Shown one piece after another: positions 1 through 64,000 of a DNA stretch of 64,000 nucleotides. Made by a program: the position numbers and the translations under genes. How positions within the stretch are numbered: the first letter of the stretch is position 1; each line of letters starts with the position of its first letter. The notes beneath the pieces were generated by a model. That model worked only from the letters and a program-made list of their open reading frames with translations. It was not told the DNA's origin and ran no database searches. Source of the DNA: Bacteroidota bacterium (GTDB lineage: Bacteria; Bacteroidota; Bacteroidia; Bacteroidales; VadinHA17); contig JADFQJ010000008.1 of assembly GCA_022561875.1 (NCBI GenBank), positions 8,638 through 72,637 on the forward strand. Direction: 5' to 3'.

Positions 1-552
1 GAAAAAATATCAATTGATTCTGCATCAATGATGAATAAAGGGCTTGAAGCTATTGAAGCCAGGTGGCTTTTTGGTGTCGATCCCGGGCAGATAGAGATTG
101 TTATTCATCCACAATCAGTGATCCATTCACTCGTTCAGTTTTGTGACGGGTCATTAAAAGCACAAATGGGAGTACCCGATATGAAACTCCCCATTCTTTA
201 TGCCCTTGGCTATCCAAAAAGAGTGGAATCAGACTTTCCCAGATTCAGTTTTACTGATTATCCAAATTTGACATTTGAACAGGTAGATACGAAAAAATTT
301 CGTAACCTTGCACTCTCATTCGAAGCTTTACACAGGGGAGGGAATATCCCATGTGCCTTAAATGCTGCTAATGAAGCTGTTGTTCAGGCATTTCTTTATA
401 AAAAAGTTAAATTTATGGAGATGCCGGATATTATTGAGAAAGTTATAAACACTATTTCATTTATTGAGAAACCCGGAATTGAGGATCTTGAGCAAACAAA
501 TTATGAAAGCCACAGGCTCGCCGAATCGCACATACATTTAAATAGAAATTAA
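1..552 (+). CDS. dxr: 1-deoxy-D-xylulose 5-phosphate reductoisomerase, C-terminal part (5' end outside window)
   Basis: Frame 1 is open from base 1. The translation ..IDSASMMNKGLEAIEARWLF..IHPQSVIHSLVQFCDGSLKAQMGVPDMKLPI.. matches the conserved Dxr C-terminal region. It is followed by rseP, a common synteny. Confidence 0.9.
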   Translation, partial: EKISIDSASMMNKGLEAIEARWLFGVDPGQIEIVIHPQSVIHSLVQFCDGSLKAQMGVPDMKLPILYALGYPKRVESDFPRFSFTDYPNLTFEQVDTKKFRNLALSFEALHRGGNIPCALNAANEAVVQAFLYKKVKFMEMPDIIEKVINTISFIEKPGIEDLEQTNYESHRLAESHIHLNRN

Positions 553-557
553 TCCGA

Positions 558-1883
558 ATGGAAGTTTTTGTCAAAATAGCACAGTTACTTTTAAGCTTAT
601 CAATACTGGTTATCCTTCATGAGTTTGGACATTTTATGTTTGCTAAACTGTTTAAGACCCGTGTTGAGAAGTTCTATTTGTTTTTCAATCCGTGGTTTTC
701 ATTATTTAAGTTTAAAAAGGGGGAAACGGAATACGGAATAGGTTGGCTGCCACTTGGTGGTTATATTAAGATATCAGGGATGATAGATGAATCTATGGAT
801 AAGGAGCAAATGAAAAAACCTCCCCAACCCTGGGAATTCAGGTCAAAACCTTCATGGCAGCGACTTATCATAATGCTGGGTGGTGTAATGGTGAATTTTT
901 TACTCGCTATAATAATCTATATTCTGATCCTTTTTGCATGGGGCGAAGAGTATCTGCCCACGGAAAATGTAAAATACGGAATACTGGTAGATTCTGTTGG
1001 TGTTGAAATGGGATTAATGAATGGGGATAGGATTATTAGCGTTGATAACCAGGAGATTGAAAAGTTTTATCAGATTATTCCTGATATAGTTTTAAATGAA
1101 AGAAAATCGATACAGATAAAAAGGGATGGCAGATTACTTGAGGTAAAAATACCTAAAGAAGTCATTCCGGCTCTTATTAATGGCAGAGGAAGAATTGATG
1201 TAAGAATCCCGTTCTCCCCCTTGATTGTTGAGGGTTTCATTAAAGAATCACCAAGTAAAAAAGCAGGATTGAAAACAGGTGATGAGATATTGGGTCTTGG
1301 CAATATGACTTTTGAGTATTATGATGAGTTTAAAAAGAAACTGGGTGAAAATAAAGAGGCGGAAATCACCCTGCAGGTTAAAAGAAATGGTGAAAACCTG
1401 GTTATCCCCGTAACGGTGAACAACCAGGGGATGATAGGGATAAGAAGGAATATTGAGGAATTTTTTGAATTTAAAAAGGTGGAATATGGTTTCTTTGAAT
1501 CGATACCGGCTGGTATAGCAAAAGGAATAAAAACACTGCAGAATTATCTGAAACAGTTTAAACTTATTTTTTCCAAAGATACCCAAGCTTATAAATCCCT
1601 GGGAGGTTTTATTACTATAGGAAGCCTCTTCCCCGGAACATGGGATTGGCAGGCTTTCTGGAATCTTACAGCATTTTTGTCTATCATTCTTGCCATAATG
1701 AATATTTTGCCCATCCCGGCTTTAGATGGCGGCCATGTAATGTTCCTGTTATACGAAGTGATTTCCGGTAGAAAACCCAGTGATAAATTTTTGGAATATG
1801 CCCAGACGACAGGTATGATCATCCTGTTATCGCTGCTGTTATTTGCTAACGGGAACGATATTATAAGGTATTTTAATAGGTGA
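558..1883 (+). CDS. rseP: RIP metalloprotease RseP (site-2 protease, M50 family) with PDZ domain
   Basis: HEFGH zinc motif at the N-terminus, multiple TM segments, a central PDZ-like region, and a C-terminal NILPIPALDGGH motif typical of M50 proteases. Confidence 0.9.
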   Translation: MEVFVKIAQLLLSLSILVILHEFGHFMFAKLFKTRVEKFYLFFNPWFSLFKFKKGETEYGIGWLPLGGYIKISGMIDESMDKEQMKKPPQPWEFRSKPSWQRLIIMLGGVMVNFLLAIIIYILILFAWGEEYLPTENVKYGILVDSVGVEMGLMNGDRIISVDNQEIEKFYQIIPDIVLNERKSIQIKRDGRLLEVKIPKEVIPALINGRGRIDVRIPFSPLIVEGFIKESPSKKAGLKTGDEILGLGNMTFEYYDEFKKKLGENKEAEITLQVKRNGENLVIPVTVNNQGMIGIRRNIEEFFEFKKVEYGFFESIPAGIAKGIKTLQNYLKQFKLIFSKDTQAYKSLGGFITIGSLFPGTWDWQAFWNLTAFLSIILAIMNILPIPALDGGHVMFLLYEVISGRKPSDKFLEYAQTTGMIILLSLLLFANGNDIIRYFNR

Positions 1884-1934
1884 GTAGGTGAGTAGGTGAG
1901 TAGGTGAGTAGGTAAGTAAATGAGTAAATGATAA
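1879..1934 (+). repeat. Tandem octamer array: GGTGAGTA x4 perfect plus 3 degenerate units
   Basis: Read directly: ggtgagta x4 (1879-1910), then ggtaagta, aatgagta, aatgataa. The rseP stop codon TGA (1881-1883) lies inside the first unit. No C occurs across the array. Confidence 0.9.
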
Positions 1935-2067
1935 GAGGGGGCGAAAGAAATTTCAAACACGTGAAATAATCCTTTTTTTTGTATGGTCATTAAAAAAAAA
2001 CTTTGTATTAGGTTTAACAATGAAAATATATTATTTTTGTATCACTAAAAACAAAAAGTAAAGAAAC

Positions 2068-2277
2068 ATGACATCATTTATCATTGCCGGCTTTTTAGGT
2101 CCTCCTGAGATCATTATCATAGTTATCGTTGTTATTATTCTGTTTGGCGGAAGAAAAATACCTGAACTGATGAAAGGAATAGGACAGGGTTTGAAAGAAT
2201 TCAAGAAAGCCACGAGGGATGATAGTTCGGATGATAATGAGGAAAAAGAAAAGGGGAAAATCGAGTCAAAAGGCTGA
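2068..2277 (+). CDS. tatA: Twin-arginine translocase subunit TatA/E
   Basis: 69 aa with one N-terminal TM helix, followed by the amphipathic FGGRKIPELMKGIGQGLKEFKKA motif and an acidic tail. Confidence 0.9.
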   Translation: MTSFIIAGFLGPPEIIIIVIVVIILFGGRKIPELMKGIGQGLKEFKKATRDDSSDDNEEKEKGKIESKG

Positions 2278-2305
2278 ACATCTTCCTTTCAAGGATAGTT
2301 TTTAT

Positions 2306-2346
2306 ACCTGCCGGAGTTTTTTAAAAAATACCGGCAGGTTTTTTTA
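2306..2346 (+). terminator. Rho-independent terminator after tatA
   Basis: ACCTGCCGG (2306-2314) pairs with CCGGCAGGT (2331-2339), followed by a T-run to 2346. Confidence 0.75.
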
Positions 2347-2525
2347 TGAATTTTCGAGGACAATTATTACCTTACGGTAAAAAAACAAGCTTAGTTTTCA
2401 GGTTTCATAAATAATTAGTTAATAGTCGGCAGCCCACAGTCGACAAGAAAGCAAATAACAATAAAATAATTATAACACAATGGCAACTGGATTTAGAAAC
2501 TTATCTTTATATAAAAAAGCATACC

Positions 2526-3530
2526 ATGAAAACCTGGAAATACCATAAAAGCATTCTGATAATTATTATTATTTCGTTTCTGTTTTCCTGTAACAGCGAT
2601 TACAAAAGAGATGCAACATTGCTGCCTAAAATATCCGGGAAAACCGGTGAAATTTTACTGGTCATTAGCAAGAAAAAATGGGAGGGAGATATGGGACAGG
2701 CATTTAGAGATATTTTAGCTTATGACCAGTATGGGCTTCCCCAGCCTGAACCCATTTTTGATTTTGTGAATATTACTCCTGGTGGTTTTTCAAAGCTTCA
2801 TCAGCCGCACAGAAATATCATTTTTGTTAAAACAGGTAAGGATTTTAAGGAGCCGAAAATCACTTTCCGAAAAAACAGATGGGCTTACCCCCAACTGGTT
2901 ATTAATATTGAGGGACCTGATGATTTAACTGTAATAGATTTGCTTGAACAAAACGGAGATAAGATCGTTACTTGGATAAACGGGAAAGAACGGGCCAGGT
3001 TGACTACTTATTACAAGGGGTTGATGGACCCGGACATTGCGAAGAATATTGAGAAAGATCATCAAGTACATCTGGTGATCCCGGTGGGTTACAGCCTGGA
3101 TGTTAATAAAAAAGATTTCGCATGGGTCGCTAATGAGCCTCACTTCATTAGTCAGGGTATTCTGATTTATCACTATCCTTATACAGATACTAATACATTT
3201 ACACCTGAATACCTGATCAGGAAGAGAAATTACTATTTGAAAAAATATGTTCCAGGCCCCAATCCGGGCACATACATGACAACTGAAGATTTATTAAAAC
3301 CTGAATTTAAAGAATTCGAAATAGGGAAACGGTATTTTGCGCAGCTGCGTGGATTATGGAAGTTGGAGAATGGATTCATGGGTGGACCATTCATCAGTTT
3401 GTCAACTGTTGATGAGAAACTTAACAGGGTTGTAACAGTTGAAGGCTTTGTGTATGCTCCAGGGGATGAAAAAAGAGAATTTCTGCGCCAGCTTGAAACC
3501 ATCCTGTATACTCTTAAGCTTCAGGAATAA
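2526..3530 (+). CDS. Predicted lipoprotein of unknown function (possibly DUF4837-like)
   Basis: The signal peptide ends in a lipobox-like FLFSC. The ORF is 334 aa with no overlapping competitor. The family assignment is from memory only and is not verified. Confidence 0.6.
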   Translation: MKTWKYHKSILIIIIISFLFSCNSDYKRDATLLPKISGKTGEILLVISKKKWEGDMGQAFRDILAYDQYGLPQPEPIFDFVNITPGGFSKLHQPHRNIIFVKTGKDFKEPKITFRKNRWAYPQLVINIEGPDDLTVIDLLEQNGDKIVTWINGKERARLTTYYKGLMDPDIAKNIEKDHQVHLVIPVGYSLDVNKKDFAWVANEPHFISQGILIYHYPYTDTNTFTPEYLIRKRNYYLKKYVPGPNPGTYMTTEDLLKPEFKEFEIGKRYFAQLRGLWKLENGFMGGPFISLSTVDEKLNRVVTVEGFVYAPGDEKREFLRQLETILYTLKLQE

Positions 3531-3556
3531 TATGGAACACAGTATCCTTCTTAAGA

Positions 3557-3761
3557 GTTATAAGTTAAAAGTTATAAGTTAAGCTATTCGCATTTTGCTT
3601 TACATCAAGCTGTTACGAGTTTCGAGTTTCGTGTTACGGGTAAACGCATGTTTCTTTGGCTCTATTCTCTTCTCATTTTCTCATTTTCTCCTCTTCACCT
3701 TTTCGACCCTCAGACCTTTCGACTCTTCGACTTCTTCAATCTTCCATCATTCCATTCTTCC
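3557..3761. repeat. Composite short-repeat region between convergent genes
   Basis: gttataagttaa x2 (3557-3568, 3571-3582). cgagttt x2 (~3616-3629). ctcattttctcattttctcc (~3672-3691). ttcgac x3 (3703-3732). ccatcattccattcttcc (3744-3761) is the reverse complement of the GGAATGATGG word found elsewhere. Confidence 0.8.
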
Positions 3762-4837
3762 ACGTATGCCTGGTTCCTCAGCTGTGGTATAAATCCGGCT
3801 TCCCTGATAGCTGCCTGGATACTTTCAGCATCAAATTTATGCGAAGCGCCGGCTGCAGAAACTACATTTTCTTCGATCATTATGGAACCAAAATCATTTG
3901 CGCCGGCATGCAGGCAAAGCTGACCCGTTGATTTTCCGACAGTAAGCCATGACGCCTGAATGTTTTTTATATTTGGCAGGAATATTCTGCTTAATGCAAT
4001 AGTTCGTATATATTCTTCAGAGCTGATAGCGTTTTCTATACCCAGCTTACTTTTTAGAACTGTTCCCTGGTCCTGGAAAGTCCAGGGAATAAAGGCAATA
4101 AATCCCGGACTGGTATCCGGCTTTTCAGATTGCAAATCACGCAATACTTTTAAATGAGCAATCCGGTCTTTCTTTGATTCAATATGCCCGAACATCATGG
4201 TTGCAGAAGTTACAAGGTTCATTTTGTGAGCTTCCCTCATCACATCGAGCCATTCCCCGGTGTTTGCTTTTAACGGAGAAAGCTCCTTTCGTATATGGTC
4301 ACAAAGTATTTCGGCTCCGGCACCGGGCAGACTATCAAGTCCGGCACTGACCAGCTCTTCAAGCACTTTACGGAATGAAAGCTTCTCTTTGCGGGCAATA
4401 TGTACAATTTCCGGCGGACTTAATGCATGAAGCCTTAGTTCCGGGAATAATTCCTTCAATCTGCTGAATAACCCGGTATAAAATCCCAAACCGAGTTTAG
4501 GATGAAGCCCTCCCTGTAATAGTAATTGATTACCACCTTGATTGAAAAGCGTTTTGATCTTTTTCTGGTATTCTTCAATGGAAGTGATGTAACCGTCTGA
4601 GGCATTTTTTTTCCTGTAGAAATTACAGAATTTGCATTGTGAATAACAGATGTTTGTAATATTGACATTTCTGTCAATGATCCATGTTACTTTATTACCC
4701 GGTACAAGTTTCTGTCTTATCTGGCTGGCAACAAAAATAAGTTCATCAGTAGGAGCTGATGTGTAAAGTTTCAGACCTTCATCCGGAGTAAGAAACTTAA
4801 GAGCCAGGGCTTTGGAATATATTGTTTCAAAGTTCAA
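3710..4837 (-). CDS. Radical SAM enzyme of the MqnC/MqnE/CofH family (futalosine-route menaquinone biosynthesis)
   Basis: CxxxCxxC-type cluster motif NICYSQCKFCNF. Also QGGLHP, GAGAEIL and PLKANTGEWLDVMREAH blocks as in MqnC/MqnE. I cannot separate MqnC from MqnE by eye. The last ~16 codons are encoded by the repeat region. Confidence 0.75.
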   Translation of the reverse strand: MNFETIYSKALALKFLTPDEGLKLYTSAPTDELIFVASQIRQKLVPGNKVTWIIDRNVNITNICYSQCKFCNFYRKKNASDGYITSIEEYQKKIKTLFNQGGNQLLLQGGLHPKLGLGFYTGLFSRLKELFPELRLHALSPPEIVHIARKEKLSFRKVLEELVSAGLDSLPGAGAEILCDHIRKELSPLKANTGEWLDVMREAHKMNLVTSATMMFGHIESKKDRIAHLKVLRDLQSEKPDTSPGFIAFIPWTFQDQGTVLKSKLGIENAISSEEYIRTIALSRIFLPNIKNIQASWLTVGKSTGQLCLHAGANDFGSIMIEENVVSAAGASHKFDAESIQAAIREAGFIPQLRNQAYVEEWNDGRLKKSKSRKV

Positions 4838-4952
4838 GTCGATTAATTGTTTTGGTTTAATATATCTGCTCTGTTTGATCCAATATATAAATTTAGTTGA
4901 TCAATAATTGAAACAAACAAAATTATAATAAAAATCACATATAAAATTTTAT

Positions 4953-4960
4953 TAATTTTG
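4953..4960 (+). promoter_or_regulatory. Candidate Bacteroidota -7 promoter box (TAnnTTTG) for pepA
   Basis: TAATTTTG lies 19 nt upstream of the pepA ATG. No convincing -33 TTTG was seen. Confidence 0.3.
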
Positions 4961-4978
4961 CTTTTACAAAAATAGCAC

Positions 4979-6436
4979 ATGGATTTAAAATATTCATTAA
5001 GAAAAGATATACCTGGTAATAAATCTGTAATATATCTTATTCGTAAAGATAACAACCTCAGCCGTTTTGCTTTTACCAGGCAGGAGCTTAAATATATTAT
5101 GGGGCAGATAAAAGATAAAGAAAAACAGATTTCCATCAATTCTTATGATAAGTGGAATTACATACAGGTTGTTGAAAATGAAACGGACCTCGATAAACAG
5201 TATGAAAAATGCAGAAGAGCAGGTAATGAATATTCTTCGTTGCTAAAAAAACATAAGCATAGTGAAATTGTTCTGGCAGATGTGACAGGAGAGCCTGGTT
5301 TACTTCTCGCCTTTGTGGAGGGATTGGTACTGGGCAGCTATCGTTTTCTAAGGTATTTCGGAGACAAAAAGGAGAAGAAACATCCGTTAAAAACCATAAT
5401 TCTGGTGTCAGAAAAACTTGATAAGCAAGAACTTAATATTTTACAAAATTTAAACGAAGCAGTTTATTTTGTCCGGGATATGATCAACGAGCCATCTTCC
5501 TTTATGAATGCTGTTCAATTTTCGAAAGCTGTAAGGCAATTGGGAGAACGCGCCGGTTTTTCGGTTGAGGTTTTTAATAAGAAAAAAATTGAGTCTTTGA
5601 AAATGGGCGGGCTGCTTGGCGTGAACAAAGGTAGTATTGATCCGCCTACATTTACAGTAATGGAGTGGATGCCTGATAATGCAGTAAATAAAAATCCGCT
5701 GGTTTTAGTTGGGAAAGGAGTGGTATTTGATACAGGAGGATTGAGTTTAAAACAAACTAAAAACAGTATGGATACGATGAAATCAGATATGAGTGGTGCA
5801 GCAGCTGTTGCAGGGGCGATCTATGCAGTTGCCCGATCAAGAATCCCGGTAAAGGTTGTAGGGTTATTACCTGCTACAGATAACAGACCCGATGGAAATG
5901 CCATGGCGCCGGGAGATGTTATTACTATGTATAATGGTATGTCTGTGGAGGTTTTAAACACTGATGCCGAGGGTAGGCTGATTATGGCTGATGCTATTAG
6001 TTACGCGGATAAGTATAAGCCAGGGCTAATCATTGATATTGCTACACTGACAGGATCAGCAGCAATGGCATTAGGGAAATACGGAATAGTTGGCATGGGG
6101 AATGCCGGTGAAATTTATTTGAAAGCTCTTATTCACAGTGGAAACCGGGTTCATGAACGAATTGTGGAATTTCCCTTTTGGGAAGAATATGAAAAATTGC
6201 TGGAATCGGATATTGCTGATTTAAAAAACACTGCCGGACGTGAAGCAGGAGCAATAACTGCAGGAAAATTCCTTGAAAAGTTTACCGACTATCCGTTTAT
6301 TCATCTCGATATAGCCGGAGCGGCCTTCCTTACAAAAGCAAATTCTTACCAGGGTAAAGGAGCAACAGGCATTGGTGTCAGATTATTGTTTGATTTCATA
6401 CGCAATTTTCCGAATCTTTTTGATCAGGATATGTGA
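4979..6436 (+). CDS. pepA: Leucyl aminopeptidase (M17 family)
   Basis: VGKGVVFDTGGLSLK and NTDAEGRL signature blocks of M17 aminopeptidases. Confidence 0.9.
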   Translation: MDLKYSLRKDIPGNKSVIYLIRKDNNLSRFAFTRQELKYIMGQIKDKEKQISINSYDKWNYIQVVENETDLDKQYEKCRRAGNEYSSLLKKHKHSEIVLADVTGEPGLLLAFVEGLVLGSYRFLRYFGDKKEKKHPLKTIILVSEKLDKQELNILQNLNEAVYFVRDMINEPSSFMNAVQFSKAVRQLGERAGFSVEVFNKKKIESLKMGGLLGVNKGSIDPPTFTVMEWMPDNAVNKNPLVLVGKGVVFDTGGLSLKQTKNSMDTMKSDMSGAAAVAGAIYAVARSRIPVKVVGLLPATDNRPDGNAMAPGDVITMYNGMSVEVLNTDAEGRLIMADAISYADKYKPGLIIDIATLTGSAAMALGKYGIVGMGNAGEIYLKALIHSGNRVHERIVEFPFWEEYEKLLESDIADLKNTAGREAGAITAGKFLEKFTDYPFIHLDIAGAAFLTKANSYQGKGATGIGVRLLFDFIRNFPNLFDQDM

Positions 6437-6489
6437 TCATTGATTGAAATTACTAACTTTCCGGGTTAATTTTAAGAAAGACCAGTATT

Positions 6490-7539
6490 ATGGAATATGA
6501 AAAGATAAAGGTTGGAATTACCCAGGGAGATATTAATGGTATTAGCTATGAAGTTATCATTAAAACATTGGAAGATAACAGGATAAGTGAGATGTGTACA
6601 CCAATTTTGTATGGTTCTCCCAAAGTGGCAGCATATCACCGGAAAGCTATCAATATACCCAAATTTAGTTTTAATCACATTAATTCACCTGAAGATGCCA
6701 ATTTGAAAAGACCAAATATTATTAATGTCCTTGATGATTCTGTAAGGGTTGAATTTGGAAAATCAACCAGTGAAGCGGGACAAGCCTCATTCATAAGCAT
6801 GAATAGGGCAGTTAGTGATTTGAGGGAGGAAAAGATTGATGTTCTGGTAACAGCCCCTATTAATAAAAATAATATCCGGTCGGACGATTTTAATTTCCCG
6901 GGACATACGGAATATCTTGAAAGTTTTTATGAAGAAAAGAAAGCTTTGATGATTATGGTAAGCGACCTGTTAAGAGTGGGAATTGTTACCGGTCATATTC
7001 CTGTTGCAAAGATACCTGAACATATTACGATGGATAGTGTTCTTGATAAGTTGATACTTCTTGAACAATCACTAATTCAGGATTTTGGTGTTCATAAACC
7101 GACAATTGCCGTATTGGGACTGAATCCACATGCCGGTGACGAGGGCGTTTTAGGATCAGAAGAAATTGAGATTATCACACCGGCTATTGAAGCAGCTAAA
7201 GAAGAAAAAATTCTTGCATTTGGTCCTTATCCGGCAGATGGTTTTTTTGGATCAGATAAATATTCGAAATTTGATGCTGTTTTGGCTATGTACCATGATC
7301 AGGGACTCGCTCCCTTTAAAGCTCTTGTTTTTGAATCGGGTGTAAATTTCACGGCCGGTCTTCCAATAATTCGCACATCACCGGCTCATGGCACGGCATA
7401 TGAGCTTGCCGGGCAGGGAGTTGCTTCACCCGACTCGTTCAGGAATGCGCTGTACCTGGCCTGTGATATTTATAGGAACAGGAAAACATATGCAGAAATA
7501 ACATCGAACCCTTTGGAGTCAAATAATAACAATAATTAA
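6490..7539 (+). CDS. pdxA: 4-hydroxythreonine-4-phosphate dehydrogenase
   Basis: GITQGDINGISYEVI start, GHTEYL, GLNPHAGDEG and YHDQGL blocks typical of PdxA. Confidence 0.9.
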   Translation: MEYEKIKVGITQGDINGISYEVIIKTLEDNRISEMCTPILYGSPKVAAYHRKAINIPKFSFNHINSPEDANLKRPNIINVLDDSVRVEFGKSTSEAGQASFISMNRAVSDLREEKIDVLVTAPINKNNIRSDDFNFPGHTEYLESFYEEKKALMIMVSDLLRVGIVTGHIPVAKIPEHITMDSVLDKLILLEQSLIQDFGVHKPTIAVLGLNPHAGDEGVLGSEEIEIITPAIEAAKEEKILAFGPYPADGFFGSDKYSKFDAVLAMYHDQGLAPFKALVFESGVNFTAGLPIIRTSPAHGTAYELAGQGVASPDSFRNALYLACDIYRNRKTYAEITSNPLESNNNNN

Positions 7540-7561
7540 GTATTTATAAGAATCAAATATC

Positions 7562-9835
7562 ATGGCTAAAATTACACGTCAAGAAGCACTAGATTATCAT
7601 TCAAAAGGCAGACCGGGGAAACTTGAAGTGATCCCAACTACACCTTACAGTACACAAACCGATCTGTCCCTGGCTTATACACCCGGCGTAGCTGAACCTT
7701 GCCTGGAAATAGAATCTAATCCTGAAGAAGCTTACAAATATACTATGAAGGGAAATCTGGTTGCTGTAATTTCCAACGGAACAGCTGTTCTTGGTCTTGG
7801 CGATATTGGCGCTCTGGCCGGTAAACCAGTTATGGAAGGAAAGGGACTCCTGTTTAAAGTATTCTCAGACGTGGATGTGTTTGATATCGAGGTGAATGAA
7901 AAAGACATTGATAAAATTGTTGATATTGTGAAGGCAATTTCTCCCACCTTCGGAGGGATCAACCTGGAAGATATTAAAGCTCCTGAGTGCTTTGAAATTG
8001 AAAAAAGATTGATAGAAGAATTGGATATTCCTGTTTTCCATGATGATCAGCATGGAACAGCAATTATATCAGGAGCCGGTTTAGTGAACGCTCTGGAGCT
8101 GGCTGGAAAGAAAATTGAAGATGTAAGAATTGTTGTAAATGGAGCAGGGGCATCTGCAATATCTTGTTCCAGGCTTTATCTATCTCTTGGAGCAAAGCGC
8201 GAGAATATAGTAATGCTTGATAGTAAGGGTGTTCTGAATAAAGACAGGAAAGATCTGAATAAATACAAAAAAGAATTTATTACAGAGAGAAATATTAACA
8301 CTCTTGAAGAAGCTGTTAAAGATTCTGATGTTTTTCTCGGATTATCGATTGGTGGTGTGTTGACCAAAGAAATGGTAAAAACAATGGCTCCCAACCCTAT
8401 AGTCTTTGCTATGGCCAACCCTGATCCTGAAATATCTTATGAAGATGCTATTGAAGCCAGGGATGATATAATTATGGCCACCGGGCGGTCGGATTATCCA
8501 AACCAGGTGAACAATGTACTGGGTTTCCCGTTTATTTTCAGAGGAGCTCTTGATGTACGGGCTACTGTAATCAATGAAGAGATGAAAATAGCTGCCTCTC
8601 GTGCACTTGCTGCACTGGCCAAGGAGCCGGTTCCGGAAACGGTTATCAAAGCTTATGATGCAAAAAGTATAGTTTTCGGAAAAGAATATATCATACCAAA
8701 ACCACTTGATCCACGGCTGATAACCACGGTTGCGCCTGCTGTAGCAAAAGCTGCGATTGAAACAGGTGTTGCCAGGATAAAGATTACCGATTGGGATGCC
8801 TATTGCCACGAACTTGATAAACGGCTGGGACATGAGAATGTTCTTCTTAGAAATATTCAGAATTTAGCAAGACACGATCCGAAACAGATAGTATTTGCTG
8901 AAGGTGATAACCCGAGGATACTGAAGGCTGTGCAGACAGTTGTAAATGAAGGCATTGCAAAGCCTGTTCTTTTAGGAAACAAAAAGAAAATTGCTGATCT
9001 TATTGATGAAAACGCCCTGGAATTGAATAATGTCACGGTTATTGATTACCAGTCTATGGAGGAATCAGGAAGGAGAGAAAAATTCGCTGAGTTGATATTT
9101 AAGAAAAGACAAAGAAAAGGATTTACATTCGATGAAGCTTTGGAGAGTGTTCAAAACCGCAATTATTTTGGGGTTATGATGGTTGAAAGCGGAGAAGCTG
9201 ACGCATTTATTTCAGGTTTTTCAAGTAAATATGCTGACACAATCCGTCCTGCACTTCAGCTGGTTGGTACAGACAGCGAATTGGAACATATTGCAGGAAT
9301 GTACATTGTGAATACCAAAAAGAAAACCTTTTTCTTTTCAGATACAACAATTAATTTCAAACAAACAGCACAAACATTGGTTGATACCACTCTGCTTACT
9401 GCTGAAAAAGTCCGGCAGTTTGGTATTGAGCCACGAATAGCTCTCGTTTCATATTCAAACTTTGGAGCATTCAGGGATGGGAGTCCGGGGATGGTTCGTG
9501 AGGCTGTGGAAATACTCCACCGTGATTATCCTGATTTGATCGTTGACGGAGAAATGCAAGCCAACTTTGCTTTTAATAAAGAATTGAGAAAGAGCAAGTT
9601 CCCATTCAGTAAATTAGCCGAAACAGATGTTAATACAATTATTTTCCCCGACCTGAATTCAGGAAATATTGCATACAAAATGATGCAGGAGATAGGTAAT
9701 GCTCAGATTATCGGACCTGTTTTAATGGGTATCCGGAAATCCATCCATATCCTCCAGCTTGAGAGTTCAGAGAGAGAGATCGTTAATATGGCTGCGATAG
9801 CATGTGTGGATGCCCAGGGCAGAAACGGGGAATAA
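7562..9835 (+). CDS. maeB: NADP-dependent malic enzyme with C-terminal phosphate-acetyltransferase-like domain
   Basis: 757 aa. The N-terminal malic-enzyme/NAD(P)-binding region ([28 protein letters not shown]) is joined to a PTA-like C-terminal half, as in MaeB. Confidence 0.9.
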
Positions 9836-9912
9836 ACATAGCTTCTACTAAAAGTTTAGTATGTGTAGTTAGAAACCTTAGCCATAGCCTTTATTACTCA
9901 TTAATAAACAAT

Positions 9913-9920
9913 TATTTTTG
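9913..9920 (+). promoter_or_regulatory. Candidate -7 promoter box (TAnnTTTG) upstream of ruvA-sprA
   Basis: TATTTTTG lies 49 nt upstream of the ruvA ATG. Confidence 0.3.
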
Positions 9921-9968
9921 AAATTCTGATACATTTAAATTTAGTCCTGTTCATTAATCCTGCTATTT

Positions 9969-10550
9969 ATGTATGAATATATTCAGGGAACTTTAGCGGA
10001 GGTAAACCCGGCTTATGCTATTGTTGAAACCGGTAATATTGGTTATTTCATCAATATCTCTCTTCATACTTTTTCAAATATTTCCGGCAAAAAGGAAGTT
10101 AAACTGCTTATCCATCAAATTGTTCGTGATGATGCCCGTCTCTTTTTCGGATTTGCTGATAAGCATGAGCGGGAAATATTCAGGATGCTGATATCAGTGT
10201 CGGGAATTGGAGCAAACACAGCCCGGATGATGCTTTCGACACTTTCTCCCACCGAACTAAGCAAAGCCATTATGGAAGCGGATGTTAATCTTTTGAAAAG
10301 TATAAAAGGAATAGGTGTCAAATCAGCCCAAAGAGTGGTTGTTGATCTTAAAGATAAGGTTGGAACGTCAGGTGATGCAAGTGAAATTTTCAAAGAAGAA
10401 AGCAATACTTTGAAAGAAGAATCGTTATCTGCTTTAGTAATGCTGGGATTCTCAAAAGCCTCTGTTCAAAAAGTACTGGAAAAGATCCTTAGAGAAGAAG
10501 GGGATATTACAGTTGAGGAGCTTGTGAAAGAAGCATTGAAAAGATTATAA
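9969..10550 (+). CDS. ruvA: Holliday junction branch migration complex subunit RuvA
   Basis: MYEYIQG..L start, an HhH region (ISVSGIGANTARMMLS, IKGIGVKSAQRVVVDLK), and a C-terminal domain III. Confidence 0.9.
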   Translation: MYEYIQGTLAEVNPAYAIVETGNIGYFINISLHTFSNISGKKEVKLLIHQIVRDDARLFFGFADKHEREIFRMLISVSGIGANTARMMLSTLSPTELSKAIMEADVNLLKSIKGIGVKSAQRVVVDLKDKVGTSGDASEIFKEESNTLKEESLSALVMLGFSKASVQKVLEKILREEGDITVEELVKEALKRL

Positions 10551-10576
10551 AGCTCTAAAAATACTTCCGTTGGCAC

Positions 10577-13500
10577 TTGAAAAACATTCTGAGATATATT
10601 ATTGTTGGGATAATAATGTTATGGTTTGGGCTTTCTCAGGTCTTTACCAGGACTATTAACTCATTTTACACGGGCAACCCCAATTTCTTTCTTTGGAAAG
10701 CACTGCCTCAGGATACAACAAGAAAGGATACTACGGCAGTTGATCTGCGTTTTCCATTTAACGACTATTCCGGCAACCCCTACATCCAGGAAGCACAATC
10801 GGGATTATACCTGAAACTTCCTTCAAATATTAGTTCAATAGTAACCTATGATCCTGAAAAGAATGAGTATATTCTTCAGGACAAGATCGGTGATTTCAAT
10901 TACCGGACGCCTGTTTACATGACCCTGGAGGAATATAAAAAATTCAAGTTTGAACAATCAGTGAGAAAATACTGGCAGGAACGGTCCAGTGGTGAGGGTA
11001 CTGATTATCATCCATCATTCCTGCCAAAACTCCAGTTTGGAGTTGAGGGTATTGATAAAGTGTTTGGCAGCAACACCATTAACATCATTCCCCAGGGATC
11101 AGCAGAGCTGATATTTGGGATTAATACTTCAAGAATTGATAACCCCTCCCTTTCTGAACGGCTTAGAAAGGTAACTACTTTCGATTTCCAGGAGAAGATA
11201 CAAATGAATGTTACAGGAACCATTGGCGATAAGATGCGATTGGGTGTGAATTATAATACAGAAGCTACCTTTGATTTTGAGAATGAAACCAAACTTGAAT
11301 ACTCAGGGAAAGAAGATGAAATCATCAAAAAAATTGAAGCCGGTAATGTTACTTTACCGCTTAGCGGGTCTCTTATTACAGGTAGCCAAAGCTTGTTTGG
11401 ACTGAAGACTGAACTTCAATTCGGAAAACTTACCGTTACTAATGTCTTTTCGCAGCAGAGAGGGGAAACTTCGGTTATCGAAGTGAAGGGGGGTGCCCAA
11501 CTCAATACTTTTGAAATAAATTCTGATGAATACGAGGCCAATAAACACTTTTTCCTGTCACAATATTTCCGGGATGTTTATAATAGTGCTATGAAAAACC
11601 TGCCTGTGATTAACTCAGGTGTAAATATTGAGCGGATAGAGATATGGGTAACTAACAAGTCAAACAGGTTTGAAGACTCACGGAATGTTTTGGCCTTTTT
11701 AGATCTTGCGGAATCACAAGTAAATATTTACAATACAATTCCTGCATTCGGACAAACCGGCCCGGGTCCATATCCAAATAATGATTTAAATGGGATATAC
11801 CAGGAAATGGTAAATAACTACCAGGAGGTCAGGGATATTAACCAGGTAACTAATACTCTTGCGCCTTTCGCCCCTGGTTTTTCAATTGGACAGGACTATG
11901 AGAAGATCGAAAATGCCCGGAAACTTACTACACGTGAATATAACCTTAATAAACAACTTGGATATATCTCACTGAATGCAGCACTTAATGCTGACCAGAT
12001 TCTGGCTGTTGCTTACGAATATACCTTGAATGGAAAGGTTTACAGGGTTGGTGAATTTTCTGCCGAGGTGGGAGCTCCTAACACTCTGATTATAAAACTA
12101 ATAAAAGGCACTATTTTAACACCACGACTTCCTTCCTGGGATCTGATGATGAAAAATGTTTACGCAATTGGTGCCTACCAGGTGAAAGAGCAGGACTTTG
12201 AATTGAATATTCTGTATCAGGATGATGAAACCGGTAATGCAATAAATTACCTTCCTGAAGGTAAGCTGAGTGACCAGATTTTGTTGCAGGTTCTGAACCT
12301 TGATAATATAGATTCACACCTTGAACCTTTACCCGACGGGAAATTTGATTTCATAAGTGGTATAACTATCCTGCCTGCCTCCGGGAGGATCATCTTTCCG
12401 GTACTTGAACCGTTCGGACAGTATCTGCGGCAAAAGATCGGGGATGATGCCATTGCCGACAAGTATGTTTTTGAAGAGCTGTACGATTCTACACAAGTAA
12501 TAGCACAACAGATTGCAGATAAAAATAAGTTCAAAATTGTCGGCACCTACTCTTCTTCATCAAGTTCAGATATCCAGCTCAATGCTATGAATGTGTCCCA
12601 GGGATCGGTAAAAGTTACGGCGGGAGGTATACTGTTACAGGAAAATGTGGATTATACGGTGGATTATAATCTTGGCCGTGTAAAGATCATTAACGATGGA
12701 CTACTTGAATCACAAACCCCGATAAGAATTTCTCTTGAGAGTAACCAGCTTTTTAGTATCCAGACAAAAACTTTACTGGGAACACATTTGGATTATCGTT
12801 TTTCAGAAAATTTCAATATCGGGGCAACAATGTTGAATCTTATTGAAAGACCTCTGACACAGAAGGTGAGCTTTGGTGATGAGCCGATATCTAATACTAT
12901 ATGGGGAATTAATACCTCTTACTATACTGAATCCAGGTTTCTAACAAGTTTAATTGATAAGATCCCTTTTCTCGAAACAAAAGAACGATCCAGCATTACT
13001 TTCACCGGTGAGTTTGCACACCTTATTCCGGGTCATTCAAGGGCAATAGAAAAACAAGGAATTTCGTATATTGATGATTTTGAGGGTAGTGAGATCTCGC
13101 TGGATTTGAAATCAATGAGTGCCTGGGTACTGGCAAGTACCCCACAGGGACAGAATACGTTATTTCCGGAAGCAATATTAAATAATAATCTCGCTTATGG
13201 ATACAACAGGGCAAAACTTGCCTGGTATGTAATTGATCCCCTGTTTCTGAGAAACACATCTATCACTCCTGAACATATCAAGAAGGATCCCGACCTGCAG
13301 TCGAGTCACTATGTAAGAGAGGTATTTGAAAAGGAGATTTTCCCTTACAAGGAAAGTATTACAGGCATACCAACCAATCTGGCGGTATTGAACCTGGCAT
13401 TTTACCCTGACGAAAAAGGCCCCTATAATTTTGACCTTGGAGCATCAGGAATTTCAACAGGGATAAATATCAATGGAAAACTTAAAAATCCCAGATCACG

Positions 13501-16500
13501 ATGGGGCGGGATAATGCGCGAAGTACCAACGAATGATTTTGAGGCTGCCAATATCCAGTTTATTGAATTCTGGTTGATGGATCCCTATAAGGAGAAGGAA
13601 GGACACACAGGAGGAGAGTTGTACTTCAATCTTGGAAATATTTCGGAAGATATTTTAAAGGATTCCAGGAAAAGCTTTGAAAACGGATTACCTACATCTC
13701 CTGTGGTAATTCTGGTAGATACCACCGTCTGGGGAAGGATTCCTATAACACAATCTCTGGTAAATGCTTTTGATAATGATCCTACTTCACGCAGGTATCA
13801 GGATGTGGGGCTTGATGGACTTGGGGATGAGGATGAATTCAGTTTTTTTAAGGATTACCTGGATTCACTGCAAACCATAGTTAATCCTGAGGTATTCACT
13901 GAAATCTCTGCAGATCCGTCGCGCGATAATTTTAATTATTTCAGAGGAAGAAATTACGATGCTGCCAGACTGGGTATTCTTGATAGATATAAAAACTATA
14001 ACGGACTTGAAGGAAACTCTCCAACCTCTGAACAATCAGAGGAATCATATCCAACAACAGGCTCCATATTGCCTAATGTGGAAGATATTAACCGGGACAA
14101 CACTCTCAGTGAGTCTGAAAGTTATTTTCAGTACCGTGTCAGTCTTAGCCCACAGGACATGGAAATCGGAAAAAACCATATTATTGACGTTATATCTGCT
14201 TCAGTTACTTTTGCCAATGGAGAAAAGTCTGAAGTGAATTGGTATCAGTTCAGGATACCGTTGAATAATTATCAGAAAGTTATAGGAAATATCCAGGACT
14301 TCAAATCCATAAGGTTCTTAAGGATGTTTCTTCGCGGATTTGAAGAAGAGGTGATTCTGCGATTTGCTAATCTCGATCTTGTTAGAGGAGAATGGAGAAA
14401 GTATAATTTGTCTCTTCTTGGTGGCGGAGAGAGGATCACCATTCCTGAACCGGCAGAGGCAAGATTTGAAATATCATCTGTAAACATTGAAGAAAATGCG
14501 CATAAGAAACCTGTAAATTATGTATTACCACCCGGAATCAGCCGGGTAATAGATCCTACCAACCCGCAACTCAGGCAATTAAACGAACAATCAATTGTGC
14601 TTAAGGTTCACGACCTTGAAGATGGAGACGCGAAAGCAGCATTTAAAAATGTGAGTCTTGATATAAGGCAATACCGGAGAATTCAAATGTTTGTTCATGG
14701 TGAGGCTTTTATTGATGATCCTTTGTATGATGGCGAACTGACTGTCTTTATGAGACTGGGATCTGATTATAAGGACAATTTTTATGAATATGAAATACCC
14801 TTAAAACTTACCCCTCCGGCCAGCGGGAGATACAATAACGACTTGGAATCTGACAGGAGAATTGTCTGGCCCGAAGAAAATAAGTTTGATATACCTCTTG
14901 AAATATTCCAGGATGCAAAACAGGCAAGAAACAGGGAGTTGAGACGTGATGGTTCCAATCTTAAATATTCTGATGTGTTTGAGTATTATCATGGGAATAA
15001 CAGGGTGAAAGTGTCAGGTAATCCAAATATGAGTAATATCAGGACTATCATGATAGGGGTGAGGAATCCAAAGCGCAGCAGAGACCTTCAGAACGATGAC
15101 GGACAACCTAAATCCGGAGAGGTATGGCTGAATGAGTTACGATTAACAGATTTTAATGAAGAGGGTGGATGGGCGGCTAATGCCCGGCTGCAGGCCAGAC
15201 TTGCTGATTTTGGAACTATTGATTTAGCAGGATCAACAAGTAAACCGGGTTGGGGAAGTATTGAGAAGAAGGTGAATGAGAGGAGTAAGGAAGAGGAACT
15301 GAGGTATGATATATCATCCAATCTTGAGTTGGGAAAATTCTTCCCTGAAAAAGCTAATATCAGGATACCTCTTTATATTGGATATTCTGAAGGAGTGATA
15401 AATCCACAATACAACCCGCTCGATCCGGATATACTGTTAATAGATGCTATTGAAAATGCAGAAACCCAAAAGGAAAGAGATTCGATTATTAATATCTCAC
15501 AAGACTATACACGGCGGAAAAGCATTAATCTTACAAATGTGAGTATTGGTAAGACAGGAGGAAAACCCCATCTGTGGAATATTTCCAACTGGTCAGTCAG
15601 TTATTCATTCAATGAATATTATTCCAGTAGTATTAACACTGAAATTGACCTTGAACGTAATTACCGTGGTGGAATAAACTATGTTTACAATAAAAGCCAG
15701 AAAAATATTGCACCTTTAAAAAAAGTTAAATTTTTAAGATCTCCGGCATTAAGGCTAATCAGAGATTTTAACTTTAACCTTTTCCCCAATTATATATCTT
15801 TCAGAACAGATCTGTACCGGCATTATAATGAGGTAAAAACAAGGAATATCAACAATCCTATGCTCAGAATTAAACCCACATTCAAAAAAGATTTTGAGTG
15901 GAATCGCTTTTATGATGTTAAGTACGACATAACGAAATCACTTAGAGTGGACTTCTCAGCCAACGCCACAGCGAGGATTGATGAACCTGAGGGTGGAGTG
16001 GATAGAAACAGGTACAAAGACCGATACGAGATATGGAAAGATTCAGTGCTTACAAACCTGAAAGATTTTGGAAGAACAACCCGGTATAATCATGTTATCA
16101 ATGCAACCTACCGTATCCCGATCAATAAATTACCTTTTTTAAACTGGGTGTCGGCAACAGCAAGGTATAATGCCACATATAACTGGGATATTGGCCCGGT
16201 ATTTCCTGATACATTTAATATTGAACTGGGTAATACGATCCGTAATTCTAACACAACTCAGCTTAATGGTCAGTTAAATATGGTGAACCTCTATAATAAA
16301 GTGGAATTGCTTAAAAAAATTAATCGGAAGTATAGCGGCAGGAGCCGCCCCAAAAAAGAAATAAAATATGAAACTGTTGTATACAGGAGAGAGCATGTAA
16401 AACTAAAAGCTAATGAACCCAGATCGATCTATCACAAACTGATGACTGAAGAGGTAGATGTCAAAGCTTATGATAACCGGAACCAGGAAATTACAGGTAA

Positions 16501-18013
16501 GGTCGAAGTGGAAAACAACAGGAAGATTACTTTTACAGCCGGTGATGATTATAATGATGTACGATTTGTGATTGAGGGTAAGGTTGAGAAAACAGAGAAT
16601 CCCCTGTTGATCATTGCTGAAAATGCAACGAGATTCTTAATGGGAGTAAGAAATGTTTCGATCTCATATTCAGGTAACAAGGGCACATTATTGCCCGGAT
16701 TTATGCCGCATGCAAATTATATGGGGATGAACCAATATAAGGGTCAACTGGCGCCGGGCTGGTTGTTTATTATGGGATTCCAGGACCGGGGGTTTGCAGA
16801 AAAAGCTGTCAGGAAAGAATGGCTGACAACGGATACTTTACTAAATACACCATTTGTGCTTACACACACCGATAATTTGAATATCCGCAGCACAATTGAA
16901 CCATTTAACGGACTAAGGATAGACCTGACAGCAAACAGAAGATTTTCCCGGAATGAAAATGCCTATTTTATTGCCAACAGATATGGGAATTTCCCGGAGA
17001 GTACAAGAAATATAATGACAACCGGGAACTTTAGTATGACAACATTAACGTGGGGTACTGCATTTGAGAAGATAAAAAGTAATAACCAATATAACTCAGA
17101 AAATTTTAACCGGTTTAAGGAATATACCAGGATCATCTCAAGACGGCTGGCTGAGAGAAGAGAAGAGGCTGATAATAGCTATGCGCCCGGTGATAACGAA
17201 TATATGAATGGCTATGATATTACATCCCAGGAAGTGCTGATCCCTGCTTTTCTTGCTGCCTATTCAGGAAAGGACCCTGCGAAAATACCCCTCACTGCAT
17301 TTCCCTCTATCTGGGGAATAATGCCCAACTGGAGAATAACTTATGACGGGTTATCAAGACTTGATTTCGTACAGAAATATTTTCGTTCTGTCAGCATTAG
17401 CCATGCTTACCGCTCTTCATTCAATATCGGTGCATACAGCACTAACCTTTTGTATCTTGAGGATGAGGATGGTCTGAACCATATAAGGGATGTACAGGAT
17501 AATTTTATTACCAGAGATGAAGTTGCAACAGCTACAATAAATGAGCAGTTCAGCCCGCTGGTTAATATCGATTTGAATTTCAAGAACAGTCTTACAGCAC
17601 GTGTGGAAATAAAGAAATCCAGAACACTGGCTCTGAGTTTATCAAACAATCAGATTACCGAAGTTAAAAGTGATGAATTAATTATAGGGCTTGGGTATCG
17701 TTTTGATGAAGTCCAGCTTATTATCCGGCTTGGCGGAAGTGAAAGAGAACTGAAAAGTGATCTGAATCTTAGAGCCGATCTCTCTATTCGTGATAATAAA
17801 ACAATTATCAGAAAACTGATTGAGGATGTGGATCAACCTACTGCAGGGCAACGTATTGTTAGTATTAAGACCACTGCTGATTATGTGCTCAGCGACAGGT
17901 TTAACCTGAGTCTTTTCTTTGACAGAGTAGTAAATAATCCTTTTGTTGCTTCATCCTACCCGACAGCCAATACCAATTTTGGGTTTAGTATTCGGTTTAC
18001 ACTTGCACAATAA
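10577..18013 (+). CDS. sprA: Type IX secretion system translocon / gliding motility protein SprA
   Basis: 2478-aa single ORF with a TTG start and a signal-anchor N-terminus. Its size, beta-rich composition and position between ruvA and gcvH fit SprA of Bacteroidota. Confidence 0.85.
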   Translation: MKNILRYIIVGIIMLWFGLSQVFTRTINSFYTGNPNFFLWKALPQDTTRKDTTAVDLRFPFNDYSGNPYIQEAQSGLYLKLPSNISSIVTYDPEKNEYILQDKIGDFNYRTPVYMTLEEYKKFKFEQSVRKYWQERSSGEGTDYHPSFLPKLQFGVEGIDKVFGSNTINIIPQGSAELIFGINTSRIDNPSLSERLRKVTTFDFQEKIQMNVTGTIGDKMRLGVNYNTEATFDFENETKLEYSGKEDEIIKKIEAGNVTLPLSGSLITGSQSLFGLKTELQFGKLTVTNVFSQQRGETSVIEVKGGAQLNTFEINSDEYEANKHFFLSQYFRDVYNSAMKNLPVINSGVNIERIEIWVTNKSNRFEDSRNVLAFLDLAESQVNIYNTIPAFGQTGPGPYPNNDLNGIYQEMVNNYQEVRDINQVTNTLAPFAPGFSIGQDYEKIENARKLTTREYNLNKQLGYISLNAALNADQILAVAYEYTLNGKVYRVGEFSAEVGAPNTLIIKLIKGTILTPRLPSWDLMMKNVYAIGAYQVKEQDFELNILYQDDETGNAINYLPEGKLSDQILLQVLNLDNIDSHLEPLPDGKFDFISGITILPASGRIIFPVLEPFGQYLRQKIGDDAIADKYVFEELYDSTQVIAQQIADKNKFKIVGTYSSSSSSDIQLNAMNVSQGSVKVTAGGILLQENVDYTVDYNLGRVKIINDGLLESQTPIRISLESNQLFSIQTKTLLGTHLDYRFSENFNIGATMLNLIERPLTQKVSFGDEPISNTIWGINTSYYTESRFLTSLIDKIPFLETKERSSITFTGEFAHLIPGHSRAIEKQGISYIDDFEGSEISLDLKSMSAWVLASTPQGQNTLFPEAILNNNLAYGYNRAKLAWYVIDPLFLRNTSITPEHIKKDPDLQSSHYVREVFEKEIFPYKESITGIPTNLAVLNLAFYPDEKGPYNFDLGASGISTGININGKLKNPRSRWGGIMREVPTNDFEAANIQFIEFWLMDPYKEKEGHTGGELYFNLGNISEDILKDSRKSFENGLPTSPVVILVDTTVWGRIPITQSLVNAFDNDPTSRRYQDVGLDGLGDEDEFSFFKDYLDSLQTIVNPEVFTEISADPSRDNFNYFRGRNYDAARLGILDRYKNYNGLEGNSPTSEQSEESYPTTGSILPNVEDINRDNTLSESESYFQYRVSLSPQDMEIGKNHIIDVISASVTFANGEKSEVNWYQFRIPLNNYQKVIGNIQDFKSIRFLRMFLRGFEEEVILRFANLDLVRGEWRKYNLSLLGGGERITIPEPAEARFEISSVNIEENAHKKPVNYVLPPGISRVIDPTNPQLRQLNEQSIVLKVHDLEDGDAKAAFKNVSLDIRQYRRIQMFVHGEAFIDDPLYDGELTVFMRLGSDYKDNFYEYEIPLKLTPPASGRYNNDLESDRRIVWPEENKFDIPLEIFQDAKQARNRELRRDGSNLKYSDVFEYYHGNNRVKVSGNPNMSNIRTIMIGVRNPKRSRDLQNDDGQPKSGEVWLNELRLTDFNEEGGWAANARLQARLADFGTIDLAGSTSKPGWGSIEKKVNERSKEEELRYDISSNLELGKFFPEKANIRIPLYIGYSEGVINPQYNPLDPDILLIDAIENAETQKERDSIINISQDYTRRKSINLTNVSIGKTGGKPHLWNISNWSVSYSFNEYYSSSINTEIDLERNYRGGINYVYNKSQKNIAPLKKVKFLRSPALRLIRDFNFNLFPNYISFRTDLYRHYNEVKTRNINNPMLRIKPTFKKDFEWNRFYDVKYDITKSLRVDFSANATARIDEPEGGVDRNRYKDRYEIWKDSVLTNLKDFGRTTRYNHVINATYRIPINKLPFLNWVSATARYNATYNWDIGPVFPDTFNIELGNTIRNSNTTQLNGQLNMVNLYNKVELLKKINRKYSGRSRPKKEIKYETVVYRREHVKLKANEPRSIYHKLMTEEVDVKAYDNRNQEITGKVEVENNRKITFTAGDDYNDVRFVIEGKVEKTENPLLIIAENATRFLMGVRNVSISYSGNKGTLLPGFMPHANYMGMNQYKGQLAPGWLFIMGFQDRGFAEKAVRKEWLTTDTLLNTPFVLTHTDNLNIRSTIEPFNGLRIDLTANRRFSRNENAYFIANRYGNFPESTRNIMTTGNFSMTTLTWGTAFEKIKSNNQYNSENFNRFKEYTRIISRRLAERREEADNSYAPGDNEYMNGYDITSQEVLIPAFLAAYSGKDPAKIPLTAFPSIWGIMPNWRITYDGLSRLDFVQKYFRSVSISHAYRSSFNIGAYSTNLLYLEDEDGLNHIRDVQDNFITRDEVATATINEQFSPLVNIDLNFKNSLTARVEIKKSRTLALSLSNNQITEVKSDELIIGLGYRFDEVQLIIRLGGSERELKSDLNLRADLSIRDNKTIIRKLIEDVDQPTAGQRIVSIKTTADYVLSDRFNLSLFFDRVVNNPFVASSYPTANTNFGFSIRFTLAQ

Positions 18014-18206
18014 AATAAATTCTTTTGAATAAATGAGTAGTTATTTTGGAACATTGGAATAATGGAATGTTGCCTGCCCTGTGACACCTATTCATTTTCC
18101 GGATGAACCATAAATGGACAAAAAAAATTGACAGGTTTATTAAACAAATAATTTTTTTTGTTTAATTTTAGCCTTGGTAAAAAATTAATTACTAAAATCA
18201 CTAATT

Positions 18207-18587
18207 ATGAACATACCTGAAAATTTAAAGTATACCAAGGACCATGAATGGATACGGGTTGAAAATGATGTTGTTTATGTGGGTGTTACAGATTTTGCCC
18301 AGGGTGAGTTGGGAGATGTGGTTTTTGTCGAGATTGAAACAGAAGGTGAAAATCTTAACAGGGAAGAAGTTTTTGGCACTATTGAAGCTGTTAAAACAGT
18401 TTCGGATATGTTTATGCCTTTATCGGGAGAAATTCTTGAGGCAAATCAAAAGATTGAAGACGAACCTGAGCTGGTCAACAAGGATCCTTATGGCGATGGC
18501 TGGATGATCAAAATCTCAATAGCCGATTCATCAGAGCTGGATGATCTCCTGACCCCTGAGCAGTATAAAAACCTGGTTAATCCTTAA
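18207..18587 (+). CDS. gcvH: Glycine cleavage system protein H
   Basis: 126 aa with YTKDHEWI and the lipoyl-lysine block EAVKTVSD. Confidence 0.92.
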   Translation: MNIPENLKYTKDHEWIRVENDVVYVGVTDFAQGELGDVVFVEIETEGENLNREEVFGTIEAVKTVSDMFMPLSGEILEANQKIEDEPELVNKDPYGDGWMIKISIADSSELDDLLTPEQYKNLVNP

Positions 18588-18615
18588 GTATTAAAATTGA
18601 TAAAAATAAAGTAAC

Positions 18616-18650
18616 AGGTTTACCCGTAAAATTGGGTGAACCTTTTTTTT
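18616..18650 (+). terminator. Rho-independent terminator after gcvH
   Basis: AGGTTTACCC (18616-18625) pairs with GGGTGAACCT (18634-18643), followed by T8. Confidence 0.7.
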
Positions 18651-18723
18651 AGTTTAATTTAGAATGATGAAATAAGAAAGGTGAGTAAGTTGAGTAGTTG
18701 AGTAAGGAAGAAGAAGAAAAGTA

Positions 18724-20247
18724 GTGAAAAAACAAAAGAAAATACCGGAAAGTTATTTGATTCCTTTATTAACAGTTGCTTTTATCTTACTTTACCTGGT
18801 ATTTCCCACGAACAATTCTTCCATTGATGCATATTATTATGCAGCATCGGTCAGGTATGGTGATGAATTGTTCCATCCCCACCACCTGTTGTACAATGTA
18901 ACATTCCGTCTCTTTTTTAATTTGCCGTTTTTCAATAATGGAAGAATTGATATTCTATCGGGCATGAAAATGATCAACTCTCTGGTCGGAGGTTTGTGCC
19001 TGTACCTGTTTTCTTTACTTTTAAAAGGAACGGGCCGCTCAACCGGGGAAATCTTCCGGATTATGTTCCTGACAGGATCTTCTTTTACAGTTATGCGATA
19101 CTCGACAGAAAACGAAGTATATCTTTTTACACTTGTTTTTTCACTGGCTGCATCTGTTTTTTTTCATTATTATTTGAATAGCAGAAGTTTGTCAAAGCTC
19201 CTGATCAGTGGTTTACTTGCCTCAATTGCTATCCTTTACCACCAGATTGGTATCTTCTGGTGGTTTGGCTTATTTATGGGGTTGATCATTTTTCACTTTA
19301 ACAGGAGATCAATATTTGTATTCGTAATTACTTTGATACCTGTAATTCTGGTTTATAGTATTGTGGCTTTCAAGCTTCCGGGATATGAAAAGAATTTAAC
19401 AGGAGTATTCCAATTTGCATTAAGAGATTATTTGGCTTCAGGATTTGATAAAACTCCGGGATGGGAGAATTTCTTATTTACGCCGGTAAATTTGATCAGA
19501 AGTTTCATACAGATACATGGATATATATTTATTATGATCGTGAAAAATATCCTCTGGGTCCTGCCTGCACTGGTTTCTCTGTTTTTAGTATCTGTTGCTT
19601 TTCTAAAAAGGAGGGCATTAATAGAAAAAGTAATATTGATGAACCGTTCCCATTTTATCATTCATTTAATGATACTGGTGTTTTATCTTCTATTTGCATT
19701 CATTTCCGAGGGGAATGCTGAGTTTATGGTAATGGTTCCTTTCCTGGGATTCTTATTATTATTCTCAAAGATAAAAATAAGGGATAGAACAATGATACTT
19801 TTTGGGATTGCATTATTGGTTTGGAATGTTTTTTATGGTTTAATTCCCTGCAATAAATTTGAGTTCGCTCATAACGCAATGATTGAATCCTGGATAAAGA
19901 AAAATCCGGATGCTTTGTTTGTATTGAAAGCTGATCAGCAAACTATTAGCAGATTATACTATCAGTCGGGGATTGAAGATTATCCGCAAATAATAAAATC
20001 TCCTTCCTCACTCATCCGGCGAGGCGGGAATATTGAAGATCTTTACAATAAACTGGACAAGTGTATTGACCGGGGGGGGCAAATTTATACTGATTGTATT
20101 GGATATCCTGAAGTGCTGTCGCGGAGAGGGATTGTTGATGCCGGTGAAGATGATTCTTTTTTTGTTAAATATGAATCTATGCCGGTTGATTCTGCAGAGA
20201 CCCTTTTCGGAACATTTTTTCTCAACATGATCGGGAGGCATAAATAA
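18724..20247 (+). CDS. Polytopic membrane protein, possibly a GT-C-fold glycosyltransferase (ArnT/PMT-like)
   Basis: 507 aa with a GTG start and about 11 hydrophobic segments, then a ~130-aa soluble tail. The first loop contains D/Y-rich SIDAYYYAASVRYGDE. The function is inferred only from topology. Confidence 0.45.
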   Translation: MKKQKKIPESYLIPLLTVAFILLYLVFPTNNSSIDAYYYAASVRYGDELFHPHHLLYNVTFRLFFNLPFFNNGRIDILSGMKMINSLVGGLCLYLFSLLLKGTGRSTGEIFRIMFLTGSSFTVMRYSTENEVYLFTLVFSLAASVFFHYYLNSRSLSKLLISGLLASIAILYHQIGIFWWFGLFMGLIIFHFNRRSIFVFVITLIPVILVYSIVAFKLPGYEKNLTGVFQFALRDYLASGFDKTPGWENFLFTPVNLIRSFIQIHGYIFIMIVKNILWVLPALVSLFLVSVAFLKRRALIEKVILMNRSHFIIHLMILVFYLLFAFISEGNAEFMVMVPFLGFLLLFSKIKIRDRTMILFGIALLVWNVFYGLIPCNKFEFAHNAMIESWIKKNPDALFVLKADQQTISRLYYQSGIEDYPQIIKSPSSLIRRGGNIEDLYNKLDKCIDRGGQIYTDCIGYPEVLSRRGIVDAGEDDSFFVKYESMPVDSAETLFGTFFLNMIGRHK

Positions 20248-20284
20248 TTGATTATAAGCAGAACTTTAACACATTTGGATGGTA

Positions 20285-23050
20285 TCAGAGGGTTTTCTTA
20301 ACTTCAAATTCCGTATAAGCTTCAATAGTATCACCCACTTTTATATCGTTGAAATTAGTTACATTAAGTCCGCATTCCAGACCTGAAACCACTTCTTTTA
20401 CATCATCTTTGAATCGTTTCAGGGATCCTAGTTCTCCGGAATACACAACGATCCCGTCCCTGATCACCCTGACTTTCGAAACACGAAGGATCTTCCCTTC
20501 TTTCACCATACATCCTGCAATTGTTCCTGTTTTGGTGATCTTAAATATTTCAAGGATCTCGAGTGTGGCAACTGTTTTTTCTTTTATTTCAGGCGAAAGC
20601 ATCCCTTCCATAGCTGATTTGATTTCTTCAATAGCATCATAGATTATGGAATAAAGTCTGATCTCAATTTCTTCTTTTTCTGCCAGTTTTCTTGCTGCCA
20701 TAGACGGGCGAACCTGGAATCCGATAATCAAGGCATTTGAAGCTGCAGCAAGCAGAATATCTGACTCTGATATTTGTCCTACTGCTTTATGAATAATATT
20801 TACTTGTATCTCCTCAGCAGAAAGTTTAATCAGAGAATCGCTGAGTGCTTCAATCGAACCATCCACATCACCCTTAATAATAATGTTTAACTCCTGGAAG
20901 TTACCGATAGCAATTCGACGTCCTATTTCATCCAGGGTAATATGTTTCTGAGTACGGATACCTTGCTCACGTTGTAATTGACTTCTTCGGGTTGCAATAT
21001 CTCTGGCTTCGCGATTACTGTTCATTATGTTGAAAGTATCACCTGCCTGTGGAGCCCCGTTCAGACCAAGGACAAGAGCAGGTGAAGCAGGTCCGGCTTC
21101 CTCAATGGTTTTTTCTCTTTCGTTGGACATTGCTTTAATGTGGCCATAGTAGCTTCCTGCAAGCATTATGTCACCAACCTTCAGACTTCCGCCATCTACC
21201 AGTACCGTTGCTAAATAACCTCTTCCTTTATCAAGGGATGATTCAAGAATTGTTCCATTTGCATTTCTGTCCGGGTTTGCTTTTAGTTCAAGCATTTCTG
21301 CTTCGAGTAACACTTTTTCCAAAAGCTCATCAATGTTAATTCCACTCTTAGCTGAGATTTCCTGCGATTGATATTTTCCTCCCCAATCTTCAACAAGGAA
21401 ATTTATTTTCGACAACTCTTCTTTCACTTTTTCGACATTTGCTGTCGGTTTGTCGATTTTGTTGATTGCAAAAACTATTGGCACGCCTGCAGCATGAGCA
21501 TGATTAATGGCTTCAACAGTTTGAGGTCTAACGCCATCGTCAGCTGCTATAACAATAATGACAATATCTGTAATTTGAGCACCTCTGGCGCGCATTGCGG
21601 TAAACGCTTCATGCCCCGGAGTGTCAAGAAAAGTTATCCTCCGGCCGTCACCAAGATCCACACCATAGGCGCCAATATGCTGGGTTATTCCACCTGCTTC
21701 TCCTGCAATTACATTTGATTTCCGTATATTATCCAGTAACTTGGTTTTTCCATGGTCAACATGCCCCATAACTGTTACAATAGGCGGACGAGGTTTCAAA
21801 TCTTCTTCACGATCTTCCACTTTTTTAATTGCTTCCTGAACATCCACACTGATAAATTCAACTTCATACCCGAATTCATCAGCTACAAGAGTAATAATTT
21901 CAGCATCAAGTCTTTGATTTATTGAAACTAAGAGTCCGAGATTCATGCACGTTGAAATAATATCATTACTCTCGACATCCATCATAGAAGACAATTCGCT
22001 TACAGATACAAATTCAGTTACTTTGATGACGTTCTTTTCCTTTTCCTGCTTCTTTTCTTTTTCTGCTTGCCTTTTACTTATTGCATCACGTTTTTCACGT
22101 CTGTATTTAGATCCTTTTGATCTGCCTTTTGAAGTAAGTTTAGCAAGGGTTTCTTTTATTTGCTTTTGTACATCCTCCTTATCCACATGAGGACGAATCT
22201 TTTTTACTTTTTCCTTTAAAGCTTTCTGTTTACCTTTTTTCCTTTCCTTGTCCTCAAGGTCAACCTTGCCATGATCCTTTTTAATTCTCCTTCGTTTCTT
22301 TTTCTTCTTTGGTTGCTTATCGGATGAAGTGACCGGCTTTTTCTTCTCTTCTTTTACCGGAAGATCTATCTTACCGACAACTGTAGGTCCTGATAGTTTT
22401 TTAAAATCCGATTTATAAATTTCCTTAATTTCCTCTTTTGAAGGTTTGGTTTCTTCTGTTTCAGCTTCTTTTTCAGGAGCAGATTCTTTTTTCTTCTTTT
22501 TCGATTCCTTTTCAGGTCTGGTTTTTTGATTAATTGGATCGATATCAATTTTACCTGCAACTTTAATATCCTTTTCTTTGTCAGGTTCTTTTTGCAGGTC
22601 AGATTTTTTTTCTTCAACCGCCTTTTCCTCTGGTTCTATTTCTTCAGGTTCCTTTTCGCTGACGGGTTCAATTTCTTTTTCCTCTATCTTATCATCCGGT
22701 TTTCCTATTTCAGAGATAGTACCGCTTACGTCAGTGATTAGTACTTCTTCTTCAGCGGTTTCAGTAATATCCATGGATTCGGTTTCCGTATCTTTATCAT
22801 TGATTAAAGCAACATCCTCACTGGTTTCTTGCAGGTTTCGCATACTTAATTTTTCTGATTCTTTTTTAACTGTAGAGTCAGAACTAAATTCCGAACCGAG
22901 AAATTCATATGCTTCATGGGAAATCTTAGTATTTGGATTAACTTCAATATCAATATTCTTCTTGTGCAGGAATTCAACAATAGTGTTAATCCCTACATTA
23001 AATTCCCTTGCTGCTTTGCTAAGTCTTATTCCTTTTTCCCCTTGTATCAT
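20285..23050 (-). CDS. infB: Translation initiation factor IF-2
   Basis: K/E-rich N-terminal region followed by a GTPase domain ([23 protein letters not shown]) and the IF-2 C-terminal domains. Confidence 0.95.
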
Positions 23051-23113
23051 AGAAATTTCCTTATGAGCTTTTAATTTAAAAGCAATTCGCTAATATATAA
23101 TATATTGAATAAA

Positions 23114-24352
23114 TTATTCAAATTCTTCATTTAAAATTTTCAAAACCTCTTTGATGGTTTCTTCTTCGAGATCGGTTCTTTTAACCAGATCGTTTAATGA
23201 CAATTCCAGGACACTTTTAGCTGTATCACATCCAATTGCCTTTAGTTCGTCAAGTACCCAGCTTTCAATTTCATCGGCAAATTCTTCAAGACTGACATCT
23301 TCAGCATCTTCGGTATCAGTTTCCCGGTAAACGTCAATCTCGTAGTCGGTAAGCTGGCTGGCAAGCCTGATGTTTAGCCCGCCTTTACCGATAGCCAATG
23401 AAACCTCCTCAGGCTGCAGGTATACTTCAGCACGTTTCTCTTCCTCAAATAGCTTTATTGATACTACCTTTGCAGGGCTAAGAGATCTGGTAATATATAA
23501 TTTTATATTTGTCGTGTAATTAATAACATCAATGTTTTCATTCTTCAACTCTCTCACTATACCATGTATCCTGGAACCCTTCATTCCAACACATGCTCCT
23601 ACCGGATCTATTCGCTCATCATAAGATTCAACTGCAACTTTTGCCCTTTCACCGGGTATCCTGACTATTTTTTTAATTGTTATCAAACCATCGAAAATTT
23701 CAGGGACTTCAAGCTCAAACAATCTTTCCAGAAAAACAGGTGATGAGCGGGAAACGATAATCAGCGGATTGTTATTTCTCATCTCAACCCTTATAACAAC
23801 CGCCCGCAAAGTATCTCCTTTCCTGAAGAAGTCTGACGGAATCTGTTCTTCCTTAGGCATTATCAGTTCATTTCCCTCATCATCCAATATCAGTATCTCG
23901 CGCTTCCAAATCTGGTATACCTCCCCGGTAACAACATCACCGGTCCTGTCTTTATATTTGTTAAAAACATAATTTTTCTCCAGATCAAGTATTCTGGAAG
24001 TCAGATTTTGTCTTAATGATAAAATGATCCTTCTTCCAAAATCTTCTAGTTTCACTTCATCGGTTACCTCTTCTCCTACCTCATAGTCTTCATCAATTTT
24101 AATAGCTTCAGAAAGACTTATTTGTAAATTTTCATCTTCAATTTTATCATCTTCAACAACTTCCCTGTTTCTCCAAATCTCAAAGTCACCTTTGTCGATG
24201 TTGATGATGATGTCGAAATTATTATCCGTACCGAATTGCTTCTGTAAAATATTTCGGAAAACATCTTCCAGAACACTCATCATAGTTGTACGATCAATGT
24301 TTTTTAATTCCTTGAATTCGGAAAATGTTTCGATTAAATTCATGATTCCCAT
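23114..24352 (-). CDS. nusA: Transcription termination/antitermination factor NusA
   Basis: S1 and KH domain blocks (GDVVTGEV, RAKVAV.S.D..IDPVGACVGMKGSRI) within the rimP-nusA-infB operon order. Confidence 0.93.
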   Translation of the reverse strand: MGIMNLIETFSEFKELKNIDRTTMMSVLEDVFRNILQKQFGTDNNFDIIINIDKGDFEIWRNREVVEDDKIEDENLQISLSEAIKIDEDYEVGEEVTDEVKLEDFGRRIILSLRQNLTSRILDLEKNYVFNKYKDRTGDVVTGEVYQIWKREILILDDEGNELIMPKEEQIPSDFFRKGDTLRAVVIRVEMRNNNPLIIVSRSSPVFLERLFELEVPEIFDGLITIKKIVRIPGERAKVAVESYDERIDPVGACVGMKGSRIHGIVRELKNENIDVINYTTNIKLYITRSLSPAKVVSIKLFEEEKRAEVYLQPEEVSLAIGKGGLNIRLASQLTDYEIDVYRETDTEDAEDVSLEEFADEIESWVLDELKAIGCDTAKSVLELSLNDLVKRTDLEEETIKEVLKILNEEFE

Positions 24353-24360
24353 TCGTTCTT

Positions 24361-24822
24361 CTATTTAAAAGCGATTACTGCTATAGCTGATTTTATTTGG
24401 TTAAAATCGAAAAAGAGATCTTTATGAACAACTTTCTTTTTCTTTCCTTCTTTAACCCGTTCTTTAATACCAAGTTCAATTCCTTTTTCATTCACCTTGT
24501 TCAGAAATCCTATTTGTTTTGTCTCATCCAGGGTTAAAACCTCAATTTTCCTGCCCACATTTTTATGATATTGTTCAATAACCCGAAATGGCATGTCAAG
24601 ACCGGGTGAGGAAACCTGTAACTCATAATCTTCTTCGTTACGGTCGAGCTTAGCTTCTATAAACCTGCTGATTAGCACACATTCCTTGATTGTAATCCCT
24701 TCGGGCTTGTCCAGCAATACTTTAATGGAATTATCAGAACCTACCGAAAGATCTACAAAAAAGATATCCTTACCGGCTATCCATTTCTTTACAATTTTTT
24801 CTATTTTCTCTCTGTCAATCAT
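24361..24822 (-). CDS. rimP: Ribosome maturation factor RimP
   Basis: 153 aa immediately upstream of nusA, with the LEVSSPGLDMP-like block (LQVSSPGLDMPF). Confidence 0.85.
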   Translation of the reverse strand: MIDREKIEKIVKKWIAGKDIFFVDLSVGSDNSIKVLLDKPEGITIKECVLISRFIEAKLDRNEEDYELQVSSPGLDMPFRVIEQYHKNVGRKIEVLTLDETKQIGFLNKVNEKGIELGIKERVKEGKKKKVVHKDLFFDFNQIKSAIAVIAFK

Positions 24823-24858
24823 AAAAATGACATAAAAATAGGGGACTTTCCGTCCCCT
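24823..24858 (-). promoter_or_regulatory. Terminator-like hairpin plus U-run in the rimP-nusA-infB leader
   Basis: On the minus strand, AGGGGAC-ggaaa-GTCCCCT (24858-24840) is followed by ATTTTTATGTCATTTTT and then the rimP ATG. Confidence 0.45.
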
Positions 24859-25033
24859 TAATACAAACTCTGCGCTTTTCAGTGCACAAAGTTAATTATT
24901 TTTATTAAATTAACAAAACAAGAAATACGACAGGATTTTTGAAATTCCCATAAGTTATGACAACTTTGCAATACTCATTTTTATGCATCGAAAATATTAG
25001 TATTTCTTAATTGGATTAGCATTATCAATAAGG

Positions 25034-26293
25034 TTGAAAGTGACAGGCCAGAGTAAGTGTAAAATTATTAATGATCCGGTCTATGGGTTTATCAGCATAC
25101 CCTTTGATCTGATCTATGATTTAGTTGAGCATCCCTATTTTCAGCGGTTGAGAAGAATTAAGCAGCTAGGATTAACAAATTATGTATATCCCGGGGCAAC
25201 CCATACCCGTTTTCAGCATGCCCTGGGTTCGCTATACCTGATGAACCTGGCGATAAAAACCATACAGGCAAAAGGCAATGATATTACGGAAAAGGAAGCT
25301 GAAGCGGTGTTGGCAGCAATACTTTTACATGATATCGGGCATGGTCCGTTCTCGCATGCACTTGAACACAGTATTGTTGAACGTATTACACATGAAGATA
25401 TTTCCGGTATTTATTTGGAATTCCTGAATAAACATTTCAATGGAAAACTGGACCTGGCAATCAGAATATTCAGGGATGATTATAAAAAGAAATTTCTGCA
25501 TCAACTTGTTTCAGGACAGCTTGATATGGACCGGCTTGATTATCTTCACCGGGATAGCTTTTTTAGTGGTGTGGTTGAAGGCACTGTGAGTTATGACAGG
25601 ATAATTAAAATGTTGAATGTGGCGGAGGGTAATCTGGTGGTTGAAGCCAAAGGGATCTATTCAATCGAGAAATTTCTGATTGCAAGAAGATTCATGTACT
25701 GGCAGGTTTACATGCATAAGACTGTCATAGCAGGTGAGCAGATACTGGTTAATGTTTTGAAAAGAGCCAAAACTCTGGCTGATGATGGAGTAGAACTGTT
25801 TGCAACACCTTCCTTGAAATTTTTCTTGTATAATCATGTGAACAGGGAAAATCTTTTTTCTGCAAATCCCCTGTTCTCTAAAGAAGAAGTTCTTGATCAT
25901 TTTTCAAATCTGGATGATAATGATATAATATCTTGTGCCAAAGTGTGGGCGGATCATCCTGATTTTATTTTGTCATTTCTTTGTAAAGGGATAATTAACA
26001 GGAGGCTATACAAGGTTGAGATCAGTAATGAACCTTTTCCGGAGGACAGGGTTGAAGGGTTAAGAAAGAGAATAAAATCCCGTTATTCCATTACTGAAGA
26101 TGTAATGAATTATTTAGTTTTTACGCGATCAATTAGTGCTAACACATATAGTCCGGAAGAGAAGGAGATAAGAATAATGAATAAATCGGGGCGGCTGGAA
26201 AATCTGTCTGATGTTTCTGAGATGCTGAAAATATCAGCGCTGAACAAAACGGAAAAAAAATATATTTTGTGTCATTTTAAAGATATGGAATGA
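25034..26293 (+). CDS. HD-domain phosphohydrolase (SAMHD1/dNTP triphosphohydrolase-like)
   Basis: INDPVYGFI, RFQHALG, LLHDIGHGPFSH and DRLDYLHRDS blocks. The start is uncertain (TTG 25034 or GTG 25040). Confidence 0.8.
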   Translation: MKVTGQSKCKIINDPVYGFISIPFDLIYDLVEHPYFQRLRRIKQLGLTNYVYPGATHTRFQHALGSLYLMNLAIKTIQAKGNDITEKEAEAVLAAILLHDIGHGPFSHALEHSIVERITHEDISGIYLEFLNKHFNGKLDLAIRIFRDDYKKKFLHQLVSGQLDMDRLDYLHRDSFFSGVVEGTVSYDRIIKMLNVAEGNLVVEAKGIYSIEKFLIARRFMYWQVYMHKTVIAGEQILVNVLKRAKTLADDGVELFATPSLKFFLYNHVNRENLFSANPLFSKEEVLDHFSNLDDNDIISCAKVWADHPDFILSFLCKGIINRRLYKVEISNEPFPEDRVEGLRKRIKSRYSITEDVMNYLVFTRSISANTYSPEEKEIRIMNKSGRLENLSDVSEMLKISALNKTEKKYILCHFKDME

Positions 26294-26369
26294 TGGAATA
26301 ATGGAATGGCGCCTTCCCTGCCTGCCCCGCAGGGAAGAATGTGATGCAGAGACAAGGCATGCCTTGTCT
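26287..26369 (+). repeat. Intergenic module: GGAATRATGG array, 8-9 bp hairpin and 20-nt perfect palindrome
   Basis: ggaatgatggaataatggaatgg (26287-26309) contains the HD gene's TGA stop. The hairpin is cttccctgc/gcagggaag (26313-26337). The palindrome is AGACAAGGCATGCCTTGTCT (26350-26369). Confidence 0.85.
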
Positions 26370-26430
26370 TTGAGATTTGAAAAATGTTTGAAAAAAATAA
26401 AAAATAATAATTAACATATAACAACAACCA

Positions 26431-27471
26431 ATGGAATTTACAGCAAAAATTATCGCACAGTTCCTGGAGGGTGTGATCGAAGGAGATCCTGATGTTAAGG
26501 TAAATAATGTATCAGGAATTGAAGAAGGGAAAAAAGGAACAATAGCATTTATTGCTAATCCCAAATATGCTAAATATTTATATACAACCAAAGCCTCTGT
26601 TGTGTTGATAAATAAAAACTTTAACCTTGAGAAGGAGGTGAGCTGCACCCTGATAAGGGTCGAAGATGCTTACCAGGCCCTGGCATCTCTGCTTGATTTG
26701 TACGAGCAGCAAAAACCTGTAAAAAAAGGCATTCATAAAATGGCTTTCGTTGAGAAATCAGCAACGGTGGGGAAAGATATCTATATTGGGCCATTTGCTT
26801 ATATTGGCGAAAATGTAGTTGTTAAAGACCGGGCCAGAATATATCCACATGTTTATGTTGGCGACCAGGTTGTAGTTGGCGAGAAGTCTGTTATTTATTC
26901 TGGAGTAAAAATTTACCACGATTGCAGGATTGGATCAGGATGTATAATACATGCAGGAACTGTTATCGGATCTGACGGTTTTGGGTTTGCTCCCAAATCC
27001 AGTAAGGATTATAAGAAAATTCCCCAGGTTGGTAACGTGATACTGGAGGATGATGTTGAGATTGGTGCAAATTGTTCAATCGACCGGGCAACTATGGGTT
27101 CAACCATTATAAGGAAAGGTGTTAAGCTTGATAATTTAATACAAGTTGCCCATAATGTCGAAATTGGTAAAAACACGGTAATGGCTGCCCTGACAGGAAT
27201 TTCAGGATCAACAAAACTGGGGAGTGAATGTATGATTGGTGGACAGGTTGGGTTTATTGGCCATATTTCTATCGCTGACGGTGTGAAGGTTGGCGCTCAG
27301 GCAGGACTTCTTGCCAGTGTCAAGGATAAAGGGAAAGTGGTACTGGGCTCCCCCGCATTCGGTTTTACTGATTATCAAAGATCCTATGTTTATTTCAGGA
27401 AACTTCCGGAGCTGAATGCAGAAATTGAAGCCCTCAGAAAAGAGATAGATGAGTTGAAAGAAAGAACATAG
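26431..27471 (+). CDS. lpxD: UDP-3-O-acylglucosamine N-acyltransferase
   Basis: N-terminal LpxD domain followed by left-handed beta-helix hexapeptide repeats. It sits upstream of lpxC/fabZ-lpxA. Confidence 0.9.
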
Positions 27472-27490
27472 CTTCGCAAAGTAATTAAAA

Positions 27491-27704
27491 AGGCTGAGGC
27501 TAAGGCTAAGGCTGAGGGAGGTAAGAGGTTTTAGAAGTTTAGGGCATAAATAATAAAACACGATTTTACAAAATATCAAAAGGAAATTGTTATTTAAATA
27601 AACAAAAAAAAACAGGAAAGGGATGTTATAAAATTAAAAAAATAAGTCTAAATGGTTAATATATGCCGTTAAAAACCTTAGCCTTAGCCTCAGCCTTAGC
27701 CTTT
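27491..27704. repeat. Inverted pair of GGCTAAG/GGCTGAG heptamer arrays flanking an AT-rich core
   Basis: The left arm aggctgaggctaaggctaaggctgaggg (27491-27518) is near-complementary to the right arm ccttagccttagcctcagccttagccttt (27676-27704). They are separated by ~155 nt of A/T-rich sequence. Confidence 0.85.
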
Positions 27705-27777
27705 AACACAATAATAATTTGAATCATTTTTAGTATCTTGCCCACCAATTATGAAGTAAATAACTTTTCACTTTCCA

Positions 27778-29178
27778 ATGATCGAAAAACAAAGGACCTT
27801 AAAAAGACCGGTAACCCTTGAGGGTAAAGGGCTCCATTCAGGTATTGACGTTACAATTACTTTCAAACCAGCCCCGGCGAACCATGGTTATAAATTTTGC
27901 CGCACTGACCTGCCCGATAAACCTGTTATCAGGGCAATGCCTGAAAATGTAGTGGATACGTCGAGAGGTACCACACTTGAAGAAAATGGTATTAAAGTAG
28001 CTACAATTGAACATGTTCTCGCTGCTTTTTTTGGAAAGCAGGTAGACAATGCTCTGATTGAAATTAAAGGTCCTGAAGCTCCGATAATGGGAGGTAGTTC
28101 TTATAAATTTGTTGAAGCAATAAAAAAAGCAGGGATAGTTGAACAGGATGTCGAGAGAGATTACTTTGTGGTAAAGGAAAGAATTATCTATTCAAACGAG
28201 GAAACCGGAGTGGATATGATCATTTATCCTGATGACCATCTGAGTATTAATGTGTTGATCGATTACAATTCTAAAGTACTGGGTAACCAGTATGCTATAC
28301 TAGACCGGATATCCAATTTCGAAAAAGAAATATCAATGTGCAGAACCTTCGTGTTTTTCCATGAACTGGAAGGCCTTGCAAAAATGAATATGATAAAAGG
28401 CGGGGATCTGGACAATGCAATTGTCATTCTCGACCGGAAAGTGAAGCAATCGGAAATTGACAGGATTGCTGATCTGTTCAATAAACCTCATATACAGGCT
28501 AATTCTGAAGGGATTTTAAATAATATCGATCTCCATTTCAGTAATGAACCTGCCCGCCACAAATTGCTGGATATCATTGGTGATCTGGCTTTGGTCGGGA
28601 AACCTGTTAAAGGAAGGATAGTAGCCACACGTCCGGGTCATTTTGCCAACACCGAACTGGCAAAACGTGTTAAACAGGAGATGAAAAAAGAAAGTTCAAG
28701 AAAATCTATTCCTGTTTATGACCCCAATCAATCTCCGGTAATGGATATTAATGAGATCCGCACAAAGCTGCCGCATCGTTATCCGTTTCTGATGGTTGAC
28801 AAGATTATTCATATGGATGATCATTCTATAGTGGGCGTTAAGAACTTAACATTCAATGAAGCTTTTTTCCAGGGTCATTTTCCGGGTGAACCAATAATGC
28901 CCGGTGTACTGCAAATTGAAGCTTTAGCCCAGGTAGGAGGAATACTGATACTGAATACTATTCCGGATCCCGAGAATTATTCCACCTACTTCCTTAAAAT
29001 TGATAAAGTTAAATTCAAACGAATGGTTGGCCCTGGTGATACCCTGATTCTAAAACTCGAATTGACAGACCCCATCCGGCATAGTATTGCAACTATGTAT
29101 GGAAGAGCTTATGTGGGTGATAAACTTGTTACTGAAGGTGAGTTTATGGCACAGGTAATAAAAACAAAAGGAAAATGA
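27778..29178 (+). CDS. lpxC: Bifunctional UDP-3-O-acyl-GlcNAc deacetylase / 3-hydroxyacyl-ACP dehydratase (LpxC/FabZ fusion)
   Basis: The N-terminal LpxC region (TLKRPVTLEGKGLHSG, HKLLDIIGDLAL) is fused to a C-terminal FabZ hotdog (LPHRYPFLMVDKI, HFPGEPIMPGVL). This fusion is typical of Bacteroidota. Confidence 0.93.
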   Translation: MIEKQRTLKRPVTLEGKGLHSGIDVTITFKPAPANHGYKFCRTDLPDKPVIRAMPENVVDTSRGTTLEENGIKVATIEHVLAAFFGKQVDNALIEIKGPEAPIMGGSSYKFVEAIKKAGIVEQDVERDYFVVKERIIYSNEETGVDMIIYPDDHLSINVLIDYNSKVLGNQYAILDRISNFEKEISMCRTFVFFHELEGLAKMNMIKGGDLDNAIVILDRKVKQSEIDRIADLFNKPHIQANSEGILNNIDLHFSNEPARHKLLDIIGDLALVGKPVKGRIVATRPGHFANTELAKRVKQEMKKESSRKSIPVYDPNQSPVMDINEIRTKLPHRYPFLMVDKIIHMDDHSIVGVKNLTFNEAFFQGHFPGEPIMPGVLQIEALAQVGGILILNTIPDPENYSTYFLKIDKVKFKRMVGPGDTLILKLELTDPIRHSIATMYGRAYVGDKLVTEGEFMAQVIKTKGK

Positions 29179-29945
29179 GATCAGAATCAGCACATATCCA
29201 TTCTGATGCCAGAATCGGAAATGATGTTGTAATTGAACCTTTTTCATATATCGCAGGTGATGTGGAAATAGGTAACGGTACATGGATCGGTCCGAATGTT
29301 ACCATAATGGATGGTGCCAGGATTGGCAGGAAATGCCGGATATTCCCCGGTGCGGTGATTTCAGCTATTCCCCAGGACATGAAGTATGCCGGAGAAAAAA
29401 GTACGGCAGAGATAGGAGACAATACAACTATCAGAGAATGTGTTACAGTGAACCGTGGTACAAAAACTTTTGAAAAAACCGTGGTGGGAAACAATACCCT
29501 GTTAATGGCTTATGTACATGTAGCTCATGATTGTGTTGTGGGTAATAATTGTGTGCTGGTAAACAGTGTCGGACTTGCCGGTGAGGTGATAATCGACGAC
29601 TGGGCCATTCTGGGAGGAGCCACTGTAGTACACCAGTTTGTCAATATAGGAGGACATGTGATGATCTCAGGAGGGTCAAAAGTGAGCAAAGATATCCCGC
29701 CTTATGTCAAAACCGGTCGCGAACCATTGATATATCTCGGAATTAATTCTATTGGATTGTCCCGCAGAAATTTCAGCAAGGAAAAAATAGAGGAGATACA
29801 TAATATTTATAGATGGATTTATAAGAAGGGCTTTAATAACACCCAGGCAATGGAGAAAATTGAAAATGAAATGCCGGCAACCCCTGAGCGGGATTATATA
29901 TTTTCCTTCATAAAAAAATCGAAAAGAGGTATAATACGAGGGTAA
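29175..29945 (+). CDS. lpxA: Acyl-ACP--UDP-N-acetylglucosamine O-acyltransferase
   Basis: Hexapeptide-repeat protein of 256 aa. It has a 4-nt ATGA overlap with lpxC/fabZ and the LpxA C-terminal helical domain. Confidence 0.9.
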   Translation: MRSESAHIHSDARIGNDVVIEPFSYIAGDVEIGNGTWIGPNVTIMDGARIGRKCRIFPGAVISAIPQDMKYAGEKSTAEIGDNTTIRECVTVNRGTKTFEKTVVGNNTLLMAYVHVAHDCVVGNNCVLVNSVGLAGEVIIDDWAILGGATVVHQFVNIGGHVMISGGSKVSKDIPPYVKTGREPLIYLGINSIGLSRRNFSKEKIEEIHNIYRWIYKKGFNNTQAMEKIENEMPATPERDYIFSFIKKSKRGIIRG

Positions 29946-29948
29946 GAG

Positions 29949-30033
29949 TGGAATAATGGAATGATGGAACGATAGAACGATAGAACGATAGAACGATAGA
30001 ACGATATGAACGATCTGCCCTCTGCCTACTGCC
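29949..30033. repeat. Intergenic module: GGAATRATGG word, GAACGATA x5 array, reversed GGCAGAGGGCAG word
   Basis: tggaataatggaatgatggaa (29949-29969). gaacgata x5 perfect (29967-30006). ctgccctctgcctactgcc (30015-30033) is the reverse complement of the word at 32874-32894. Confidence 0.9.
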
Positions 30034-30037
30034 TTCT

Positions 30038-31084
30038 TCACCTCTTTCCTTCCAATCCGTTCCAGCCCTGGGCTTTAATCTTAACCTGAATCCCATCCGG
30101 GGTGATAAGGTTACATCCCTGGATTTTTTCAGTAATATGTCCTATTGGATGAATAAAGTCTGTTTCTTTTATTTTTTCAAAATCATCCAGCGACACAGTG
30201 AAAAGTAATTCGTAATCTTCACCACCGTTAAGAGCTGCTGTCATAGGATCAAGATGAAATTCCCCGGCAAGTTTTGTGGTTTCTTTATCAACAGGTATTT
30301 TCTCATAGTATATATTACAGCCCAAACCTGAGCTTTTGCAAATATGAAGGATCTCTGAAGAGAGTCCGTCGGAAATGTCAATCATTGATGTAGGCTTTAC
30401 TTTTTTCTCTTTTAGTTTTTCAATCAGATCAGCCCTGGGCTCGGGTTTTAACTGCCGGCGCAAAACATATTCATAACCACCAAGATCAGGCTGAGTACCG
30501 GGGACTTCACTGAATATCTTTTTTTCCCTTTCAAGCAGTTGCAGACCTAAATACGCAGCGCCAAGATCGCCGGTAACACATATAATATCATTTATGCGGG
30601 CAGAATCCCTGAAAACAATATCTTTCTCAGATGCCTGTCCTATGGCAGTGATGCTGATCGTCAGACCGGTAAGTGAAGATGAAGTGTCGCCCCCAACCAG
30701 ATCAACTCCGTATTTGTCACAAGCTAAATATATTCCCTCATATATAAGATCAATATCTTCAACAGCAAATTTGCTGGAAATACCTAACGAAATAACCATT
30801 TGGGTCGGATCGGCATTCATAGCATATATATCGGAAAAGTTTATAACTGCTGCCTTGTATCCAAGATGCTTGAGAGGCGTGTAAATCAAGTTAAAATGAA
30901 TTCCCTCCAGCAGAATGTCTGTAGTGACAACTGTCTGGTCTTTACCATGATCAATTACAGCAGCATCATCTCCCACACCTTTCCTGGTGCTTTTATTCCT
31001 GATCCGGATTTTTCCTGTCAGGTGGTCGATCAAACCGAACTCTCCCAATTTTGAGATGGGTGTTTTTTTCTCTCTATCCGGCAT
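30038..31084 (-). CDS. thiL: Thiamine-monophosphate kinase
   Basis: AIR-synthase-like fold motifs (GVGDDAAV, TTDILLEGIHF, GGDTSSS), 348 aa. Confidence 0.88.
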   Translation of the reverse strand: MPDREKKTPISKLGEFGLIDHLTGKIRIRNKSTRKGVGDDAAVIDHGKDQTVVTTDILLEGIHFNLIYTPLKHLGYKAAVINFSDIYAMNADPTQMVISLGISSKFAVEDIDLIYEGIYLACDKYGVDLVGGDTSSSLTGLTISITAIGQASEKDIVFRDSARINDIICVTGDLGAAYLGLQLLEREKKIFSEVPGTQPDLGGYEYVLRRQLKPEPRADLIEKLKEKKVKPTSMIDISDGLSSEILHICKSSGLGCNIYYEKIPVDKETTKLAGEFHLDPMTAALNGGEDYELLFTVSLDDFEKIKETDFIHPIGHITEKIQGCNLITPDGIQVKIKAQGWNGLEGKR

Positions 31085-31240
31085 AATAAGATAGTGTTTG
31101 TTATTCTTATTTCAACATTGTTTTTTGACATTTAGCAAGATGTCTGCTTTTAATGCATTTTTTATTTTTCAAAATTATAAGAATATTTACTTTTATTGAA
31201 TTTTTAATAACATACGAATAGGTATTGTTATATAGTTTGT

Positions 31241-31248
31241 TATATTTG
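31241..31248 (+). promoter_or_regulatory. Candidate -7 promoter box (TAnnTTTG) for the suf operon
   Basis: TATATTTG lies 79 nt upstream of the sufB ATG, in an AT-rich divergent spacer. Confidence 0.3.
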
Positions 31249-31326
31249 CGCTTATTTAGAGTTATTCTATATAAGATAAAATAGCTATGAATGCCAATAT
31301 CTTAAATTGCTGAAAGACAGGAAAAT

Positions 31327-32775
31327 ATGAAGAATGATCAGGACAAAATATTAAACGAAGTTACTGAAAACGAATATAAATACGGCTTTTATACTGATAT
31401 TGATATTGAAATCTTTCCACCCGGATTGAATGAAGATGTTGTCCGTGCTATCTCAGCAAAGAAAGAGGAGCCTGATTTTATGCTTGAATTCCGACTGAAA
31501 GCCTATCGTCAATGGCTGAAAATGGAAATGCCCAACTGGGCACATCTGAAGATACCTGAAATTAATTACCAGAAAATAAGTTATTACGCGGCTCCTAAAA
31601 AGAATAAAGGACCAGGAAGTCTGGAGGAAGTAGATCCTGAACTAAGAAAAACCTTTGAAAAACTTGGAATATCCCTCGATGAGCAGAAACGGCTAACAGG
31701 GGTGGCTGTAGATGCAATTATAGATAGTGTATCTGTGAAAACTACCTTTCAGGAAACACTGGCTGAACATGGAATTATTTTTGGTTCAATGAGCGAAGCA
31801 ATTAAAGAACATCCCGATCTGATTGAAAAACATCTTGGATCTGTTGTTCCTTATAGTGATAACTTTTTTGCAGCATTGAATGCAGCGGTATTCAGCGATG
31901 GTTCATTTTGCTATATCCCAAAAGGGGTTAGGTCGCCTATGGAACTGTCAACCTATTTTCGGATAAATGCTGCCAATACAGGTCAGTTTGAACGTACCCT
32001 GATTGTAGCAGAAGAGGGGAGTTATGTCAGCTATCTTGAAGGTTGTACGGCGCCAATGAGAGATGAGAATCAGTTACATGCTGCCGTGGTAGAGATTATT
32101 GTAGAAAAAGATGCATATGTGAAATATTCTACTGTGCAAAACTGGTATCCCGGTGATAAGAACGGGAAAGGTGGAATTTTTAATTTCGTGACAAAACGAG
32201 GCATATGCCGTGGTGAACGATCGAAAATATCCTGGACACAGGTGGAAACAGGCTCGGCAATTACATGGAAATACCCGAGCTGTATTCTGAAAGGGAACAA
32301 TTCTGTTGGAGAGTTTTATTCTGTAGCAGTTACAAATAACCACCAGCAGGCAGATACGGGTACCAAAATGATCCATATTGGAAAGAATACAAAAAGTACC
32401 ATCATCTCAAAAGGTATTTCTGCAGGATTCAGTAACAATAGCTACCGGGGACTGGTAAAAATGACAAAGAATGCTGAAAATTCCAGGAATTTCTCACAAT
32501 GCGATTCCCTGTTACTGGGAGATAAATGTGGCGCCCATACATTCCCGTACATCGAGGTTGATAATCATAATTCTATTGTTGAGCATGAAGCAACCACTTC
32601 GAAAATCGGGGAGGACCAGATATTTTACTGTAACCAGCGGGGTATCTCAACAGAAGATGCTATTGGGTTGATAGTTAACGGGTATGCAAAAGAGGTTTTT
32701 AATAAGCTTCCTATGGAATTTGCTGTTGAAGCCCAAAAGCTGTTGCAGATAAGTTTGGAGGGAAGTGTGGGATAA
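31327..32775 (+). CDS. sufB: Fe-S cluster assembly scaffold protein SufB
   Basis: 482 aa with conserved SufB blocks ([43 protein letters not shown]). Confidence 0.95.
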
Positions 32776-33010
32776 GGGGGAGAAGAGGCGAAAGAGCGAG
32801 GGGGCGAGGGGGCGAGGGGGCGACAAAGAGAAGGGGAGAAGAGGAGAATAAAGAAGTAAATAGTAGGTAGTAAGTAGGCAGAGGGCAGAGGGCGAAGAGG
32901 AGAAGAAGAAAATAATGAATGTAGAATAATGAATTTAGAATGTAAAATGTAATGTGTTAAGTTTGAACCAGTAACCAGTAACCAGTAACCAGTAACCAGT
33001 AACCAGTAAC
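32776..33010 (+). repeat. 235-nt mosaic of short tandem-repeat words in the sufB-sufC spacer
   Basis: It starts immediately after the sufB TAA. It contains gcgagggg x3 (32796-32819), aagaagtaaatagtaggtagtaagtag (32851-32877), gtaggcagagggcagagggcg (32874-32894), aataatgaat variants, and CAGTAAC x6 (32969-33010). Confidence 0.9.
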
Positions 33011-33020
33011 ATATAACATA

Positions 33021-33785
33021 ATGAAATCTATGTTAAATATAAAAGATCTTAGAGCATCAATAGAAGGTAAGGAAATTCTGAAGGGGATAAACCTGGAAGT
33101 CAGAGAAGGAGAAGTACATGCCATAATGGGACCTAATGGTTCGGGGAAAAGTACCCTGGCATCCCTCGTGGCGGGAAAAAATTTTGCTGATGTTACAAGT
33201 GGCAGTATTACTTATCTTGGGAAAAACCTGTTCGACCTTAATCCTGAAGAGAGGTCAAAAGCAGGGATCTTTCTGGGGTTCCAGTACCCAATCGAAATTC
33301 CCGGAGTGACAATGGTGAATTTCCTTAAGACAGCTGTTAACGAACACAGGAAACATAAAGGACTGGAACCACTTTCAGCAAAGGATTTTCTGAAATTGCT
33401 GAGGGAGAAAAAGGATCTGGTCGAGATTGACTCGAAACTTACAAGCCGTTCGGTAAATGCAGGGTTCTCAGGGGGTGAAAAAAAGAAAAATGAAATATTC
33501 CAGATGGCTATGCTTGAACCAAAACTGGCTATACTGGATGAAACAGATTCGGGTCTGGATATTGATGCGTTGAAAATTGTTGCCAATGGGGTTAATAAAC
33601 TGAAGAGAAAAGACAATGCAACAATAATTATTACACACTATCAACGCTTACTGGATTATATTATTCCCGATTTCGTGCATGTATTGTTTGACGGGAGAAT
33701 AGTAAAATCCGGCGGTAAGGAACTGGCATTCGAGCTAGAGGAGAAAGGTTATCAATGGATTAAAAACCAGGTAAATGGCAACTGA
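33021..33785 (+). CDS. sufC: Fe-S cluster assembly ATPase SufC
   Basis: Walker A GPNGSGKST, ABC signature FSGGEKK, Walker B LAILDETDSGLD. Confidence 0.95.
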   Translation: MKSMLNIKDLRASIEGKEILKGINLEVREGEVHAIMGPNGSGKSTLASLVAGKNFADVTSGSITYLGKNLFDLNPEERSKAGIFLGFQYPIEIPGVTMVNFLKTAVNEHRKHKGLEPLSAKDFLKLLREKKDLVEIDSKLTSRSVNAGFSGGEKKKNEIFQMAMLEPKLAILDETDSGLDIDALKIVANGVNKLKRKDNATIIITHYQRLLDYIIPDFVHVLFDGRIVKSGGKELAFELEEKGYQWIKNQVNGN

Positions 33786-33816
33786 TTTGGTTTAATGCTG
33801 AAGAGAAAAGGACGAA

Positions 33817-35184
33817 ATGCAAAACGAAATAGTCATATCGGATATTGAACGCGAATTCATTGACCTCTATAGGGAAAACAGGAATATGTTTGAGGCAAAA
33901 GCTTCTGCTCAGGTAAATAAGGTCAGGAAGTCAGGTATCAGGGATTTTGAAAGACTCGGGATCCCGGGAAAGAAGAATGAAGATTATAAATATACACCTT
34001 TGCAGCCCCTTTTCAGAAATGGCTACCGGAAATACCTGGAACCGAAAAAAGTGGAGTTTAATCTGGCCCATGTATTCCGTTGTGATATTCCTACACTCGA
34101 CACTCATCTGGTTCTTATAGTTAACGGATTTTTTGATAAAAAGAATGGAGAACTTTTAAGAGAACTGCCGTCAGGAATTATCATCGGAAGTCTTGCTGCT
34201 GCATCACATGAATATCCTGAGCTTTTTGAAAAACATTATGGTAAATATGCATCCCACCAGGATGGCCTGGTGGCGCTTAATTCGGCGTTTGCTCAGGATG
34301 GGTTCTTTCTTTATGTTCCGAAAGGAACCATTTATAAAAAATTCATACAGATTGTTAATCTTTTAGTGGCTAAGGAAGATATTATGGTACAGCACCGGAA
34401 TCTGATCATCGTTGACGATAATGCGCAGGCCGGTGTAATTATCTGTGATCATGCCCTGACACCTCATAGTTTCCTGACAAATTCAGTTACTGAAATATAT
34501 ACTGCCGAAAACACTTTTTTCGATTATGTCAAGGTGCAGAATGAGCATAATAATGCAGTGCAGTTTTCACATATTTTCGTAAACCAGGAAGCGAACAGCA
34601 ATATGACTTCAAATATTTTGACACTTCATGGAGGAGTTGTGAGGAATAATGTCAATGTATTGCTTAATGGTGAGGGAGCGGAGAACAATTCGTATGGTCT
34701 CTACCTGGTCGATCAGGAACAACATGTGGATAATTACACTTTTATTGATCATGCCAGGCCAAATTGCATTAGCAACCAACTTTATAAAGGAGTATTGGAT
34801 GATTCTGCCACGGGAGCTTTCAATGGAAGAATACTTGTCAGAAAAGATTCGCAAAAAACACATGCCTACCAGGCGAATAACAATATACTGCTTACTGATG
34901 AGGCAAAAATAAATTCCAAGCCACAATTGGAAATATATGCAGATGATGTGAAATGCAGTCACGGTGCAACTGTCGGGCAACTGGATGATGAGGCTTTGTT
35001 CTATATGCGTTCAAGGGGTATTCCGGAAAAGGAAGCCAGACTTATAATGATGTCCGCATTTACTCATGAGATCATTTCAAATATAAAAACCGACCCTTTA
35101 CGCACAAGGATTAACGAACTGGTTGAGAAAAGGCTCAGGGGTGAACTGTCTGCCTGTGATAATTGTGCTGTGAAATGTTATTAA
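33817..35184 (+). CDS. sufD: Fe-S cluster assembly protein SufD
   Basis: 455 aa with a SufB/D beta-helix C-terminal block (PQLEIYADDVKCSHGATVGQLD). It follows sufC. Confidence 0.9.
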   Translation: MQNEIVISDIEREFIDLYRENRNMFEAKASAQVNKVRKSGIRDFERLGIPGKKNEDYKYTPLQPLFRNGYRKYLEPKKVEFNLAHVFRCDIPTLDTHLVLIVNGFFDKKNGELLRELPSGIIIGSLAAASHEYPELFEKHYGKYASHQDGLVALNSAFAQDGFFLYVPKGTIYKKFIQIVNLLVAKEDIMVQHRNLIIVDDNAQAGVIICDHALTPHSFLTNSVTEIYTAENTFFDYVKVQNEHNNAVQFSHIFVNQEANSNMTSNILTLHGGVVRNNVNVLLNGEGAENNSYGLYLVDQEQHVDNYTFIDHARPNCISNQLYKGVLDDSATGAFNGRILVRKDSQKTHAYQANNNILLTDEAKINSKPQLEIYADDVKCSHGATVGQLDDEALFYMRSRGIPEKEARLIMMSAFTHEIISNIKTDPLRTRINELVEKRLRGELSACDNCAVKCY

Positions 35185-35190
35185 ATTAAT

Positions 35191-36411
35191 ATGTTTGACG
35201 TAGAAAAAATAAGAAAAGATTTCCCTGTTCTGCAACAGAAAATTTACGGAAATCCTTTGATATACCTGGATAACGGGGCTACGTCGCAAAAACCCCGGGT
35301 GGTAATTGAGAAAATAAGCAGTTTTTACTCACAAAGCAACAGCAGTATTCATAGAGGTGTACATTTCTTCAGCGAACAGGCCACTGCCAAATATGAGTCT
35401 GCCAGGATTACAGTAAAAGAATTCATCAATGCAAAACATGTTCATGAAGTTGTTTTTACCGCCGGCACGACAGCTTCAATTAACAATGTGGCTTTTTCAT
35501 TTGGCGAAAAATATATAAAAGCAGGAGACGAGATCATCCTCACAGAGATGGAACATCACGCTAATATTGTTCCCTGGCAAATGCTCTGTGACAGGAAAGG
35601 ATGTAAGTTGAAAATCATTCCTTTCGATGATAACGGAGAGCTGATTCTTGAGGATCTTGAAAAAATGTTTACTCCGAAAACCAGGATCCTGGCTGTGACA
35701 CATGTTTCAAATGCACTGGGCACCATTAATCCCGTTAAGGAAATGATCAAAAAAGCCCATGCATATAATGTCCCTGTCCTGATTGACGGAGCACAGTCAA
35801 TTCAGCATGGAGTAGTTGATGTCAGGGATCTTGATTGTGATTTCTTCGTCTTCTCAGGACATAAGATATATGGACCTACCGGAATAGGAGTTCTTTATGG
35901 AAAAGAGAAATGGCTTGAAGAAATGCCACCATACCAGGGAGGTGGCGATATGGTCAGAAATGTAACCTTTGAAAAAACAACCTATAACGATCTTCCATTT
36001 AAGTTTGAAGCCGGTACCACAAACTATGTTGGGGCTATGGGACTGGCTACAGCACTCAATTACCTTACAGAAACCGGGAGAGAGGAGATAAAAGAGTACG
36101 AGAGTGAGTTAACCGGATATGCCCACAGAAAGTTAGGTCAGGTCGAAGGCCTGAAATTCTTTGGGACATCAACGAATAAGATATGTATCCTGTCGTTTTT
36201 ACTTGACGGAATACACCAGTATGATGCCGGCATGATCATTGACAAACTTGGTATAGCAGTCAGGACAGGCACCCACTGTGCCCAGCCGGTCATGGATCAT
36301 TTCGGCATTGACGGAACCCTCAGGGCTTCACTGGCGTTCTATAATACAAAGGATGAGATTGACCGATTATATGAGGCTCTGTTGAAAGTTAAACAAATGC
36401 TGGGAAGCTGA
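35191..36411 (+). CDS. sufS: Cysteine desulfurase, SufS subfamily
   Basis: Class V aminotransferase with the PLP-lysine block FSGHKIYGPTGIGVLYG and the catalytic RTGTHCAQP loop. Confidence 0.93.
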   Translation: MFDVEKIRKDFPVLQQKIYGNPLIYLDNGATSQKPRVVIEKISSFYSQSNSSIHRGVHFFSEQATAKYESARITVKEFINAKHVHEVVFTAGTTASINNVAFSFGEKYIKAGDEIILTEMEHHANIVPWQMLCDRKGCKLKIIPFDDNGELILEDLEKMFTPKTRILAVTHVSNALGTINPVKEMIKKAHAYNVPVLIDGAQSIQHGVVDVRDLDCDFFVFSGHKIYGPTGIGVLYGKEKWLEEMPPYQGGGDMVRNVTFEKTTYNDLPFKFEAGTTNYVGAMGLATALNYLTETGREEIKEYESELTGYAHRKLGQVEGLKFFGTSTNKICILSFLLDGIHQYDAGMIIDKLGIAVRTGTHCAQPVMDHFGIDGTLRASLAFYNTKDEIDRLYEALLKVKQMLGS

Positions 36412-36559
36412 GAAGAAGTAGGAAGAGGTGAGAGATGAGAAGATGAGAGATGAGAGGTGAGAGATGAGAAGAGAGAAGATGAGAGATGAGAGATGAGAGA
36501 TGAGAGAAAAAATAAGGAGTCGGGAGTAAGGAGAAAGCAGGGGGCTTGAAGCAAAGAGC
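36412..36559 (+). repeat. C-free purine-rich repeat module in the sufS-sufE spacer
   Basis: It starts right after the sufS TGA. An imperfect GAGAGAT/GAGAAGAT array (36428-36507) has no C for over 100 nt. It is followed by agcagggggcttgaagcaaagagc (36536-36559), which recurs at 37068-37091. Confidence 0.9.
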
Positions 36560-36608
36560 TGAATTTGAAAGAAATATTTAGATAAATAGCAGATTTATAT
36601 ACCTAAAA

Positions 36609-37043
36609 ATGACACTAAACGAAATTCAGGATGAAATTATTGAAGACTTTGAGTTTTTCGATGAATGGATGGATAAGTATAACTACCTGATCGAATTGGG
36701 GAATAAGCTTGAACCAATAGATCCGAAATATAAGAATAATGGATATCTTATCGAAGGATGCCAATCGAAAGTATGGCTTCGTACCGAACTGGACCAGGGG
36801 AAAGTCAGGTTCACTGCAGATAGCGATGCGATCATTACTAAGGGGATTGTAGCTTTGCTGGTAAAAGTACTGTCAGGACGGAAGCCGGAGGAGATCAAAG
36901 ATGCTGACCTCTATTTCATCGACCGGATCGGATTAAAGGAAAACCTGTCACCCACCCGCTCGAACGGACTACTGGCAATGATGAAGCAAATGAAATTGTA
37001 TGGTCTGGCTTATTATGCAAAACAAGGGGAGAGTAAGAAGTAA
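36609..37043 (+). CDS. sufE: Cysteine desulfuration (sulfur acceptor) protein SufE
   Basis: 144 aa with the active-site block IEGCQSKVWL typical of SufE/CsdE. Confidence 0.88.
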   Translation: MTLNEIQDEIIEDFEFFDEWMDKYNYLIELGNKLEPIDPKYKNNGYLIEGCQSKVWLRTELDQGKVRFTADSDAIITKGIVALLVKVLSGRKPEEIKDADLYFIDRIGLKENLSPTRSNGLLAMMKQMKLYGLAYYAKQGESKK

Positions 37044-37130
37044 ATAGTATGTAGTAAGTAGAAAAGGAGCAGGGTGCTGAGAGCAAAGAGCGACGGGGCG
37101 ACTGAGCGAGGGGGCGAAGAGGCGAAGAAG
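37035..37130 (+). repeat. Repeat module spanning the sufE stop codon and the sufE-sufT spacer
   Basis: aagaagtaaatagtatgtagtaagtag (37035-37061) contains the sufE TAA and matches 32851-32877 at 26 of 27 positions. agcagggtgctgagagcaaagagc lies at 37068-37091. gagcgagggggcgaagaggcgaagaag lies at 37104-37130. Confidence 0.9.
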
Positions 37131-37161
37131 AGAAAAGTAAAAAATAATTAATTTTGAATTT

Positions 37162-37485
37162 ATGGCTGAAGAAAATGATTTCCTGATTGTGGAAGCTCAA
37201 ATATTAAAAGCACTCAAGACTGTTTTTGATCCGGAGATACCTGTAAATGTTTATGATCTCGGACTGATATATGAAATAGCAGTTGATGAAAATAAAGTTG
37301 CCCGGATAACCATGACACTGACTGCACCAAACTGTCCGATGGCAGATGATTTGATTGCAGATGTACGAAATATGGTCGGTAGTATTAAAGGTGTAAAGGA
37401 TGTAAATATTACCCTTACTTTCGATCCTCCCTGGGATAAAAGCATGATGTCTGAAGAGGCTCAGCTGGAACTGGGGTTTTTATAG
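37162..37485 (+). CDS. sufT: DUF59/SufT-type Fe-S assembly protein
   Basis: 107 aa with DPEIPVNVYDLGLIY and TLTAPNCPMAD blocks of the MIP18/DUF59 family. It is the last gene of the suf cluster. Confidence 0.85.
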   Translation: MAEENDFLIVEAQILKALKTVFDPEIPVNVYDLGLIYEIAVDENKVARITMTLTAPNCPMADDLIADVRNMVGSIKGVKDVNITLTFDPPWDKSMMSEEAQLELGFL

Positions 37486-37534
37486 GATAAGTAAATGCTT
37501 TGTTATTCCTGTGTTTCCAGTAAATCAAGATAAA

Positions 37535-38461
37535 ATGAACCGCAAGGAAGAGATCGCTTTTTTTATAAAAGCTGAGGCAAAAAAACTCGGCTTTCAGGTT
37601 TGCGGTATTGCTCCTGCAGGTTATCTCGATAAAGATGCTGCACACCTTTCTGACTGGTTAAATAGTGGTATGCACGCCGGAATGAATTACATGAAGGATA
37701 ATTTTAAGAAAAGGGTAGATCCTGTGGAATTGATTCCCGGGGCCAGATCGGTTATTTCCGTTATCCTTAATTATTATCCGACTGAAGTTAAGAAGGGTAA
37801 TAAAAATCTACAAATTTCAAAGTATGCCTGCGGTCGTGATTATCATGAGGTTATTAAGAGAAAACTGAAAAAATTACTTGAAATTATCCGGGAATTTGAT
37901 GAAACTGTAACAGGACGGTTTTTCGTTGATTCAGCTCCTGTTTTGGAAAGGGCATGGGCTGCCCGGAGCGGCCTGGGATGGATCGGGAAAAATTCAAACC
38001 TGATCAGCAGGAAATATGGATCATTTGTTTTTATTGGTGAATTGATAATTGATCTTGACCTGGAGTACGACAATCCTGCAAAAGATTATTGTGCCAATTG
38101 CACAAAGTGTATTGATGCTTGTCCAACCAATGCTATTATTGCAGACAGGGTGATAGATGCCCGCCGGTGTATATCATATCATACCATCGAGAATAAAGGA
38201 GAAATTGACAATAAACTCAAAGGGAAAATGAGGAATTGGATATTTGGCTGTGATATTTGTCAGGATGTCTGTCCATGGAACATAGAGATAAATCCTGCCG
38301 GTGAACCTGATTTTATATCACGTAAAGAAATGCTGGAAATGAACCGGGATGACTGGAATAAACTGGATGAAAAGAGATATAACGAATTGTTTTCCGGTAC
38401 TGCGGTAAAAAGAGCCGGATTCTCGGGTCTTAAGAGGAATATTGCTTTTCTTGAAGAGTGA
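37535..38461 (+). CDS. queG: Epoxyqueuosine reductase QueG
   Basis: Two 4Fe-4S ferredoxin motifs (CANCTKCIDACP, CDICQDVCPWN) and GLGWIGKN. ATG 37535 (MNRKEEIAFF) is preferred over the upstream GTG at 37511 listed in the ORF track. Confidence 0.88.
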   Translation: MNRKEEIAFFIKAEAKKLGFQVCGIAPAGYLDKDAAHLSDWLNSGMHAGMNYMKDNFKKRVDPVELIPGARSVISVILNYYPTEVKKGNKNLQISKYACGRDYHEVIKRKLKKLLEIIREFDETVTGRFFVDSAPVLERAWAARSGLGWIGKNSNLISRKYGSFVFIGELIIDLDLEYDNPAKDYCANCTKCIDACPTNAIIADRVIDARRCISYHTIENKGEIDNKLKGKMRNWIFGCDICQDVCPWNIEINPAGEPDFISRKEMLEMNRDDWNKLDEKRYNELFSGTAVKRAGFSGLKRNIAFLEE

Positions 38462-38774
38462 TATATTGGTCATACTGTTGAAAAGAGGCAAACAATTCCT
38501 GCTTTCCTGACTTAAAAGTTTTCTCTGCGTCTCTGTAACTCTGCTATTTGTTTTTTTCAATTCATAATTCGTTAAGTTGATCGTCATGACAGTATTGTGG
38601 ATGGATTTATTGGTGAGGAAATCTTTGTCGGGTTGATGAATGATCCCCGTATTGATGATATGCTATCGATTCCGGAGACACCAAACGAGGAGATATGGAA
38701 GAAAGAGATTGAGTTTTTTTTCCGTTCTGTGGAGGGTTAAAACCCGACAGTTGTATTGGTTTCATCTGGTGTAT

Positions 38775-38815
38775 GACAAATAGAAAGAGGTGCCAGTAAT
38801 TAACCTGACACCTCT
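38775..38815 (-). terminator. Candidate terminator downstream of the SusC/D operon
   Basis: On the minus strand, AGAGGTG (38815-38809) pairs with CACCTCT (38792-38786), followed by TTTCTATTT. It lies ~130 nt past the IPT/TIG gene stop. Confidence 0.35.
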
Positions 38816-38942
38816 AACGTAAAACTATACATAACCTAAACTTATGTTAACCGACCACAGGTAAATATTTATTAATTTCCATCATAGCCAGGATTTTGAA
38901 CTAATGGGTTAACAATTAGTTTTACTATAAGCTATTTACAAT

Positions 38943-40142
38943 TTACTCTTGATAAATAATTGTTATTGTAGCGGCATCACTTCCAACACCTGCTTCAGCT
39001 TCCCTTCCTCCGGAACTACTTGTTACGCCGATACTAGGGCCACTATGCTCCAAAATAAAACTTAAACTATTTCCTGAGGCCCAATTTGCATGACCCACAA
39101 TCTCTTGTATAATACTGCTTAAATCAACAGTTTTTTGAGCATCACCTGCATCTCCTACATCAACCCATTCAGGAATAGCCCAAACTGCACTCGAAGTAGT
39201 TTTCACCCTGCTTGTTACATTATAGAAAACCTCTTCATAAGCTGCTGCATTTCCAACATTTTCTCCGAAAATAGTTAACTCTACCGGATCTGCACCTGTG
39301 TTATCGCAGGTAAACTGGATAATGGCTGACAAAATAGTGGCAGATGCCGGAATGGTAATATTATTAAACCTAATACCAATTGTTTGTAATCCTTGCTCTA
39401 TACCATTTTGTGTCCATGTATCATATTCCCCCAACTCCAGGTCACTGCTATATAGCGCCATAGCTCCATTTATTTCTCCTTCTTCCACATCGTCTTCATC
39501 CGCAGAAATTGTAACAATTATAGTAAATATGGGAGTAGTTACAGTAAACAAAACGCCATTTGATACAGCATCTCTGGTTACGGTAACATTACCCGTAACA
39601 GCCGTAGGAGGCACAGTAGTCGTAATAGTTGTTTCTGTGGATGCAGTCACTGTTGCTATTCCTCCGTTAAAGCTTACTACATTATCTGCAGGTGTAGTGC
39701 TGAAGTTTGTACCGGTAATGGTTACTGTATCTCCAATTTCACCACTAATTGGATCAACAGAAGTAATTGTTGGGATAATAGGTATTGTGACTGTAAATGG
39801 ATAGCCAGATGATGTTAGACTATTTGTTGTTACTGTAACGTTACCTGTAGTTGCACCCGCAGGCACAGTAGTGGTAATTTCCAAAGTTGTAGTTGCAGTC
39901 ACAATAGCTGCTGTTCCATTAAAACTGACTGCATTTTCCGCAATTGCAGAACTAAAGTTTGAACCATAAATGATAACCTCCATGCCTTCAAAAGCAACAT
40001 TTGGTCCTATTTCAGTAATAGTAGGTGGACGTATCCCTGGATCATATTCTTTTTCTGCGCACGACCATAATAATCCAATGGTCGCTATAATGCTCATATA
40101 GAACATGAACGACTTATTTGCAATTGTCACTAATTTCTTCAT
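38943..40142 (-). CDS. Surface lipoprotein with two IPT/TIG domains and a C-terminal domain of unknown function (SusE/F-position protein)
   Basis: Lipobox LLWSC. Two repeats of the pattern PTIT.I.P....G..V.I.G.NFS......V.FNG..A.V......I.T.VP..A.TGNVTVT. A ~190-aa tail has no family I recognise. It lies directly downstream of susD. Confidence 0.75.
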   Translation of the reverse strand: MKKLVTIANKSFMFYMSIIATIGLLWSCAEKEYDPGIRPPTITEIGPNVAFEGMEVIIYGSNFSSAIAENAVSFNGTAAIVTATTTLEITTTVPAGATTGNVTVTTNSLTSSGYPFTVTIPIIPTITSVDPISGEIGDTVTITGTNFSTTPADNVVSFNGGIATVTASTETTITTTVPPTAVTGNVTVTRDAVSNGVLFTVTTPIFTIIVTISADEDDVEEGEINGAMALYSSDLELGEYDTWTQNGIEQGLQTIGIRFNNITIPASATILSAIIQFTCDNTGADPVELTIFGENVGNAAAYEEVFYNVTSRVKTTSSAVWAIPEWVDVGDAGDAQKTVDLSSIIQEIVGHANWASGNSLSFILEHSGPSIGVTSSSGGREAEAGVGSDAATITIIYQE

Positions 40143-40229
40143 AACTTCATAATTTTTATAGAATTAAAAATTGATAATAAATATATCGGTTAATGTTAAC
40201 CGACCATTGGCAACAAATTATTTAGCTTC

Positions 40230-41726
40230 TTAATAATAACCCTCATTTTGTATCAAGGGGTTAATATTGAGTTCATCTGTAGGTATAGGTAAAATAACCA
40301 TGTAATGATCCCATTCAATTAGCAGAGGTGTATGTACTTCAAAAATTCTGGCAGAATTCGACCTTACAATATCCCTCTTATTTCTTATCAGGTCAAAGAA
40401 CCGGTGACCTTCGGCAACAAGTTCTTTTCTTCTTTCGGTTAGAATTCTGTCAAGGTCAACATCCACCTGTGCTACTGTAGCTGCTGGATTAGCACGTTCA
40501 ACAATTTCATTAAGATAGAATGTAGCGTTTGCGGCATTTGGGATCTTTATCGCAGCCTCGGCAGCTATCAGGTAAACTTCAGAAAGACGAAAAACAGATA
40601 CATTACCTGCATATGCAGATACTACCAGAGGACTTCCGGTTTCCTGGTGAGCCACTATTATTGCTTTAGTGTTGCCATTGCCAGGATGTTTCAGAACCCT
40701 GCCCCATGTATTTGGATCTGCAGGATTACTTACCTGATCTATATATAGCATCTCTGTACGGATATCACCTGGATCAGATCTGATTAAATCGATAAGATCC
40801 TGAGTTGCGATAAACTGACCATAGCCATCCGGGTCGGCAAGGTTATTTACACTACCCCCCCCACCATTATCAGATGCGTTATTTAAAACTGAAAATATTG
40901 CCTCAGAAGATCCGCTTTCGTTGGACCAGGAGTCAACATATTCGTCTCTGTCCATAAGAGTATATGGGCCATTGCTTATTACATCAACTGCCGTAGCATA
41001 TGCGTTTAAATTATCCTCCATATATAAGTATACCCGTGCCAACAGAGTTTTTGCAGCCCAGTAGTTTATTTTACCTAATCTCTTATTTTTGGAGAGCAAA
41101 GGAATTGCTGCATTTAAATCGGCTAAAACTTGTGTATACACTTCAGCTACAGTATTTCTGGGTAACTTTTCATAAGGATCTAATACCATGGTTACAATCG
41201 GAACTCCCAATGATGCTCCATTATCATGGGAATATTGCCGACCGAACATCCTGCAAAGGTCAAAATGGACAAGAGCTCTGATAGCTAAAGCCTGACCCTC
41301 AATGTCCAATTTCTCTTCGGCTTCAGCTTCCGTGACAGTCTTGATATCTTTAATAAATGATAATATGGAATTTACATGCCTTAGCAGCGCATAGGGATGC
41401 GACCAAATCGCACCATTAGAAGAATATTCCATATCCTCAGCAGTATATGTATAGGAATACTGAATATATATCCTACCATACTCGGCAGTCTGCATGTCAT
41501 CAGCCTTGACACCGTGATAGGTGATCATTTTTGAATTGTAATAATTGTTATTTTGTATAAGATTATATGCTCCATTCAATACAATCTGGGCGTCAGGAAT
41601 AGTTTGTATATTATCGGGAGATTGAGAATTGCTTGGAAACTCATCAAGAAAATCTTCCGAACATGACTGTGCTGCAATCAGCAATACAATCATAATTAGT
41701 TTAACTATATATTTTATTTTTTTCAT
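40230..41726 (-). CDS. susD: SusD/RagB family nutrient-binding outer membrane lipoprotein
   Basis: Lipobox AAQSC, 498 aa, TPR-like SusD blocks (WAAKTLLARVYLY, ERRKELVAEGHRFFDL). It is paired with the upstream SusC. Confidence 0.9.
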   Translation of the reverse strand: MKKIKYIVKLIMIVLLIAAQSCSEDFLDEFPSNSQSPDNIQTIPDAQIVLNGAYNLIQNNNYYNSKMITYHGVKADDMQTAEYGRIYIQYSYTYTAEDMEYSSNGAIWSHPYALLRHVNSILSFIKDIKTVTEAEAEEKLDIEGQALAIRALVHFDLCRMFGRQYSHDNGASLGVPIVTMVLDPYEKLPRNTVAEVYTQVLADLNAAIPLLSKNKRLGKINYWAAKTLLARVYLYMEDNLNAYATAVDVISNGPYTLMDRDEYVDSWSNESGSSEAIFSVLNNASDNGGGGSVNNLADPDGYGQFIATQDLIDLIRSDPGDIRTEMLYIDQVSNPADPNTWGRVLKHPGNGNTKAIIVAHQETGSPLVVSAYAGNVSVFRLSEVYLIAAEAAIKIPNAANATFYLNEIVERANPAATVAQVDVDLDRILTERRKELVAEGHRFFDLIRNKRDIVRSNSARIFEVHTPLLIEWDHYMVILPIPTDELNINPLIQNEGYY

Positions 41727-41752
41727 TTTAATAAATTTTAAAATTTAATAAT

Positions 41753-44700
41753 CTAAAAGCCAATCTCAAGACCGAAAGTCAAGGTTTTAACATTTGGCAT
41801 CTCGAAATTTGTCATTCCATTAGCCCTTTGTTCCGGATCAACAATGTCCTGCGAACTCCATGTAAGATAATTGGTCGCCTGGGTATAAACAGTTATATTA
41901 CTGATATTTAACCTTTTCACGAGAGATTTTGGCAAACTATAAGACAATGAAATATCTTTAAGCCGCAAAAAATTATTTTCCAACACGAACCGGGAAGACC
42001 TTACGTCTGAGTCATTATTTCCTCCCCAAATTCTTTGAGGATGCATAGCAATATCACCGGGCTTTTGCCATCTGTCAATCTGAGTTGCCGGGATAACGTA
42101 CTTTACTTTATTACCGTCATTCCAGGATTTATATCCTGTATCAAGATAGAGCAGGCCTCCAACTGCGAAATTGAAAAGGAAGGACAAATTAAATCCCTTA
42201 TATGACAAATTATTGCCAAAAGCACCAAAGAAATCAGGATCTGCTTTACCGGCAATAGCCTTTTGCGCTTCTCCAATATCTCCCGTTACTTCTCCGGTTT
42301 TATTACCGTTTTCATCGACAATATACCACTCTGGTGCACCATTTGCAGGGTTAACACCGGCCCATAACGGTAACCAGAATGTATTATATGCTTCTCCTTC
42401 TCTTCTGATATATCTGCTAGAAAAAATATCTTCATTCTTATTGAGTTTAACAATTTTATTATCGACAGTAGTTATGTTAAAGGTGGAAGACCATTTAAAG
42501 TTATTAGTGGAAATATTAATGGTTCTAAGATCAATTTCCCATCCTTTATTCTCCATCTCTCCGACATTTACCCAGGTATTTCCGGCACCTATGGTCGGAG
42601 CCAGTGGAAGGTTCATAAGAAGATCGGATGTATGTCTTGAGAAGTATTCAATGGTACCACTGAAATTTTTCAACAGGGTAAAATCAATGCCCACATTGAA
42701 GTTGGTATTTTGCTCCCAGGTAAGATCTGGATTTGCCATCGAGCTTTCATATGCGGCAACCTGACCATCATATGTACTTGCATATGAATATAGAGCTAAA
42801 TGATCATAATAGCCAGGAGGAAGAGTCCCGTTTGTTCCATATGATGCCCTGATTTTCAAGTCATCGACAATTGATAAGCTTTGCATAAAACCTTCGCTTC
42901 TTAGTCTCCATGCACCTGAAACAGACCAGAAGTTTGCCCATCTTTCATCGTTTCCCAGTTTTGAACTGCCATCGCTACGGATACTTGCTGAGATATAGTA
43001 CCTGTTTCTGTAATCATAATTTACCCTTGACAAAAAAGAGAGCAATGATGAACCTTGATCATATCCATATGCATAAACGGGTTTAGCTGTTGCACCTAAA
43101 CTGCGTAGCGTTTCATTTGGAAGTACATTCCCCTCAACAGAATACCTTATGGCTCGTCTTGTCTCTGCTTCCTGTGCTGCGATAATGTTTACATGGTGAA
43201 GGTCGTTAAAGGTTTTATCAAATGTCAGAAGGTTTGATGAAGTTATTGTAATTCTTTTTCGGTTAGTTAAATATACGCGACCTTGCTCATCATCACCGGA
43301 TCTTGAAAGTGGTGATGCATAATTCGTATCATCATTATTTATCCAGTCGACGCTGTTGGTTGACCTGAATGTTAAAAATTCGAGAGGTTTGAATTCTATA
43401 AAACCAGTATTCATACTTCTGAATAGCTTTGAACTTCTTTCATTCAGATCGCGCTCCCTAACAATATTATAGTATCCGCTTTGTAATTTAGGCCTGTAGC
43501 TACCATCCGGAAGATAAGGTCCTTCAGTAGGGAAGGTGTTTCTGCTAACATTGTAAAAGGGATCGTAATACCTTGAACCACCATCGACGACTTCCTGGTC
43601 TGCGAAGGAATTTAACACATTCAGACCAACCGTGAGCATTTCATTCATCTTATGAGTTATATTTACTCTCCCTGAATATCTTGTATAATCAGATTTATAA
43701 GCTACTCCCTCCTGGTCAAAGATACTTCCTGAAATATAAAATTGTGTTTTTTCTGTACCTCCTGTAGCTGAAAGTTCAATGTTTCTTGTTTTTCCTTTTC
43801 TGAACAGGTGTTCATACCAGTCGGTGAATCCTTCTGCCGGCTTAACCCAATCGTTGTCTAACATTGTTTGATCAACATCGAAACCAGGAGGTGCGTTTCC
43901 TGATGCCAGAAAGTTTACCATTTCTTCCCTGTGCAGAATAAGGAAATCTTCACCAGATACAGGTTTAAGGTTATCAACAGCAAAGTCTGAAATACCGTAA
44001 ACTGACTTAAAGCTATACTTGGTAACTCCTTCGCGACCATGTTTGGTTGTGATCAGGATAACTCCGTTTGCAGCTCTGGAACCATACAGCGAAGATGCGG
44101 CCGCATCTTTCAAAACAGTGATAGTCTCGATATCACCAGATGGAATCGTCGACATGACATTTCCAACCGGCAAACCACCTTGGGAACTATGCATGTCTCC
44201 GGCCATTACAGGTACACCATCGATAACATAAAGAGGTTCGTTCGAAGCCGAGAATGAACCCATACCCCTGATCCTTATCTCGGTCCCTGATCCGGGTTGT
44301 CCGGTGAGATTTGAGACCTGGACTCCTGCAATAAGACCAACAATGGCCTTCTCAAATGAGGTGACAGCTATTTTGTTGATTAGTTCAGGATTTACTATTG
44401 CAGCTGAACCTGTAAACGATTTTTTCGTTGTAACACCATAGGCTACAACAATTACCTCCTCCAATGCTTCAAAACCTACTTCCAGGATCACATCCACAAC
44501 AGATCTGCCGTTAATATTTACTTCCTGTGTTATGTAACCAATATAGGAAAATACCAAAACCGAATTGGCATCCGGGATTTCAATAGAGTATTTACCATCC
44601 ATTCCTGTGATGGTTCCTGTTTCGGTACCTTTTACCAGAATAGAAACACCCGGGAGAGTTTCACCTGTTGAAGCTGTTACGGTTCCGGTAACCTCTAAGT

Positions 44701-45082
44701 TTTGTTGTTCTTTTCTTGGCGTAATTACAATTACTTTGTTAACCACAGTATAAGAAACATTGGTATTTTCAAATATTTCATTCAAAACTTCCCCGATTAA
44801 ACTGTTATCGGCTTCGATGCTGACCATCTTGTTAACATCTATCTGGTCGTCCTTATAAAAGAAATTGAATTCGCTCTGTTTTTCAATTTCCTGGAAGAGT
44901 TTCTGAATGGAAGCATTTTGAAGGGATAAATTCAGACGTGCATGCTGAGAATACCCCCTTGCTGCTATACTCACGATGCTTATCAGAAAGAAGAAGGTTG
45001 TCAGTTTCATAATCATTAAGATTTTTAGTATGTTCCTATTGATATTAATAGAAAACATACATTTTCTACCATTATTTTTCAT
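41753..45082 (-). CDS. susC: SusC/RagA-family TonB-dependent transducer (STN domain + carboxypeptidase-regulatory-like domain + plug + barrel)
   Basis: N-terminal STN signalling domain (LNLSLQNASIQKLFQEIEKQSEFNFFY...VIVITPR). Then a CarbopepD_reg-like domain (VTGTVTASTGETLPGVSILVKGT), a plug and a beta-barrel with a terminal F. The true start may be the Met at 45010 (MKLTTFFFLI). Confidence 0.9.
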   Translation of the reverse strand: MKNNGRKCMFSININRNILKILMIMKLTTFFFLISIVSIAARGYSQHARLNLSLQNASIQKLFQEIEKQSEFNFFYKDDQIDVNKMVSIEADNSLIGEVLNEIFENTNVSYTVVNKVIVITPRKEQQNLEVTGTVTASTGETLPGVSILVKGTETGTITGMDGKYSIEIPDANSVLVFSYIGYITQEVNINGRSVVDVILEVGFEALEEVIVVAYGVTTKKSFTGSAAIVNPELINKIAVTSFEKAIVGLIAGVQVSNLTGQPGSGTEIRIRGMGSFSASNEPLYVIDGVPVMAGDMHSSQGGLPVGNVMSTIPSGDIETITVLKDAAASSLYGSRAANGVILITTKHGREGVTKYSFKSVYGISDFAVDNLKPVSGEDFLILHREEMVNFLASGNAPPGFDVDQTMLDNDWVKPAEGFTDWYEHLFRKGKTRNIELSATGGTEKTQFYISGSIFDQEGVAYKSDYTRYSGRVNITHKMNEMLTVGLNVLNSFADQEVVDGGSRYYDPFYNVSRNTFPTEGPYLPDGSYRPKLQSGYYNIVRERDLNERSSKLFRSMNTGFIEFKPLEFLTFRSTNSVDWINNDDTNYASPLSRSGDDEQGRVYLTNRKRITITSSNLLTFDKTFNDLHHVNIIAAQEAETRRAIRYSVEGNVLPNETLRSLGATAKPVYAYGYDQGSSLLSFLSRVNYDYRNRYYISASIRSDGSSKLGNDERWANFWSVSGAWRLRSEGFMQSLSIVDDLKIRASYGTNGTLPPGYYDHLALYSYASTYDGQVAAYESSMANPDLTWEQNTNFNVGIDFTLLKNFSGTIEYFSRHTSDLLMNLPLAPTIGAGNTWVNVGEMENKGWEIDLRTINISTNNFKWSSTFNITTVDNKIVKLNKNEDIFSSRYIRREGEAYNTFWLPLWAGVNPANGAPEWYIVDENGNKTGEVTGDIGEAQKAIAGKADPDFFGAFGNNLSYKGFNLSFLFNFAVGGLLYLDTGYKSWNDGNKVKYVIPATQIDRWQKPGDIAMHPQRIWGGNNDSDVRSSRFVLENNFLRLKDISLSYSLPKSLVKRLNISNITVYTQATNYLTWSSQDIVDPEQRANGMTNFEMPNVKTLTFGLEIGF

Positions 45083-45094
45083 AAATTTGTATGT

Positions 45095-45195
45095 TTTTAG
45101 TTAATAATACCCTAATGTTCCAGTTAGTGTACGGAAACATTGGTTTTAATTAAAGGCGTTTTTCGGGAAATGTTAACAGCATTTCCCGATTTTTT
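45095..45195 (+). ncRNA. Candidate cis-antisense small RNA opposite the susC leader (DonS-like position)
   Basis: Plus-strand TAAATTTG box at 45082-45089. A hairpin aatgttcc/ggaaacatt at 45114-45141. An intrinsic terminator CGGGAAATG-ttaacag-CATTTCCCG plus ATTTTTT at 45164-45195. There is no expression evidence. Confidence 0.3.
45164..45195 (+). terminator. Plus-strand intrinsic terminator inside a minus-strand operon spacer
   Basis: A perfect 9-bp stem CGGGAAATG (45164-45172) / CATTTCCCG (45180-45188) with a 7-nt loop, followed by ATTTTTT. Confidence 0.6.
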
Positions 45196-45712
45196 CAGGT
45201 TAATTTTTCCAGGGTTTTTATCATAGGCAATTTGTTTTTAATGCGTTGCATATAACAATTATTTTATAGACAAATACTAATCAAAGTCTGTTTATAAACT
45301 CTATATTTCGTTTATAAATAAATAACAAATCTCAAAAAACAAATAACAAATAAATTCCAAATATCAATTATCAAATGACCGAAACAGCTTTGAATATTGA
45401 GATTTTTGTCATTGAGATTTATTTGTATTTTGGTGCTTGTCATTTATGATTTTCACTATTTATTTAAACTTTCTAACTTTATAGACGGACTCTAATTAAT
45501 AAATATAGCCTTCATATTCTATAAAAACCATTTAGCTATCCGTTGCAAAGATTTTATGTATTTAACTTGAATGATCCGAAATATTTAGAATTATTAACCC
45601 TAATTATTAACCTAAACTATGGATGAAAGAATCATTCTAAATATGCTTTATAAAATTGTACAACATCAAGCTAAATGGTTATGTTTTTCAATGGTTTTCT
45701 GATATTTAAAAA

Positions 45713-46885
45713 TTATTCGGTAACTTTATCTATAAATAAATCATTCTGTTTAAACGTGTAATTAATCGGTGTGGTAAGATTAAGGATTTCCAACACCTGG
45801 TTTATGGTTTCTTTGTGTACGAATTTTCCGGTGTACCGGTATTTCTTTAATTCTTCGTTCCGAACATGGATTTTCACATCATACCATCTTTCCAGTTTAT
45901 AACAAATATTTTCAAAGGTTTCACTTTGGAAGATTAACCGGTCGTCTTTCCATGCTGTATGCAGTTCAATATCAACTTTTCGGGAAATTAAAATTTGTAC
46001 TTTTTCGGAGGGTGATATGGGTTGTATTGCTTTCGTGCTTTTAATCAGGGTTGGCTTTTCTGTTTCAATTTCCGAAAGAATGACCCGTGATCCTTTCTTT
46101 AATAATGTGACTTTTTGATTTGGTTTCAAAATAATATTTTGATCCGGTGACGATTTTAAGCCTTTCCTGATTATACAAACAGATCCTTTTACCACCGTAG
46201 TTTCAATGGTTTCTTCATCAGGATAAGCCATAACATTAAAACTGGTTCCCAGAACTTTAATATCGATCTCGGATGTTTTAACTACGAAAGGAATTTTATT
46301 ACCTTTTTTTTTAACTTCGAAAAAAGCTTCCCCTTCAAGAAAAACTTCACGTTTCATCTCATTGAATGCTGAAGGGTATTTCAAAGTGGTTTCGGAGTTC
46401 AGCCAAACCTTTGTGCCGTCAGACAAGATGATCTGGGATTTCTGTCCTTTGGCAGTAATAATCTGATTGTATGCAAGGGAACCGGTATAAGGTTTCCTGT
46501 TCATAAAGTAAAAAACTGTCCATGAGAGGCAAAATGCAAGAATAAATATTGCTGCAATCCGCAGCCAATGATAATAATTTAGTCCCTCACTGCTTCTGAA
46601 TAATTGCAGGCTCCTTCTTACCGGCTCAGATGATTTTGTTGTCTCTTTATCCGGTAACTCACCAATTTTTTGAATAAAAATTTTCCTGTCTTTTTCAACA
46701 TCGTTTTGTTCAATATTTTGTGCTATCCCGGACGTTTTCCATACAAATTCAATTTCACTAAAATATTTTCTGTTTTTCTCATTTTCATTAAGCCATTGAT
46801 TTACCAAAGTGCTTTCTTTTTCACTTGTTTCACCAAGTAAATACTTAATGATTTTTTCTTTGTTTACCATTCTATTCGTTTTCAT
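45713..46885 (-). CDS. FecR-family anti-sigma factor / transmembrane sensor
   Basis: 390 aa with an N-terminal anti-sigma region, one TM (IAAIFILAFCLSWTVFYF), a FecR domain (LSDGTKVWLNSETTL, EAFFEV) and a C-terminal DUF4974-like end. It lies between the ECF sigma and SusC. Confidence 0.88.
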   Translation of the reverse strand: MKTNRMVNKEKIIKYLLGETSEKESTLVNQWLNENEKNRKYFSEIEFVWKTSGIAQNIEQNDVEKDRKIFIQKIGELPDKETTKSSEPVRRSLQLFRSSEGLNYYHWLRIAAIFILAFCLSWTVFYFMNRKPYTGSLAYNQIITAKGQKSQIILSDGTKVWLNSETTLKYPSAFNEMKREVFLEGEAFFEVKKKGNKIPFVVKTSEIDIKVLGTSFNVMAYPDEETIETTVVKGSVCIIRKGLKSSPDQNIILKPNQKVTLLKKGSRVILSEIETEKPTLIKSTKAIQPISPSEKVQILISRKVDIELHTAWKDDRLIFQSETFENICYKLERWYDVKIHVRNEELKKYRYTGKFVHKETINQVLEILNLTTPINYTFKQNDLFIDKVTE

Positions 46886-47052
46886 TTTATGCCTTACATT
46901 TATTATAACTACTATGTGTGAATTTACCCTGACAAGGGGATTGTTTTTTTTAGGATTTTGCTTTTAGTTATTACCTGGTTTATTCATAGTACTGCTATAG
47001 ATACAAACAAATTGTAAAATGAACTAAAATATTTTGTCCGAAAAGTTATGAT

Positions 47053-47619
47053 TCATTCGAAATAATCGGCTAATTTCTTATGTAAAGAGTGAATAGCACG
47101 TGACATTTGGGTTTCGACAGTTTTTATTGAAATGTTCAATTCTTCAGCAATTTCACGGTATTTTAATCCTTTAAAACGGCTTAATTCGAATATTTCCCTG
47201 CATCTGTCCGGTAAAGAAGCAATGGCATCATTAATGCGATCTTCAAGTTCTTTTTCAATTAAACCGTCCAGACAGTTTTCCGGTGAAGCAATTGATTTAA
47301 AACCTGAATCCATGATTTTCCGCAGGAGATCTTCCTTATACTCATTGCTTATTCTTATATGCTTCAGGTAGTCTAAACAATTGTTTCGAACCGCTTTATA
47401 TAAATAGGATTTAACGGAAGTATCCTGTGACAGTGAATGTTTTATTTCCCAAAGCTTAACAAAAGTATCCTGGACAATCTCCCTGGCGTCGTCCAACTCA
47501 ATGACAAATTTTTGAGCAAACCTGCAAAGATCAGCATAATGGGTATTAAAAACCTGCTCAAATGCACGAACATCTCCCTTTTTCAGTCTTTCAACAAAAT
47601 AACTTCTATGTTTGCTCAT
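47053..47619 (-). CDS. ECF RNA polymerase sigma factor (sigma-70 family, PUL-associated)
   Basis: 188 aa with region 2 (DAREIVQDTFVKLWE) and a region 4 HTH (LKYREIAEELNISIKTVETQMSRA). Confidence 0.9.
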   Translation of the reverse strand: MSKHRSYFVERLKKGDVRAFEQVFNTHYADLCRFAQKFVIELDDAREIVQDTFVKLWEIKHSLSQDTSVKSYLYKAVRNNCLDYLKHIRISNEYKEDLLRKIMDSGFKSIASPENCLDGLIEKELEDRINDAIASLPDRCREIFELSRFKGLKYREIAEELNISIKTVETQMSRAIHSLHKKLADYFE

Positions 47620-47792
47620 TTACAAAAAACATTGATATTATCATCGGTTAAAAATAACCTTTTTTTCTACAAGAGCGTTGTCTCAAAAGGGACGGCTTAT
47701 AAGGACCTATAAGGTGATCGAACCTCCGGTTTTCATCCTGGTTTTCCATGATATACGATAACGGATTGCCTCGTCCGGGCTTTTCGAAGAGT

Positions 47793-49166
47793 TTAAGGCA
47801 ATATGTTTTTGTTTTTAATTGTTCCTGAAAACAGGTAATAAGCAGGTATACCAACTAATACAGTACCAATGGCAATGAAAGACTCAACCGGTCGTTCAAA
47901 AATTGCCAGCAGCAATATGACAAAGGCGATAGATATGTATAAGCCCGGAACATACGGAAAGCCCGGCATTTTAATTTTACTTTTACCGGTAGATCTTAAT
48001 TTAAAAACACCTATTACAGCTATTATGGGAAATATTCCCAGCGAGAAACCCATAAAGGTCAATATCTGGTCGAATGTTCCGGACATGACCATAATAATTG
48101 CAATAACTGATTGTATTATTATTGACAGGTAAGGTGCCTGTGTCCTGGGGTGAACTTTAGAGGCAAATCTGAAAAAATGACCCCTTTTAGCCATGGCAAA
48201 ATAGACCCTGGGCCCGAGGATTATAAAAGCGCTGATGGATGAGAACAGTGCAAAGGAAACGAGTAAAGAAAATATTTGTTCCCACGACTTGCCAAATAAA
48301 TTACCAACTGCAAGCCCGCCAATGGAGAGCACTCCTTTCATCTCCTCCGGAGGAATTGCATAAACAAACAGGATGTTTAAAGCAACATACAATACCATCA
48401 CCAGGCCTGTACCCAATAACAAAGAATAAGGAATATTTTTTACCGGGTTACGGATTTCCGACCCGATATAGGTGGATGCATTCCATCCGCTATAGGCAAA
48501 GGTTATCCACAGAAAAGACAGTCCGATGGTCTTCCACCCTCCGAAATCGAATGAATATTCCAAACCCTGAACCATGTGGCCAATATCTCCCTTCCCAAAC
48601 AAAAATCCAATAATTAAAAAACCGGCTAGTAAAATAATTTTATATATGGTCAGACCGTTTTGGATTGCTGTCCCAAATTTAAGACCCCTGAGATGAACCA
48701 GGGTGAACAATAAGATAACCAGTGCAGATAATATTCTCTTAATGAGTTGCGGATCAGGAATACCTATGGCTTCTCCCCATAAGATGACCTGCGGAGCAGC
48801 GCGTACAAAATATTCACTGAATCCTATCGAAGCTGCTGCAATTGGAGCCGAGAACCCGACAATAAATGAAACCCATCCACTCAAAAAACCAACCAAAGGA
48901 TGGAACAATTTTGAAAGAAAAATATACTCACCACCGGCACTGGGGTATGCTGCTCCAAGTTCACCATAGCACATTGCCCCTAACAATGCCATTATTCCTC
49001 CGGCTACCCATAGCATTATCATTATCAGGGGGTTGTTCAGACCGGCCATTAGCAGACCTGAAGTGACAAATATCCCTGTACCGATCATATTGGCAATTAC
49101 AATATTGGTAACGGGGAAGAGTCCTAACTTTCTTTCTAGTCCATTTATATGATTTTCGTCAGACAT
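47793..49166 (-). CDS. APC-family amino acid permease
   Basis: 457 aa with about 12 TM segments and the N-terminal block VIANMIGTGIFVTSG typical of APC transporters. Confidence 0.85.
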   Translation of the reverse strand: MSDENHINGLERKLGLFPVTNIVIANMIGTGIFVTSGLLMAGLNNPLIMIMLWVAGGIMALLGAMCYGELGAAYPSAGGEYIFLSKLFHPLVGFLSGWVSFIVGFSAPIAAASIGFSEYFVRAAPQVILWGEAIGIPDPQLIKRILSALVILLFTLVHLRGLKFGTAIQNGLTIYKIILLAGFLIIGFLFGKGDIGHMVQGLEYSFDFGGWKTIGLSFLWITFAYSGWNASTYIGSEIRNPVKNIPYSLLLGTGLVMVLYVALNILFVYAIPPEEMKGVLSIGGLAVGNLFGKSWEQIFSLLVSFALFSSISAFIILGPRVYFAMAKRGHFFRFASKVHPRTQAPYLSIIIQSVIAIIMVMSGTFDQILTFMGFSLGIFPIIAVIGVFKLRSTGKSKIKMPGFPYVPGLYISIAFVILLLAIFERPVESFIAIGTVLVGIPAYYLFSGTIKNKNILP

Positions 49167-49283
49167 TTACAATTACAAGTTGTTTTTTAGTTACTAACTG
49201 CAATTTACTATAAAAGTTAATTAATCGGTAAGTATGACACACTAATTAACCTAAGTTACTACTTACTTACAATTAGGTTAAAT

Positions 49284-49374
49284 GGAACACGGATGACACT
49301 GATATAACAGATAATCACGGATAAAATAATAAAATATCAGTGAAAATTCGTTAAATCCGTGTCATCTGTGTTCT
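49284..49374. repeat. Imperfect long inverted repeat built on CACGGAT / CACTGATAT words
   Basis: ggaacacggatgacactgatat (49284-49305) faces atatcagtg...atccgtgtcatctgtgttc (49335-49373). A third cacggat lies at 49317-49323. It sits between the VIT gene stop and the permease start. Confidence 0.75.
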
Positions 49375-49421
49375 ATTAAATATTTTGAGTTTATGGACAA
49401 GCACTAAATAAAAAAAATGAA

Positions 49422-51773
49422 TTAAAACTTAACAGGGATAATCATCTGCATCTTTACAGCCTTGCCGTTTCGTGTTCCGGGTTTCCATTTTCCGTTTGTC
49501 AGTTTAATTAACCTGATCGCCTCACGGTCCGCATCAGGATGTAACCCTTTTATAACTTTAATCGCTTTTACATTACCATATTTATCTACAATGAACTGAA
49601 CAAAAACAACACCTTTAAGTACGGCCTTTTTCAGTGATTCAGGAATTGTTAAGTTCTTCTTAATAAATGCTTTTAGACCATCGGCACCACCTGTAAATTC
49701 AGGCAATACATCGTTATCAGGAGAGAAGGCCATTTCATCTTCAACTTCAATTGCTTCACCCGAAACCTGAAGAGCCGGATTATATCCTTTTATTCCTGAT
49801 GAACCTCTTAAGAACATTGCCGATTTTTTTGCGATTCCTCCGATCGCGTAATTGGTCGCCCCGTCAGGAAGCGGAAGGGGTTGTTTTATAGTAGTTACCT
49901 TTCCGTTCTCATTCCTTATTTCAGAATCCAGCGCAATAAAAGATGTATATTTCGTCAAAAGATTATATTTTAAACCAAGTGCGGTAACCTTCTCTTTTAT
50001 ATCATCATCAGAACCTGATACCCGCTGATAGTCGTCTAAAAAACGGATCTTTTCCCTGGCCCACAGATATTTAATGGCTGAGTTTTTATTTGAAGAACTT
50101 ACCGGACTTACTTTTAATGTTTTATTATATTTTTCCCCGCCAGACGTACCGGTTATCTTAATTGAACCTGTGCGTGATCCTTTCCATTTTCCAAACAAAA
50201 TTACCGGGCGTTCAGCCAGCAGATCCGGCACATTCAACGGTTCGATATCATATGCATTAAAACCATTATATGATACCTCAATATTAGTTAATACAGGGGT
50301 TGAAACATATTTTCTGAAACCGGCAGCTTTTTTCTCTGCCTCTTTTTCATTGATGACAATAAAAGGTTTGCCTCTTCCAATATGTGCCATGCCTTCAATC
50401 AGATACCTGTTCACCGAAGAGCCGATACCAAAAGTGAAAAAGTTTGCTTCACCAAGATTCCTATCCATAAAATCAAAAGTTTCTTTCTCAACACGGATAT
50501 AACCATCGGTGGCAATAATGAAACTCCTGGAGTAACCTTCGGTTTGCGGCAGGGTCATTGCCCTTTTCAGAGCAGAGAGCAATTCCGTACCTCCGCCGCC
50601 TGATTGCCTGTTGATAAAACCAATCGCATTCGCGATATTTTCCTTTTTTGCCGGAACCGATTCTTCAGAAAACAGGTTTGAACAACCGGCAAAAAGCATA
50701 ACATTGAACCTGTCATCAGGTCTGAGATCATTAAGCAGGTTTTTCATCAGTTGTTTGGAAACATCCAGTGGAAATCCGTGCATTGAGCCAGAAACATCTA
50801 CAATGAAAATAAATTCACGTGGAGGTATTTCTTTCCGGAGAACCCGTTTGGGCGGCTGTACCATTGCAAGGAAGAAATTCTCCGTTTCTCCTTCATATAA
50901 AATAAGTCCCGATTCAATCCTGTCACCGGAAAGACGGTAATCAAGAATAAAATCTTTATCACCCTGAAAGGTTTCGGGATCATTCAGCAGTATCTGTGCT
51001 TTGTTTTTACCCTGGTAAGTCACTGTAACATCATGCGAAAGCGAGGATAATGACCGGATTGGTAATCCTGCTGAAATATTAACTTCTATATCAAATGAAT
51101 AATTGGGCGATTTGCCCTCTTCCAGGTATGGATTGCTTACCCAATTGTCATCCTGTGGATTAGTACGGTCTGAATCTCCTGCATATCTCGGACCAACCAC
51201 GGCAGGGAAGACAAATTTATATATTGCAGATTCCGGTATGAGCAATTCGGTGTATTTCATTTCTACCTCGATAATATCACCGGGCAGGATATTAGCCACG
51301 TTCATCCTGAAAACATTTGGTCTTTCCTGTTCAAGCAAAGATACTGTCTGTCCGTTGGCTTTAGCCGCTTCATAGTTTTGCCGGGCTTTTTCCCTTTCCT
51401 GGATCACAGCAATTATCTCCCTTTCCCCGATCTTCATTTTCATTGAATATACTGCCGACCTGGTTGAAGCGGGAAAAACATAAATTGCTTCAAGAGTGTT
51501 TTTCCCTGTGTTCTGGTAAACCTGGTTAATGGTTACATCAGCTATAACTCCTGCAATATTTACATTTGCAAAAGTTTTTTTCAGTGGTAACCGGTCTGTT
51601 TCAGGATTTTCACTTTGAACAAAAAAATAGGGCGACTGGTTCTGATCATCCGGGGGAAAGATCGCAGGTGAAACAGCGCGCTGGGCATTTAAATTGAACA
51701 ATCCAATTATCAAAGTGACAAGCAGGATCATGCGATTCCTGATTTGCTTTTTGTTTTGATATAAAGTTTTCAT
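49422..51773 (-). CDS. Secreted VIT domain + von Willebrand factor A domain protein with C-terminal TonB_C-like domain
   Basis: Signal peptide. VIT-like region (VNIAGVIADVTINQVYQN..EAIYVFP). vWA with MIDAS DVSGSM. The C-terminal ~90 aa (LPEFTGGADGLKAFIKKNL..GVVFVQFIVDKYGNV..NGKAVKMQMIIPVKF) resembles the TonB C-terminal fold. Confidence 0.8.
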   Translation of the reverse strand: MKTLYQNKKQIRNRMILLVTLIIGLFNLNAQRAVSPAIFPPDDQNQSPYFFVQSENPETDRLPLKKTFANVNIAGVIADVTINQVYQNTGKNTLEAIYVFPASTRSAVYSMKMKIGEREIIAVIQEREKARQNYEAAKANGQTVSLLEQERPNVFRMNVANILPGDIIEVEMKYTELLIPESAIYKFVFPAVVGPRYAGDSDRTNPQDDNWVSNPYLEEGKSPNYSFDIEVNISAGLPIRSLSSLSHDVTVTYQGKNKAQILLNDPETFQGDKDFILDYRLSGDRIESGLILYEGETENFFLAMVQPPKRVLRKEIPPREFIFIVDVSGSMHGFPLDVSKQLMKNLLNDLRPDDRFNVMLFAGCSNLFSEESVPAKKENIANAIGFINRQSGGGGTELLSALKRAMTLPQTEGYSRSFIIATDGYIRVEKETFDFMDRNLGEANFFTFGIGSSVNRYLIEGMAHIGRGKPFIVINEKEAEKKAAGFRKYVSTPVLTNIEVSYNGFNAYDIEPLNVPDLLAERPVILFGKWKGSRTGSIKITGTSGGEKYNKTLKVSPVSSSNKNSAIKYLWAREKIRFLDDYQRVSGSDDDIKEKVTALGLKYNLLTKYTSFIALDSEIRNENGKVTTIKQPLPLPDGATNYAIGGIAKKSAMFLRGSSGIKGYNPALQVSGEAIEVEDEMAFSPDNDVLPEFTGGADGLKAFIKKNLTIPESLKKAVLKGVVFVQFIVDKYGNVKAIKVIKGLHPDADREAIRLIKLTNGKWKPGTRNGKAVKMQMIIPVKF

Positions 51774-51890
51774 TTTTTAGTAATTTTGGTTAAACAAATT
51801 GATCTGACCGAAATTGTCCGGTTTCATTTATTGGATGCAGGAAGAGACGAAATTCCATAAAAAAAAGGAAGAAGAATTAATCGCAGAGAC

Positions 51891-52126
51891 GCTAAGACGC
51901 AGAGACGCTGAGAAAAGGAGAAGAGTATCCGCCTTCGCCAAGGCTACGGCGGACGAAGGAAGAGACTAATGAATAATGATTAACGATTTGAAGAGACAAG
52001 GCATGCCTTGTCTTAGTGACCAGTAACCACAGTGAAATATGCTCCTTCCCCAGTGAAATACTTTCGTACCTCAAATTTCACGGGGCAAGCGTCGCATTTC
52101 ACGTGGCAAGCCAGTAACCAGTAACA
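51891..52126. repeat. Repeat/hairpin-rich module upstream of the second ECF sigma gene
   Basis: cgcagagacgct x2 (51891-51920). Hairpin ccgcc/ggcgg (~51930-51953). 20-nt palindrome AGACAAGGCATGCCTTGTCT (51994-52013). Nested GTGAAAT/ATTTCAC inverted repeats (52027-52106) are flanked by CAGTAAC words (52019-52028, 52110-52125). Confidence 0.85.
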
Positions 52127-52183
52127 AATATTTTGTTTTTAAGAAGTATAAACAGGAATTATAAAAAGATTGGGAAAGCGAAC

Positions 52184-52747
52184 ATGCTTTCTGATATTGA
52201 TATTATCAGCCGGTATAAAAAACTGAGTGATGCAGAGGTGTTGGCGCCCCTGTTTGACAGGTATATCCACCTGGTGTTTGGTGTATGTTTGAAATACCTG
52301 AAAAACAAAGAGGAGGCTAAAGATGCTGCTATGGAAATCATGGAAAGTCTTATGGATAAGCTGCTGCAGCATGAAATTAGCAATTTCCCTTCCTGGCTTC
52401 ATACTGTAAGCAGGAACCATTGCCTGATGAAGATCAGAAACAGGAAAGAGGACCTTTTTATTGGGATCGATGAGAGAAAAAGTGAACAGATACTTGTGGA
52501 ATCCGGAGAAGATTTGCATCTAAAAATTGAGAAGGAAGCACAACTTGACCAATTGGGTAAAGCAATTGCAAGTCTGAATGCTGAACAGAAACAGTGCATA
52601 AAGTTATTTTATCTTGAAAAAAGATCATACGATGAAATAGCCAACGAAACAGGCTACAGCTTGAATAAAGTTAAAAGCCATATTCAAAACGGAAAAAGAA
52701 ACCTGCGTAAATATTTAATTGAAAATGAGACAGAAACAGGGAAATAA
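52184..52747 (+). CDS. ECF RNA polymerase sigma factor
   Basis: Region 2 (EEAKDAAMEIMESLMDKL..FPSWLHTVSRNHCL) and region 4 (RSYDEIANETGYSLNKVKSHIQNGKRNL). ATG 52184 is preferred over the TTG at 52133 in the ORF track. Confidence 0.85.
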   Translation: MLSDIDIISRYKKLSDAEVLAPLFDRYIHLVFGVCLKYLKNKEEAKDAAMEIMESLMDKLLQHEISNFPSWLHTVSRNHCLMKIRNRKEDLFIGIDERKSEQILVESGEDLHLKIEKEAQLDQLGKAIASLNAEQKQCIKLFYLEKRSYDEIANETGYSLNKVKSHIQNGKRNLRKYLIENETETGK

Positions 52748-53861
52748 TTTGTTTTTACATTCAGGTTGTCTGACACAAGAAGCTATCCGGTTCTATAATA
52801 ATAGCACGCTAACCGGTGAAGAGCTGATGGAAGTCAGACAGCACATGGAAGAATGTCCTTTGTGCAGTGACGCGGCTGAAGGGTTGAAATTAGTGCCTGG
52901 TCATAAAGAGCAGAAAGAATCTGTTCAGGATATCAGAAAGGGTCTGTTCCGGAGACTGGAAGAGAGAAGTGAATCGTCCCGGAGACACTTGAAAATCGCA
53001 AAAACTTACAGATACGTTGCCGCTGCTGCATCAGTGATCCTTATTGTGGGAATATTTTCAATTTATCATTTCTTGTTAAGGCAAGATAATAATATGATTG
53101 CTGATAATATCGAAGCTGAAAAAGCAATTCCTGAAACAATATCTGAAAAGCAGCTTCAACCCGGCCGGGAAAAGGAAATAATTACCCCGGCTGTCACTCC
53201 TGTTCAACAGCCAAAAAGAAAGGGAAGGAGAATTGATACAAAAAAAAGCGAAATAGTTACGATTGATAAGCAGGAAGAGATTAAAGAACCGGAAGTTCTG
53301 GCAGAAGAGGTGAAATTGGATATGAAGGAAAAAATAAGCAGGCAGGTTTCAGCAATCCGCATCAGTGGCACGGAAAGCGATGATACAGGTAAAGGAGATG
53401 GTTTAACAGATGAAGTTCATTTATATGAGATATCAGGGGTTGAAGCACCGGAAGAAACAAGACAAAAAAAATCTGCAGTTGCAGGAGTTGCACGAGGCAC
53501 AACAGAATCAGCCTCAGAAAAACGCACCATTCCCAAAGCAGCAAATAATGGAGACAGTACAGAGCCCCAGCCTCAATTCGAGGTTGAAGGGTATGAAGAT
53601 TTTGATGATTATATAATGCAGAATATTCAATATCCTGAATCGGCCATTAAGGAAGGAACTGAAGGTATTGTGTGGGTGGAGTTTAATATTAACAAAAGAG
53701 GGAAAGTAACAGATGTAAAGGTTGTTGAAAGTATTGATGAGCGCCTTGATAATGAAGCTGTACGTGTCGTGTCATCATCTCCACGATGGATAGCTGCTGA
53801 AATGAATGGGAAAAAAACAGCAAAGAAGATGACTGTAACAGTAGAGTTTCATCTCAAGTAA
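52725..53861 (+). CDS. Anti-sigma factor (zf-HC2-like) fused to a C-terminal TonB_C-like domain
   Basis: It overlaps the sigma gene's 3' end. N-terminal HMEECPLCSDAAEG zinc-finger-like motif, one TM (AAAASVILIVGIFSIYHFLL), a long K/E/P-rich linker, and a C-terminal YPESAIKEGTEGIVWVEFNINKRGKV..VVSSSPRW TonB_C-type block. Confidence 0.8.
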   Translation: MRQKQGNNLFLHSGCLTQEAIRFYNNSTLTGEELMEVRQHMEECPLCSDAAEGLKLVPGHKEQKESVQDIRKGLFRRLEERSESSRRHLKIAKTYRYVAAAASVILIVGIFSIYHFLLRQDNNMIADNIEAEKAIPETISEKQLQPGREKEIITPAVTPVQQPKRKGRRIDTKKSEIVTIDKQEEIKEPEVLAEEVKLDMKEKISRQVSAIRISGTESDDTGKGDGLTDEVHLYEISGVEAPEETRQKKSAVAGVARGTTESASEKRTIPKAANNGDSTEPQPQFEVEGYEDFDDYIMQNIQYPESAIKEGTEGIVWVEFNINKRGKVTDVKVVESIDERLDNEAVRVVSSSPRWIAAEMNGKKTAKKMTVTVEFHLK

Positions 53862-53870
53862 ACCGGGTAA

Positions 53871-54278
53871 TCAGGAATCTTTTATAACAGTTACAACGAT
53901 AGTCCTTTTAGTCCGCGGGCCGTCAAATTCGCATAAAAAAATATTCTGCCAGGTTGAAAGTCCCAATTCTCCATCTATCAGGGGAATAGCTTCGCTGGGT
54001 CCCACTATACCTGCTTTCAGGTGTGCATCTCCGTTATTATCCTGCATATCATGTTCCCAAACCCCGGCAGGGATAAGTTTTTTCAATAAGTTTACCACAT
54101 CATTCTGAACCGACTGATCCCAGTTTTCCTGGATCATAATACCCGCAGTAGCACCCTGGACATAAATATTTACTATTCCGTCAGATACATTGCTGCCTTT
54201 TACCACACGACGTACTTCAGGAGTAATATCATAAAGTCCGTTGTGTTTGTCTGTTCCTATTTGTATTACTTCTCTCAT
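53871..54278 (-). CDS. yjbQ: YjbQ/UPF0047 family protein (secondary thiamine-phosphate synthase)
   Basis: 135 aa with GIVNIYVQGATAGI and HLKAGIVGPSE blocks typical of YjbQ. Confidence 0.85.
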   Translation of the reverse strand: MREVIQIGTDKHNGLYDITPEVRRVVKGSNVSDGIVNIYVQGATAGIMIQENWDQSVQNDVVNLLKKLIPAGVWEHDMQDNNGDAHLKAGIVGPSEAIPLIDGELGLSTWQNIFLCEFDGPRTKRTIVVTVIKDS

Positions 54279-54342
54279 TTTGCTACTTTTCGGTTGATTA
54301 GTAATTTAATTCCAAAGTTACCAGATAAATATTAAAAAATGA

Positions 54343-54453
54343 AACGAATTGAAAATATGGGAAGAAATGTACCATGAGCTGCATAACGAAGAAATAAAGA
54401 ATGAGGTTTTCGGGTATATTATTGATTGGTTAAAAAAACAGGGTTTGGCTTAA
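54343..54453 (+). pseudogene. Possible relic of an alpha/beta-hydrolase (lysophospholipase-like) C-terminus
   Basis: The open frame NELKIWEEMYHELHNEEIKNEVFGYIIDWLKKQGLA* resembles the ..YHE.(H/F)NE......V...I..WL.. tail of monoacylglycerol-lipase-type hydrolases. An in-frame stop lies immediately upstream and there is no N-terminal body. Confidence 0.3.
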
Positions 54454-54465
54454 TTGTAGAATAAG

Positions 54466-55449
54466 ATGAAAAAAAATGATGTTTTCAGAACTGAAGTTGA
54501 GGTTAAACCCTCTATATATAAAATAAACCACAAAACCCCTGTAATGTTCCTCGGCTCTTGCTTTGCAGATAATATAGGGAAAATGGTTGCTGAAAAGAAA
54601 TTCGAGGTGAGTATCAATCCGTTCGGGGTGATCTATAATCCTTTGTCAGTAAAGCAATCATTGAATATCCTTCTTGAGAGGAAAGAATTTCAAAAGGATG
54701 ATCTGTATGAATTTAATAACCAATGGGTTAGTTTTTATCATCATTCAAAATTCTCATCTCCTGATCGGGATGAAGTACTGAAAAAGATCAACAACAGGAT
54801 AAAAAAGGGGGCAGATTTTATTGAGAGGACAAATTTTCTTTTTATCACTTTTGGTACGGCATGGGTTTACGAATGGAAAGAAACCGGAAAGGTTGTATCC
54901 AATTGTCATAAGATCCCGGAAAGAGAATTTAATCGCAGGATGCTTAATCCCGAAGAAATTTTACAGGCATGGGGAGAGATTATTGAAAAGCTACATACAC
55001 AACTGCCCGGGTTGAAAATAATATTTACCGTGAGTCCGGTTCGCCATTGGAAGGATGGCGCCGAAGGGAATATGGTAAGCAAATCGGTATTGCTTTATGC
55101 TATTCATCTGCTCCGGAAAAAATTTCCTGATACGGATTATTTTTCCTCATATGAAATAATGATGGATGACCTGCGCGATTACCGGTTTTATAGTGAAGAC
55201 ATGCTCCATCTCAATACCACGGCAGTAAATTATATATGGCAAAAATTCGATCAGCGGTTTTTTAATGATGAAACACGCAAGGTGTTGAAGAAGGTAGATG
55301 AAATAAACAGGGCAGTTGCTCATAAACCTTTCCGCCCCGGTTCGGAGGATCATTTGGCATTTGTTGAAAAAACCCTGCAAAAGATCAGGCAGGTGGAATC
55401 GGCCTTTCCTTCCATTGACTTTTCAAAGGAAAAACAACAGCTTCAATAA
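54466..55449 (+). CDS. GSCFA domain-containing protein
   Basis: 327 aa with the eponymous block FLGSCFADNIG near the N-terminus and an SGNH-like layout. Confidence 0.85.
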   Translation: MKKNDVFRTEVEVKPSIYKINHKTPVMFLGSCFADNIGKMVAEKKFEVSINPFGVIYNPLSVKQSLNILLERKEFQKDDLYEFNNQWVSFYHHSKFSSPDRDEVLKKINNRIKKGADFIERTNFLFITFGTAWVYEWKETGKVVSNCHKIPEREFNRRMLNPEEILQAWGEIIEKLHTQLPGLKIIFTVSPVRHWKDGAEGNMVSKSVLLYAIHLLRKKFPDTDYFSSYEIMMDDLRDYRFYSEDMLHLNTTAVNYIWQKFDQRFFNDETRKVLKKVDEINRAVAHKPFRPGSEDHLAFVEKTLQKIRQVESAFPSIDFSKEKQQLQ

Positions 55450-55833
55450 AAAAGGCCTGCATCACCACAGGCCTTATAAATTGATCAGAAAGTGCTTCAA
55501 AGTTATTTTTCTTATCCCTGCTTATCCTGTTTTTCAGATCTTTTTTGTTCGACATACTTATTGAATGCCTCTTCGCCTTCTTCTTTCCAGTAATTGATTA
55601 CACCCGGACCGAACAGTTCAGGTATAAGCCAGGTCCAGAGAAGCATAACAAAGTAGCCGAATAAAAAAGCGAAAAGTACTGCTGCTCCCACACCTGATAT
55701 GATCCATCCTCCAAATCTCAGTCCATTTATGAACCGGTGTTTTTTGTCATAATATACGCTGTGTTCAATGATTGTTCCTCCTGTTGATTTAAATTTATAG
55801 AGGAATTAGTGAAAAAATATCTGCAAACCTTTT

Positions 55834-58326
55834 CTATTTATTAATAATCACTTTGCGGTTTATGTTTATTCCGTTAACGGTAATATTCATAAAGTAAAGC
55901 CCGGCCGGAATATTTCCTGTATCAATATTTATTTTATGCTTTCCTCCGGTTTCGATCTTCTTTTCAAATACGGTTTTCCCGGGAATGTTCACCAACCTGA
56001 TCTGTATAGTGTTTTCAATCTCCGGAAGATTCAGTCTGAGTGTGAAGATACCATTATTAGGATTCGGATAAACATGCATACCGGCACTAAGGTCACGAGT
56101 AATAACACCGGTAGCTTCCTCCACCAGAATCACCATAATGGAAGAGTCGCATAGTGACGGGTTAGCAATCATACATACCTTGTACATGACTGTATCAGGA
56201 CCTGTAAAACCAGTATCGGGGATGTAAGTTATAGCACTGTCACCTTCAATTTCTGCAGAACCATTGTTTGGGTATTGAATAATTGTCAGGTTGAAGCCTC
56301 CTGGTACATCATCATCTTCAATAACATTAAGAGTAATTGTATCATTTTCCGGCATAGAAACATAATCGTTACCGGTAACCGGGGTATTAACAATGTAATT
56401 TCCGTTTCCAAAACGTTCAGTGAATTCCTGGTAATAGATATTGGCTATCGTAGCATTATGAATGATAAGGGTGTTCTCATCGTTACGGTATTCGGCTGAT
56501 GAGCTCCAGTTATGGCAGCCGGTGAGTACCTGCGGGTCGGTTCCTGAGGGATCGGCGATCATATATTTGTGGTGCATGATACCTGATTCGCCCGTTTCCC
56601 GGAAATTTCCGCCTAATGCACTTTTCAAAGTATTTACAACGGTTTCATTACAGTTTGCTTCGGTATTTACAATCACTTTTGCTGTGGTTCCGGCAGCAGC
56701 CATATCGCTGATAGCATATCCGATATCGGTCCGGGTGATCAGCATGGTGGCAACACAAAGTTCACTTTCTGCAGATTTGATACTGCCTATAATGCGTGAA
56801 TTAGTACCGTCAGATGGGGAAAACCATGATTCTACCCGGTTCCCGCCGATAACAAACTCATGCGGAGTATTATCTGTTTTATCAGGGCCAAACCTGGAAT
56901 TGACATTATCAGGGGTCAGCCCTTCCGAGCCGAACATCTCGTTGAATTCAAGCCTGTATGCTATTGCAAGGCTCTGATCCTGAATGATGATCACATTATT
57001 CGGATCGGTATTGATCTGACCGGCGGTGAAATTTGTCGAACCGGTCCATACTAAAGGATCATTTGCGTCGGCTGAAAATGCATCAAACACTACAAATTTG
57101 TTGTGCATGATCCCATAAACCGGATAATCGCTGGTGGGGCTTGCTATTTTTCCGATACCTGCATCCACCGTATTGATGCCGGAATTACCGGTATTGCTGT
57201 CGTACACAATCCTCACCTCAACACCGCGTGAATAGGCTACATTCAAAGCAGCAGTTATGTTTGAGATACCTGAGTTATTAACATTATAAATTGTAAAATC
57301 TATTGTATATTTTGCTCTCTCAATGTACCTGATTAGAGTATCGTCAATGGCATGATCAAGATAAACAGCATCTGTGCCGGTTGAAACACTGTTATCCACA
57401 CTTCGGTTAAAATAGACTTTTATTTCTCCGGTTGATTCCGATTGGGTTATAAATGTTTGCAGGGCTGTTTTTGCTGTATCGGTGTCAAGAACTGAGAAAG
57501 CCTGCACATAAAACACTTCTGATGGGTCAGCGCCGGTTATGTTAATGGTGTGATCCATAACATTTCCAAGGCCGGTTAGTTGGCCAAGTTCAAGAGCCGG
57601 TGTATTTCCATAAAAGATCCCGGTTGAGCCGGCCTTATCGGTGCTCCAGTGAAGGAAGAAACCTGATGTAGTTATACTGCTGATTATCAGGGGAGAAGTG
57701 ACATTGATACTGCTTGCCGGGATAATATCATTCTCATCACGGGGCAGCGCCTGGTAAGTGCTATAGTACTGTCCTAAAACACCTATGATGGCAACTTCCC
57801 CGGAGGGGATCACTGTTCCTGCCAGGGGGGAGTTCTCATCGTAAATTCTTATTTCACCACTCTGGCCATTGGAGGTATATGGATAATTGCTTTTTGCAGC
57901 AAAAACCTGACCGGCGTCATCAAACACGGCATGTTCGATCTGTACCAGTTGTGCTTCATAGGTTTCGTTCAGTTCAGAAGGTGTCAGAACAACCGGGTCG
58001 GGCAGATCATGTCCTGATGAATGGTTTGTTAATGAAGTTATGGGGCTTATTTCCAGCAGGTTGTTATAATCATAAAGAGTGCCGGTAACGGTAATACTGT
58101 CGCCACGGTTCACATTGTTTACAAAACTGGTTCCATACACGGGAATTGCTCCTGTTGCATCCTGGATAAACCTGATTACGCCAAGCTCTGCACCATTGGT
58201 AGCGATGCCTGTAATTGTAACGGTGGAGCCAAGTGATGCCTGTCTGGCACCGGCAATAGTGGATTGGGTTTTACCATAAAAGGAAATAAACAACAGGGGA
58301 GAGAAAAAAAGTAAATATTTTTTCAT
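55834..58326 (-). CDS. Secreted phospholipase D-superfamily (two HKD motifs) protein with Ig/cadherin-like domain and T9SS C-terminal sorting domain
   Basis: Signal peptide. HKD motifs HNKFVVFD..GSTNF and HHKYMIAD..GCHNW. An Ig-like VTGNDYVSM..ITYIPDTGFTGPDTVMYKV region. A C-terminal VYPNPNNGIFTLRL...GLYFMNITVNG tail typical of T9SS CTDs. Confidence 0.85.
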   Translation of the reverse strand: MKKYLLFFSPLLFISFYGKTQSTIAGARQASLGSTVTITGIATNGAELGVIRFIQDATGAIPVYGTSFVNNVNRGDSITVTGTLYDYNNLLEISPITSLTNHSSGHDLPDPVVLTPSELNETYEAQLVQIEHAVFDDAGQVFAAKSNYPYTSNGQSGEIRIYDENSPLAGTVIPSGEVAIIGVLGQYYSTYQALPRDENDIIPASSINVTSPLIISSITTSGFFLHWSTDKAGSTGIFYGNTPALELGQLTGLGNVMDHTINITGADPSEVFYVQAFSVLDTDTAKTALQTFITQSESTGEIKVYFNRSVDNSVSTGTDAVYLDHAIDDTLIRYIERAKYTIDFTIYNVNNSGISNITAALNVAYSRGVEVRIVYDSNTGNSGINTVDAGIGKIASPTSDYPVYGIMHNKFVVFDAFSADANDPLVWTGSTNFTAGQINTDPNNVIIIQDQSLAIAYRLEFNEMFGSEGLTPDNVNSRFGPDKTDNTPHEFVIGGNRVESWFSPSDGTNSRIIGSIKSAESELCVATMLITRTDIGYAISDMAAAGTTAKVIVNTEANCNETVVNTLKSALGGNFRETGESGIMHHKYMIADPSGTDPQVLTGCHNWSSSAEYRNDENTLIIHNATIANIYYQEFTERFGNGNYIVNTPVTGNDYVSMPENDTITLNVIEDDDVPGGFNLTIIQYPNNGSAEIEGDSAITYIPDTGFTGPDTVMYKVCMIANPSLCDSSIMVILVEEATGVITRDLSAGMHVYPNPNNGIFTLRLNLPEIENTIQIRLVNIPGKTVFEKKIETGGKHKINIDTGNIPAGLYFMNITVNGININRKVIINK

Positions 58327-58391
58327 TATTTTACCAATTTTCTTTTCTGCTTTAAGCTTTTTGCCTTTTTACTTTATCCTTTGTCTTGTTC

Positions 58392-59141
58392 TTACATTAT
58401 CTCCATGCTGTTGATTTTCTCCAGATCTTCAGGTGTGTCGATAGAGATGCTTTCATGCCGGGTTTCTACAACATGTATTGTGTAACCGTTTTCGAGCCAG
58501 CGGTTTTGTTCAAGTGATTCTGCTTTTTCAAGAGAAGAGGGAGACAATTGAGTAATTTCCATCAGGATTTCTGTACGAAAAGCATATATTCCAATATGTT
58601 TATAGAAAGGATATTCGCCGGCCCACTTTGTTTTTTCAATGTTCCTGACATAGGGAATAGGAGACCGGCTGAAATAAAGTGCCATACCGTTTTTATCTGC
58701 GACTACTTTTGGCAGGTGAGGGTTGAAGATTTCTTCTTCACTGGAAATTTTTTTAATGAGTGTGGAAATTTGTATCTCAGGATCATTGAAACTTTTGGAT
58801 AAATGGGAAAGCATCACTGGATCGAGGAATGGTTCATCACCCTGAATATTGATAACAATATCAACAGGTTCATTGTGTGATTTCTGGTAAAGTGTTACAG
58901 CTTCTGCGCAGCGGTCTGTACCACTCTGGTGATTTTGGAAAGTCATAATTACATGCCCCCCGAAACTTTCAACTTCTTTGCTGATCCTTTTGTCGTCTGT
59001 TGCTACAATAACATTATTGAGGGATAACGAACATCTATCGTAAACCCTCCTGATCATAGTTTTACCGCCAATAATAACCAACGGTTTTCCTGGAAATCTT
59101 ACTGACTGGTATCGTGCAGGGATAATTCCTAATGTATTCAT
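58392..59141 (-). CDS. kdsB: 3-deoxy-manno-octulosonate cytidylyltransferase (CMP-Kdo synthetase)
   Basis: The IIPARYQSVRFPGKPL start and NIQGDEP block are typical of KdsB. 249 aa. Confidence 0.92.
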   Translation of the reverse strand: MNTLGIIPARYQSVRFPGKPLVIIGGKTMIRRVYDRCSLSLNNVIVATDDKRISKEVESFGGHVIMTFQNHQSGTDRCAEAVTLYQKSHNEPVDIVINIQGDEPFLDPVMLSHLSKSFNDPEIQISTLIKKISSEEEIFNPHLPKVVADKNGMALYFSRSPIPYVRNIEKTKWAGEYPFYKHIGIYAFRTEILMEITQLSPSSLEKAESLEQNRWLENGYTIHVVETRHESISIDTPEDLEKINSMEIM

Positions 59142-59214
59142 TTTTCTTTCAATTAAAAGAATATGCTAATTTACAGAAAATATGGGTATTAATGCTAAAT
59201 TGTTAAAAAATCTC

Positions 59215-59222
59215 TAATTTTG
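59215..59222 (+). promoter_or_regulatory. Candidate -7 promoter box (TAnnTTTG) for the sigma-54 activator operon
   Basis: TAATTTTG lies 31 nt upstream of the ATG at 59253. Confidence 0.3.
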
Positions 59223-59252
59223 CATGAAATTTATATTTATTTGTAAAACAGT

Positions 59253-60488
59253 ATGAGTGATGTTCAGAAAATTAAACGGAGATTTGGAATTGTTGGAAAT
59301 TATTCAGATCTGAACAGGGCAATTGGCATTGCTTTACAGGTAGCGTCAACCGATCTGTCGGTGTTGATTACCGGCGAAAGTGGTACCGGCAAAGAAGTAT
59401 TCCCGCAGATCATACACCAGTTCAGTTCAAGGAAACACGGACAATATATAGCTGTAAATTGTGGCGCCATTCCTGAAGGAACGATTGACTCTGAGTTATT
59501 CGGGCATGAAAAAGGGGCGTTTACCGGGGCAATAGATAGCCGGAAAGGTTACTTTGAAGTTGCCAACAGGGGGACTATTTTTCTTGATGAAATTTCTGAA
59601 TTACCACAAGCCACACAGGTAAGATTGTTAAGAGTGCTCGAGAGCGGTGAGTTTATCAGGGTTGGTTTATCAAAAGTACAAAAAACAGATGTCCGGGTTA
59701 TTGCTGCCACAAATGTTAATATTATCCAGGCTATCCAGGAGGGAAAATTCAGGGAAGACCTGTACTACCGCCTTAATACTGTGCCTATAAATATACCTCC
59801 TTTAAGAAGCCGGAGAGAAGATATCCATCTGCTTTTCAGAAAATTTGCTACTGATTTTGCCGAAAAATACCGAATGCCGGCTATCTGGTTAACAGATGAA
59901 GCGTTGAATATTCTTATTAATTATTCCTGGCATGGCAATATAAGGCAGTTAAAAAATATCACGGAACAGATATCTGTTATCGAACGAGACAGGGAAATTG
60001 ATGAGGAAACACTGAAAGGCTATTTGCCAGGTTATCATGGAGAAAAACTTCCTGCAATCATAAAGAGGGAGGAGCGAAAAATTTTCTCTTCCGAACGGGA
60101 GATACTGTATAAAATCCTTTTCGATATGAAGAATGATATGAATGATCTGAAAAAACTGGTTATAGAGATAATGGAGAAGGGGGATGGTAAAATTGACATT
60201 AGCGAAGGTAACGAATATCTGGTGCAAAAACTGTATCATAGCGTTGATTCGGCAAGCAGGGAAATAACTTATCAACCCAGGGAGATGAAAAAGAAAAGGG
60301 AAGAGGCAGATATTCAGGACACTGAAGAAGTGGTCGAGGAATCATTTTCTCTGGTTGATAAAGAAATTGAATTGATCAGTAAAGCCCTGGACAAGCATAA
60401 TGGAAAAAGGAAACGGGCAGCAAAAGAGCTCGGAATTTCTGAACGAACACTTTACCGGAAAATAAAAGAGTACGACATTGAGAATTAA
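59253..60488 (+). CDS. Sigma-54-dependent transcriptional activator (AAA+ plus Fis-type HTH, no N-terminal sensor/receiver domain)
   Basis: Walker A GESGTGKE within ~45 aa of the N-terminus, a GAFTGA loop, an RVIAATN block, and a C-terminal HTH AAKELGISERTLYRKIKEY. Confidence 0.88.
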   Translation: MSDVQKIKRRFGIVGNYSDLNRAIGIALQVASTDLSVLITGESGTGKEVFPQIIHQFSSRKHGQYIAVNCGAIPEGTIDSELFGHEKGAFTGAIDSRKGYFEVANRGTIFLDEISELPQATQVRLLRVLESGEFIRVGLSKVQKTDVRVIAATNVNIIQAIQEGKFREDLYYRLNTVPINIPPLRSRREDIHLLFRKFATDFAEKYRMPAIWLTDEALNILINYSWHGNIRQLKNITEQISVIERDREIDEETLKGYLPGYHGEKLPAIIKREERKIFSSEREILYKILFDMKNDMNDLKKLVIEIMEKGDGKIDISEGNEYLVQKLYHSVDSASREITYQPREMKKKREEADIQDTEEVVEESFSLVDKEIELISKALDKHNGKRKRAAKELGISERTLYRKIKEYDIEN

Positions 60489-60499
60489 AGCACAAAACA

Positions 60500-61018
60500 A
60501 TGAAATATTTCATATATATAACACTGTTTTTTTTTGGGGTCTTACTCCAGGGATGTAAGATAAACTACTCATTTTCCGGAGCCAATATTTCACCGGAAAT
60601 AAATACAGTGTCGGTTCAGTATTTCCCAAACAGGGTAACCCCGGGAAACGGTTTTGTAAATCCGGATTTCAGTCAGGTTTTTACTGATGCTTTAAAAGAT
60701 AAGATCAAAGAACAGACCAGGCTCAATTTTGGTGAAGATTTTGGGGATGTGAATTTCGAAGGGGAAATAACAATGTATAAAACTGCCCCCCTTGCAGTTA
60801 CAGGACGGGAAATTGCCGAATTAAACAGGTTTACTATTACAGTGCGGGTAAAGTATACTAATACCTTTAATCCTGATGAAAGCTTTGATACAAAATTCTC
60901 AAGATATGAAGATTATGAAAGTTCAAAGGATCTGCAGTCTGTGGAGCAGGACCTTTCAGAAAAAATACTTGAACAACTGACAGAAGATATTTTTAACCAG
61001 GCATTTGTAAATTGGTAG
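60500..61018 (+). CDS. lptE: LptE-like lipoprotein
   Basis: 172 aa with lipobox LLQGC. Its position directly after the sigma-54 activator is the usual Bacteroidota arrangement for LptE-family proteins. The assignment rests on synteny and size. Confidence 0.6.
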   Translation: MKYFIYITLFFFGVLLQGCKINYSFSGANISPEINTVSVQYFPNRVTPGNGFVNPDFSQVFTDALKDKIKEQTRLNFGEDFGDVNFEGEITMYKTAPLAVTGREIAELNRFTITVRVKYTNTFNPDESFDTKFSRYEDYESSKDLQSVEQDLSEKILEQLTEDIFNQAFVNW

Positions 61019-61098
61019 AAATATAATTATTACCTTTATATTTTGTCTTTATGAATTACGGTAACATATGTATTTGTTAAGTATTAGTAAATTAATCT

Positions 61099-62196
61099 AT
61101 GAACAGGGATGAATTCCTGAAATATTTAGAGCACCCCGGACAACTTGACAAGAGAAGTATTCTGGAAATACATGAACTTCTTAATGAATTTCCCTATTTC
61201 CAGACTGCACATATGATGTTGTTGAAAAATCTTTATATCCTTGGGAATATTAAATTTGACAGGCAGTTAAGAAAGTCAGCAGCTTATATAGGCGACAGAA
61301 GTGTGCTTTATTATCTTTTGCATCAGCCGGGGATTAACGGGGAGGACAAACCCAAAGAAAGTGAACCTGACCAAAAAACTGAAAGACCGGTAACAGAAAA
61401 ACCGAAAGATAAAATCACGAAGAAAAAGGAACCTGAAATTAAGGTTGAAAAAGAGAAAGCTGAACGGGATAAGAAACAGGAAAAAGAAGTCCTGGCTGAC
61501 GTGATTCTAAAGAGGATTGAAGAAATTAAGCAGAGACGGGATGCATATAAAGCCGGGAAGCTTTATACTTCAAAAACAGCTTCCCTTGAAAAGCAAGCGA
61601 GTACAGGTGAAAGGAGCGTTGCTGATGAAATCCTGAAGGAATTAGCAGAAAAGAAGTCTGGTGAAGCCAAAAGTGCGGATGCTAAGGAATATGTAAAAAA
61701 AACAGCGAAAAAAAAAACGGAAGATCAAAAAAAAGAGGGAAAAGAAAGCCAGATCCTGGAAATAGGGAATGAGAATGAGGTTATCGAAGATAATATCGGA
61801 CAAACGGAACAAGGAGATCAGGGTGAACTGAAAGAAATGGCAGGCAGTGATGAATTACTTGAGTTGGAAGAGGAAAGCATGCCGGAGAATTTTCAGGATA
61901 CACCTGACGAAAAAATAGCAAACGATGAACTTATCAACAAGTTCATTGAAAACAGCCCTCGTATTTTACCCCAAAAGGAAAATATCCCGGATGAGGAACA
62001 AACAGATATTTCAGAATCGAGTGTAGAAGAGAATGAAGGTTTTATTACCGAAACCCTTGCAAAAATATATATCAACCAGGGTTATTATTCGAAAGCTATT
62101 TTTGCTTATGAGAAATTAGGTTTGAAATTTCCGGAAAAAAGTAGTTACTTTGCAATTCAAATTGGAAAAATAAAGAAATTAATTAACGAACTATAA
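61099..62196 (+). CDS. K/E-rich protein with C-terminal TPR-like helix pair
   Basis: 365 aa with a central low-complexity K/E region and a C-terminal [24 protein letters not shown]-like motif. Confidence 0.65.
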
Positions 62197-62406
62197 ATCA
62201 TTTAAAAATGGGTCAATAGTTTTAATCAGTTCAAAATCACAAAAAACCAATAAATAAAAAGTCCAAAAAATTAGTGATAAAGTTATAATTCTTGTAATAT
62301 TTAAAGCTAAATTAGAAACTTCTAATTTTTCACTACTCTTATCAAATAAAGAAACTGTTCCTAATAATTGCATACAAATAACAACTATTAAATAAATTTT
62401 TAACAT
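62191..62406 (-). CDS. Small hydrophobic protein (71 aa, about two TM segments), hypothetical
   Basis: I prefer the start ATG 62406 ([16 protein letters not shown]...) within the 88-aa track ORF. Its stop overlaps the 3' end of the convergent 61099..62196 gene by 6 nt. It lies in the AT-rich terminal segment. Confidence 0.3.
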
Positions 62407-62619
62407 AATTTTATTCAGTAGTATTCTTATCCTTAGCATCATTATCATTAACATCATTATCCTTATCTTGTTGAACTAAATAATGCTCACCAAGATGATC
62501 TTCAGAAGGATCATTAGAATCATTATTATATATTTTTATAAGATTTTCATAATCTTCTACTAAAGCTTTATAGTTTTTTACAAACAATTTTAAACATAAA
62601 TCAACCCTCTAAACTCATA

Positions 62620-62713
62620 AGAGCGGTTCGAACAACGTCCGACTGGGGGAGTTTTTGACTAAAGAGCGAGGTAATACCTCGCTTTTTGGGTTTATGGTAA
62701 AGTGGCATTGACA
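62620..62713 (+). repeat. Copy A of a duplicated ~95-nt element (conserved 5' part, terminator hairpin, GCATTGACAAAAT box)
   Basis: agagcggttcgaacaacgtccgactgggggagtttttgactaaagagcgaggtaatacctcgctttttgggtt...gcattgacaaaat. Copy B at 63116-63208 is near-identical. The hairpin is GCGAGG (62666-62671) / CCTCGC (62677-62682) plus T5. Confidence 0.85.
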
Positions 62714-62736
62714 AAATAGACTTTATATTATATAAT
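62708..62736 (+). promoter_or_regulatory. Consensus sigma-70/SigA-type promoter (TTGACA-N17-TATAAT)
   Basis: TTGACA at 62708-62713, exactly 17 nt, then TATAAT at 62731-62736. Downstream, AGGAGG (62766-62771) lies 5 nt before ATG 62777. Confidence 0.6.
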
Positions 62737-62776
62737 AATAAAGGTAAAAAATAGTTCTTGCAAAAAGGAGGAAAAA

Positions 62777-63064
62777 ATGTCATTGGACAATAAAAGACAG
62801 ATAATAGTTTTTGGAATTTTTGGATTTATGCTTGGAATTATAATCAGCGAACTAATCTTGATCAGTGTTTATGGCAGCAGTGAAATACTACCAGGTATAG
62901 TAGGCGTAAGTATACTAGCAGTACCTTTAACAATTGCCATCCTTTCCAACAGTAAGAGTAGAAAAATAACGACTGTTTCTTTAGCGATTTTTTTAGTTAT
63001 TTATACTATTCCTATTTTTATTACTATGGGATATTTACTTTATAGCATCCTAAACCAGGCTTAA
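62777..63064 (+). CDS. Small integral membrane protein (95 aa, three predicted TM segments), hypothetical
   Basis: A perfect AGGAGG ribosome site, its own promoter and its own terminator. The product is hydrophobic (IIVFGIFGFMLGIIISELILI.., GVSILAVPLTIAIL, SLAIFLVIYTIPIFITMGYLLY). Confidence 0.6.
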   Translation: MSLDNKRQIIVFGIFGFMLGIIISELILISVYGSSEILPGIVGVSILAVPLTIAILSNSKSRKITTVSLAIFLVIYTIPIFITMGYLLYSILNQA

Positions 63065-63078
63065 ATGCCTGGTTTTTT
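63055..63078 (+). terminator. Rho-independent terminator overlapping the stop codon of the 95-aa ORF
   Basis: CCAGGC (63055-63060) pairs with GCCTGG (63067-63072) around loop ttaaat, followed by T6. Confidence 0.7.
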
Positions 63079-63115
63079 CTTAAAAAATTAGATATAAGTT
63101 ATTTTTATTCCTACC

Positions 63116-63208
63116 AGAGCGGTTCGAACAACGTCCGATTAGGGGGAGTTTTTGACTAAAAGGCGAGGTAATCCCTCGCTTTTTGGGTTAAAGAAAGTTG
63201 CATTGACA
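63116..63208 (+). repeat. Copy B of the duplicated ~95-nt element
   Basis: agagcggttcgaacaacgtccgattagggggagtttttgactaaaaggcgaggtaatccctcgctttttgggtt...gcattgacaaaat. It is followed by TGcTATATT (63228-63236), AGGAGG (63266-63271) and ATG 63278. Confidence 0.85.
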
Positions 63209-63277
63209 AAATTCTAAAATTGTGTCATGCTATATTTAGTTTATTTGATAATAAACCTTAACAAGAGGAGGTTGACC

Positions 63278-64000
63278 ATGAAAAAAGAAATATCGATTAT
63301 AAGGTTTAAAAATAACCCGCTATTGCAGCCAAACCCAGAGAGTAGCTGGATGAACAAAAATATATTTAATTGTGGAGTTATAATTGATGAAGACGGCTTA
63401 TATAAAATGCTATTTCGCGGTGCTTCCACAGAAGATCAATCAATGTCTAGTTGCGGACTAGCTTTAAGTACGGAAGGGATAGAGTGGTATCCAATAGATA
63501 AACCAGTATTGAAGTCTGGATTTAACGACCATTGTATAAGAGGAATTGAAGATCCGCGAATTGTAAAATGGATTGATGGGTGGAAATATATTTTTGCCAC
63601 TGCCTCTTCATCCGCAGGCGGAAGAGTAGGTATCTGGAAGACGAAAAATTTTTTTGAATATGAATGGGTTGGTATCCCCTTTGACCAAGAGGATAAAGAC
63701 GCGTCTATTTTTCCAGAGCCGATTAATGGTTGGGTATATCTGATTCACCGAAAGGCTCCCCATATCTGGATTTCTCGGACAAAAGATTTAACACTAAGGA
63801 GCGGTTGGCAGGATAGCCAGATTTTGATCAATAGAGATCAATTTTATCGACACCCCGAACACAATGTTCTTCCCAGAAAGATAGGCATTGCCGGACCACC
63901 AATAAAAACCCCCGAGGGCTGGCTGTTAATTACGCATATTGTTCATCAATGGGACAAGAAAAAAACAAGATATTCTTATCTTCTTAACAGGTTATATTCA
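63278..64000 (+). CDS. GH130-like / DUF377-type beta-propeller glycosidase-phosphorylase homologue (3' end outside window)
   Basis: This ORF is not in the ORF track because it runs off the window. The frame is open from ATG 63278 to 64000 (241 codons). MKKEISIIRFKNNPLLQPNPESSWMNKNIFNCGVI...GLALSTEGIEWY...GIEDPRIVKWIDGWKYIFATA resembles the N-terminal blades of GH130/DUF377 proteins. Confidence 0.55.
   Translation, partial: MKKEISIIRFKNNPLLQPNPESSWMNKNIFNCGVIIDEDGLYKMLFRGASTEDQSMSSCGLALSTEGIEWYPIDKPVLKSGFNDHCIRGIEDPRIVKWIDGWKYIFATASSSAGGRVGIWKTKNFFEYEWVGIPFDQEDKDASIFPEPINGWVYLIHRKAPHIWISRTKDLTLRSGWQDSQILINRDQFYRHPEHNVLPRKIGIAGPPIKTPEGWLLITHIVHQWDKKKTRYSYLLNRLYS

Follow-up and report, generated by a model that had tools for sequence, protein, structure and literature searches.

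The intergenic spacers of the window (the entire 64,000-nucleotide stretch analyzed here) carry arrays belonging to a known, unexplained class of hepta- and octanucleotide simple repeats. We read these arrays, with roughly even odds of being right, as slippage-grown and copied repeat modules that are filtered, and partly read, at the transcript level. In this uncultured Bacteroidota bacterium, mosaic spacers of fast-changing 6-8-nt units occupy gaps of housekeeping operons whose transcription is predicted from gene order.

Arrays were detected by TRF and direct sequence reading, and previously given coordinates were checked against the window (Table 1). The 17-19 intergenic arrays of 6-8-nt units (640 bp for 17) compared with 1.39 ± 0.97 expected (maximum 4) from 100 dinucleotide shuffles of the window spacers, and array density was 25-fold higher in spacers (3.12 per kb) than in coding DNA (0.12 per kb), confirming the claim of the first-pass annotation that tandem-repeat words fill intergenic sites. 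Its arrays were found where it placed them; 18031-18040, 9894-9902, and 38523-38535 proved to be single copies, and 3672-3691, taken for a reversed GAGAGAT-like form, is a different word, GAGAAAATGAG. An assembly artefact, which it had wished to see excluded, was ruled out as the origin by the presence of the same arrays in separately built assemblies from ENA, NCBI, and Logan. In that comparison short-read contigs and scaffolds ended within arrays, and unit counts, being taken from metagenome assemblies, may be erroneous.

Table 1. Arrays and related features of the window. Coordinates in parentheses are those of individual arrays found by TRF and direct reading.
Location	Coordinates	Strand	Sequence	Detection	Remarks
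RseP 3' flank	1877..1950	+	(TAGGTGAG)6.2 (1877-1926) beginning within stop codon, then AAATGAGTAAATGA, GAGGGGGCGAAAG	TRF, sequence	
DUF4837 3' flank	3551..3582	+	(TTAAAAG/TTATAAG)4.6	TRF	not in relatives L218, L215
Conserved block	3576..3646	-	NNGTAAC-family heptamers CGTAACA CGAAACT CGAAACT CGTAAC on minus strand		
MqnC-like radical SAM gene 3' flank and tail	3660..3762	-	GAGAAAATGAGAAAATGAGAAG, then GAAGAGTCGAA/TGGAAGAA, GGAATGATGGAA		final 16 ORF codons inside array; GAGAAAATGAGAA reappears in L094 sufE 3' flank
ruvA upstream, 67-93 nt before start	9876..9902	+	CCTTAGCCATAGCC + TTACTCATT		sense strand pyrimidine-rich; same word and distance as at 27676 (reading)
SprA 3' flank	18031..18069	+	AAATGAGTAG, (TGGAATAA)2.8	TRF	
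Purine-rich leader	18678..18720	+	GGTGAGTAAGTTGAGTAGTTGAGTAAGG + GAA runs	TRF	after gcvH terminator-like hairpin, 17 nt ahead of next ORF
HD-domain gene end	26285..26309	+	(ATGGAATG/ATGGAATA)3.0, includes the gene's TGA stop codon		
lpxD 3' flank	27489..27517	+	(AAGGCT)4.7 (27490-27517), left arm of 29-nt inverted pair		not present in L092
lpxC/fabZ promoter region, upstream	27676..27704	+	(CCTTAG)4.7 (inverted copy, 27676-27703), right arm of 29-nt inverted pair		kept in L092
lpxA 3' flank	29946..30014	+	GGAATAATGGAATGATGG, then (GAACGATA)6.9 (29959-30014)	TRF	
Minus-strand AIRS-domain gene 3' flank	30014..30037	-	(AGGCAGA)3.4, reverse of word at 32873	TRF	
sufB 3' flank mosaic	32776..32910	+	GAGAAGAG, (GCGAGGGG)3.5 (32796-32823), AAGAAGTAAATAGTAGGTAGTAAGTAG, (GGCAGAG)2.4, GAAGAGGAGAAGAAG	TRF	GGCGAGGGGGCGACAAAGAGAAG reappears in L218 MqnC 3' flank
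sufC upstream	32911..33020	+	(AATAATGAATGTAG)2.2, TAAGTTTG, (AACCAGT)6.4 (32966-33010), (TAACATA)2	TRF	TAAGTTTG is a promoter -7-like motif; (TAACATA)2 stops 3 nt ahead of sufC ATG; seed AAGTAACATATAACATA found in L092
sufS 3' flank	36412..36530	+	(AGAGATG/AGAAGATG)11.7 (AGAGATG, 36424-36507), then AGTAAGG repeats	TRF	word found at L090 sufE 3' end
sufE 3' flank module	37035..37140	+	AAGAAGTAAATAGTATGTAGTAAGTAG ... GAGCGACGGGGCGACTGAGCGAGGGGGCGAAGAGGCGAAGAAG		tandem duplication in L089
CAGAGACGCAGAG reversed	38523..38535	-	one copy, weak		
Divergent spacer	51882..51920	+	(CGCAGAGA/CGCTAAGA)4.0	TRF	purine-rich toward sigma-factor gene downstream
	52019..52125	+	CCAGTAAC, 2x CAGTGAAAT opposite 2x ATTTCACG(G/T)GGCAAGC, (CCAGTAA)2		facing repeats are 28-nt inverted arms; ATTTCAC...GGCAAGC module located in sufB-sufC spacer of strain L094

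The spacers draw on one vocabulary, as had been proposed: 22 distinct 14-mers were common to different spacers of the window versus 2.0 ± 1.8 in shuffles (11-fold), and 69 12-mers versus 23. GGAATRATGGAA occurs at four sites (18048, 26285, 29949, and 3742 on the minus strand), GAGCGAGGGGGCGA at 32794 and 37104, AAGAAGTAAATAGTA at 32851 and 37035, CAGTAACCAGTAACA at 32969 and 52111, and GTAGGCAGAGGGCAGAG on opposite strands (32873(+), 30014(-)). The pattern was repeated in the held-out M23-dxr spacer just beyond the window, where GGTGAGTA is reused. The word TGGAATNN was also encountered in Syntrophales, arranged there as inverted hairpin pairs.

The orientation of the arrays follows the genes. 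In the window the sense strand was purine-rich in 16 arrays, the antisense strand in 2 (27676 CCTTAG and 45320), and 2 were neutral; sense purine content was at least 0.65 in 9 of the 31 gene 3' flanks and 0.35 or below in none. The proposed identity of purine strand and sense strand therefore mostly holds, and modules of opposite polarity do meet at convergent pairs, since polarity switches inside both convergent spacers. G/A-rich, nearly C-free words stand after stop codons and A/C-rich NNGTAAC heptamers before start codons, both in sense orientation; exceptions to the purine rule are CCTTAG at 27676 and 9876, array 45320, and, in L092, the CTTTCAA that follows sufE. Because every stop codon is a T plus two purines, a high purine content is inseparable here from a high stop-codon content. 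The earlier assignment of every module to a gene 3' end failed at 27676-27704 and 9876-9902 (both upstream of promoters), at 51882-51913 (a divergent spacer), and at 18678-18706 (a 5' leader).

The same bias was seen in a census of 80 other Bacteroidota genomes, which used crude ORF-based gene calls and in which 80/80 loci surround sufB, so that one orthologous site is over-represented. Period-7/8 arrays were about 50-fold enriched in spacers, but at 0.24 per kb divergent spacers had a 4-fold lower array density than other spacers (0.92-1.0 per kb). The vocabulary was genome-specific: repeat units were shared by 34.5% of within-genome array pairs versus 3.4% of between-genome pairs (odds ratio 15, p = 1e-19). 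Transcription-linked polarity extended to stop-proximal arrays: at distances of up to 20 nt from a stop codon the purine-rich strand was sense in 22 cases versus 4 (p = 5e-4), and farther away in 15 versus 11. All three frames were closed in 29/61 sense versus 19/61 antisense strands.

Alignment of orthologous spacers, which the first-pass annotation had suggested, revealed both unit-number and presence/absence polymorphism. Across an alignment of 14,001 bases, strain L081 showed 5 substitutions relative to the window and four indels, the latter all within arrays: 6 nt (AGGCTA, lpxD flank), 8 nt (GAACGATA, lpxA flank), 7 nt (TAACATA, sufC upstream), and 1 nt. The sufS-flank array of L094 has 7 GAGAGAT units fewer (a 50-nt difference). 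Such whole-unit gain and loss between near-identical strains is slipped-strand mispairing. Arrays lengthen in situ, starting from short seeds at the stop codon or beside it, as shown by the graded RseP-TatA spacer series TAATAAATGATTAT (L218), (ATGAGTGA)3 (L216), GTAGGTGAGTAAGGTGAG (L215), and (GGTGAGTA)5 (window), and from the GCGAGGGG and CAGTAAC seeds in L090 and L092. In syntenic relatives, junctions where the window carries 90-245 nt of arrays are compact or overlapping: sufS-sufE measures 197 nt versus -4, 5, or 65 nt (L089 and L090 show an overlap or a 5-nt gap), sufB-sufC 245 nt versus 26 or 69 nt (L092/L090), lpxA-AIRS 92 nt versus 3 or 6 nt (L090/L092), and the DUF4837/MqnC convergent pair 179 nt versus a 17-nt gene overlap in L216. 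Words of 15-23 nt and modules of ~40-100 nt recur at non-orthologous 3' flanks of related species; identical words stand at other 3' flanks in L218, L092, L089, L090, and L094, where the purine strand is in every case the sense strand, and L094 has an 82-nt insertion composed of known words. It follows that modules are also copied from one spacer to another.

At orthologous sites in relatives, identity of some words and modules was 94-100% where fourfold sites were 52-77% identical. The 3576..3646 block was identical at 69/71 positions to L218 and 62/66 to L215 (fourfold sites 0.52-0.58), the HD-domain-gene site at 23/23 in L092 (~0.57), and the sufE-flank module at 77/82 in L089 (at most 0.77); another aligned comparison gave 79/84 (within the overall 0.52-0.77). 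An element that is functional or selfish, rather than tolerated filler, fits this conservation above the synonymous level better, and protein binding and self-spreading, both raised earlier, may each claim some support from word conservation and the non-orthologous flanks. No conserved fold was found in a conserved module. The spacer RNAs of sufB-sufC (-17.2 kcal/mol over 245 nt, z = +2.46) and sufS-sufE (-10.6 kcal/mol over 197 nt) were predicted to be essentially unstructured and lie within an operon; they are therefore not terminators, and the suggested terminator-like role was rejected.

Returning to slippage-grown modules filtered and partly read in transcripts, we infer that polarity is imposed at the transcript level. 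With periods of 7 and 8 nt the reading frame shifts from unit to unit, so that a purine-rich sense strand has stops in every frame, and slippage at a coding boundary would then be unable to make long C-terminal tails. Rho loads at C-rich sites; a purine-rich sense strand would neither form terminators nor offer such a site within operons. Bacteroidota ribosomes do not use Shine-Dalgarno pairing, and the Shine-Dalgarno-like runs of the arrays would be harmless in this phylum. By itself such a filter accounts neither for purine richness reaching over 200 nt nor for terminal 3' flanks at convergent genes keeping to the rule no less strictly than spacers inside operons. Because conservation of several words far exceeds that of synonymous sites, a trans-acting factor probably recognizes part of the vocabulary in single-stranded form, and the remainder would be tolerated filler. 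The GGA "sponge" proposed earlier is unlikely in the CsrA sense, because a survey of 58 gut Bacteroidetes genomes found no CsrA, Hfq, or ProQ homologue (bioRxiv 10.1101/2021.04.27.441718).

The window arrays, with 6-8-nt units in 2.5-12 copies, resemble LSSR and the cyanobacterial STRR. The latter are members of the same repeat class. Together with this likeness, matches to LSSR (Mrazek) and TAACTGA repeats (MacGregor), a described class with five Bacteroidetes already listed (PMC4679880), and to the paired hepta- and octanucleotide (octamer) sites of Geobacter metallireducens (PMC2700814) contradict the first-pass view that no described family is involved; its exclusion of CRISPRs and palindromic REPs stood. 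The class, known from cyanobacteria and sulfur bacteria, has never been explained so far. New here are the whole-unit strain indels and compact junctions in syntenic relatives, the same-polarity words at different flanks, the conservation above fourfold sites, the 80-genome pattern in other Bacteroidota, and TGGAATNN in Syntrophales.

Pfam assignments placed the arrays (6- to 8-nt tandem units between genes) among the housekeeping genes of a Bacteroidota bacterium, namely rseP, tatA, a DUF4837 gene, an MqnC-like radical SAM gene, the malic enzyme gene, ruvA, sprA, gcvH, infB-nusA-rimP, lpxD-lpxC/fabZ-lpxA, sufBCDS-sufE, queG, a SusC/D pair and an ECF sigma factor gene. The G+C content of the window was about 38% and its coding fraction 90%. 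Among 185,579 species representatives, the top match of its SufB was 83% identical, to Bacteroidota and Bacteroidales MAGs, so that this collection lacks the source species; identical proteins were present in ENA, NCBI and Logan metagenome assemblies. TRF and direct reading confirmed arrays at the positions named in the first-pass annotation; the arrays in its site list were real, but some of the sites listed proved to be single copies and are weak. With an array defined by a period of 5–9 nt and at least 2.5 copies, and on a curated map of 43 genes, 19 arrays were located in 6.1 kb of spacer versus 7 in 56 kb of coding DNA (a 25-fold ratio of densities), and 17 spacer arrays were observed versus 1.39 ± 0.97 expected from dinucleotide shuffles of the spacers. 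Since 22 distinct 14-mers were common to different spacers versus 2.0 ± 1.8 in shuffles, the vocabulary proposed to be shared among these sites is indeed real. The array set was heterogeneous, the majority standing behind stop codons or between cistrons.

Both excesses over the shuffles leave practically no credence for the arrays being chance low-complexity sequence or an assembly artefact, even though repeats do break short-read assemblies and the single-copy sites are weak. Assembly artefact was rejected on the further ground that the same arrays occurred in independent ENA, NCBI, JGI and Logan assemblies. The arrays do systematically fragment metagenome assemblies of this organism, in which short-read contigs start or end inside arrays and N-gaps span arrays in scaffolds. 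Two apparent length differences in contigs of other assemblies, a 111-nt deletion in L222 and a spacer longer by 156 nt in L082, were discarded as scaffold N-gaps and not biology. In a downstream hold-out test, the window was found not to be collinear with the other assemblies after ~62,200; the 10 kb of L219 (a contig of another assembly) beyond this point contained almost no arrays, and array density is thus patchy. Past this point, secG, groES and groEL follow in two other assemblies of this organism; the diverging end of the window reflects either an insertion or rearrangement specific to the strain or chimeric joining of the source contig. The positions of the individual features are collected in the table.

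Positions of arrays and accompanying features (window coordinates unless a contig or locus is named)
Feature	Position	Description
Array 18678	18678	5' leader behind terminator-like hairpin
Array 51882	51882	divergent spacer
CCTTAG arrays	9876; 27676	70–100 nt upstream of start codons
Opposite-strand paired arrays	27489/27676; 52032/52075	only such pairs in the window
Contig ends or N-gaps at arrays	L083–L088; L094; L222 5545–5644; L082 ~3490–3600	
Non-collinear end	62200–64000	follows gene 61099–62196
Motif TAACATATAACA	26412–26423; 33007–33018	3–8 nt before ATG of lpxD and sufC
Antisense ORFs, >100 codons	1589–2020(-); 26277–26648(-); 29676–30041(-)	run through arrays
G-quadruplex pattern, sense strand	32796–32836	(GCGAGGGG)3.5 and neighbouring G runs
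G-quadruplex pattern, minus strand	25190–25223	
Heptamer-built block	3576–3646	convergent DUF4837/MqnC spacer, 71 nt
Palindrome AGAGACAAGGCATGCCTTGTCT	26348–26369; 51992–52013; L092 384–405	perfect, 20–22 nt
FabZ-like patch	18093–18110	SprA-GcvH spacer; 1 mismatch to the window's own fabZ (28876–28892)
Hairpin module CCGCCTTCGCC...GGCGGACGAAGG	51924–51967	divergent spacer upstream of sigma-factor gene
Similar hairpin module	L090 ~3325–3365	AIRS-sufB spacer
Non-coding stretch	L215 1421–2719	1.3 kb
Inverted (TGGAATNN)3-4 ... (NNATTCCA)3-4 pairs (examples)	L197 6727–6800; L190 11316–11400; L125 10127–10209	between genes

Slippage of the arrays was evident from strain comparison. Over 14,001 bases, the near-identical strain L081 showed 5 substitutions relative to the window; its indels measured 6, 8 and 7 nt, in each case one unit of the local array, apart from a 1-nt indel in another array. 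The close strain L094, whose fourfold identity (the synonymous-site yardstick) to the window was 0.92–0.99, carried seven GAGAGAT units fewer and an 82-nt insertion composed of words known elsewhere, (CGTAACN)4 and GAGAAAATGAGAAAAG. Junctions were inflated relative to those of syntenic relatives: sufS-sufE spanned 197 nt in the window versus a 4-nt overlap, 5 or 65 nt; sufB-sufC, 245 nt versus 26 or 69 nt; lpxA and the convergent AIRS-domain gene, 92 nt versus 3–6 nt; and the convergent DUF4837/MqnC pair, 179 nt versus a 17-nt overlap. These compact junctions show the state before inflation. In the RseP-TatA spacer, a graded series from TAATAAATGATTAT through (ATGAGTGA)3 and GTAGGTGAGTAAGGTGAG to (GGTGAGTA)5 was found, and seeds of GCGAGGGG and CAGTAAC were visible in the related loci L090 and L092; array growth thus starts at the stop-codon region and proceeds in place.

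In the window, the sense strand was the purine-rich one in sixteen arrays and the antisense strand in two, with two further arrays neutral. The sense purine fraction of 3' flanks was 0.65 or more in 9 of 31 genes and 0.35 or less in none of the 31, compared with 7% of flanks reaching 0.65 in 80 other Bacteroidota loci. As had been stated in the first-pass annotation, polarity reverses inside both convergent spacers, and it thus tracks transcription, not replication. Two arrays extend into coding sequence: the GGAAT array includes the TGA stop of the HD-domain gene, and the final 16 codons of the MqnC-like ORF, past the end of the Pfam domain, are array sequence. Antisense ORFs run through several arrays because the pyrimidine-rich strand lacks stop codons, and gene callers could report them as genes.

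Word class followed position as well. Words near stop codons were G/A-rich and almost devoid of C, and arrays near start codons were A/C-rich heptamers with a GTAAC core (CAGTAAC, CCGTAAC, ACGTAAC, TCGTAAC). In the window and its relatives, these NNGTAAC arrays were located in sense orientation 10–58 nt upstream of the start codons of sufC, the sigma-factor gene, dxr, sufE and an FeS-assembly gene. The held-out spacer between the M23 peptidase gene and dxr, just outside the window, showed the matching order and reused GGTGAGTA and TAACCCG. In the sufB-sufC spacer, the two classes are divided by a TAAGTTTG motif that fits TAnnTTTG, which we take to be the Bacteroidota -7 promoter consensus; owing to this resemblance, the CAGTAAC array of the spacer may be a 5' leader. 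A separate motif close to start codons, TAACATATAACA, was kept in L092 and L094 and is doubled as (TAACATA)2 in the window relative to L081; it is a candidate translation-initiation leader motif.

The polarity was not accompanied by RNA structure. The sufB-sufC spacer RNA was predicted to fold with -17.2 kcal/mol over its 245 nt, no better than 199 of 200 shuffles; the sufS-sufE spacer RNA reached -10.6 kcal/mol over 197 nt. No G+C-rich hairpin followed by a T run overlapped the purine arrays, and no Rfam family matched the window or 10 related loci at gathering thresholds. The folding and hairpin results contradicted the terminator-like role that had been suggested. It is very improbable that the arrays act as unusual transcription terminators or attenuators: their location at gene 3' ends, the 29-bp stem that an inverted AAGGCT pair could give, and the hairpins of -42 to -67 kcal/mol over ~177 nt formed by the TGGAATNN word in other taxa would accord with such a role, but the large purine arrays are unable to fold, the hairpin-plus-T-run sites do not coincide with arrays, and three of the largest arrays are internal to the suf operon, where they separate cistrons that in the related loci L089 and L090 overlap or almost abut. 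A role as CsrA sponge likewise failed, given the lack of hairpins and of CsrA in 58 surveyed Bacteroidetes genomes (bioRxiv 10.1101/2021.04.27.441718). G-quadruplex patterns matched at two places only in the window.

Copying between spacers was established by identical 15–23-mers at non-orthologous 3' flanks of related species, the purine strand being the sense strand every time. GGCGAGGGGGCGACAAAGAGAAG occurred at the sufB flank of the window and the MqnC flank of the related locus L218, GGAATAATGGAATGATGGAA at the lpxA flank of the window and the flank of the FeS-assembly gene in L092, and AGAGATG arrays at the sufS flank of the window and the sufE flank of L090; an ATTTCAC...GGCAAGC module was found at 52 kb of the window and in the sufB-sufC spacer of L094. 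The words were also better conserved than synonymous sites. The sufE 3' module was identical to that of L089 at 77/82 positions (fourfold identity 0.77 or less), the GGAAT array to that of L092 at 23/23 and the right part of the HD-lpxD spacer to that of L092 at 79/84 (fourfold identity about 0.57 for both), and the heptamer-built block to that of L218 at 69/71 (fourfold identity 0.55–0.58). Identity above the synonymous level combined with differences in unit number indicated that copy number is labile and word identity is held, and the former argues that at least some words may be read by a factor. No conserved fold was found for the shared module AGCAGGGNGCU...AGCAAAGAGC (RNAalifold, -1.9 kcal/mol, no covariation term).

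Several further elements were noted in these spacers. The heptamer-built block, constructed on GTTACGA/GTTTCGA, is a conserved non-coding element, 94–97% identical in two relatives at a fourfold identity of about 55%. The palindrome AGAGACAAGGCATGCCTTGTCT is a REP-like hairpin separate from the tandem arrays; its L092 site is the orthologous HD-lpxD spacer of a relative with saturated synonymous sites. A patch of 17–18 nt in the SprA-GcvH spacer was identical to the coding sequence of the FabZ motif 'HFPDEP' of relatives and may be a short templated patch; the likeness ends beyond about 20 nt. The non-coding stretch in the related locus L215 contained two copies of a ~190-nt unit with a tRNA-like 3' part, adjoining an apparent tRNA gene.

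The generality of the arrays was assessed in 80 sufB loci from other Bacteroidota species (1.24 Mb; gene calls by ORF heuristics), with the sufB 3' flank sampled in every locus. Intergenic arrays peaked at periods 7 (n = 52) and 8 (n = 20), with densities of 40 and 16 per 100 kb of spacer versus 0.8 and 0.5 per 100 kb of coding DNA, and divergent spacers were 4-fold poorer in arrays than co-directional or convergent ones. A unit was shared (at most 1 mismatch, either strand) in 34.5% of array pairs from the same genome versus 3.4% of those between genomes (odds ratio 15, p = 1e-19). Arrays at most 20 nt from a stop codon were sense-purine by 22 v 4 (p = 5e-4), and distal ones by 15 v 11. Based on these statistics, both rules drawn from the window at first reading, a shared vocabulary and sense polarity, hold across the phylum, with each lineage using its own vocabulary. 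The words of the window were absent from the 1.24 Mb of the 80 genomes, and its vocabulary is therefore lineage-specific, not phylum-wide.

The distribution over spacer types and strands also bears on a quite improbable alternative, in which a nucleoid-associated or global regulatory protein binds the arrays as duplex DNA, as proposed for the paired hepta/octanucleotide sites of Geobacter metallireducens. Duplex binding would not be expected to respect the transcription strand, to which the arrays are strongly tied by their polarity; divergent spacers, which contain promoters only, are poor in arrays, and most arrays stand behind stop codons or inside an operon. On the other side, tandem direct repeats are typical of protein-binding architectures, (CCTTAG)n lies at equal distance (~70–100 nt) upstream of the ruvA and lpxC starts and is kept in L092, and the literature offers a precedent as a hypothesis only (PMC2700814).

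One word reached further. A scan of JGI metagenomes with GGAATRATGGAATRATGG returned at least 120 contigs of 35–64% G+C, in which, among the matches listed, the arrays comprised 3–4 units and at least 39 contigs had an inverted partner 20–234 nt away. The inverted TGGAATNN pairs of these contigs fold as long periodic hairpins, and one such contig was assigned to Syntrophales by its SelB homologues. In the lineage of the window, the TGGAATNN word forms one-armed sense arrays at stop codons. Many of the TGGAATNN/NNATTCCA pairs had GTTAGTTCGCTTCGCTCACAATT or GGGGCTTCGCCCCAATT just before them, and the pairs appear to constitute an unnamed dispersed element family. An orientation census of GGAATRATGG in metagenomes, most matches being from other taxa, gave no gene-strand bias (51 v 42) because other taxa carry the word as inverted pairs.

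Such pairs would suit a view of the modules as non-autonomous, selfish mini-elements that spread between spacers, or as traces left by a dedicated copying activity, with words conserved because the copying machinery recognises them and with polarity as a survivorship filter or an oriented insertion preference. Besides the pairs across phyla, presence or absence between strains at 92–99% fourfold identity (the 82-nt insertion and the ATTTCAC...GGCAAGC module), identical 20–23-mers at non-orthologous flanks in different species, two window elements with inverted terminal arrays, and the constant spacing of Geobacter IS elements from comparable paired octamer sites (PMC2700814) accord with it. 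We nevertheless consider it unlikely, as no transposase or RAYT-like gene was seen within the window, an unsystematic look identified no target-site duplications, the majority of arrays have a single arm and merge gradually into local seeds, in favour of growth in situ, and polarity reverses with gene direction within 100 nt, unlike replication-strand-specific ssDNA transposition. Selfish copying and a transcript-level filter or reader are not mutually exclusive.

The arrays had been regarded as an undescribed element family, which does not stand, as hepta- and octanucleotide repeats of this kind are already known (PMC4679880; PMC2700814). They are a real and statistically strong feature of a known but unexplained repeat kind, of which the polarity, the stop/start grammar, word conservation above neutral and the phylum-wide statistics were not found in PMC4679880, PMC2700814 or bioRxiv 10.1101/2022.06.06.494920. 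The descriptive class LSSR (Mrazek et al., 2007, summarised in PMC4679880), in which heptanucleotides are commonest and polymerase slippage was proposed as the origin, comprises mostly non-coding tandem repeats of 5–11 nt beyond chance length. The window arrays were likewise longer or commoner than composition predicts, and their unit number was polymorphic among metagenome assemblies (the one-unit L081 indels and the seven-unit L094 difference); LSSR is silent on shared vocabularies, strand rules and word conservation. Cyanobacterial STRR (short tandemly repeated repetitive sequences), reportedly described by Mazel et al. in 1990, and the heptamers of Nostoc resemble the window in the reuse of a few heptanucleotide families at many intergenic sites per genome, in mixed units per spacer, and in positions near start codons or behind ORFs. 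A few unit families were spread over many intergenic loci here too, and even the held-out spacer reused GGTGAGTA; the window, however, belongs to another phylum, and its 6- to 8-nt units are unrelated in sequence. To our knowledge, neither a strong purine/sense polarity nor a stop- versus start-proximal grammar has been described for STRR. The canonical STRR units CCCCAGT, TTGGTCA and CAACAGT had no tandem occurrence in the window, whose host is a Bacteroidota and not a heterocystous cyanobacterium. The role of heptamer repeats was still called unresolved in a study of Nostoc (bioRxiv 10.1101/2022.06.06.494920).

MacGregor (2015) found TAACTGA arrays, accompanied by other heptamers, ahead of start codons in Beggiatoaceae, Cyanobacteria and five Bacteroidetes and proposed translational control (PMC4679880); Paludibacter propionicigenes and Gramella forsetii are cultivable carriers named there. 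These cross-phylum repeats stand in forward orientation a few nt before start codons with a stop codon per unit. The NNGTAAC arrays had the same orientation just upstream of start codons, and (CAGTAAC)6, with the TAAC core in common, ends 10 nt before the sufC start. Most window arrays, in contrast, follow stop codons, are G/A-rich and use many words per genome, not one; TAACTGA occurred in the window as seven single copies and never in tandem. In G. metallireducens, Aklujkar et al. (2009) catalogued tandem hepta- and octanucleotide sites, for which a strand rule was not reported (PMC2700814). The Geobacter paired sites, 3–5 tandem units of 7–9 nt in dozens of copies per genome, are identical in architecture to the (TGGAATNN)3-4 inverted pairs of other taxa, whereas only two of the ~20 window arrays are paired. 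Of the three Geobacter consensus units GTTGCTYN, TCTCCGTS and MTYCTGA, the first two (as GTTGCT and TCTCCGT) did not occur in tandem in the window, nor did the GGGACCG heptamer.

REP/BIME sequences of enterobacteria are mosaics of short motifs at gene 3' ends and between cistrons, and their presence varies between strains. The arrays share this mosaic, strain-variable character at the same positions, but REP units are imperfect palindromes of 20–40 nt that fold, whereas the units here are 6- to 8-nt direct repeats with unstructured RNA, and we know of no RAYT transposase for arrays of this type. The first-pass annotation was thus right to set REP and CRISPR aside: the spacer RNAs fold no better than shuffles and only the palindrome AGAGACAAGGCATGCCTTGTCT is REP-like, and the units run head to tail without spacers, as opposed to the 23- to 50-nt repeats and unique spacers of CRISPRs.

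For slippage-grown, copied modules that are filtered, and partly read, at the transcript level, array survival would hinge on the transcript. With a period of 7 or 8, a purine repeat that contains T would place TAA, TAG or TGA in all three frames, so that gain or loss of units at the end of a CDS could not yield long tails. G-rich, C-poor, unstructured RNA would be expected to provoke neither intrinsic termination nor Rho loading inside an operon, rut sites being the general basis for the lack of Rho loading on C-poor RNA. Shine-Dalgarno-like GGAG/GAGG runs would be harmless where ribosomes work without Shine-Dalgarno pairing, which Bacteroidetes ribosomes are not known to use.

A possible, though on balance doubtful, alternative is that the words are units for a single-strand RNA-binding protein (of the RRM-1 RbpA/B/C type, or ribosomal protein S1), so that arrays in 3' UTRs, intercistronic RNA and leaders would serve as multivalent platforms whose copy number tunes mRNA stability or translation of the next cistron, by analogy with the triplet-repeat sites of TRAP or HutP. 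TRAP reads GAG/UAG every 5–6 nt and HutP reads UAG every 7 nt. The likeness is confined to the way of working, namely evenly spaced short purine words on unstructured RNA and an oligomeric protein reader; NAG recurs at 7-nt spacing in the window units GAGAGAU, CAGUAAC and AAGUAGU, and we know of no TRAP/HutP-like protein in Bacteroidota. Words conserved at 94–100% versus 52–77% at fourfold sites without conserved secondary structure, strict sense polarity, unstructured RNA, and the reuse of genome-specific words at many flanks per genome would all fit docking, as would the parallel between the start-proximal heptamers and the TAACTGA repeats with proposed translational control (PMC4679880). 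The only external hint of a putative reader protein, and a lead by analogy, is that RbpB of B. thetaiotaomicron binds three copies of the C-free octamer GUAGGAUA with a KD of 5.1 μM and does not bind a C/U-rich repeat (bioRxiv 10.1101/2021.04.27.441718); the window unit GUAGGUGA matches this octamer at 6/8 positions. However, RbpB CLIP peaks in B. thetaiotaomicron were mostly in coding sequence, with no purine-repeat motif reported (PMC11697453), close relatives lack arrays at the same junctions, which argues against an essential role tied to a given gene, and many unrelated words per genome would need many readers or very loose specificity.

An extension that we regard as rather unlikely starts from the premise that Bacteroidota lack Hfq, ProQ and CsrA (58 gut genomes; bioRxiv 10.1101/2021.04.27.441718). 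It would posit a phylum-wide post-transcriptional layer written in genome-specific 7- to 8-nt words, with stop-side and start-side arrays as RNA-binding-protein pads (RRM-1 proteins being the first candidates), slippage as a rheostat and TGGAATNN as a shared code word. If so, slippage would retune neighbouring cistrons between strains, and TGGAATNN would be shared with Desulfobacterota-type bacteria and used there as periodic hairpins.

For MAG annotation, the arrays mean broken assemblies, antisense ORFs that are spurious, and C-terminal tails encoded by array sequence. Reports of 7- and 8-nt tandem repeats in bacterial genomes go back to 1990, and what these repeats do and how they spread has never been accounted for. 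On both questions, this lineage gives unusually clean handles, namely a transcription-tied strand rule, a stop-side/start-side grammar, unit differences between near-identical strains, compact syntenic junctions as natural 'before' states, and words conserved well above neutral. A descriptive oddity thereby becomes a set of testable alternatives, i.e., transcript filter, protein docking and selfish copying, and the feature is of moderate interest in itself and of greater interest as a tractable way into a long-standing question.

Follow-up and report, generated by a model that had tools for sequence, protein, structure and literature searches.

Gene expression in Bacteroidota is poor in Shine–Dalgarno (SD) sites and uses TAnnTTTG promoters, whereas other lineages use SD sites and sigma-70-consensus promoters. 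Chimeric contigs, targeted by GUNC, metaMIC and similar tools, can bring foreign DNA into a MAG. Interspecies chimeric contigs are reported to occur in many near-complete MAGs, where contamination estimates based on marker genes miss them; for example, they were found in 69% of the MEGAHIT MAGs and in 20% of the metaSPAdes MAGs built from CAMI data (bioRxiv 10.64898/2026.10.15.759294). In such cases the foreign DNA lies within a contig despite excellent marker statistics, and it is short, terminal and carries genes discordant with the other genomes of the species. Another related system is the PeSL of T4-type phages, in which a stem-loop terminator is followed by a sigma-70-type promoter (PMC2839356, PMC4122927). 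PeSLs are intergenic, multicopy and found in one orientation within hyperplastic regions; related genomes cease to be homologous at the unit, and small ORFs without assigned function come and go between one copy and the next.

The locus described here lies at the end of a 73,442-nt contig (C22) of a Bacteroidota MAG. The window (the whole 64,000-nt stretch analysed) stops 805 nt before the contig end, which corresponds to window coordinate 64805. The final 2,593 nt of the contig (window 62213 to 64805) are very probably an interspecies chimeric end, that is, Patescibacteria DNA mis-joined to a Bacteroidota contig, and we find no essential difference between this tail and the known MAG chimeras. 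Native DNA, both in the window and in the genome outside it, behaves as expected for the SD-poor Bacteroidota system, whereas the tail has the opposite style; the contrast is one of two organisms on one contig and not of two expression systems per cell. The features are as follows.

61099–62196, plus strand: last complete native gene, encoding a 365-aa TPR-like protein (ORF)
62208–62212, plus strand: native secG start, ATGGG, last native bases of the contig (same-strain alignments)
62212|62213: probable chimeric breakpoint; the native path continues with CTTTTACATATTGGTTTC and then C35 base 1, C22 continues instead with TCAATAGTTTTAATC
62213–62619, minus strand: foreign segment A, with small ORFs
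Stop 62191–62193, candidate ATGs 62457 and 62406, minus strand: hydrophobic junction ORF of 88 or 71 aa
62411–62587, minus strand: 58-aa D/N-rich ORF (segment A)
62620–62736, plus strand: cassette copy 1, with core AGAGCGGTTCGAACAACGTCCGACTGGGGGAG (62620–62651), hairpin (62659–62689) and TTGACA-N17-TATAAT (62708–62736)
62777–63064, plus strand: gene for a 95-aa predicted membrane protein of no Pfam family (AGGAGG 62766–62771)
63052–63075, plus strand: intrinsic terminator of the 95-aa gene
63116–63236, plus strand: cassette copy 2, with core (63116–63148), hairpin (about 63160–63185), TTGACA (63203–63208) and TGcTATATT (63228–63236)
63278–64270, plus strand: predicted gene for a 330-aa GH130-family glycosidase or phosphorylase (PF04041; AGGAGG 63266–63271)
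About 64283–64302: terminator beyond the window
About 64355–64805, minus strand: SDR gene fragment, cut by the contig end

Native gene order and the breakpoint in secG

The TPR-like gene lies downstream of lptE, and its product gives a weak C-terminal match to Pfam TPR_2, below the cut-off. An identical protein in a conserved neighbourhood was found on seven independent contigs (L033–L039) from seven samples, which match C22 at 99.8–100% up to C22:70849, i.e., window position 62212. In these contigs, secG (113 aa, PF03840) begins 12 nt after the TPR stop codon. The TPR-like gene, secG, groES and groEL are uninterrupted in five of the seven, which are the five long enough; they carry an intact 113-aa SecG and lack the tail. 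After window 62212, these bridging contigs have 18 nt and then match another contig of this MAG, C35, from its first base onward at 99.5–99.8%, an identity that extends over C35:1–3967 in L033–L036. In fact, the remainder of this genome's secG is found at C35:5–316 with its first codons missing. The left end of C35 is native secG sequence with no foreign DNA, and 18 nt are absent between C22 and C35. Similarly, secG is the next gene after the TPR-like gene in three same-genus and two same-family relatives, and the left side of the junction is syntenic with 30 relatives. The real chromosome runs from window 62212 through the 18 missing bases into C35, with secG, groES, groEL, ridA and lepA. The unbroken native sequence would read ...AAAAATGGG-CTTTTACATATTGGTTTC-AGCATTGATTC..., 62212 being joined directly to CTTTTACAT and then to C35.

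The alignments place the breakpoint 16 nt beyond the TPR stop codon and five nt into secG. The preliminary description had put the boundary at 62196, and the same-strain alignments displace it to 62212|62213; the convergent small ORF that it reported, located on the minus strand at 62191–62457, does overlap the TPR-like gene by its final 6 nt. Of the two explanations it offered for the boundary, a chimeric assembly junction is strongly supported by the five uninterrupted same-strain assemblies and by the start of C35 18 nt after the break. The two sides belong to different organisms (the left is 99.8–100% identical to same-strain contigs, the right 93–99% identical to Patescibacteria sequences), and the true continuation is contiguous in the five independent assemblies that bridge C22 and C35. 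The break in secG is a fragile spot for assembly, with strain SNPs within about 30 nt and the contig of another assembly likewise ending 9 nt past it. The native arrangement, the breakpoint, the donor affiliation and the multicopy cassette are shown by the sequences themselves; the mechanism of the mis-join is inferred, the assembler having probably prolonged the native end into AT-rich foreign sequence. A search for k-mers of at least 17 nt common to the junction and other contig ends returned only chance matches of 17–18 nt, none of them in C35, and so nothing that would reveal a wrong turn in the assembly graph.

Two further observations concern the join. A clean de Bruijn branch would not be expected to produce the 18-nt gap between C22 and C35, and this counts against the mis-join account. 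The minus-strand ORF of the foreign side is interrupted at the join too, consistent with a chimera: its last seven codons and stop codon come from native sequence, and its true end is therefore cut off. The segment A ORFs have no exact protein match elsewhere, and no other recorded contig carries the ORF that spans the junction.

Expression signals and composition of the tail

The abrupt change of expression signals noticed at about 62.2 kb is real, and involves AGGAGG sites, a perfect promoter and hairpin/T-run terminators. Both plus-strand ORFs of the tail carry AGGAGG, 5 nt before the ATG at 62777 and 6 nt before the ATG at 63278, respectively, with a chance of about 1e-4 for two out of two. 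By comparison, AGGAGG precedes none of the 41 crude gene calls in window 1–62215; for the remainder of the genome the figure is 19 of 2041 (0.9%). The promoter at 62708–62736 is the sole 12/12 match to TTGACA-N17-TATAAT within 61000–64000. The second promoter stands less firmly: its TTGACA and TATATT (63231–63236) are present as described, but they are separated by a non-canonical 22-nt spacer and the scan did not report them. The GC-stem/T-run terminators were found at 62659–62689 and 63052–63075, plus one inside the second repeat copy at about 63163–63179; overall, six terminator-like sites were observed against 1.6 +/- 1.4 in shuffled sequences. The two promoter/terminator sets exist, but they cannot be counted as independent, as both belong to a 99-nt repeat present here twice at about 90% identity.

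The tail had also been described as visibly more AT-rich, and this holds for segment A alone: 62213–62619 has 21.8% GC, lower than any of 3000 size-matched windows drawn at random from the genome, whereas the rest (36.2% for 62620–64350 and 40.9% for 64351–64805) is ordinary for this 38% GC genome. The k-mer comparison of the two sides did not single out the tail, which as a whole is no outlier (z = -0.5; tetranucleotide, third-order Markov score), and composition is therefore unusable as independent proof of foreignness. Chimeras can be usefully flagged, with no reference needed, by a change of SD and promoter style at the end of a contig, even where there is no k-mer outlier.

Donor of the tail and alternative readings

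The main gene of the tail is predicted from its profile match to be a full-length member of the GH130 family (PF04041; E 2.3e-35, 122.5 bits against a cut-off of 26, residues 26–305 of 330). It runs past the window, as had been anticipated. The other explanation in the preliminary description, recent acquisition from a Firmicutes-like lineage, is not supported, and the protein and DNA matches point instead to Patescibacteria (candidate phyla radiation). Among 185,579 species genomes searched, GH130 shows 74–76% amino acid identity to three Patescibacteria MAGs, and it is 92% (amino acid) and 93% (nucleotide) identical to the Patescibacteria contigs L023 and L032. The closest contig, L032, belongs to the NCBI 'Patescibacteria group bacterium' GCA_022562675.1 and carries cellular genes for an rpoD-like sigma-70 factor, tRNA-Asn, UPF0182 and a DedA-like membrane protein. 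In addition, an identical 95-aa protein is encoded on two independent short ENA contigs (L021 and L022) with no Bacteroidota flank. From 62623 onward the window is 99% identical to these two contigs, which diverge left of the core. The tail's AGGAGG sites, consensus sigma-70 promoter and strong terminators would be the donor's own signal style. About three of ten genes on L032 have AGGAGG and several are apparently leaderless, so the donor itself is not uniformly SD-led. In keeping with a mis-join between them, the two organisms share two sample series.

If the tail is a chimeric end, what looks like an island with its own expression system arose during assembly and has no biological weight for this genome. 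The matter is mainly one of data hygiene: a MAG with 98% completeness and 0.04% contamination by marker statistics contains 2.6 kb from a different phylum. As a consequence, the tail genes (GH130 glycosidase, 95-aa membrane protein and SDR fragment) stand under the wrong organism in the public record, where secG also looks broken. Left uncorrected, the record would suggest an inter-phylum gene transfer from Patescibacteria to Bacteroidota.

In a refinement compatible with the chimera reading, the tail would combine DNA from at least two foreign genomes, with further mis-joins at the repeated cassette, near 62586–62620 and near 64350. The 95-aa and GH130 genes would keep their Patescibacteria donor, and segment A and the SDR fragment would have other sources. 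Such a mosaic is possible, although rather doubtful. Homology to L021/L022 stops left of the core at 62623. That to L023/L032 stops at 64350, in the 5' part of the repeat unit and about 5 nt away from the stop codon of the SDR gene. The nearest named relatives of the SDR are from Bacteroidota, at about 50% identity (its best matches are at most 53% identical, the named ones mostly Bacteroidota), and segment A has 21.8% GC versus 36% for segment B. On the other hand, a 5' extension of the repeat unit enters segment A, whose right end from about 62586 matches the donor unit (L021:198–263 versus 62586–62651, 85% over 66 nt by blastn), so A and B may be true donor neighbours. Moreover, donor strains differ in gene content exactly at the cassettes, and the breaks may therefore be real strain variation. 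The SDR fragment was also considered as a native flank, i.e., as the other side of a two-sided insertion, and discarded: it shows 38–41% identity to the SDRs of relatives, and the genome has its own copy on C86.

Far less probable is a real insertion, in which at least 2.6 kb of Patescibacteria DNA would lie within secG of the sampled strain or sub-population, with its right junction unassembled. Many Patescibacteria are episymbionts, and the two organisms co-occur in two sample series (ZHOU22-1_SAMN162526xx and ERZ272674xx), so a transfer is conceivable. The join contains no Ns and reads as continuous sequence across 62212|62213, and the k-mer composition of the tail is compatible with the host. 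However, secG is broken after codon 2, yet the same MAG has the remainder at the C35 start without foreign DNA, and five other same-strain assemblies are uninterrupted. The tail DNA is absent from 30 relatives and from every other contig of this genome, and the join also truncates the foreign ORF. A genomic island would be recognised by native DNA on both sides of it and an intact or duplicated target, or by mobility genes or integration at a tRNA site. Here there is a left junction only, with no target repeat or right junction found; the tail has no integrase or other mobility gene, and the join falls inside the secG coding sequence. No tRNA lies in the tail, and Rfam gave only a non-significant SSRC38 match (E 0.28) there. 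The search for mobility genes past 64000 that had been proposed met only the GH130 end, the terminator and the SDR fragment, and has nothing further to inspect because the contig ends at 64805. Finally, almost no credence can be given to the tail being part of a phage or plasmid in a Bacteroidota host: repeated terminator–promoter cassettes beside small hypothetical ORFs do resemble the PeSLs of T4-type phages (PMC2839356, PMC4122927), but the closest contig, L032, has cellular genes and is filed by NCBI under Patescibacteria, a core scan of IMG/VR gave no true match and two by chance, in GC-rich coding DNA, and SD and sigma-70 signals are ill-suited to such a host.

The repeated terminator–promoter cassette

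Returning to the tail as a chimeric end of Patescibacteria origin, the donor's terminator–promoter cassette is a separate and mildly interesting biological lead. Most of the tail signals lie inside this cassette, which is roughly 100–130 nt long and consists of a conserved core, then a terminator, then a promoter; it recurs between many genes of the donor lineage. There are 12 core copies across the tail, L021, L022, L023 and L032, all on the gene strand, although L023 largely repeats L032 and fewer are independent. Nine have hairpin and promoter, one has a promoter without hairpin, and two have neither. For example, the GCA_022562675.1 contig holds 6–7 cassette copies or partial copies, and the copy 2 arrangement is also found upstream of GH130 in L023 and L032. 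The gene order between copies varies, being 192aa-133aa-95aa-GH130 in L021/L022 versus 192aa-GH130 in L032.

Searches with the core gave no matches in the three Patescibacteria genomes with 74–76% GH130, in 401 Patescibacteria species genomes or in JGI metagenome contigs. Missing from the genome, metagenome and virus sets searched, the cassette is therefore lineage-restricted. In the donor contigs, Rfam has no family for the cassette, its sole match being the bona fide tRNA-Asn. An integron attC or CRISPR reading of the repeat was rejected on inspection: R''/R' boxes are lacking, the copies are irregularly spaced (500–1000 nt) and genes lie between them.

The donor cassette shares with PeSLs the order of terminator and promoter, the single orientation, the intergenic multicopy distribution, the breaks in homology and the gain or loss of small ORFs. 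It differs in lying on a cellular Patescibacteria contig (rpoD, tRNA, UPF0182) and in having the extra 32-nt core 5' of the terminator, and there is no sequence similarity between the two. By analogy, the cassette would work like a PeSL without being a member of the PeSL family. We infer recombination at the cassette from four short-read assemblies, which are themselves able to mis-join at repeats. A joint reading, plausible although tentative, is that the tail is a genuine Patescibacteria fragment in which a cassette placed between many genes may mark strain differences in small-ORF cassettes, as a cellular analogue of PeSLs. If true, the cassette would drive modular gene shuffling in an ultra-small genome. 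The 32-nt core is highly conserved and contains the GGTTCGAAC motif, and its GGGGGAG(CCA)-like end is reminiscent of the 3' part of a tRNA.

Native sequence beyond the TPR-like gene

The window spans positions 8638-72637 of contig C22, which is 73,442 nt long, so that the contig end corresponds to window coordinate 64805; the tail discussed here (62213-64805) makes up its terminal 2.6 kb. C22 belongs to an assembly of 104 contigs and 2.77 Mb, rated 98% complete and 0.04% contaminated. The tail extends past the window with the following features.

ORF ending at 64270: GH130, 330 aa
3' of the GH130 ORF, before the SDR fragment: terminator
64355-64805 (window-equivalent), minus strand: SDR fragment, 149 aa, benzil/sepiapterin-reductase-like, cut by the contig end

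On the native side, the last complete gene is the TPR-like gene (61099-62196, plus strand). In an exact-protein look-up (ENA, NCBI and Logan), the identical 365-aa protein has been found on seven independent contigs from seven samples, and in the five contigs that are long enough an intact 113-aa SecG (PF03840), GroES, GroEL, RidA and LepA come next in that order. Same-strain contigs match C22 at 99.8-100% DNA identity up to C22:70849 (window 62212); past this point, the long ones continue with 18 nt (CTTTTACATATTGGTTTC) and then with another contig of the same genome, C35, from its position 1 onward at 99.5-99.8% identity. Likewise, the gene that directly follows the TPR-like gene in three relatives of the same genus and two of the same family has its counterpart at the opening of C35, where the first codons are missing, and in the alignment C22 departs from these relatives only after the TPR stop codon, the spacer and ATGGG. 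Because the same-strain contigs run from C22:70849 via the 18 nt into C35:1, both contigs adjoin in the real chromosome, and the alignments place the breakpoint at 62212|62213, 5 nt into secG. As assembled, nucleotides 1-5 of secG are on C22 (window 62208-62212) and 24-342 on C35, the 18 nt between them being in neither.

At the start of secG the assembly graph is repeatedly weak: independent assemblies of the strain are prone to break a few tens of nucleotides or less from it, and the region has strain-level SNPs, which lie at most about 30 nt from the break (they separate L033 from L034-L038, all same-strain contigs, with a further one at C35 position 11). Given the nearby SNPs and the end of L037, an independent assembly, 9 nt beyond the breakpoint, the place is fragile for the assembler. 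Another same-strain contig, L039, stops 70 nt beyond the TPR stop codon.

Expression signals and donor of the tail

An abrupt switch of expression signals at ~62.2 kb had been claimed in the preliminary description, and this observation is confirmed both by sequence features and by genome-wide AGGAGG counts. The motif is present at 62766-62771 (5 nt before the ATG at 62777) and 63266-63271 (6 nt before the ATG at 63278), whereas it precedes none of the 41 gene calls in window 1-62215 and only 19 of 2041 crude gene calls (0.9%) in the genome outside the window; because it is so rare upstream of native gene calls, the switch is not due to chance. The reported TTGACA-N17-TATAAT promoter at 62708-62736 is indeed perfect, and the sole 12/12 match within 61000-64000; hairpin/T-run terminators, also described there, lie at 62659-62689, at 63052-63075 and within the second repeat copy. 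The second proposed promoter does contain TTGACA, but with its 22-nt spacer it is not canonical. Similarly, the tail had been called more AT-rich, which holds for 62213-62619 only (21.8% GC); the remainder has a GC content ordinary for this genome, and by k-mer composition the tail as a whole does not stand out. Both promoter/terminator sets are copies, about 90% identical, of a single 99-nt direct repeat, and the signals are part of a composite unit of the donor.

This donor is not the Firmicutes-like lineage first proposed; GH130 protein and DNA matches identify it as Patescibacteria. Among 185,579 species genomes, close relatives of the GH130 protein occur only in three Patescibacteria MAGs (74-76% amino acid identity). 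The best match in a large protein collection, P0001 (92% identical), is encoded on contig L023, whose UPF0182 gene is 98% identical to NCBI MCH7759014.1 ("Patescibacteria group bacterium"). At the DNA level, window 63117-64350 is 93% identical to L032 (JADFOV010000017.1 of GCA_022562675.1, 11.2 kb), on which rpoD, tRNA-Asn, small ORFs, GH130, an M10-like peptidase and UPF0182 are found. For the region of the 95-aa gene, two short ENA contigs, L021 and L022, match at 99% identity. None of these four contigs has a Bacteroidota flank, the tail DNA was found neither in 30 relatives nor on the other contigs of this assembly, and the junction-spanning ORF was found on no other contig on record.

Of the two explanations offered at the outset, an assembly junction is borne out by the native C22-C35 continuation in same-strain contigs together with the Patescibacteria tail: very probably, the tail is an interspecies chimeric contig end, and it is not a real feature of this genome. 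A real insertion of foreign DNA into the chromosome of this strain is highly improbable, since it would destroy secG, has no right junction, is absent from five other same-strain assemblies and is contradicted by C35, whose first bases, 18 nt downstream, are native secG sequence. Host and donor are both present in the same two sample series, and therefore a mis-join is possible; no shared k-mer was found that would account for the mis-traversal by the assembler. Such chimeric contigs are reported to be frequent among near-complete MAGs and to go undetected by marker-based quality scores (bioRxiv 10.64898/2026.10.15.759294). In practice, C22 should be cut at 70,849|70,850, the tail discarded and C22 linked to C35, the two being joinable via sequence from the five other same-strain assemblies.

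Edges of the tail

Homology to the known donor contigs ends at 62623 on the left and 64350 on the right. The 5' extension of the repeat unit reaches into the left part of the tail, segment A (62213-62619). In this strain of the donor, the segment and the SDR fragment could be genuine neighbours; alternatively, they could result from additional mis-joining at the repeat. For the SDR fragment, a further mis-join is possible because a truncated repeat unit begins or ends about 5 nt away from its stop codon. No relative of the fragment above 53% identity was found among 5.8 billion protein clusters, where named matches are mostly Bacteroidota. A native origin in this genus was rejected.

The composite unit of the donor

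The unit is multicopy and sits between genes of a Patescibacteria lineage. It comprises, in order, a strictly conserved 32-nt core (AGAGCGGTTCGAACAACGTCCGACTGGGGGAG), an A-tract/hairpin/T-tract terminator (GCGAGG-loop-CCTCGC) and, about 15 nt beyond it, GCATTGACAAAAT as -35 element of a TTGACA promoter. Across the tail, L021, L022, L023 and L032 the core is present in twelve copies, each on the gene strand, although not all are independent, as L023 largely repeats L032.

Positions of the unit
Window: 62620-62736, 63116-63236
L032: about 1176, 2602, 3197, 4881, 5728, 6978, 10835
L021: 232, 1000
L022: 735, 1233

Homology between strains breaks off at the units, and small ORFs are gained or lost between them; for example, the gene order is 192aa-133aa-95aa-GH130 in L021 and L022 but 192aa-GH130 in L032. 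In this respect, and in functioning as a terminator/promoter cassette, the unit resembles PeSL of T4-type phages, where strain differences in gene content likewise start and stop at the unit (PMC2839356; PMC4122927). On the other hand, its location is a cellular genome and it includes an additional conserved core; it is therefore not a member of the PeSL family. Searches of 401 other Patescibacteria genomes and of JGI metagenome contigs gave no match to the core, IMG/VR gave chance matches only, and no Rfam family exists for the unit.

One core copy (L032:6960-7100; L023 about 2178-2300) is interrupted by a 59-nt hairpin between GGTTCGAAC and CGTTGTCCGACTTGGGGGAGCCA, and its upstream CCCCCAG is able to pair with the 3' CTTGGGGG in an acceptor-stem-like manner. 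This pairing, together with the GAGCCA at the end of several core copies, is a hint that the core is tRNA-3'-derived or tRNA-like in origin; the hairpin-bearing copy is not called as a tRNA by ARAGORN or the Rfam tRNA model. After the tRNA-Asn gene of L032, the terminator part occurs alone.

Regarding translation, AGGAGG is present for only about 3 of 10 L032 genes. The L032 genes at 4429, 5058, 7198 and 8065 have no SD and carry a TATAxT-like box a few nucleotides upstream of the ATG, which suggests that several L032 genes have leaderless or very short-leader mRNAs, beside SD-led genes.
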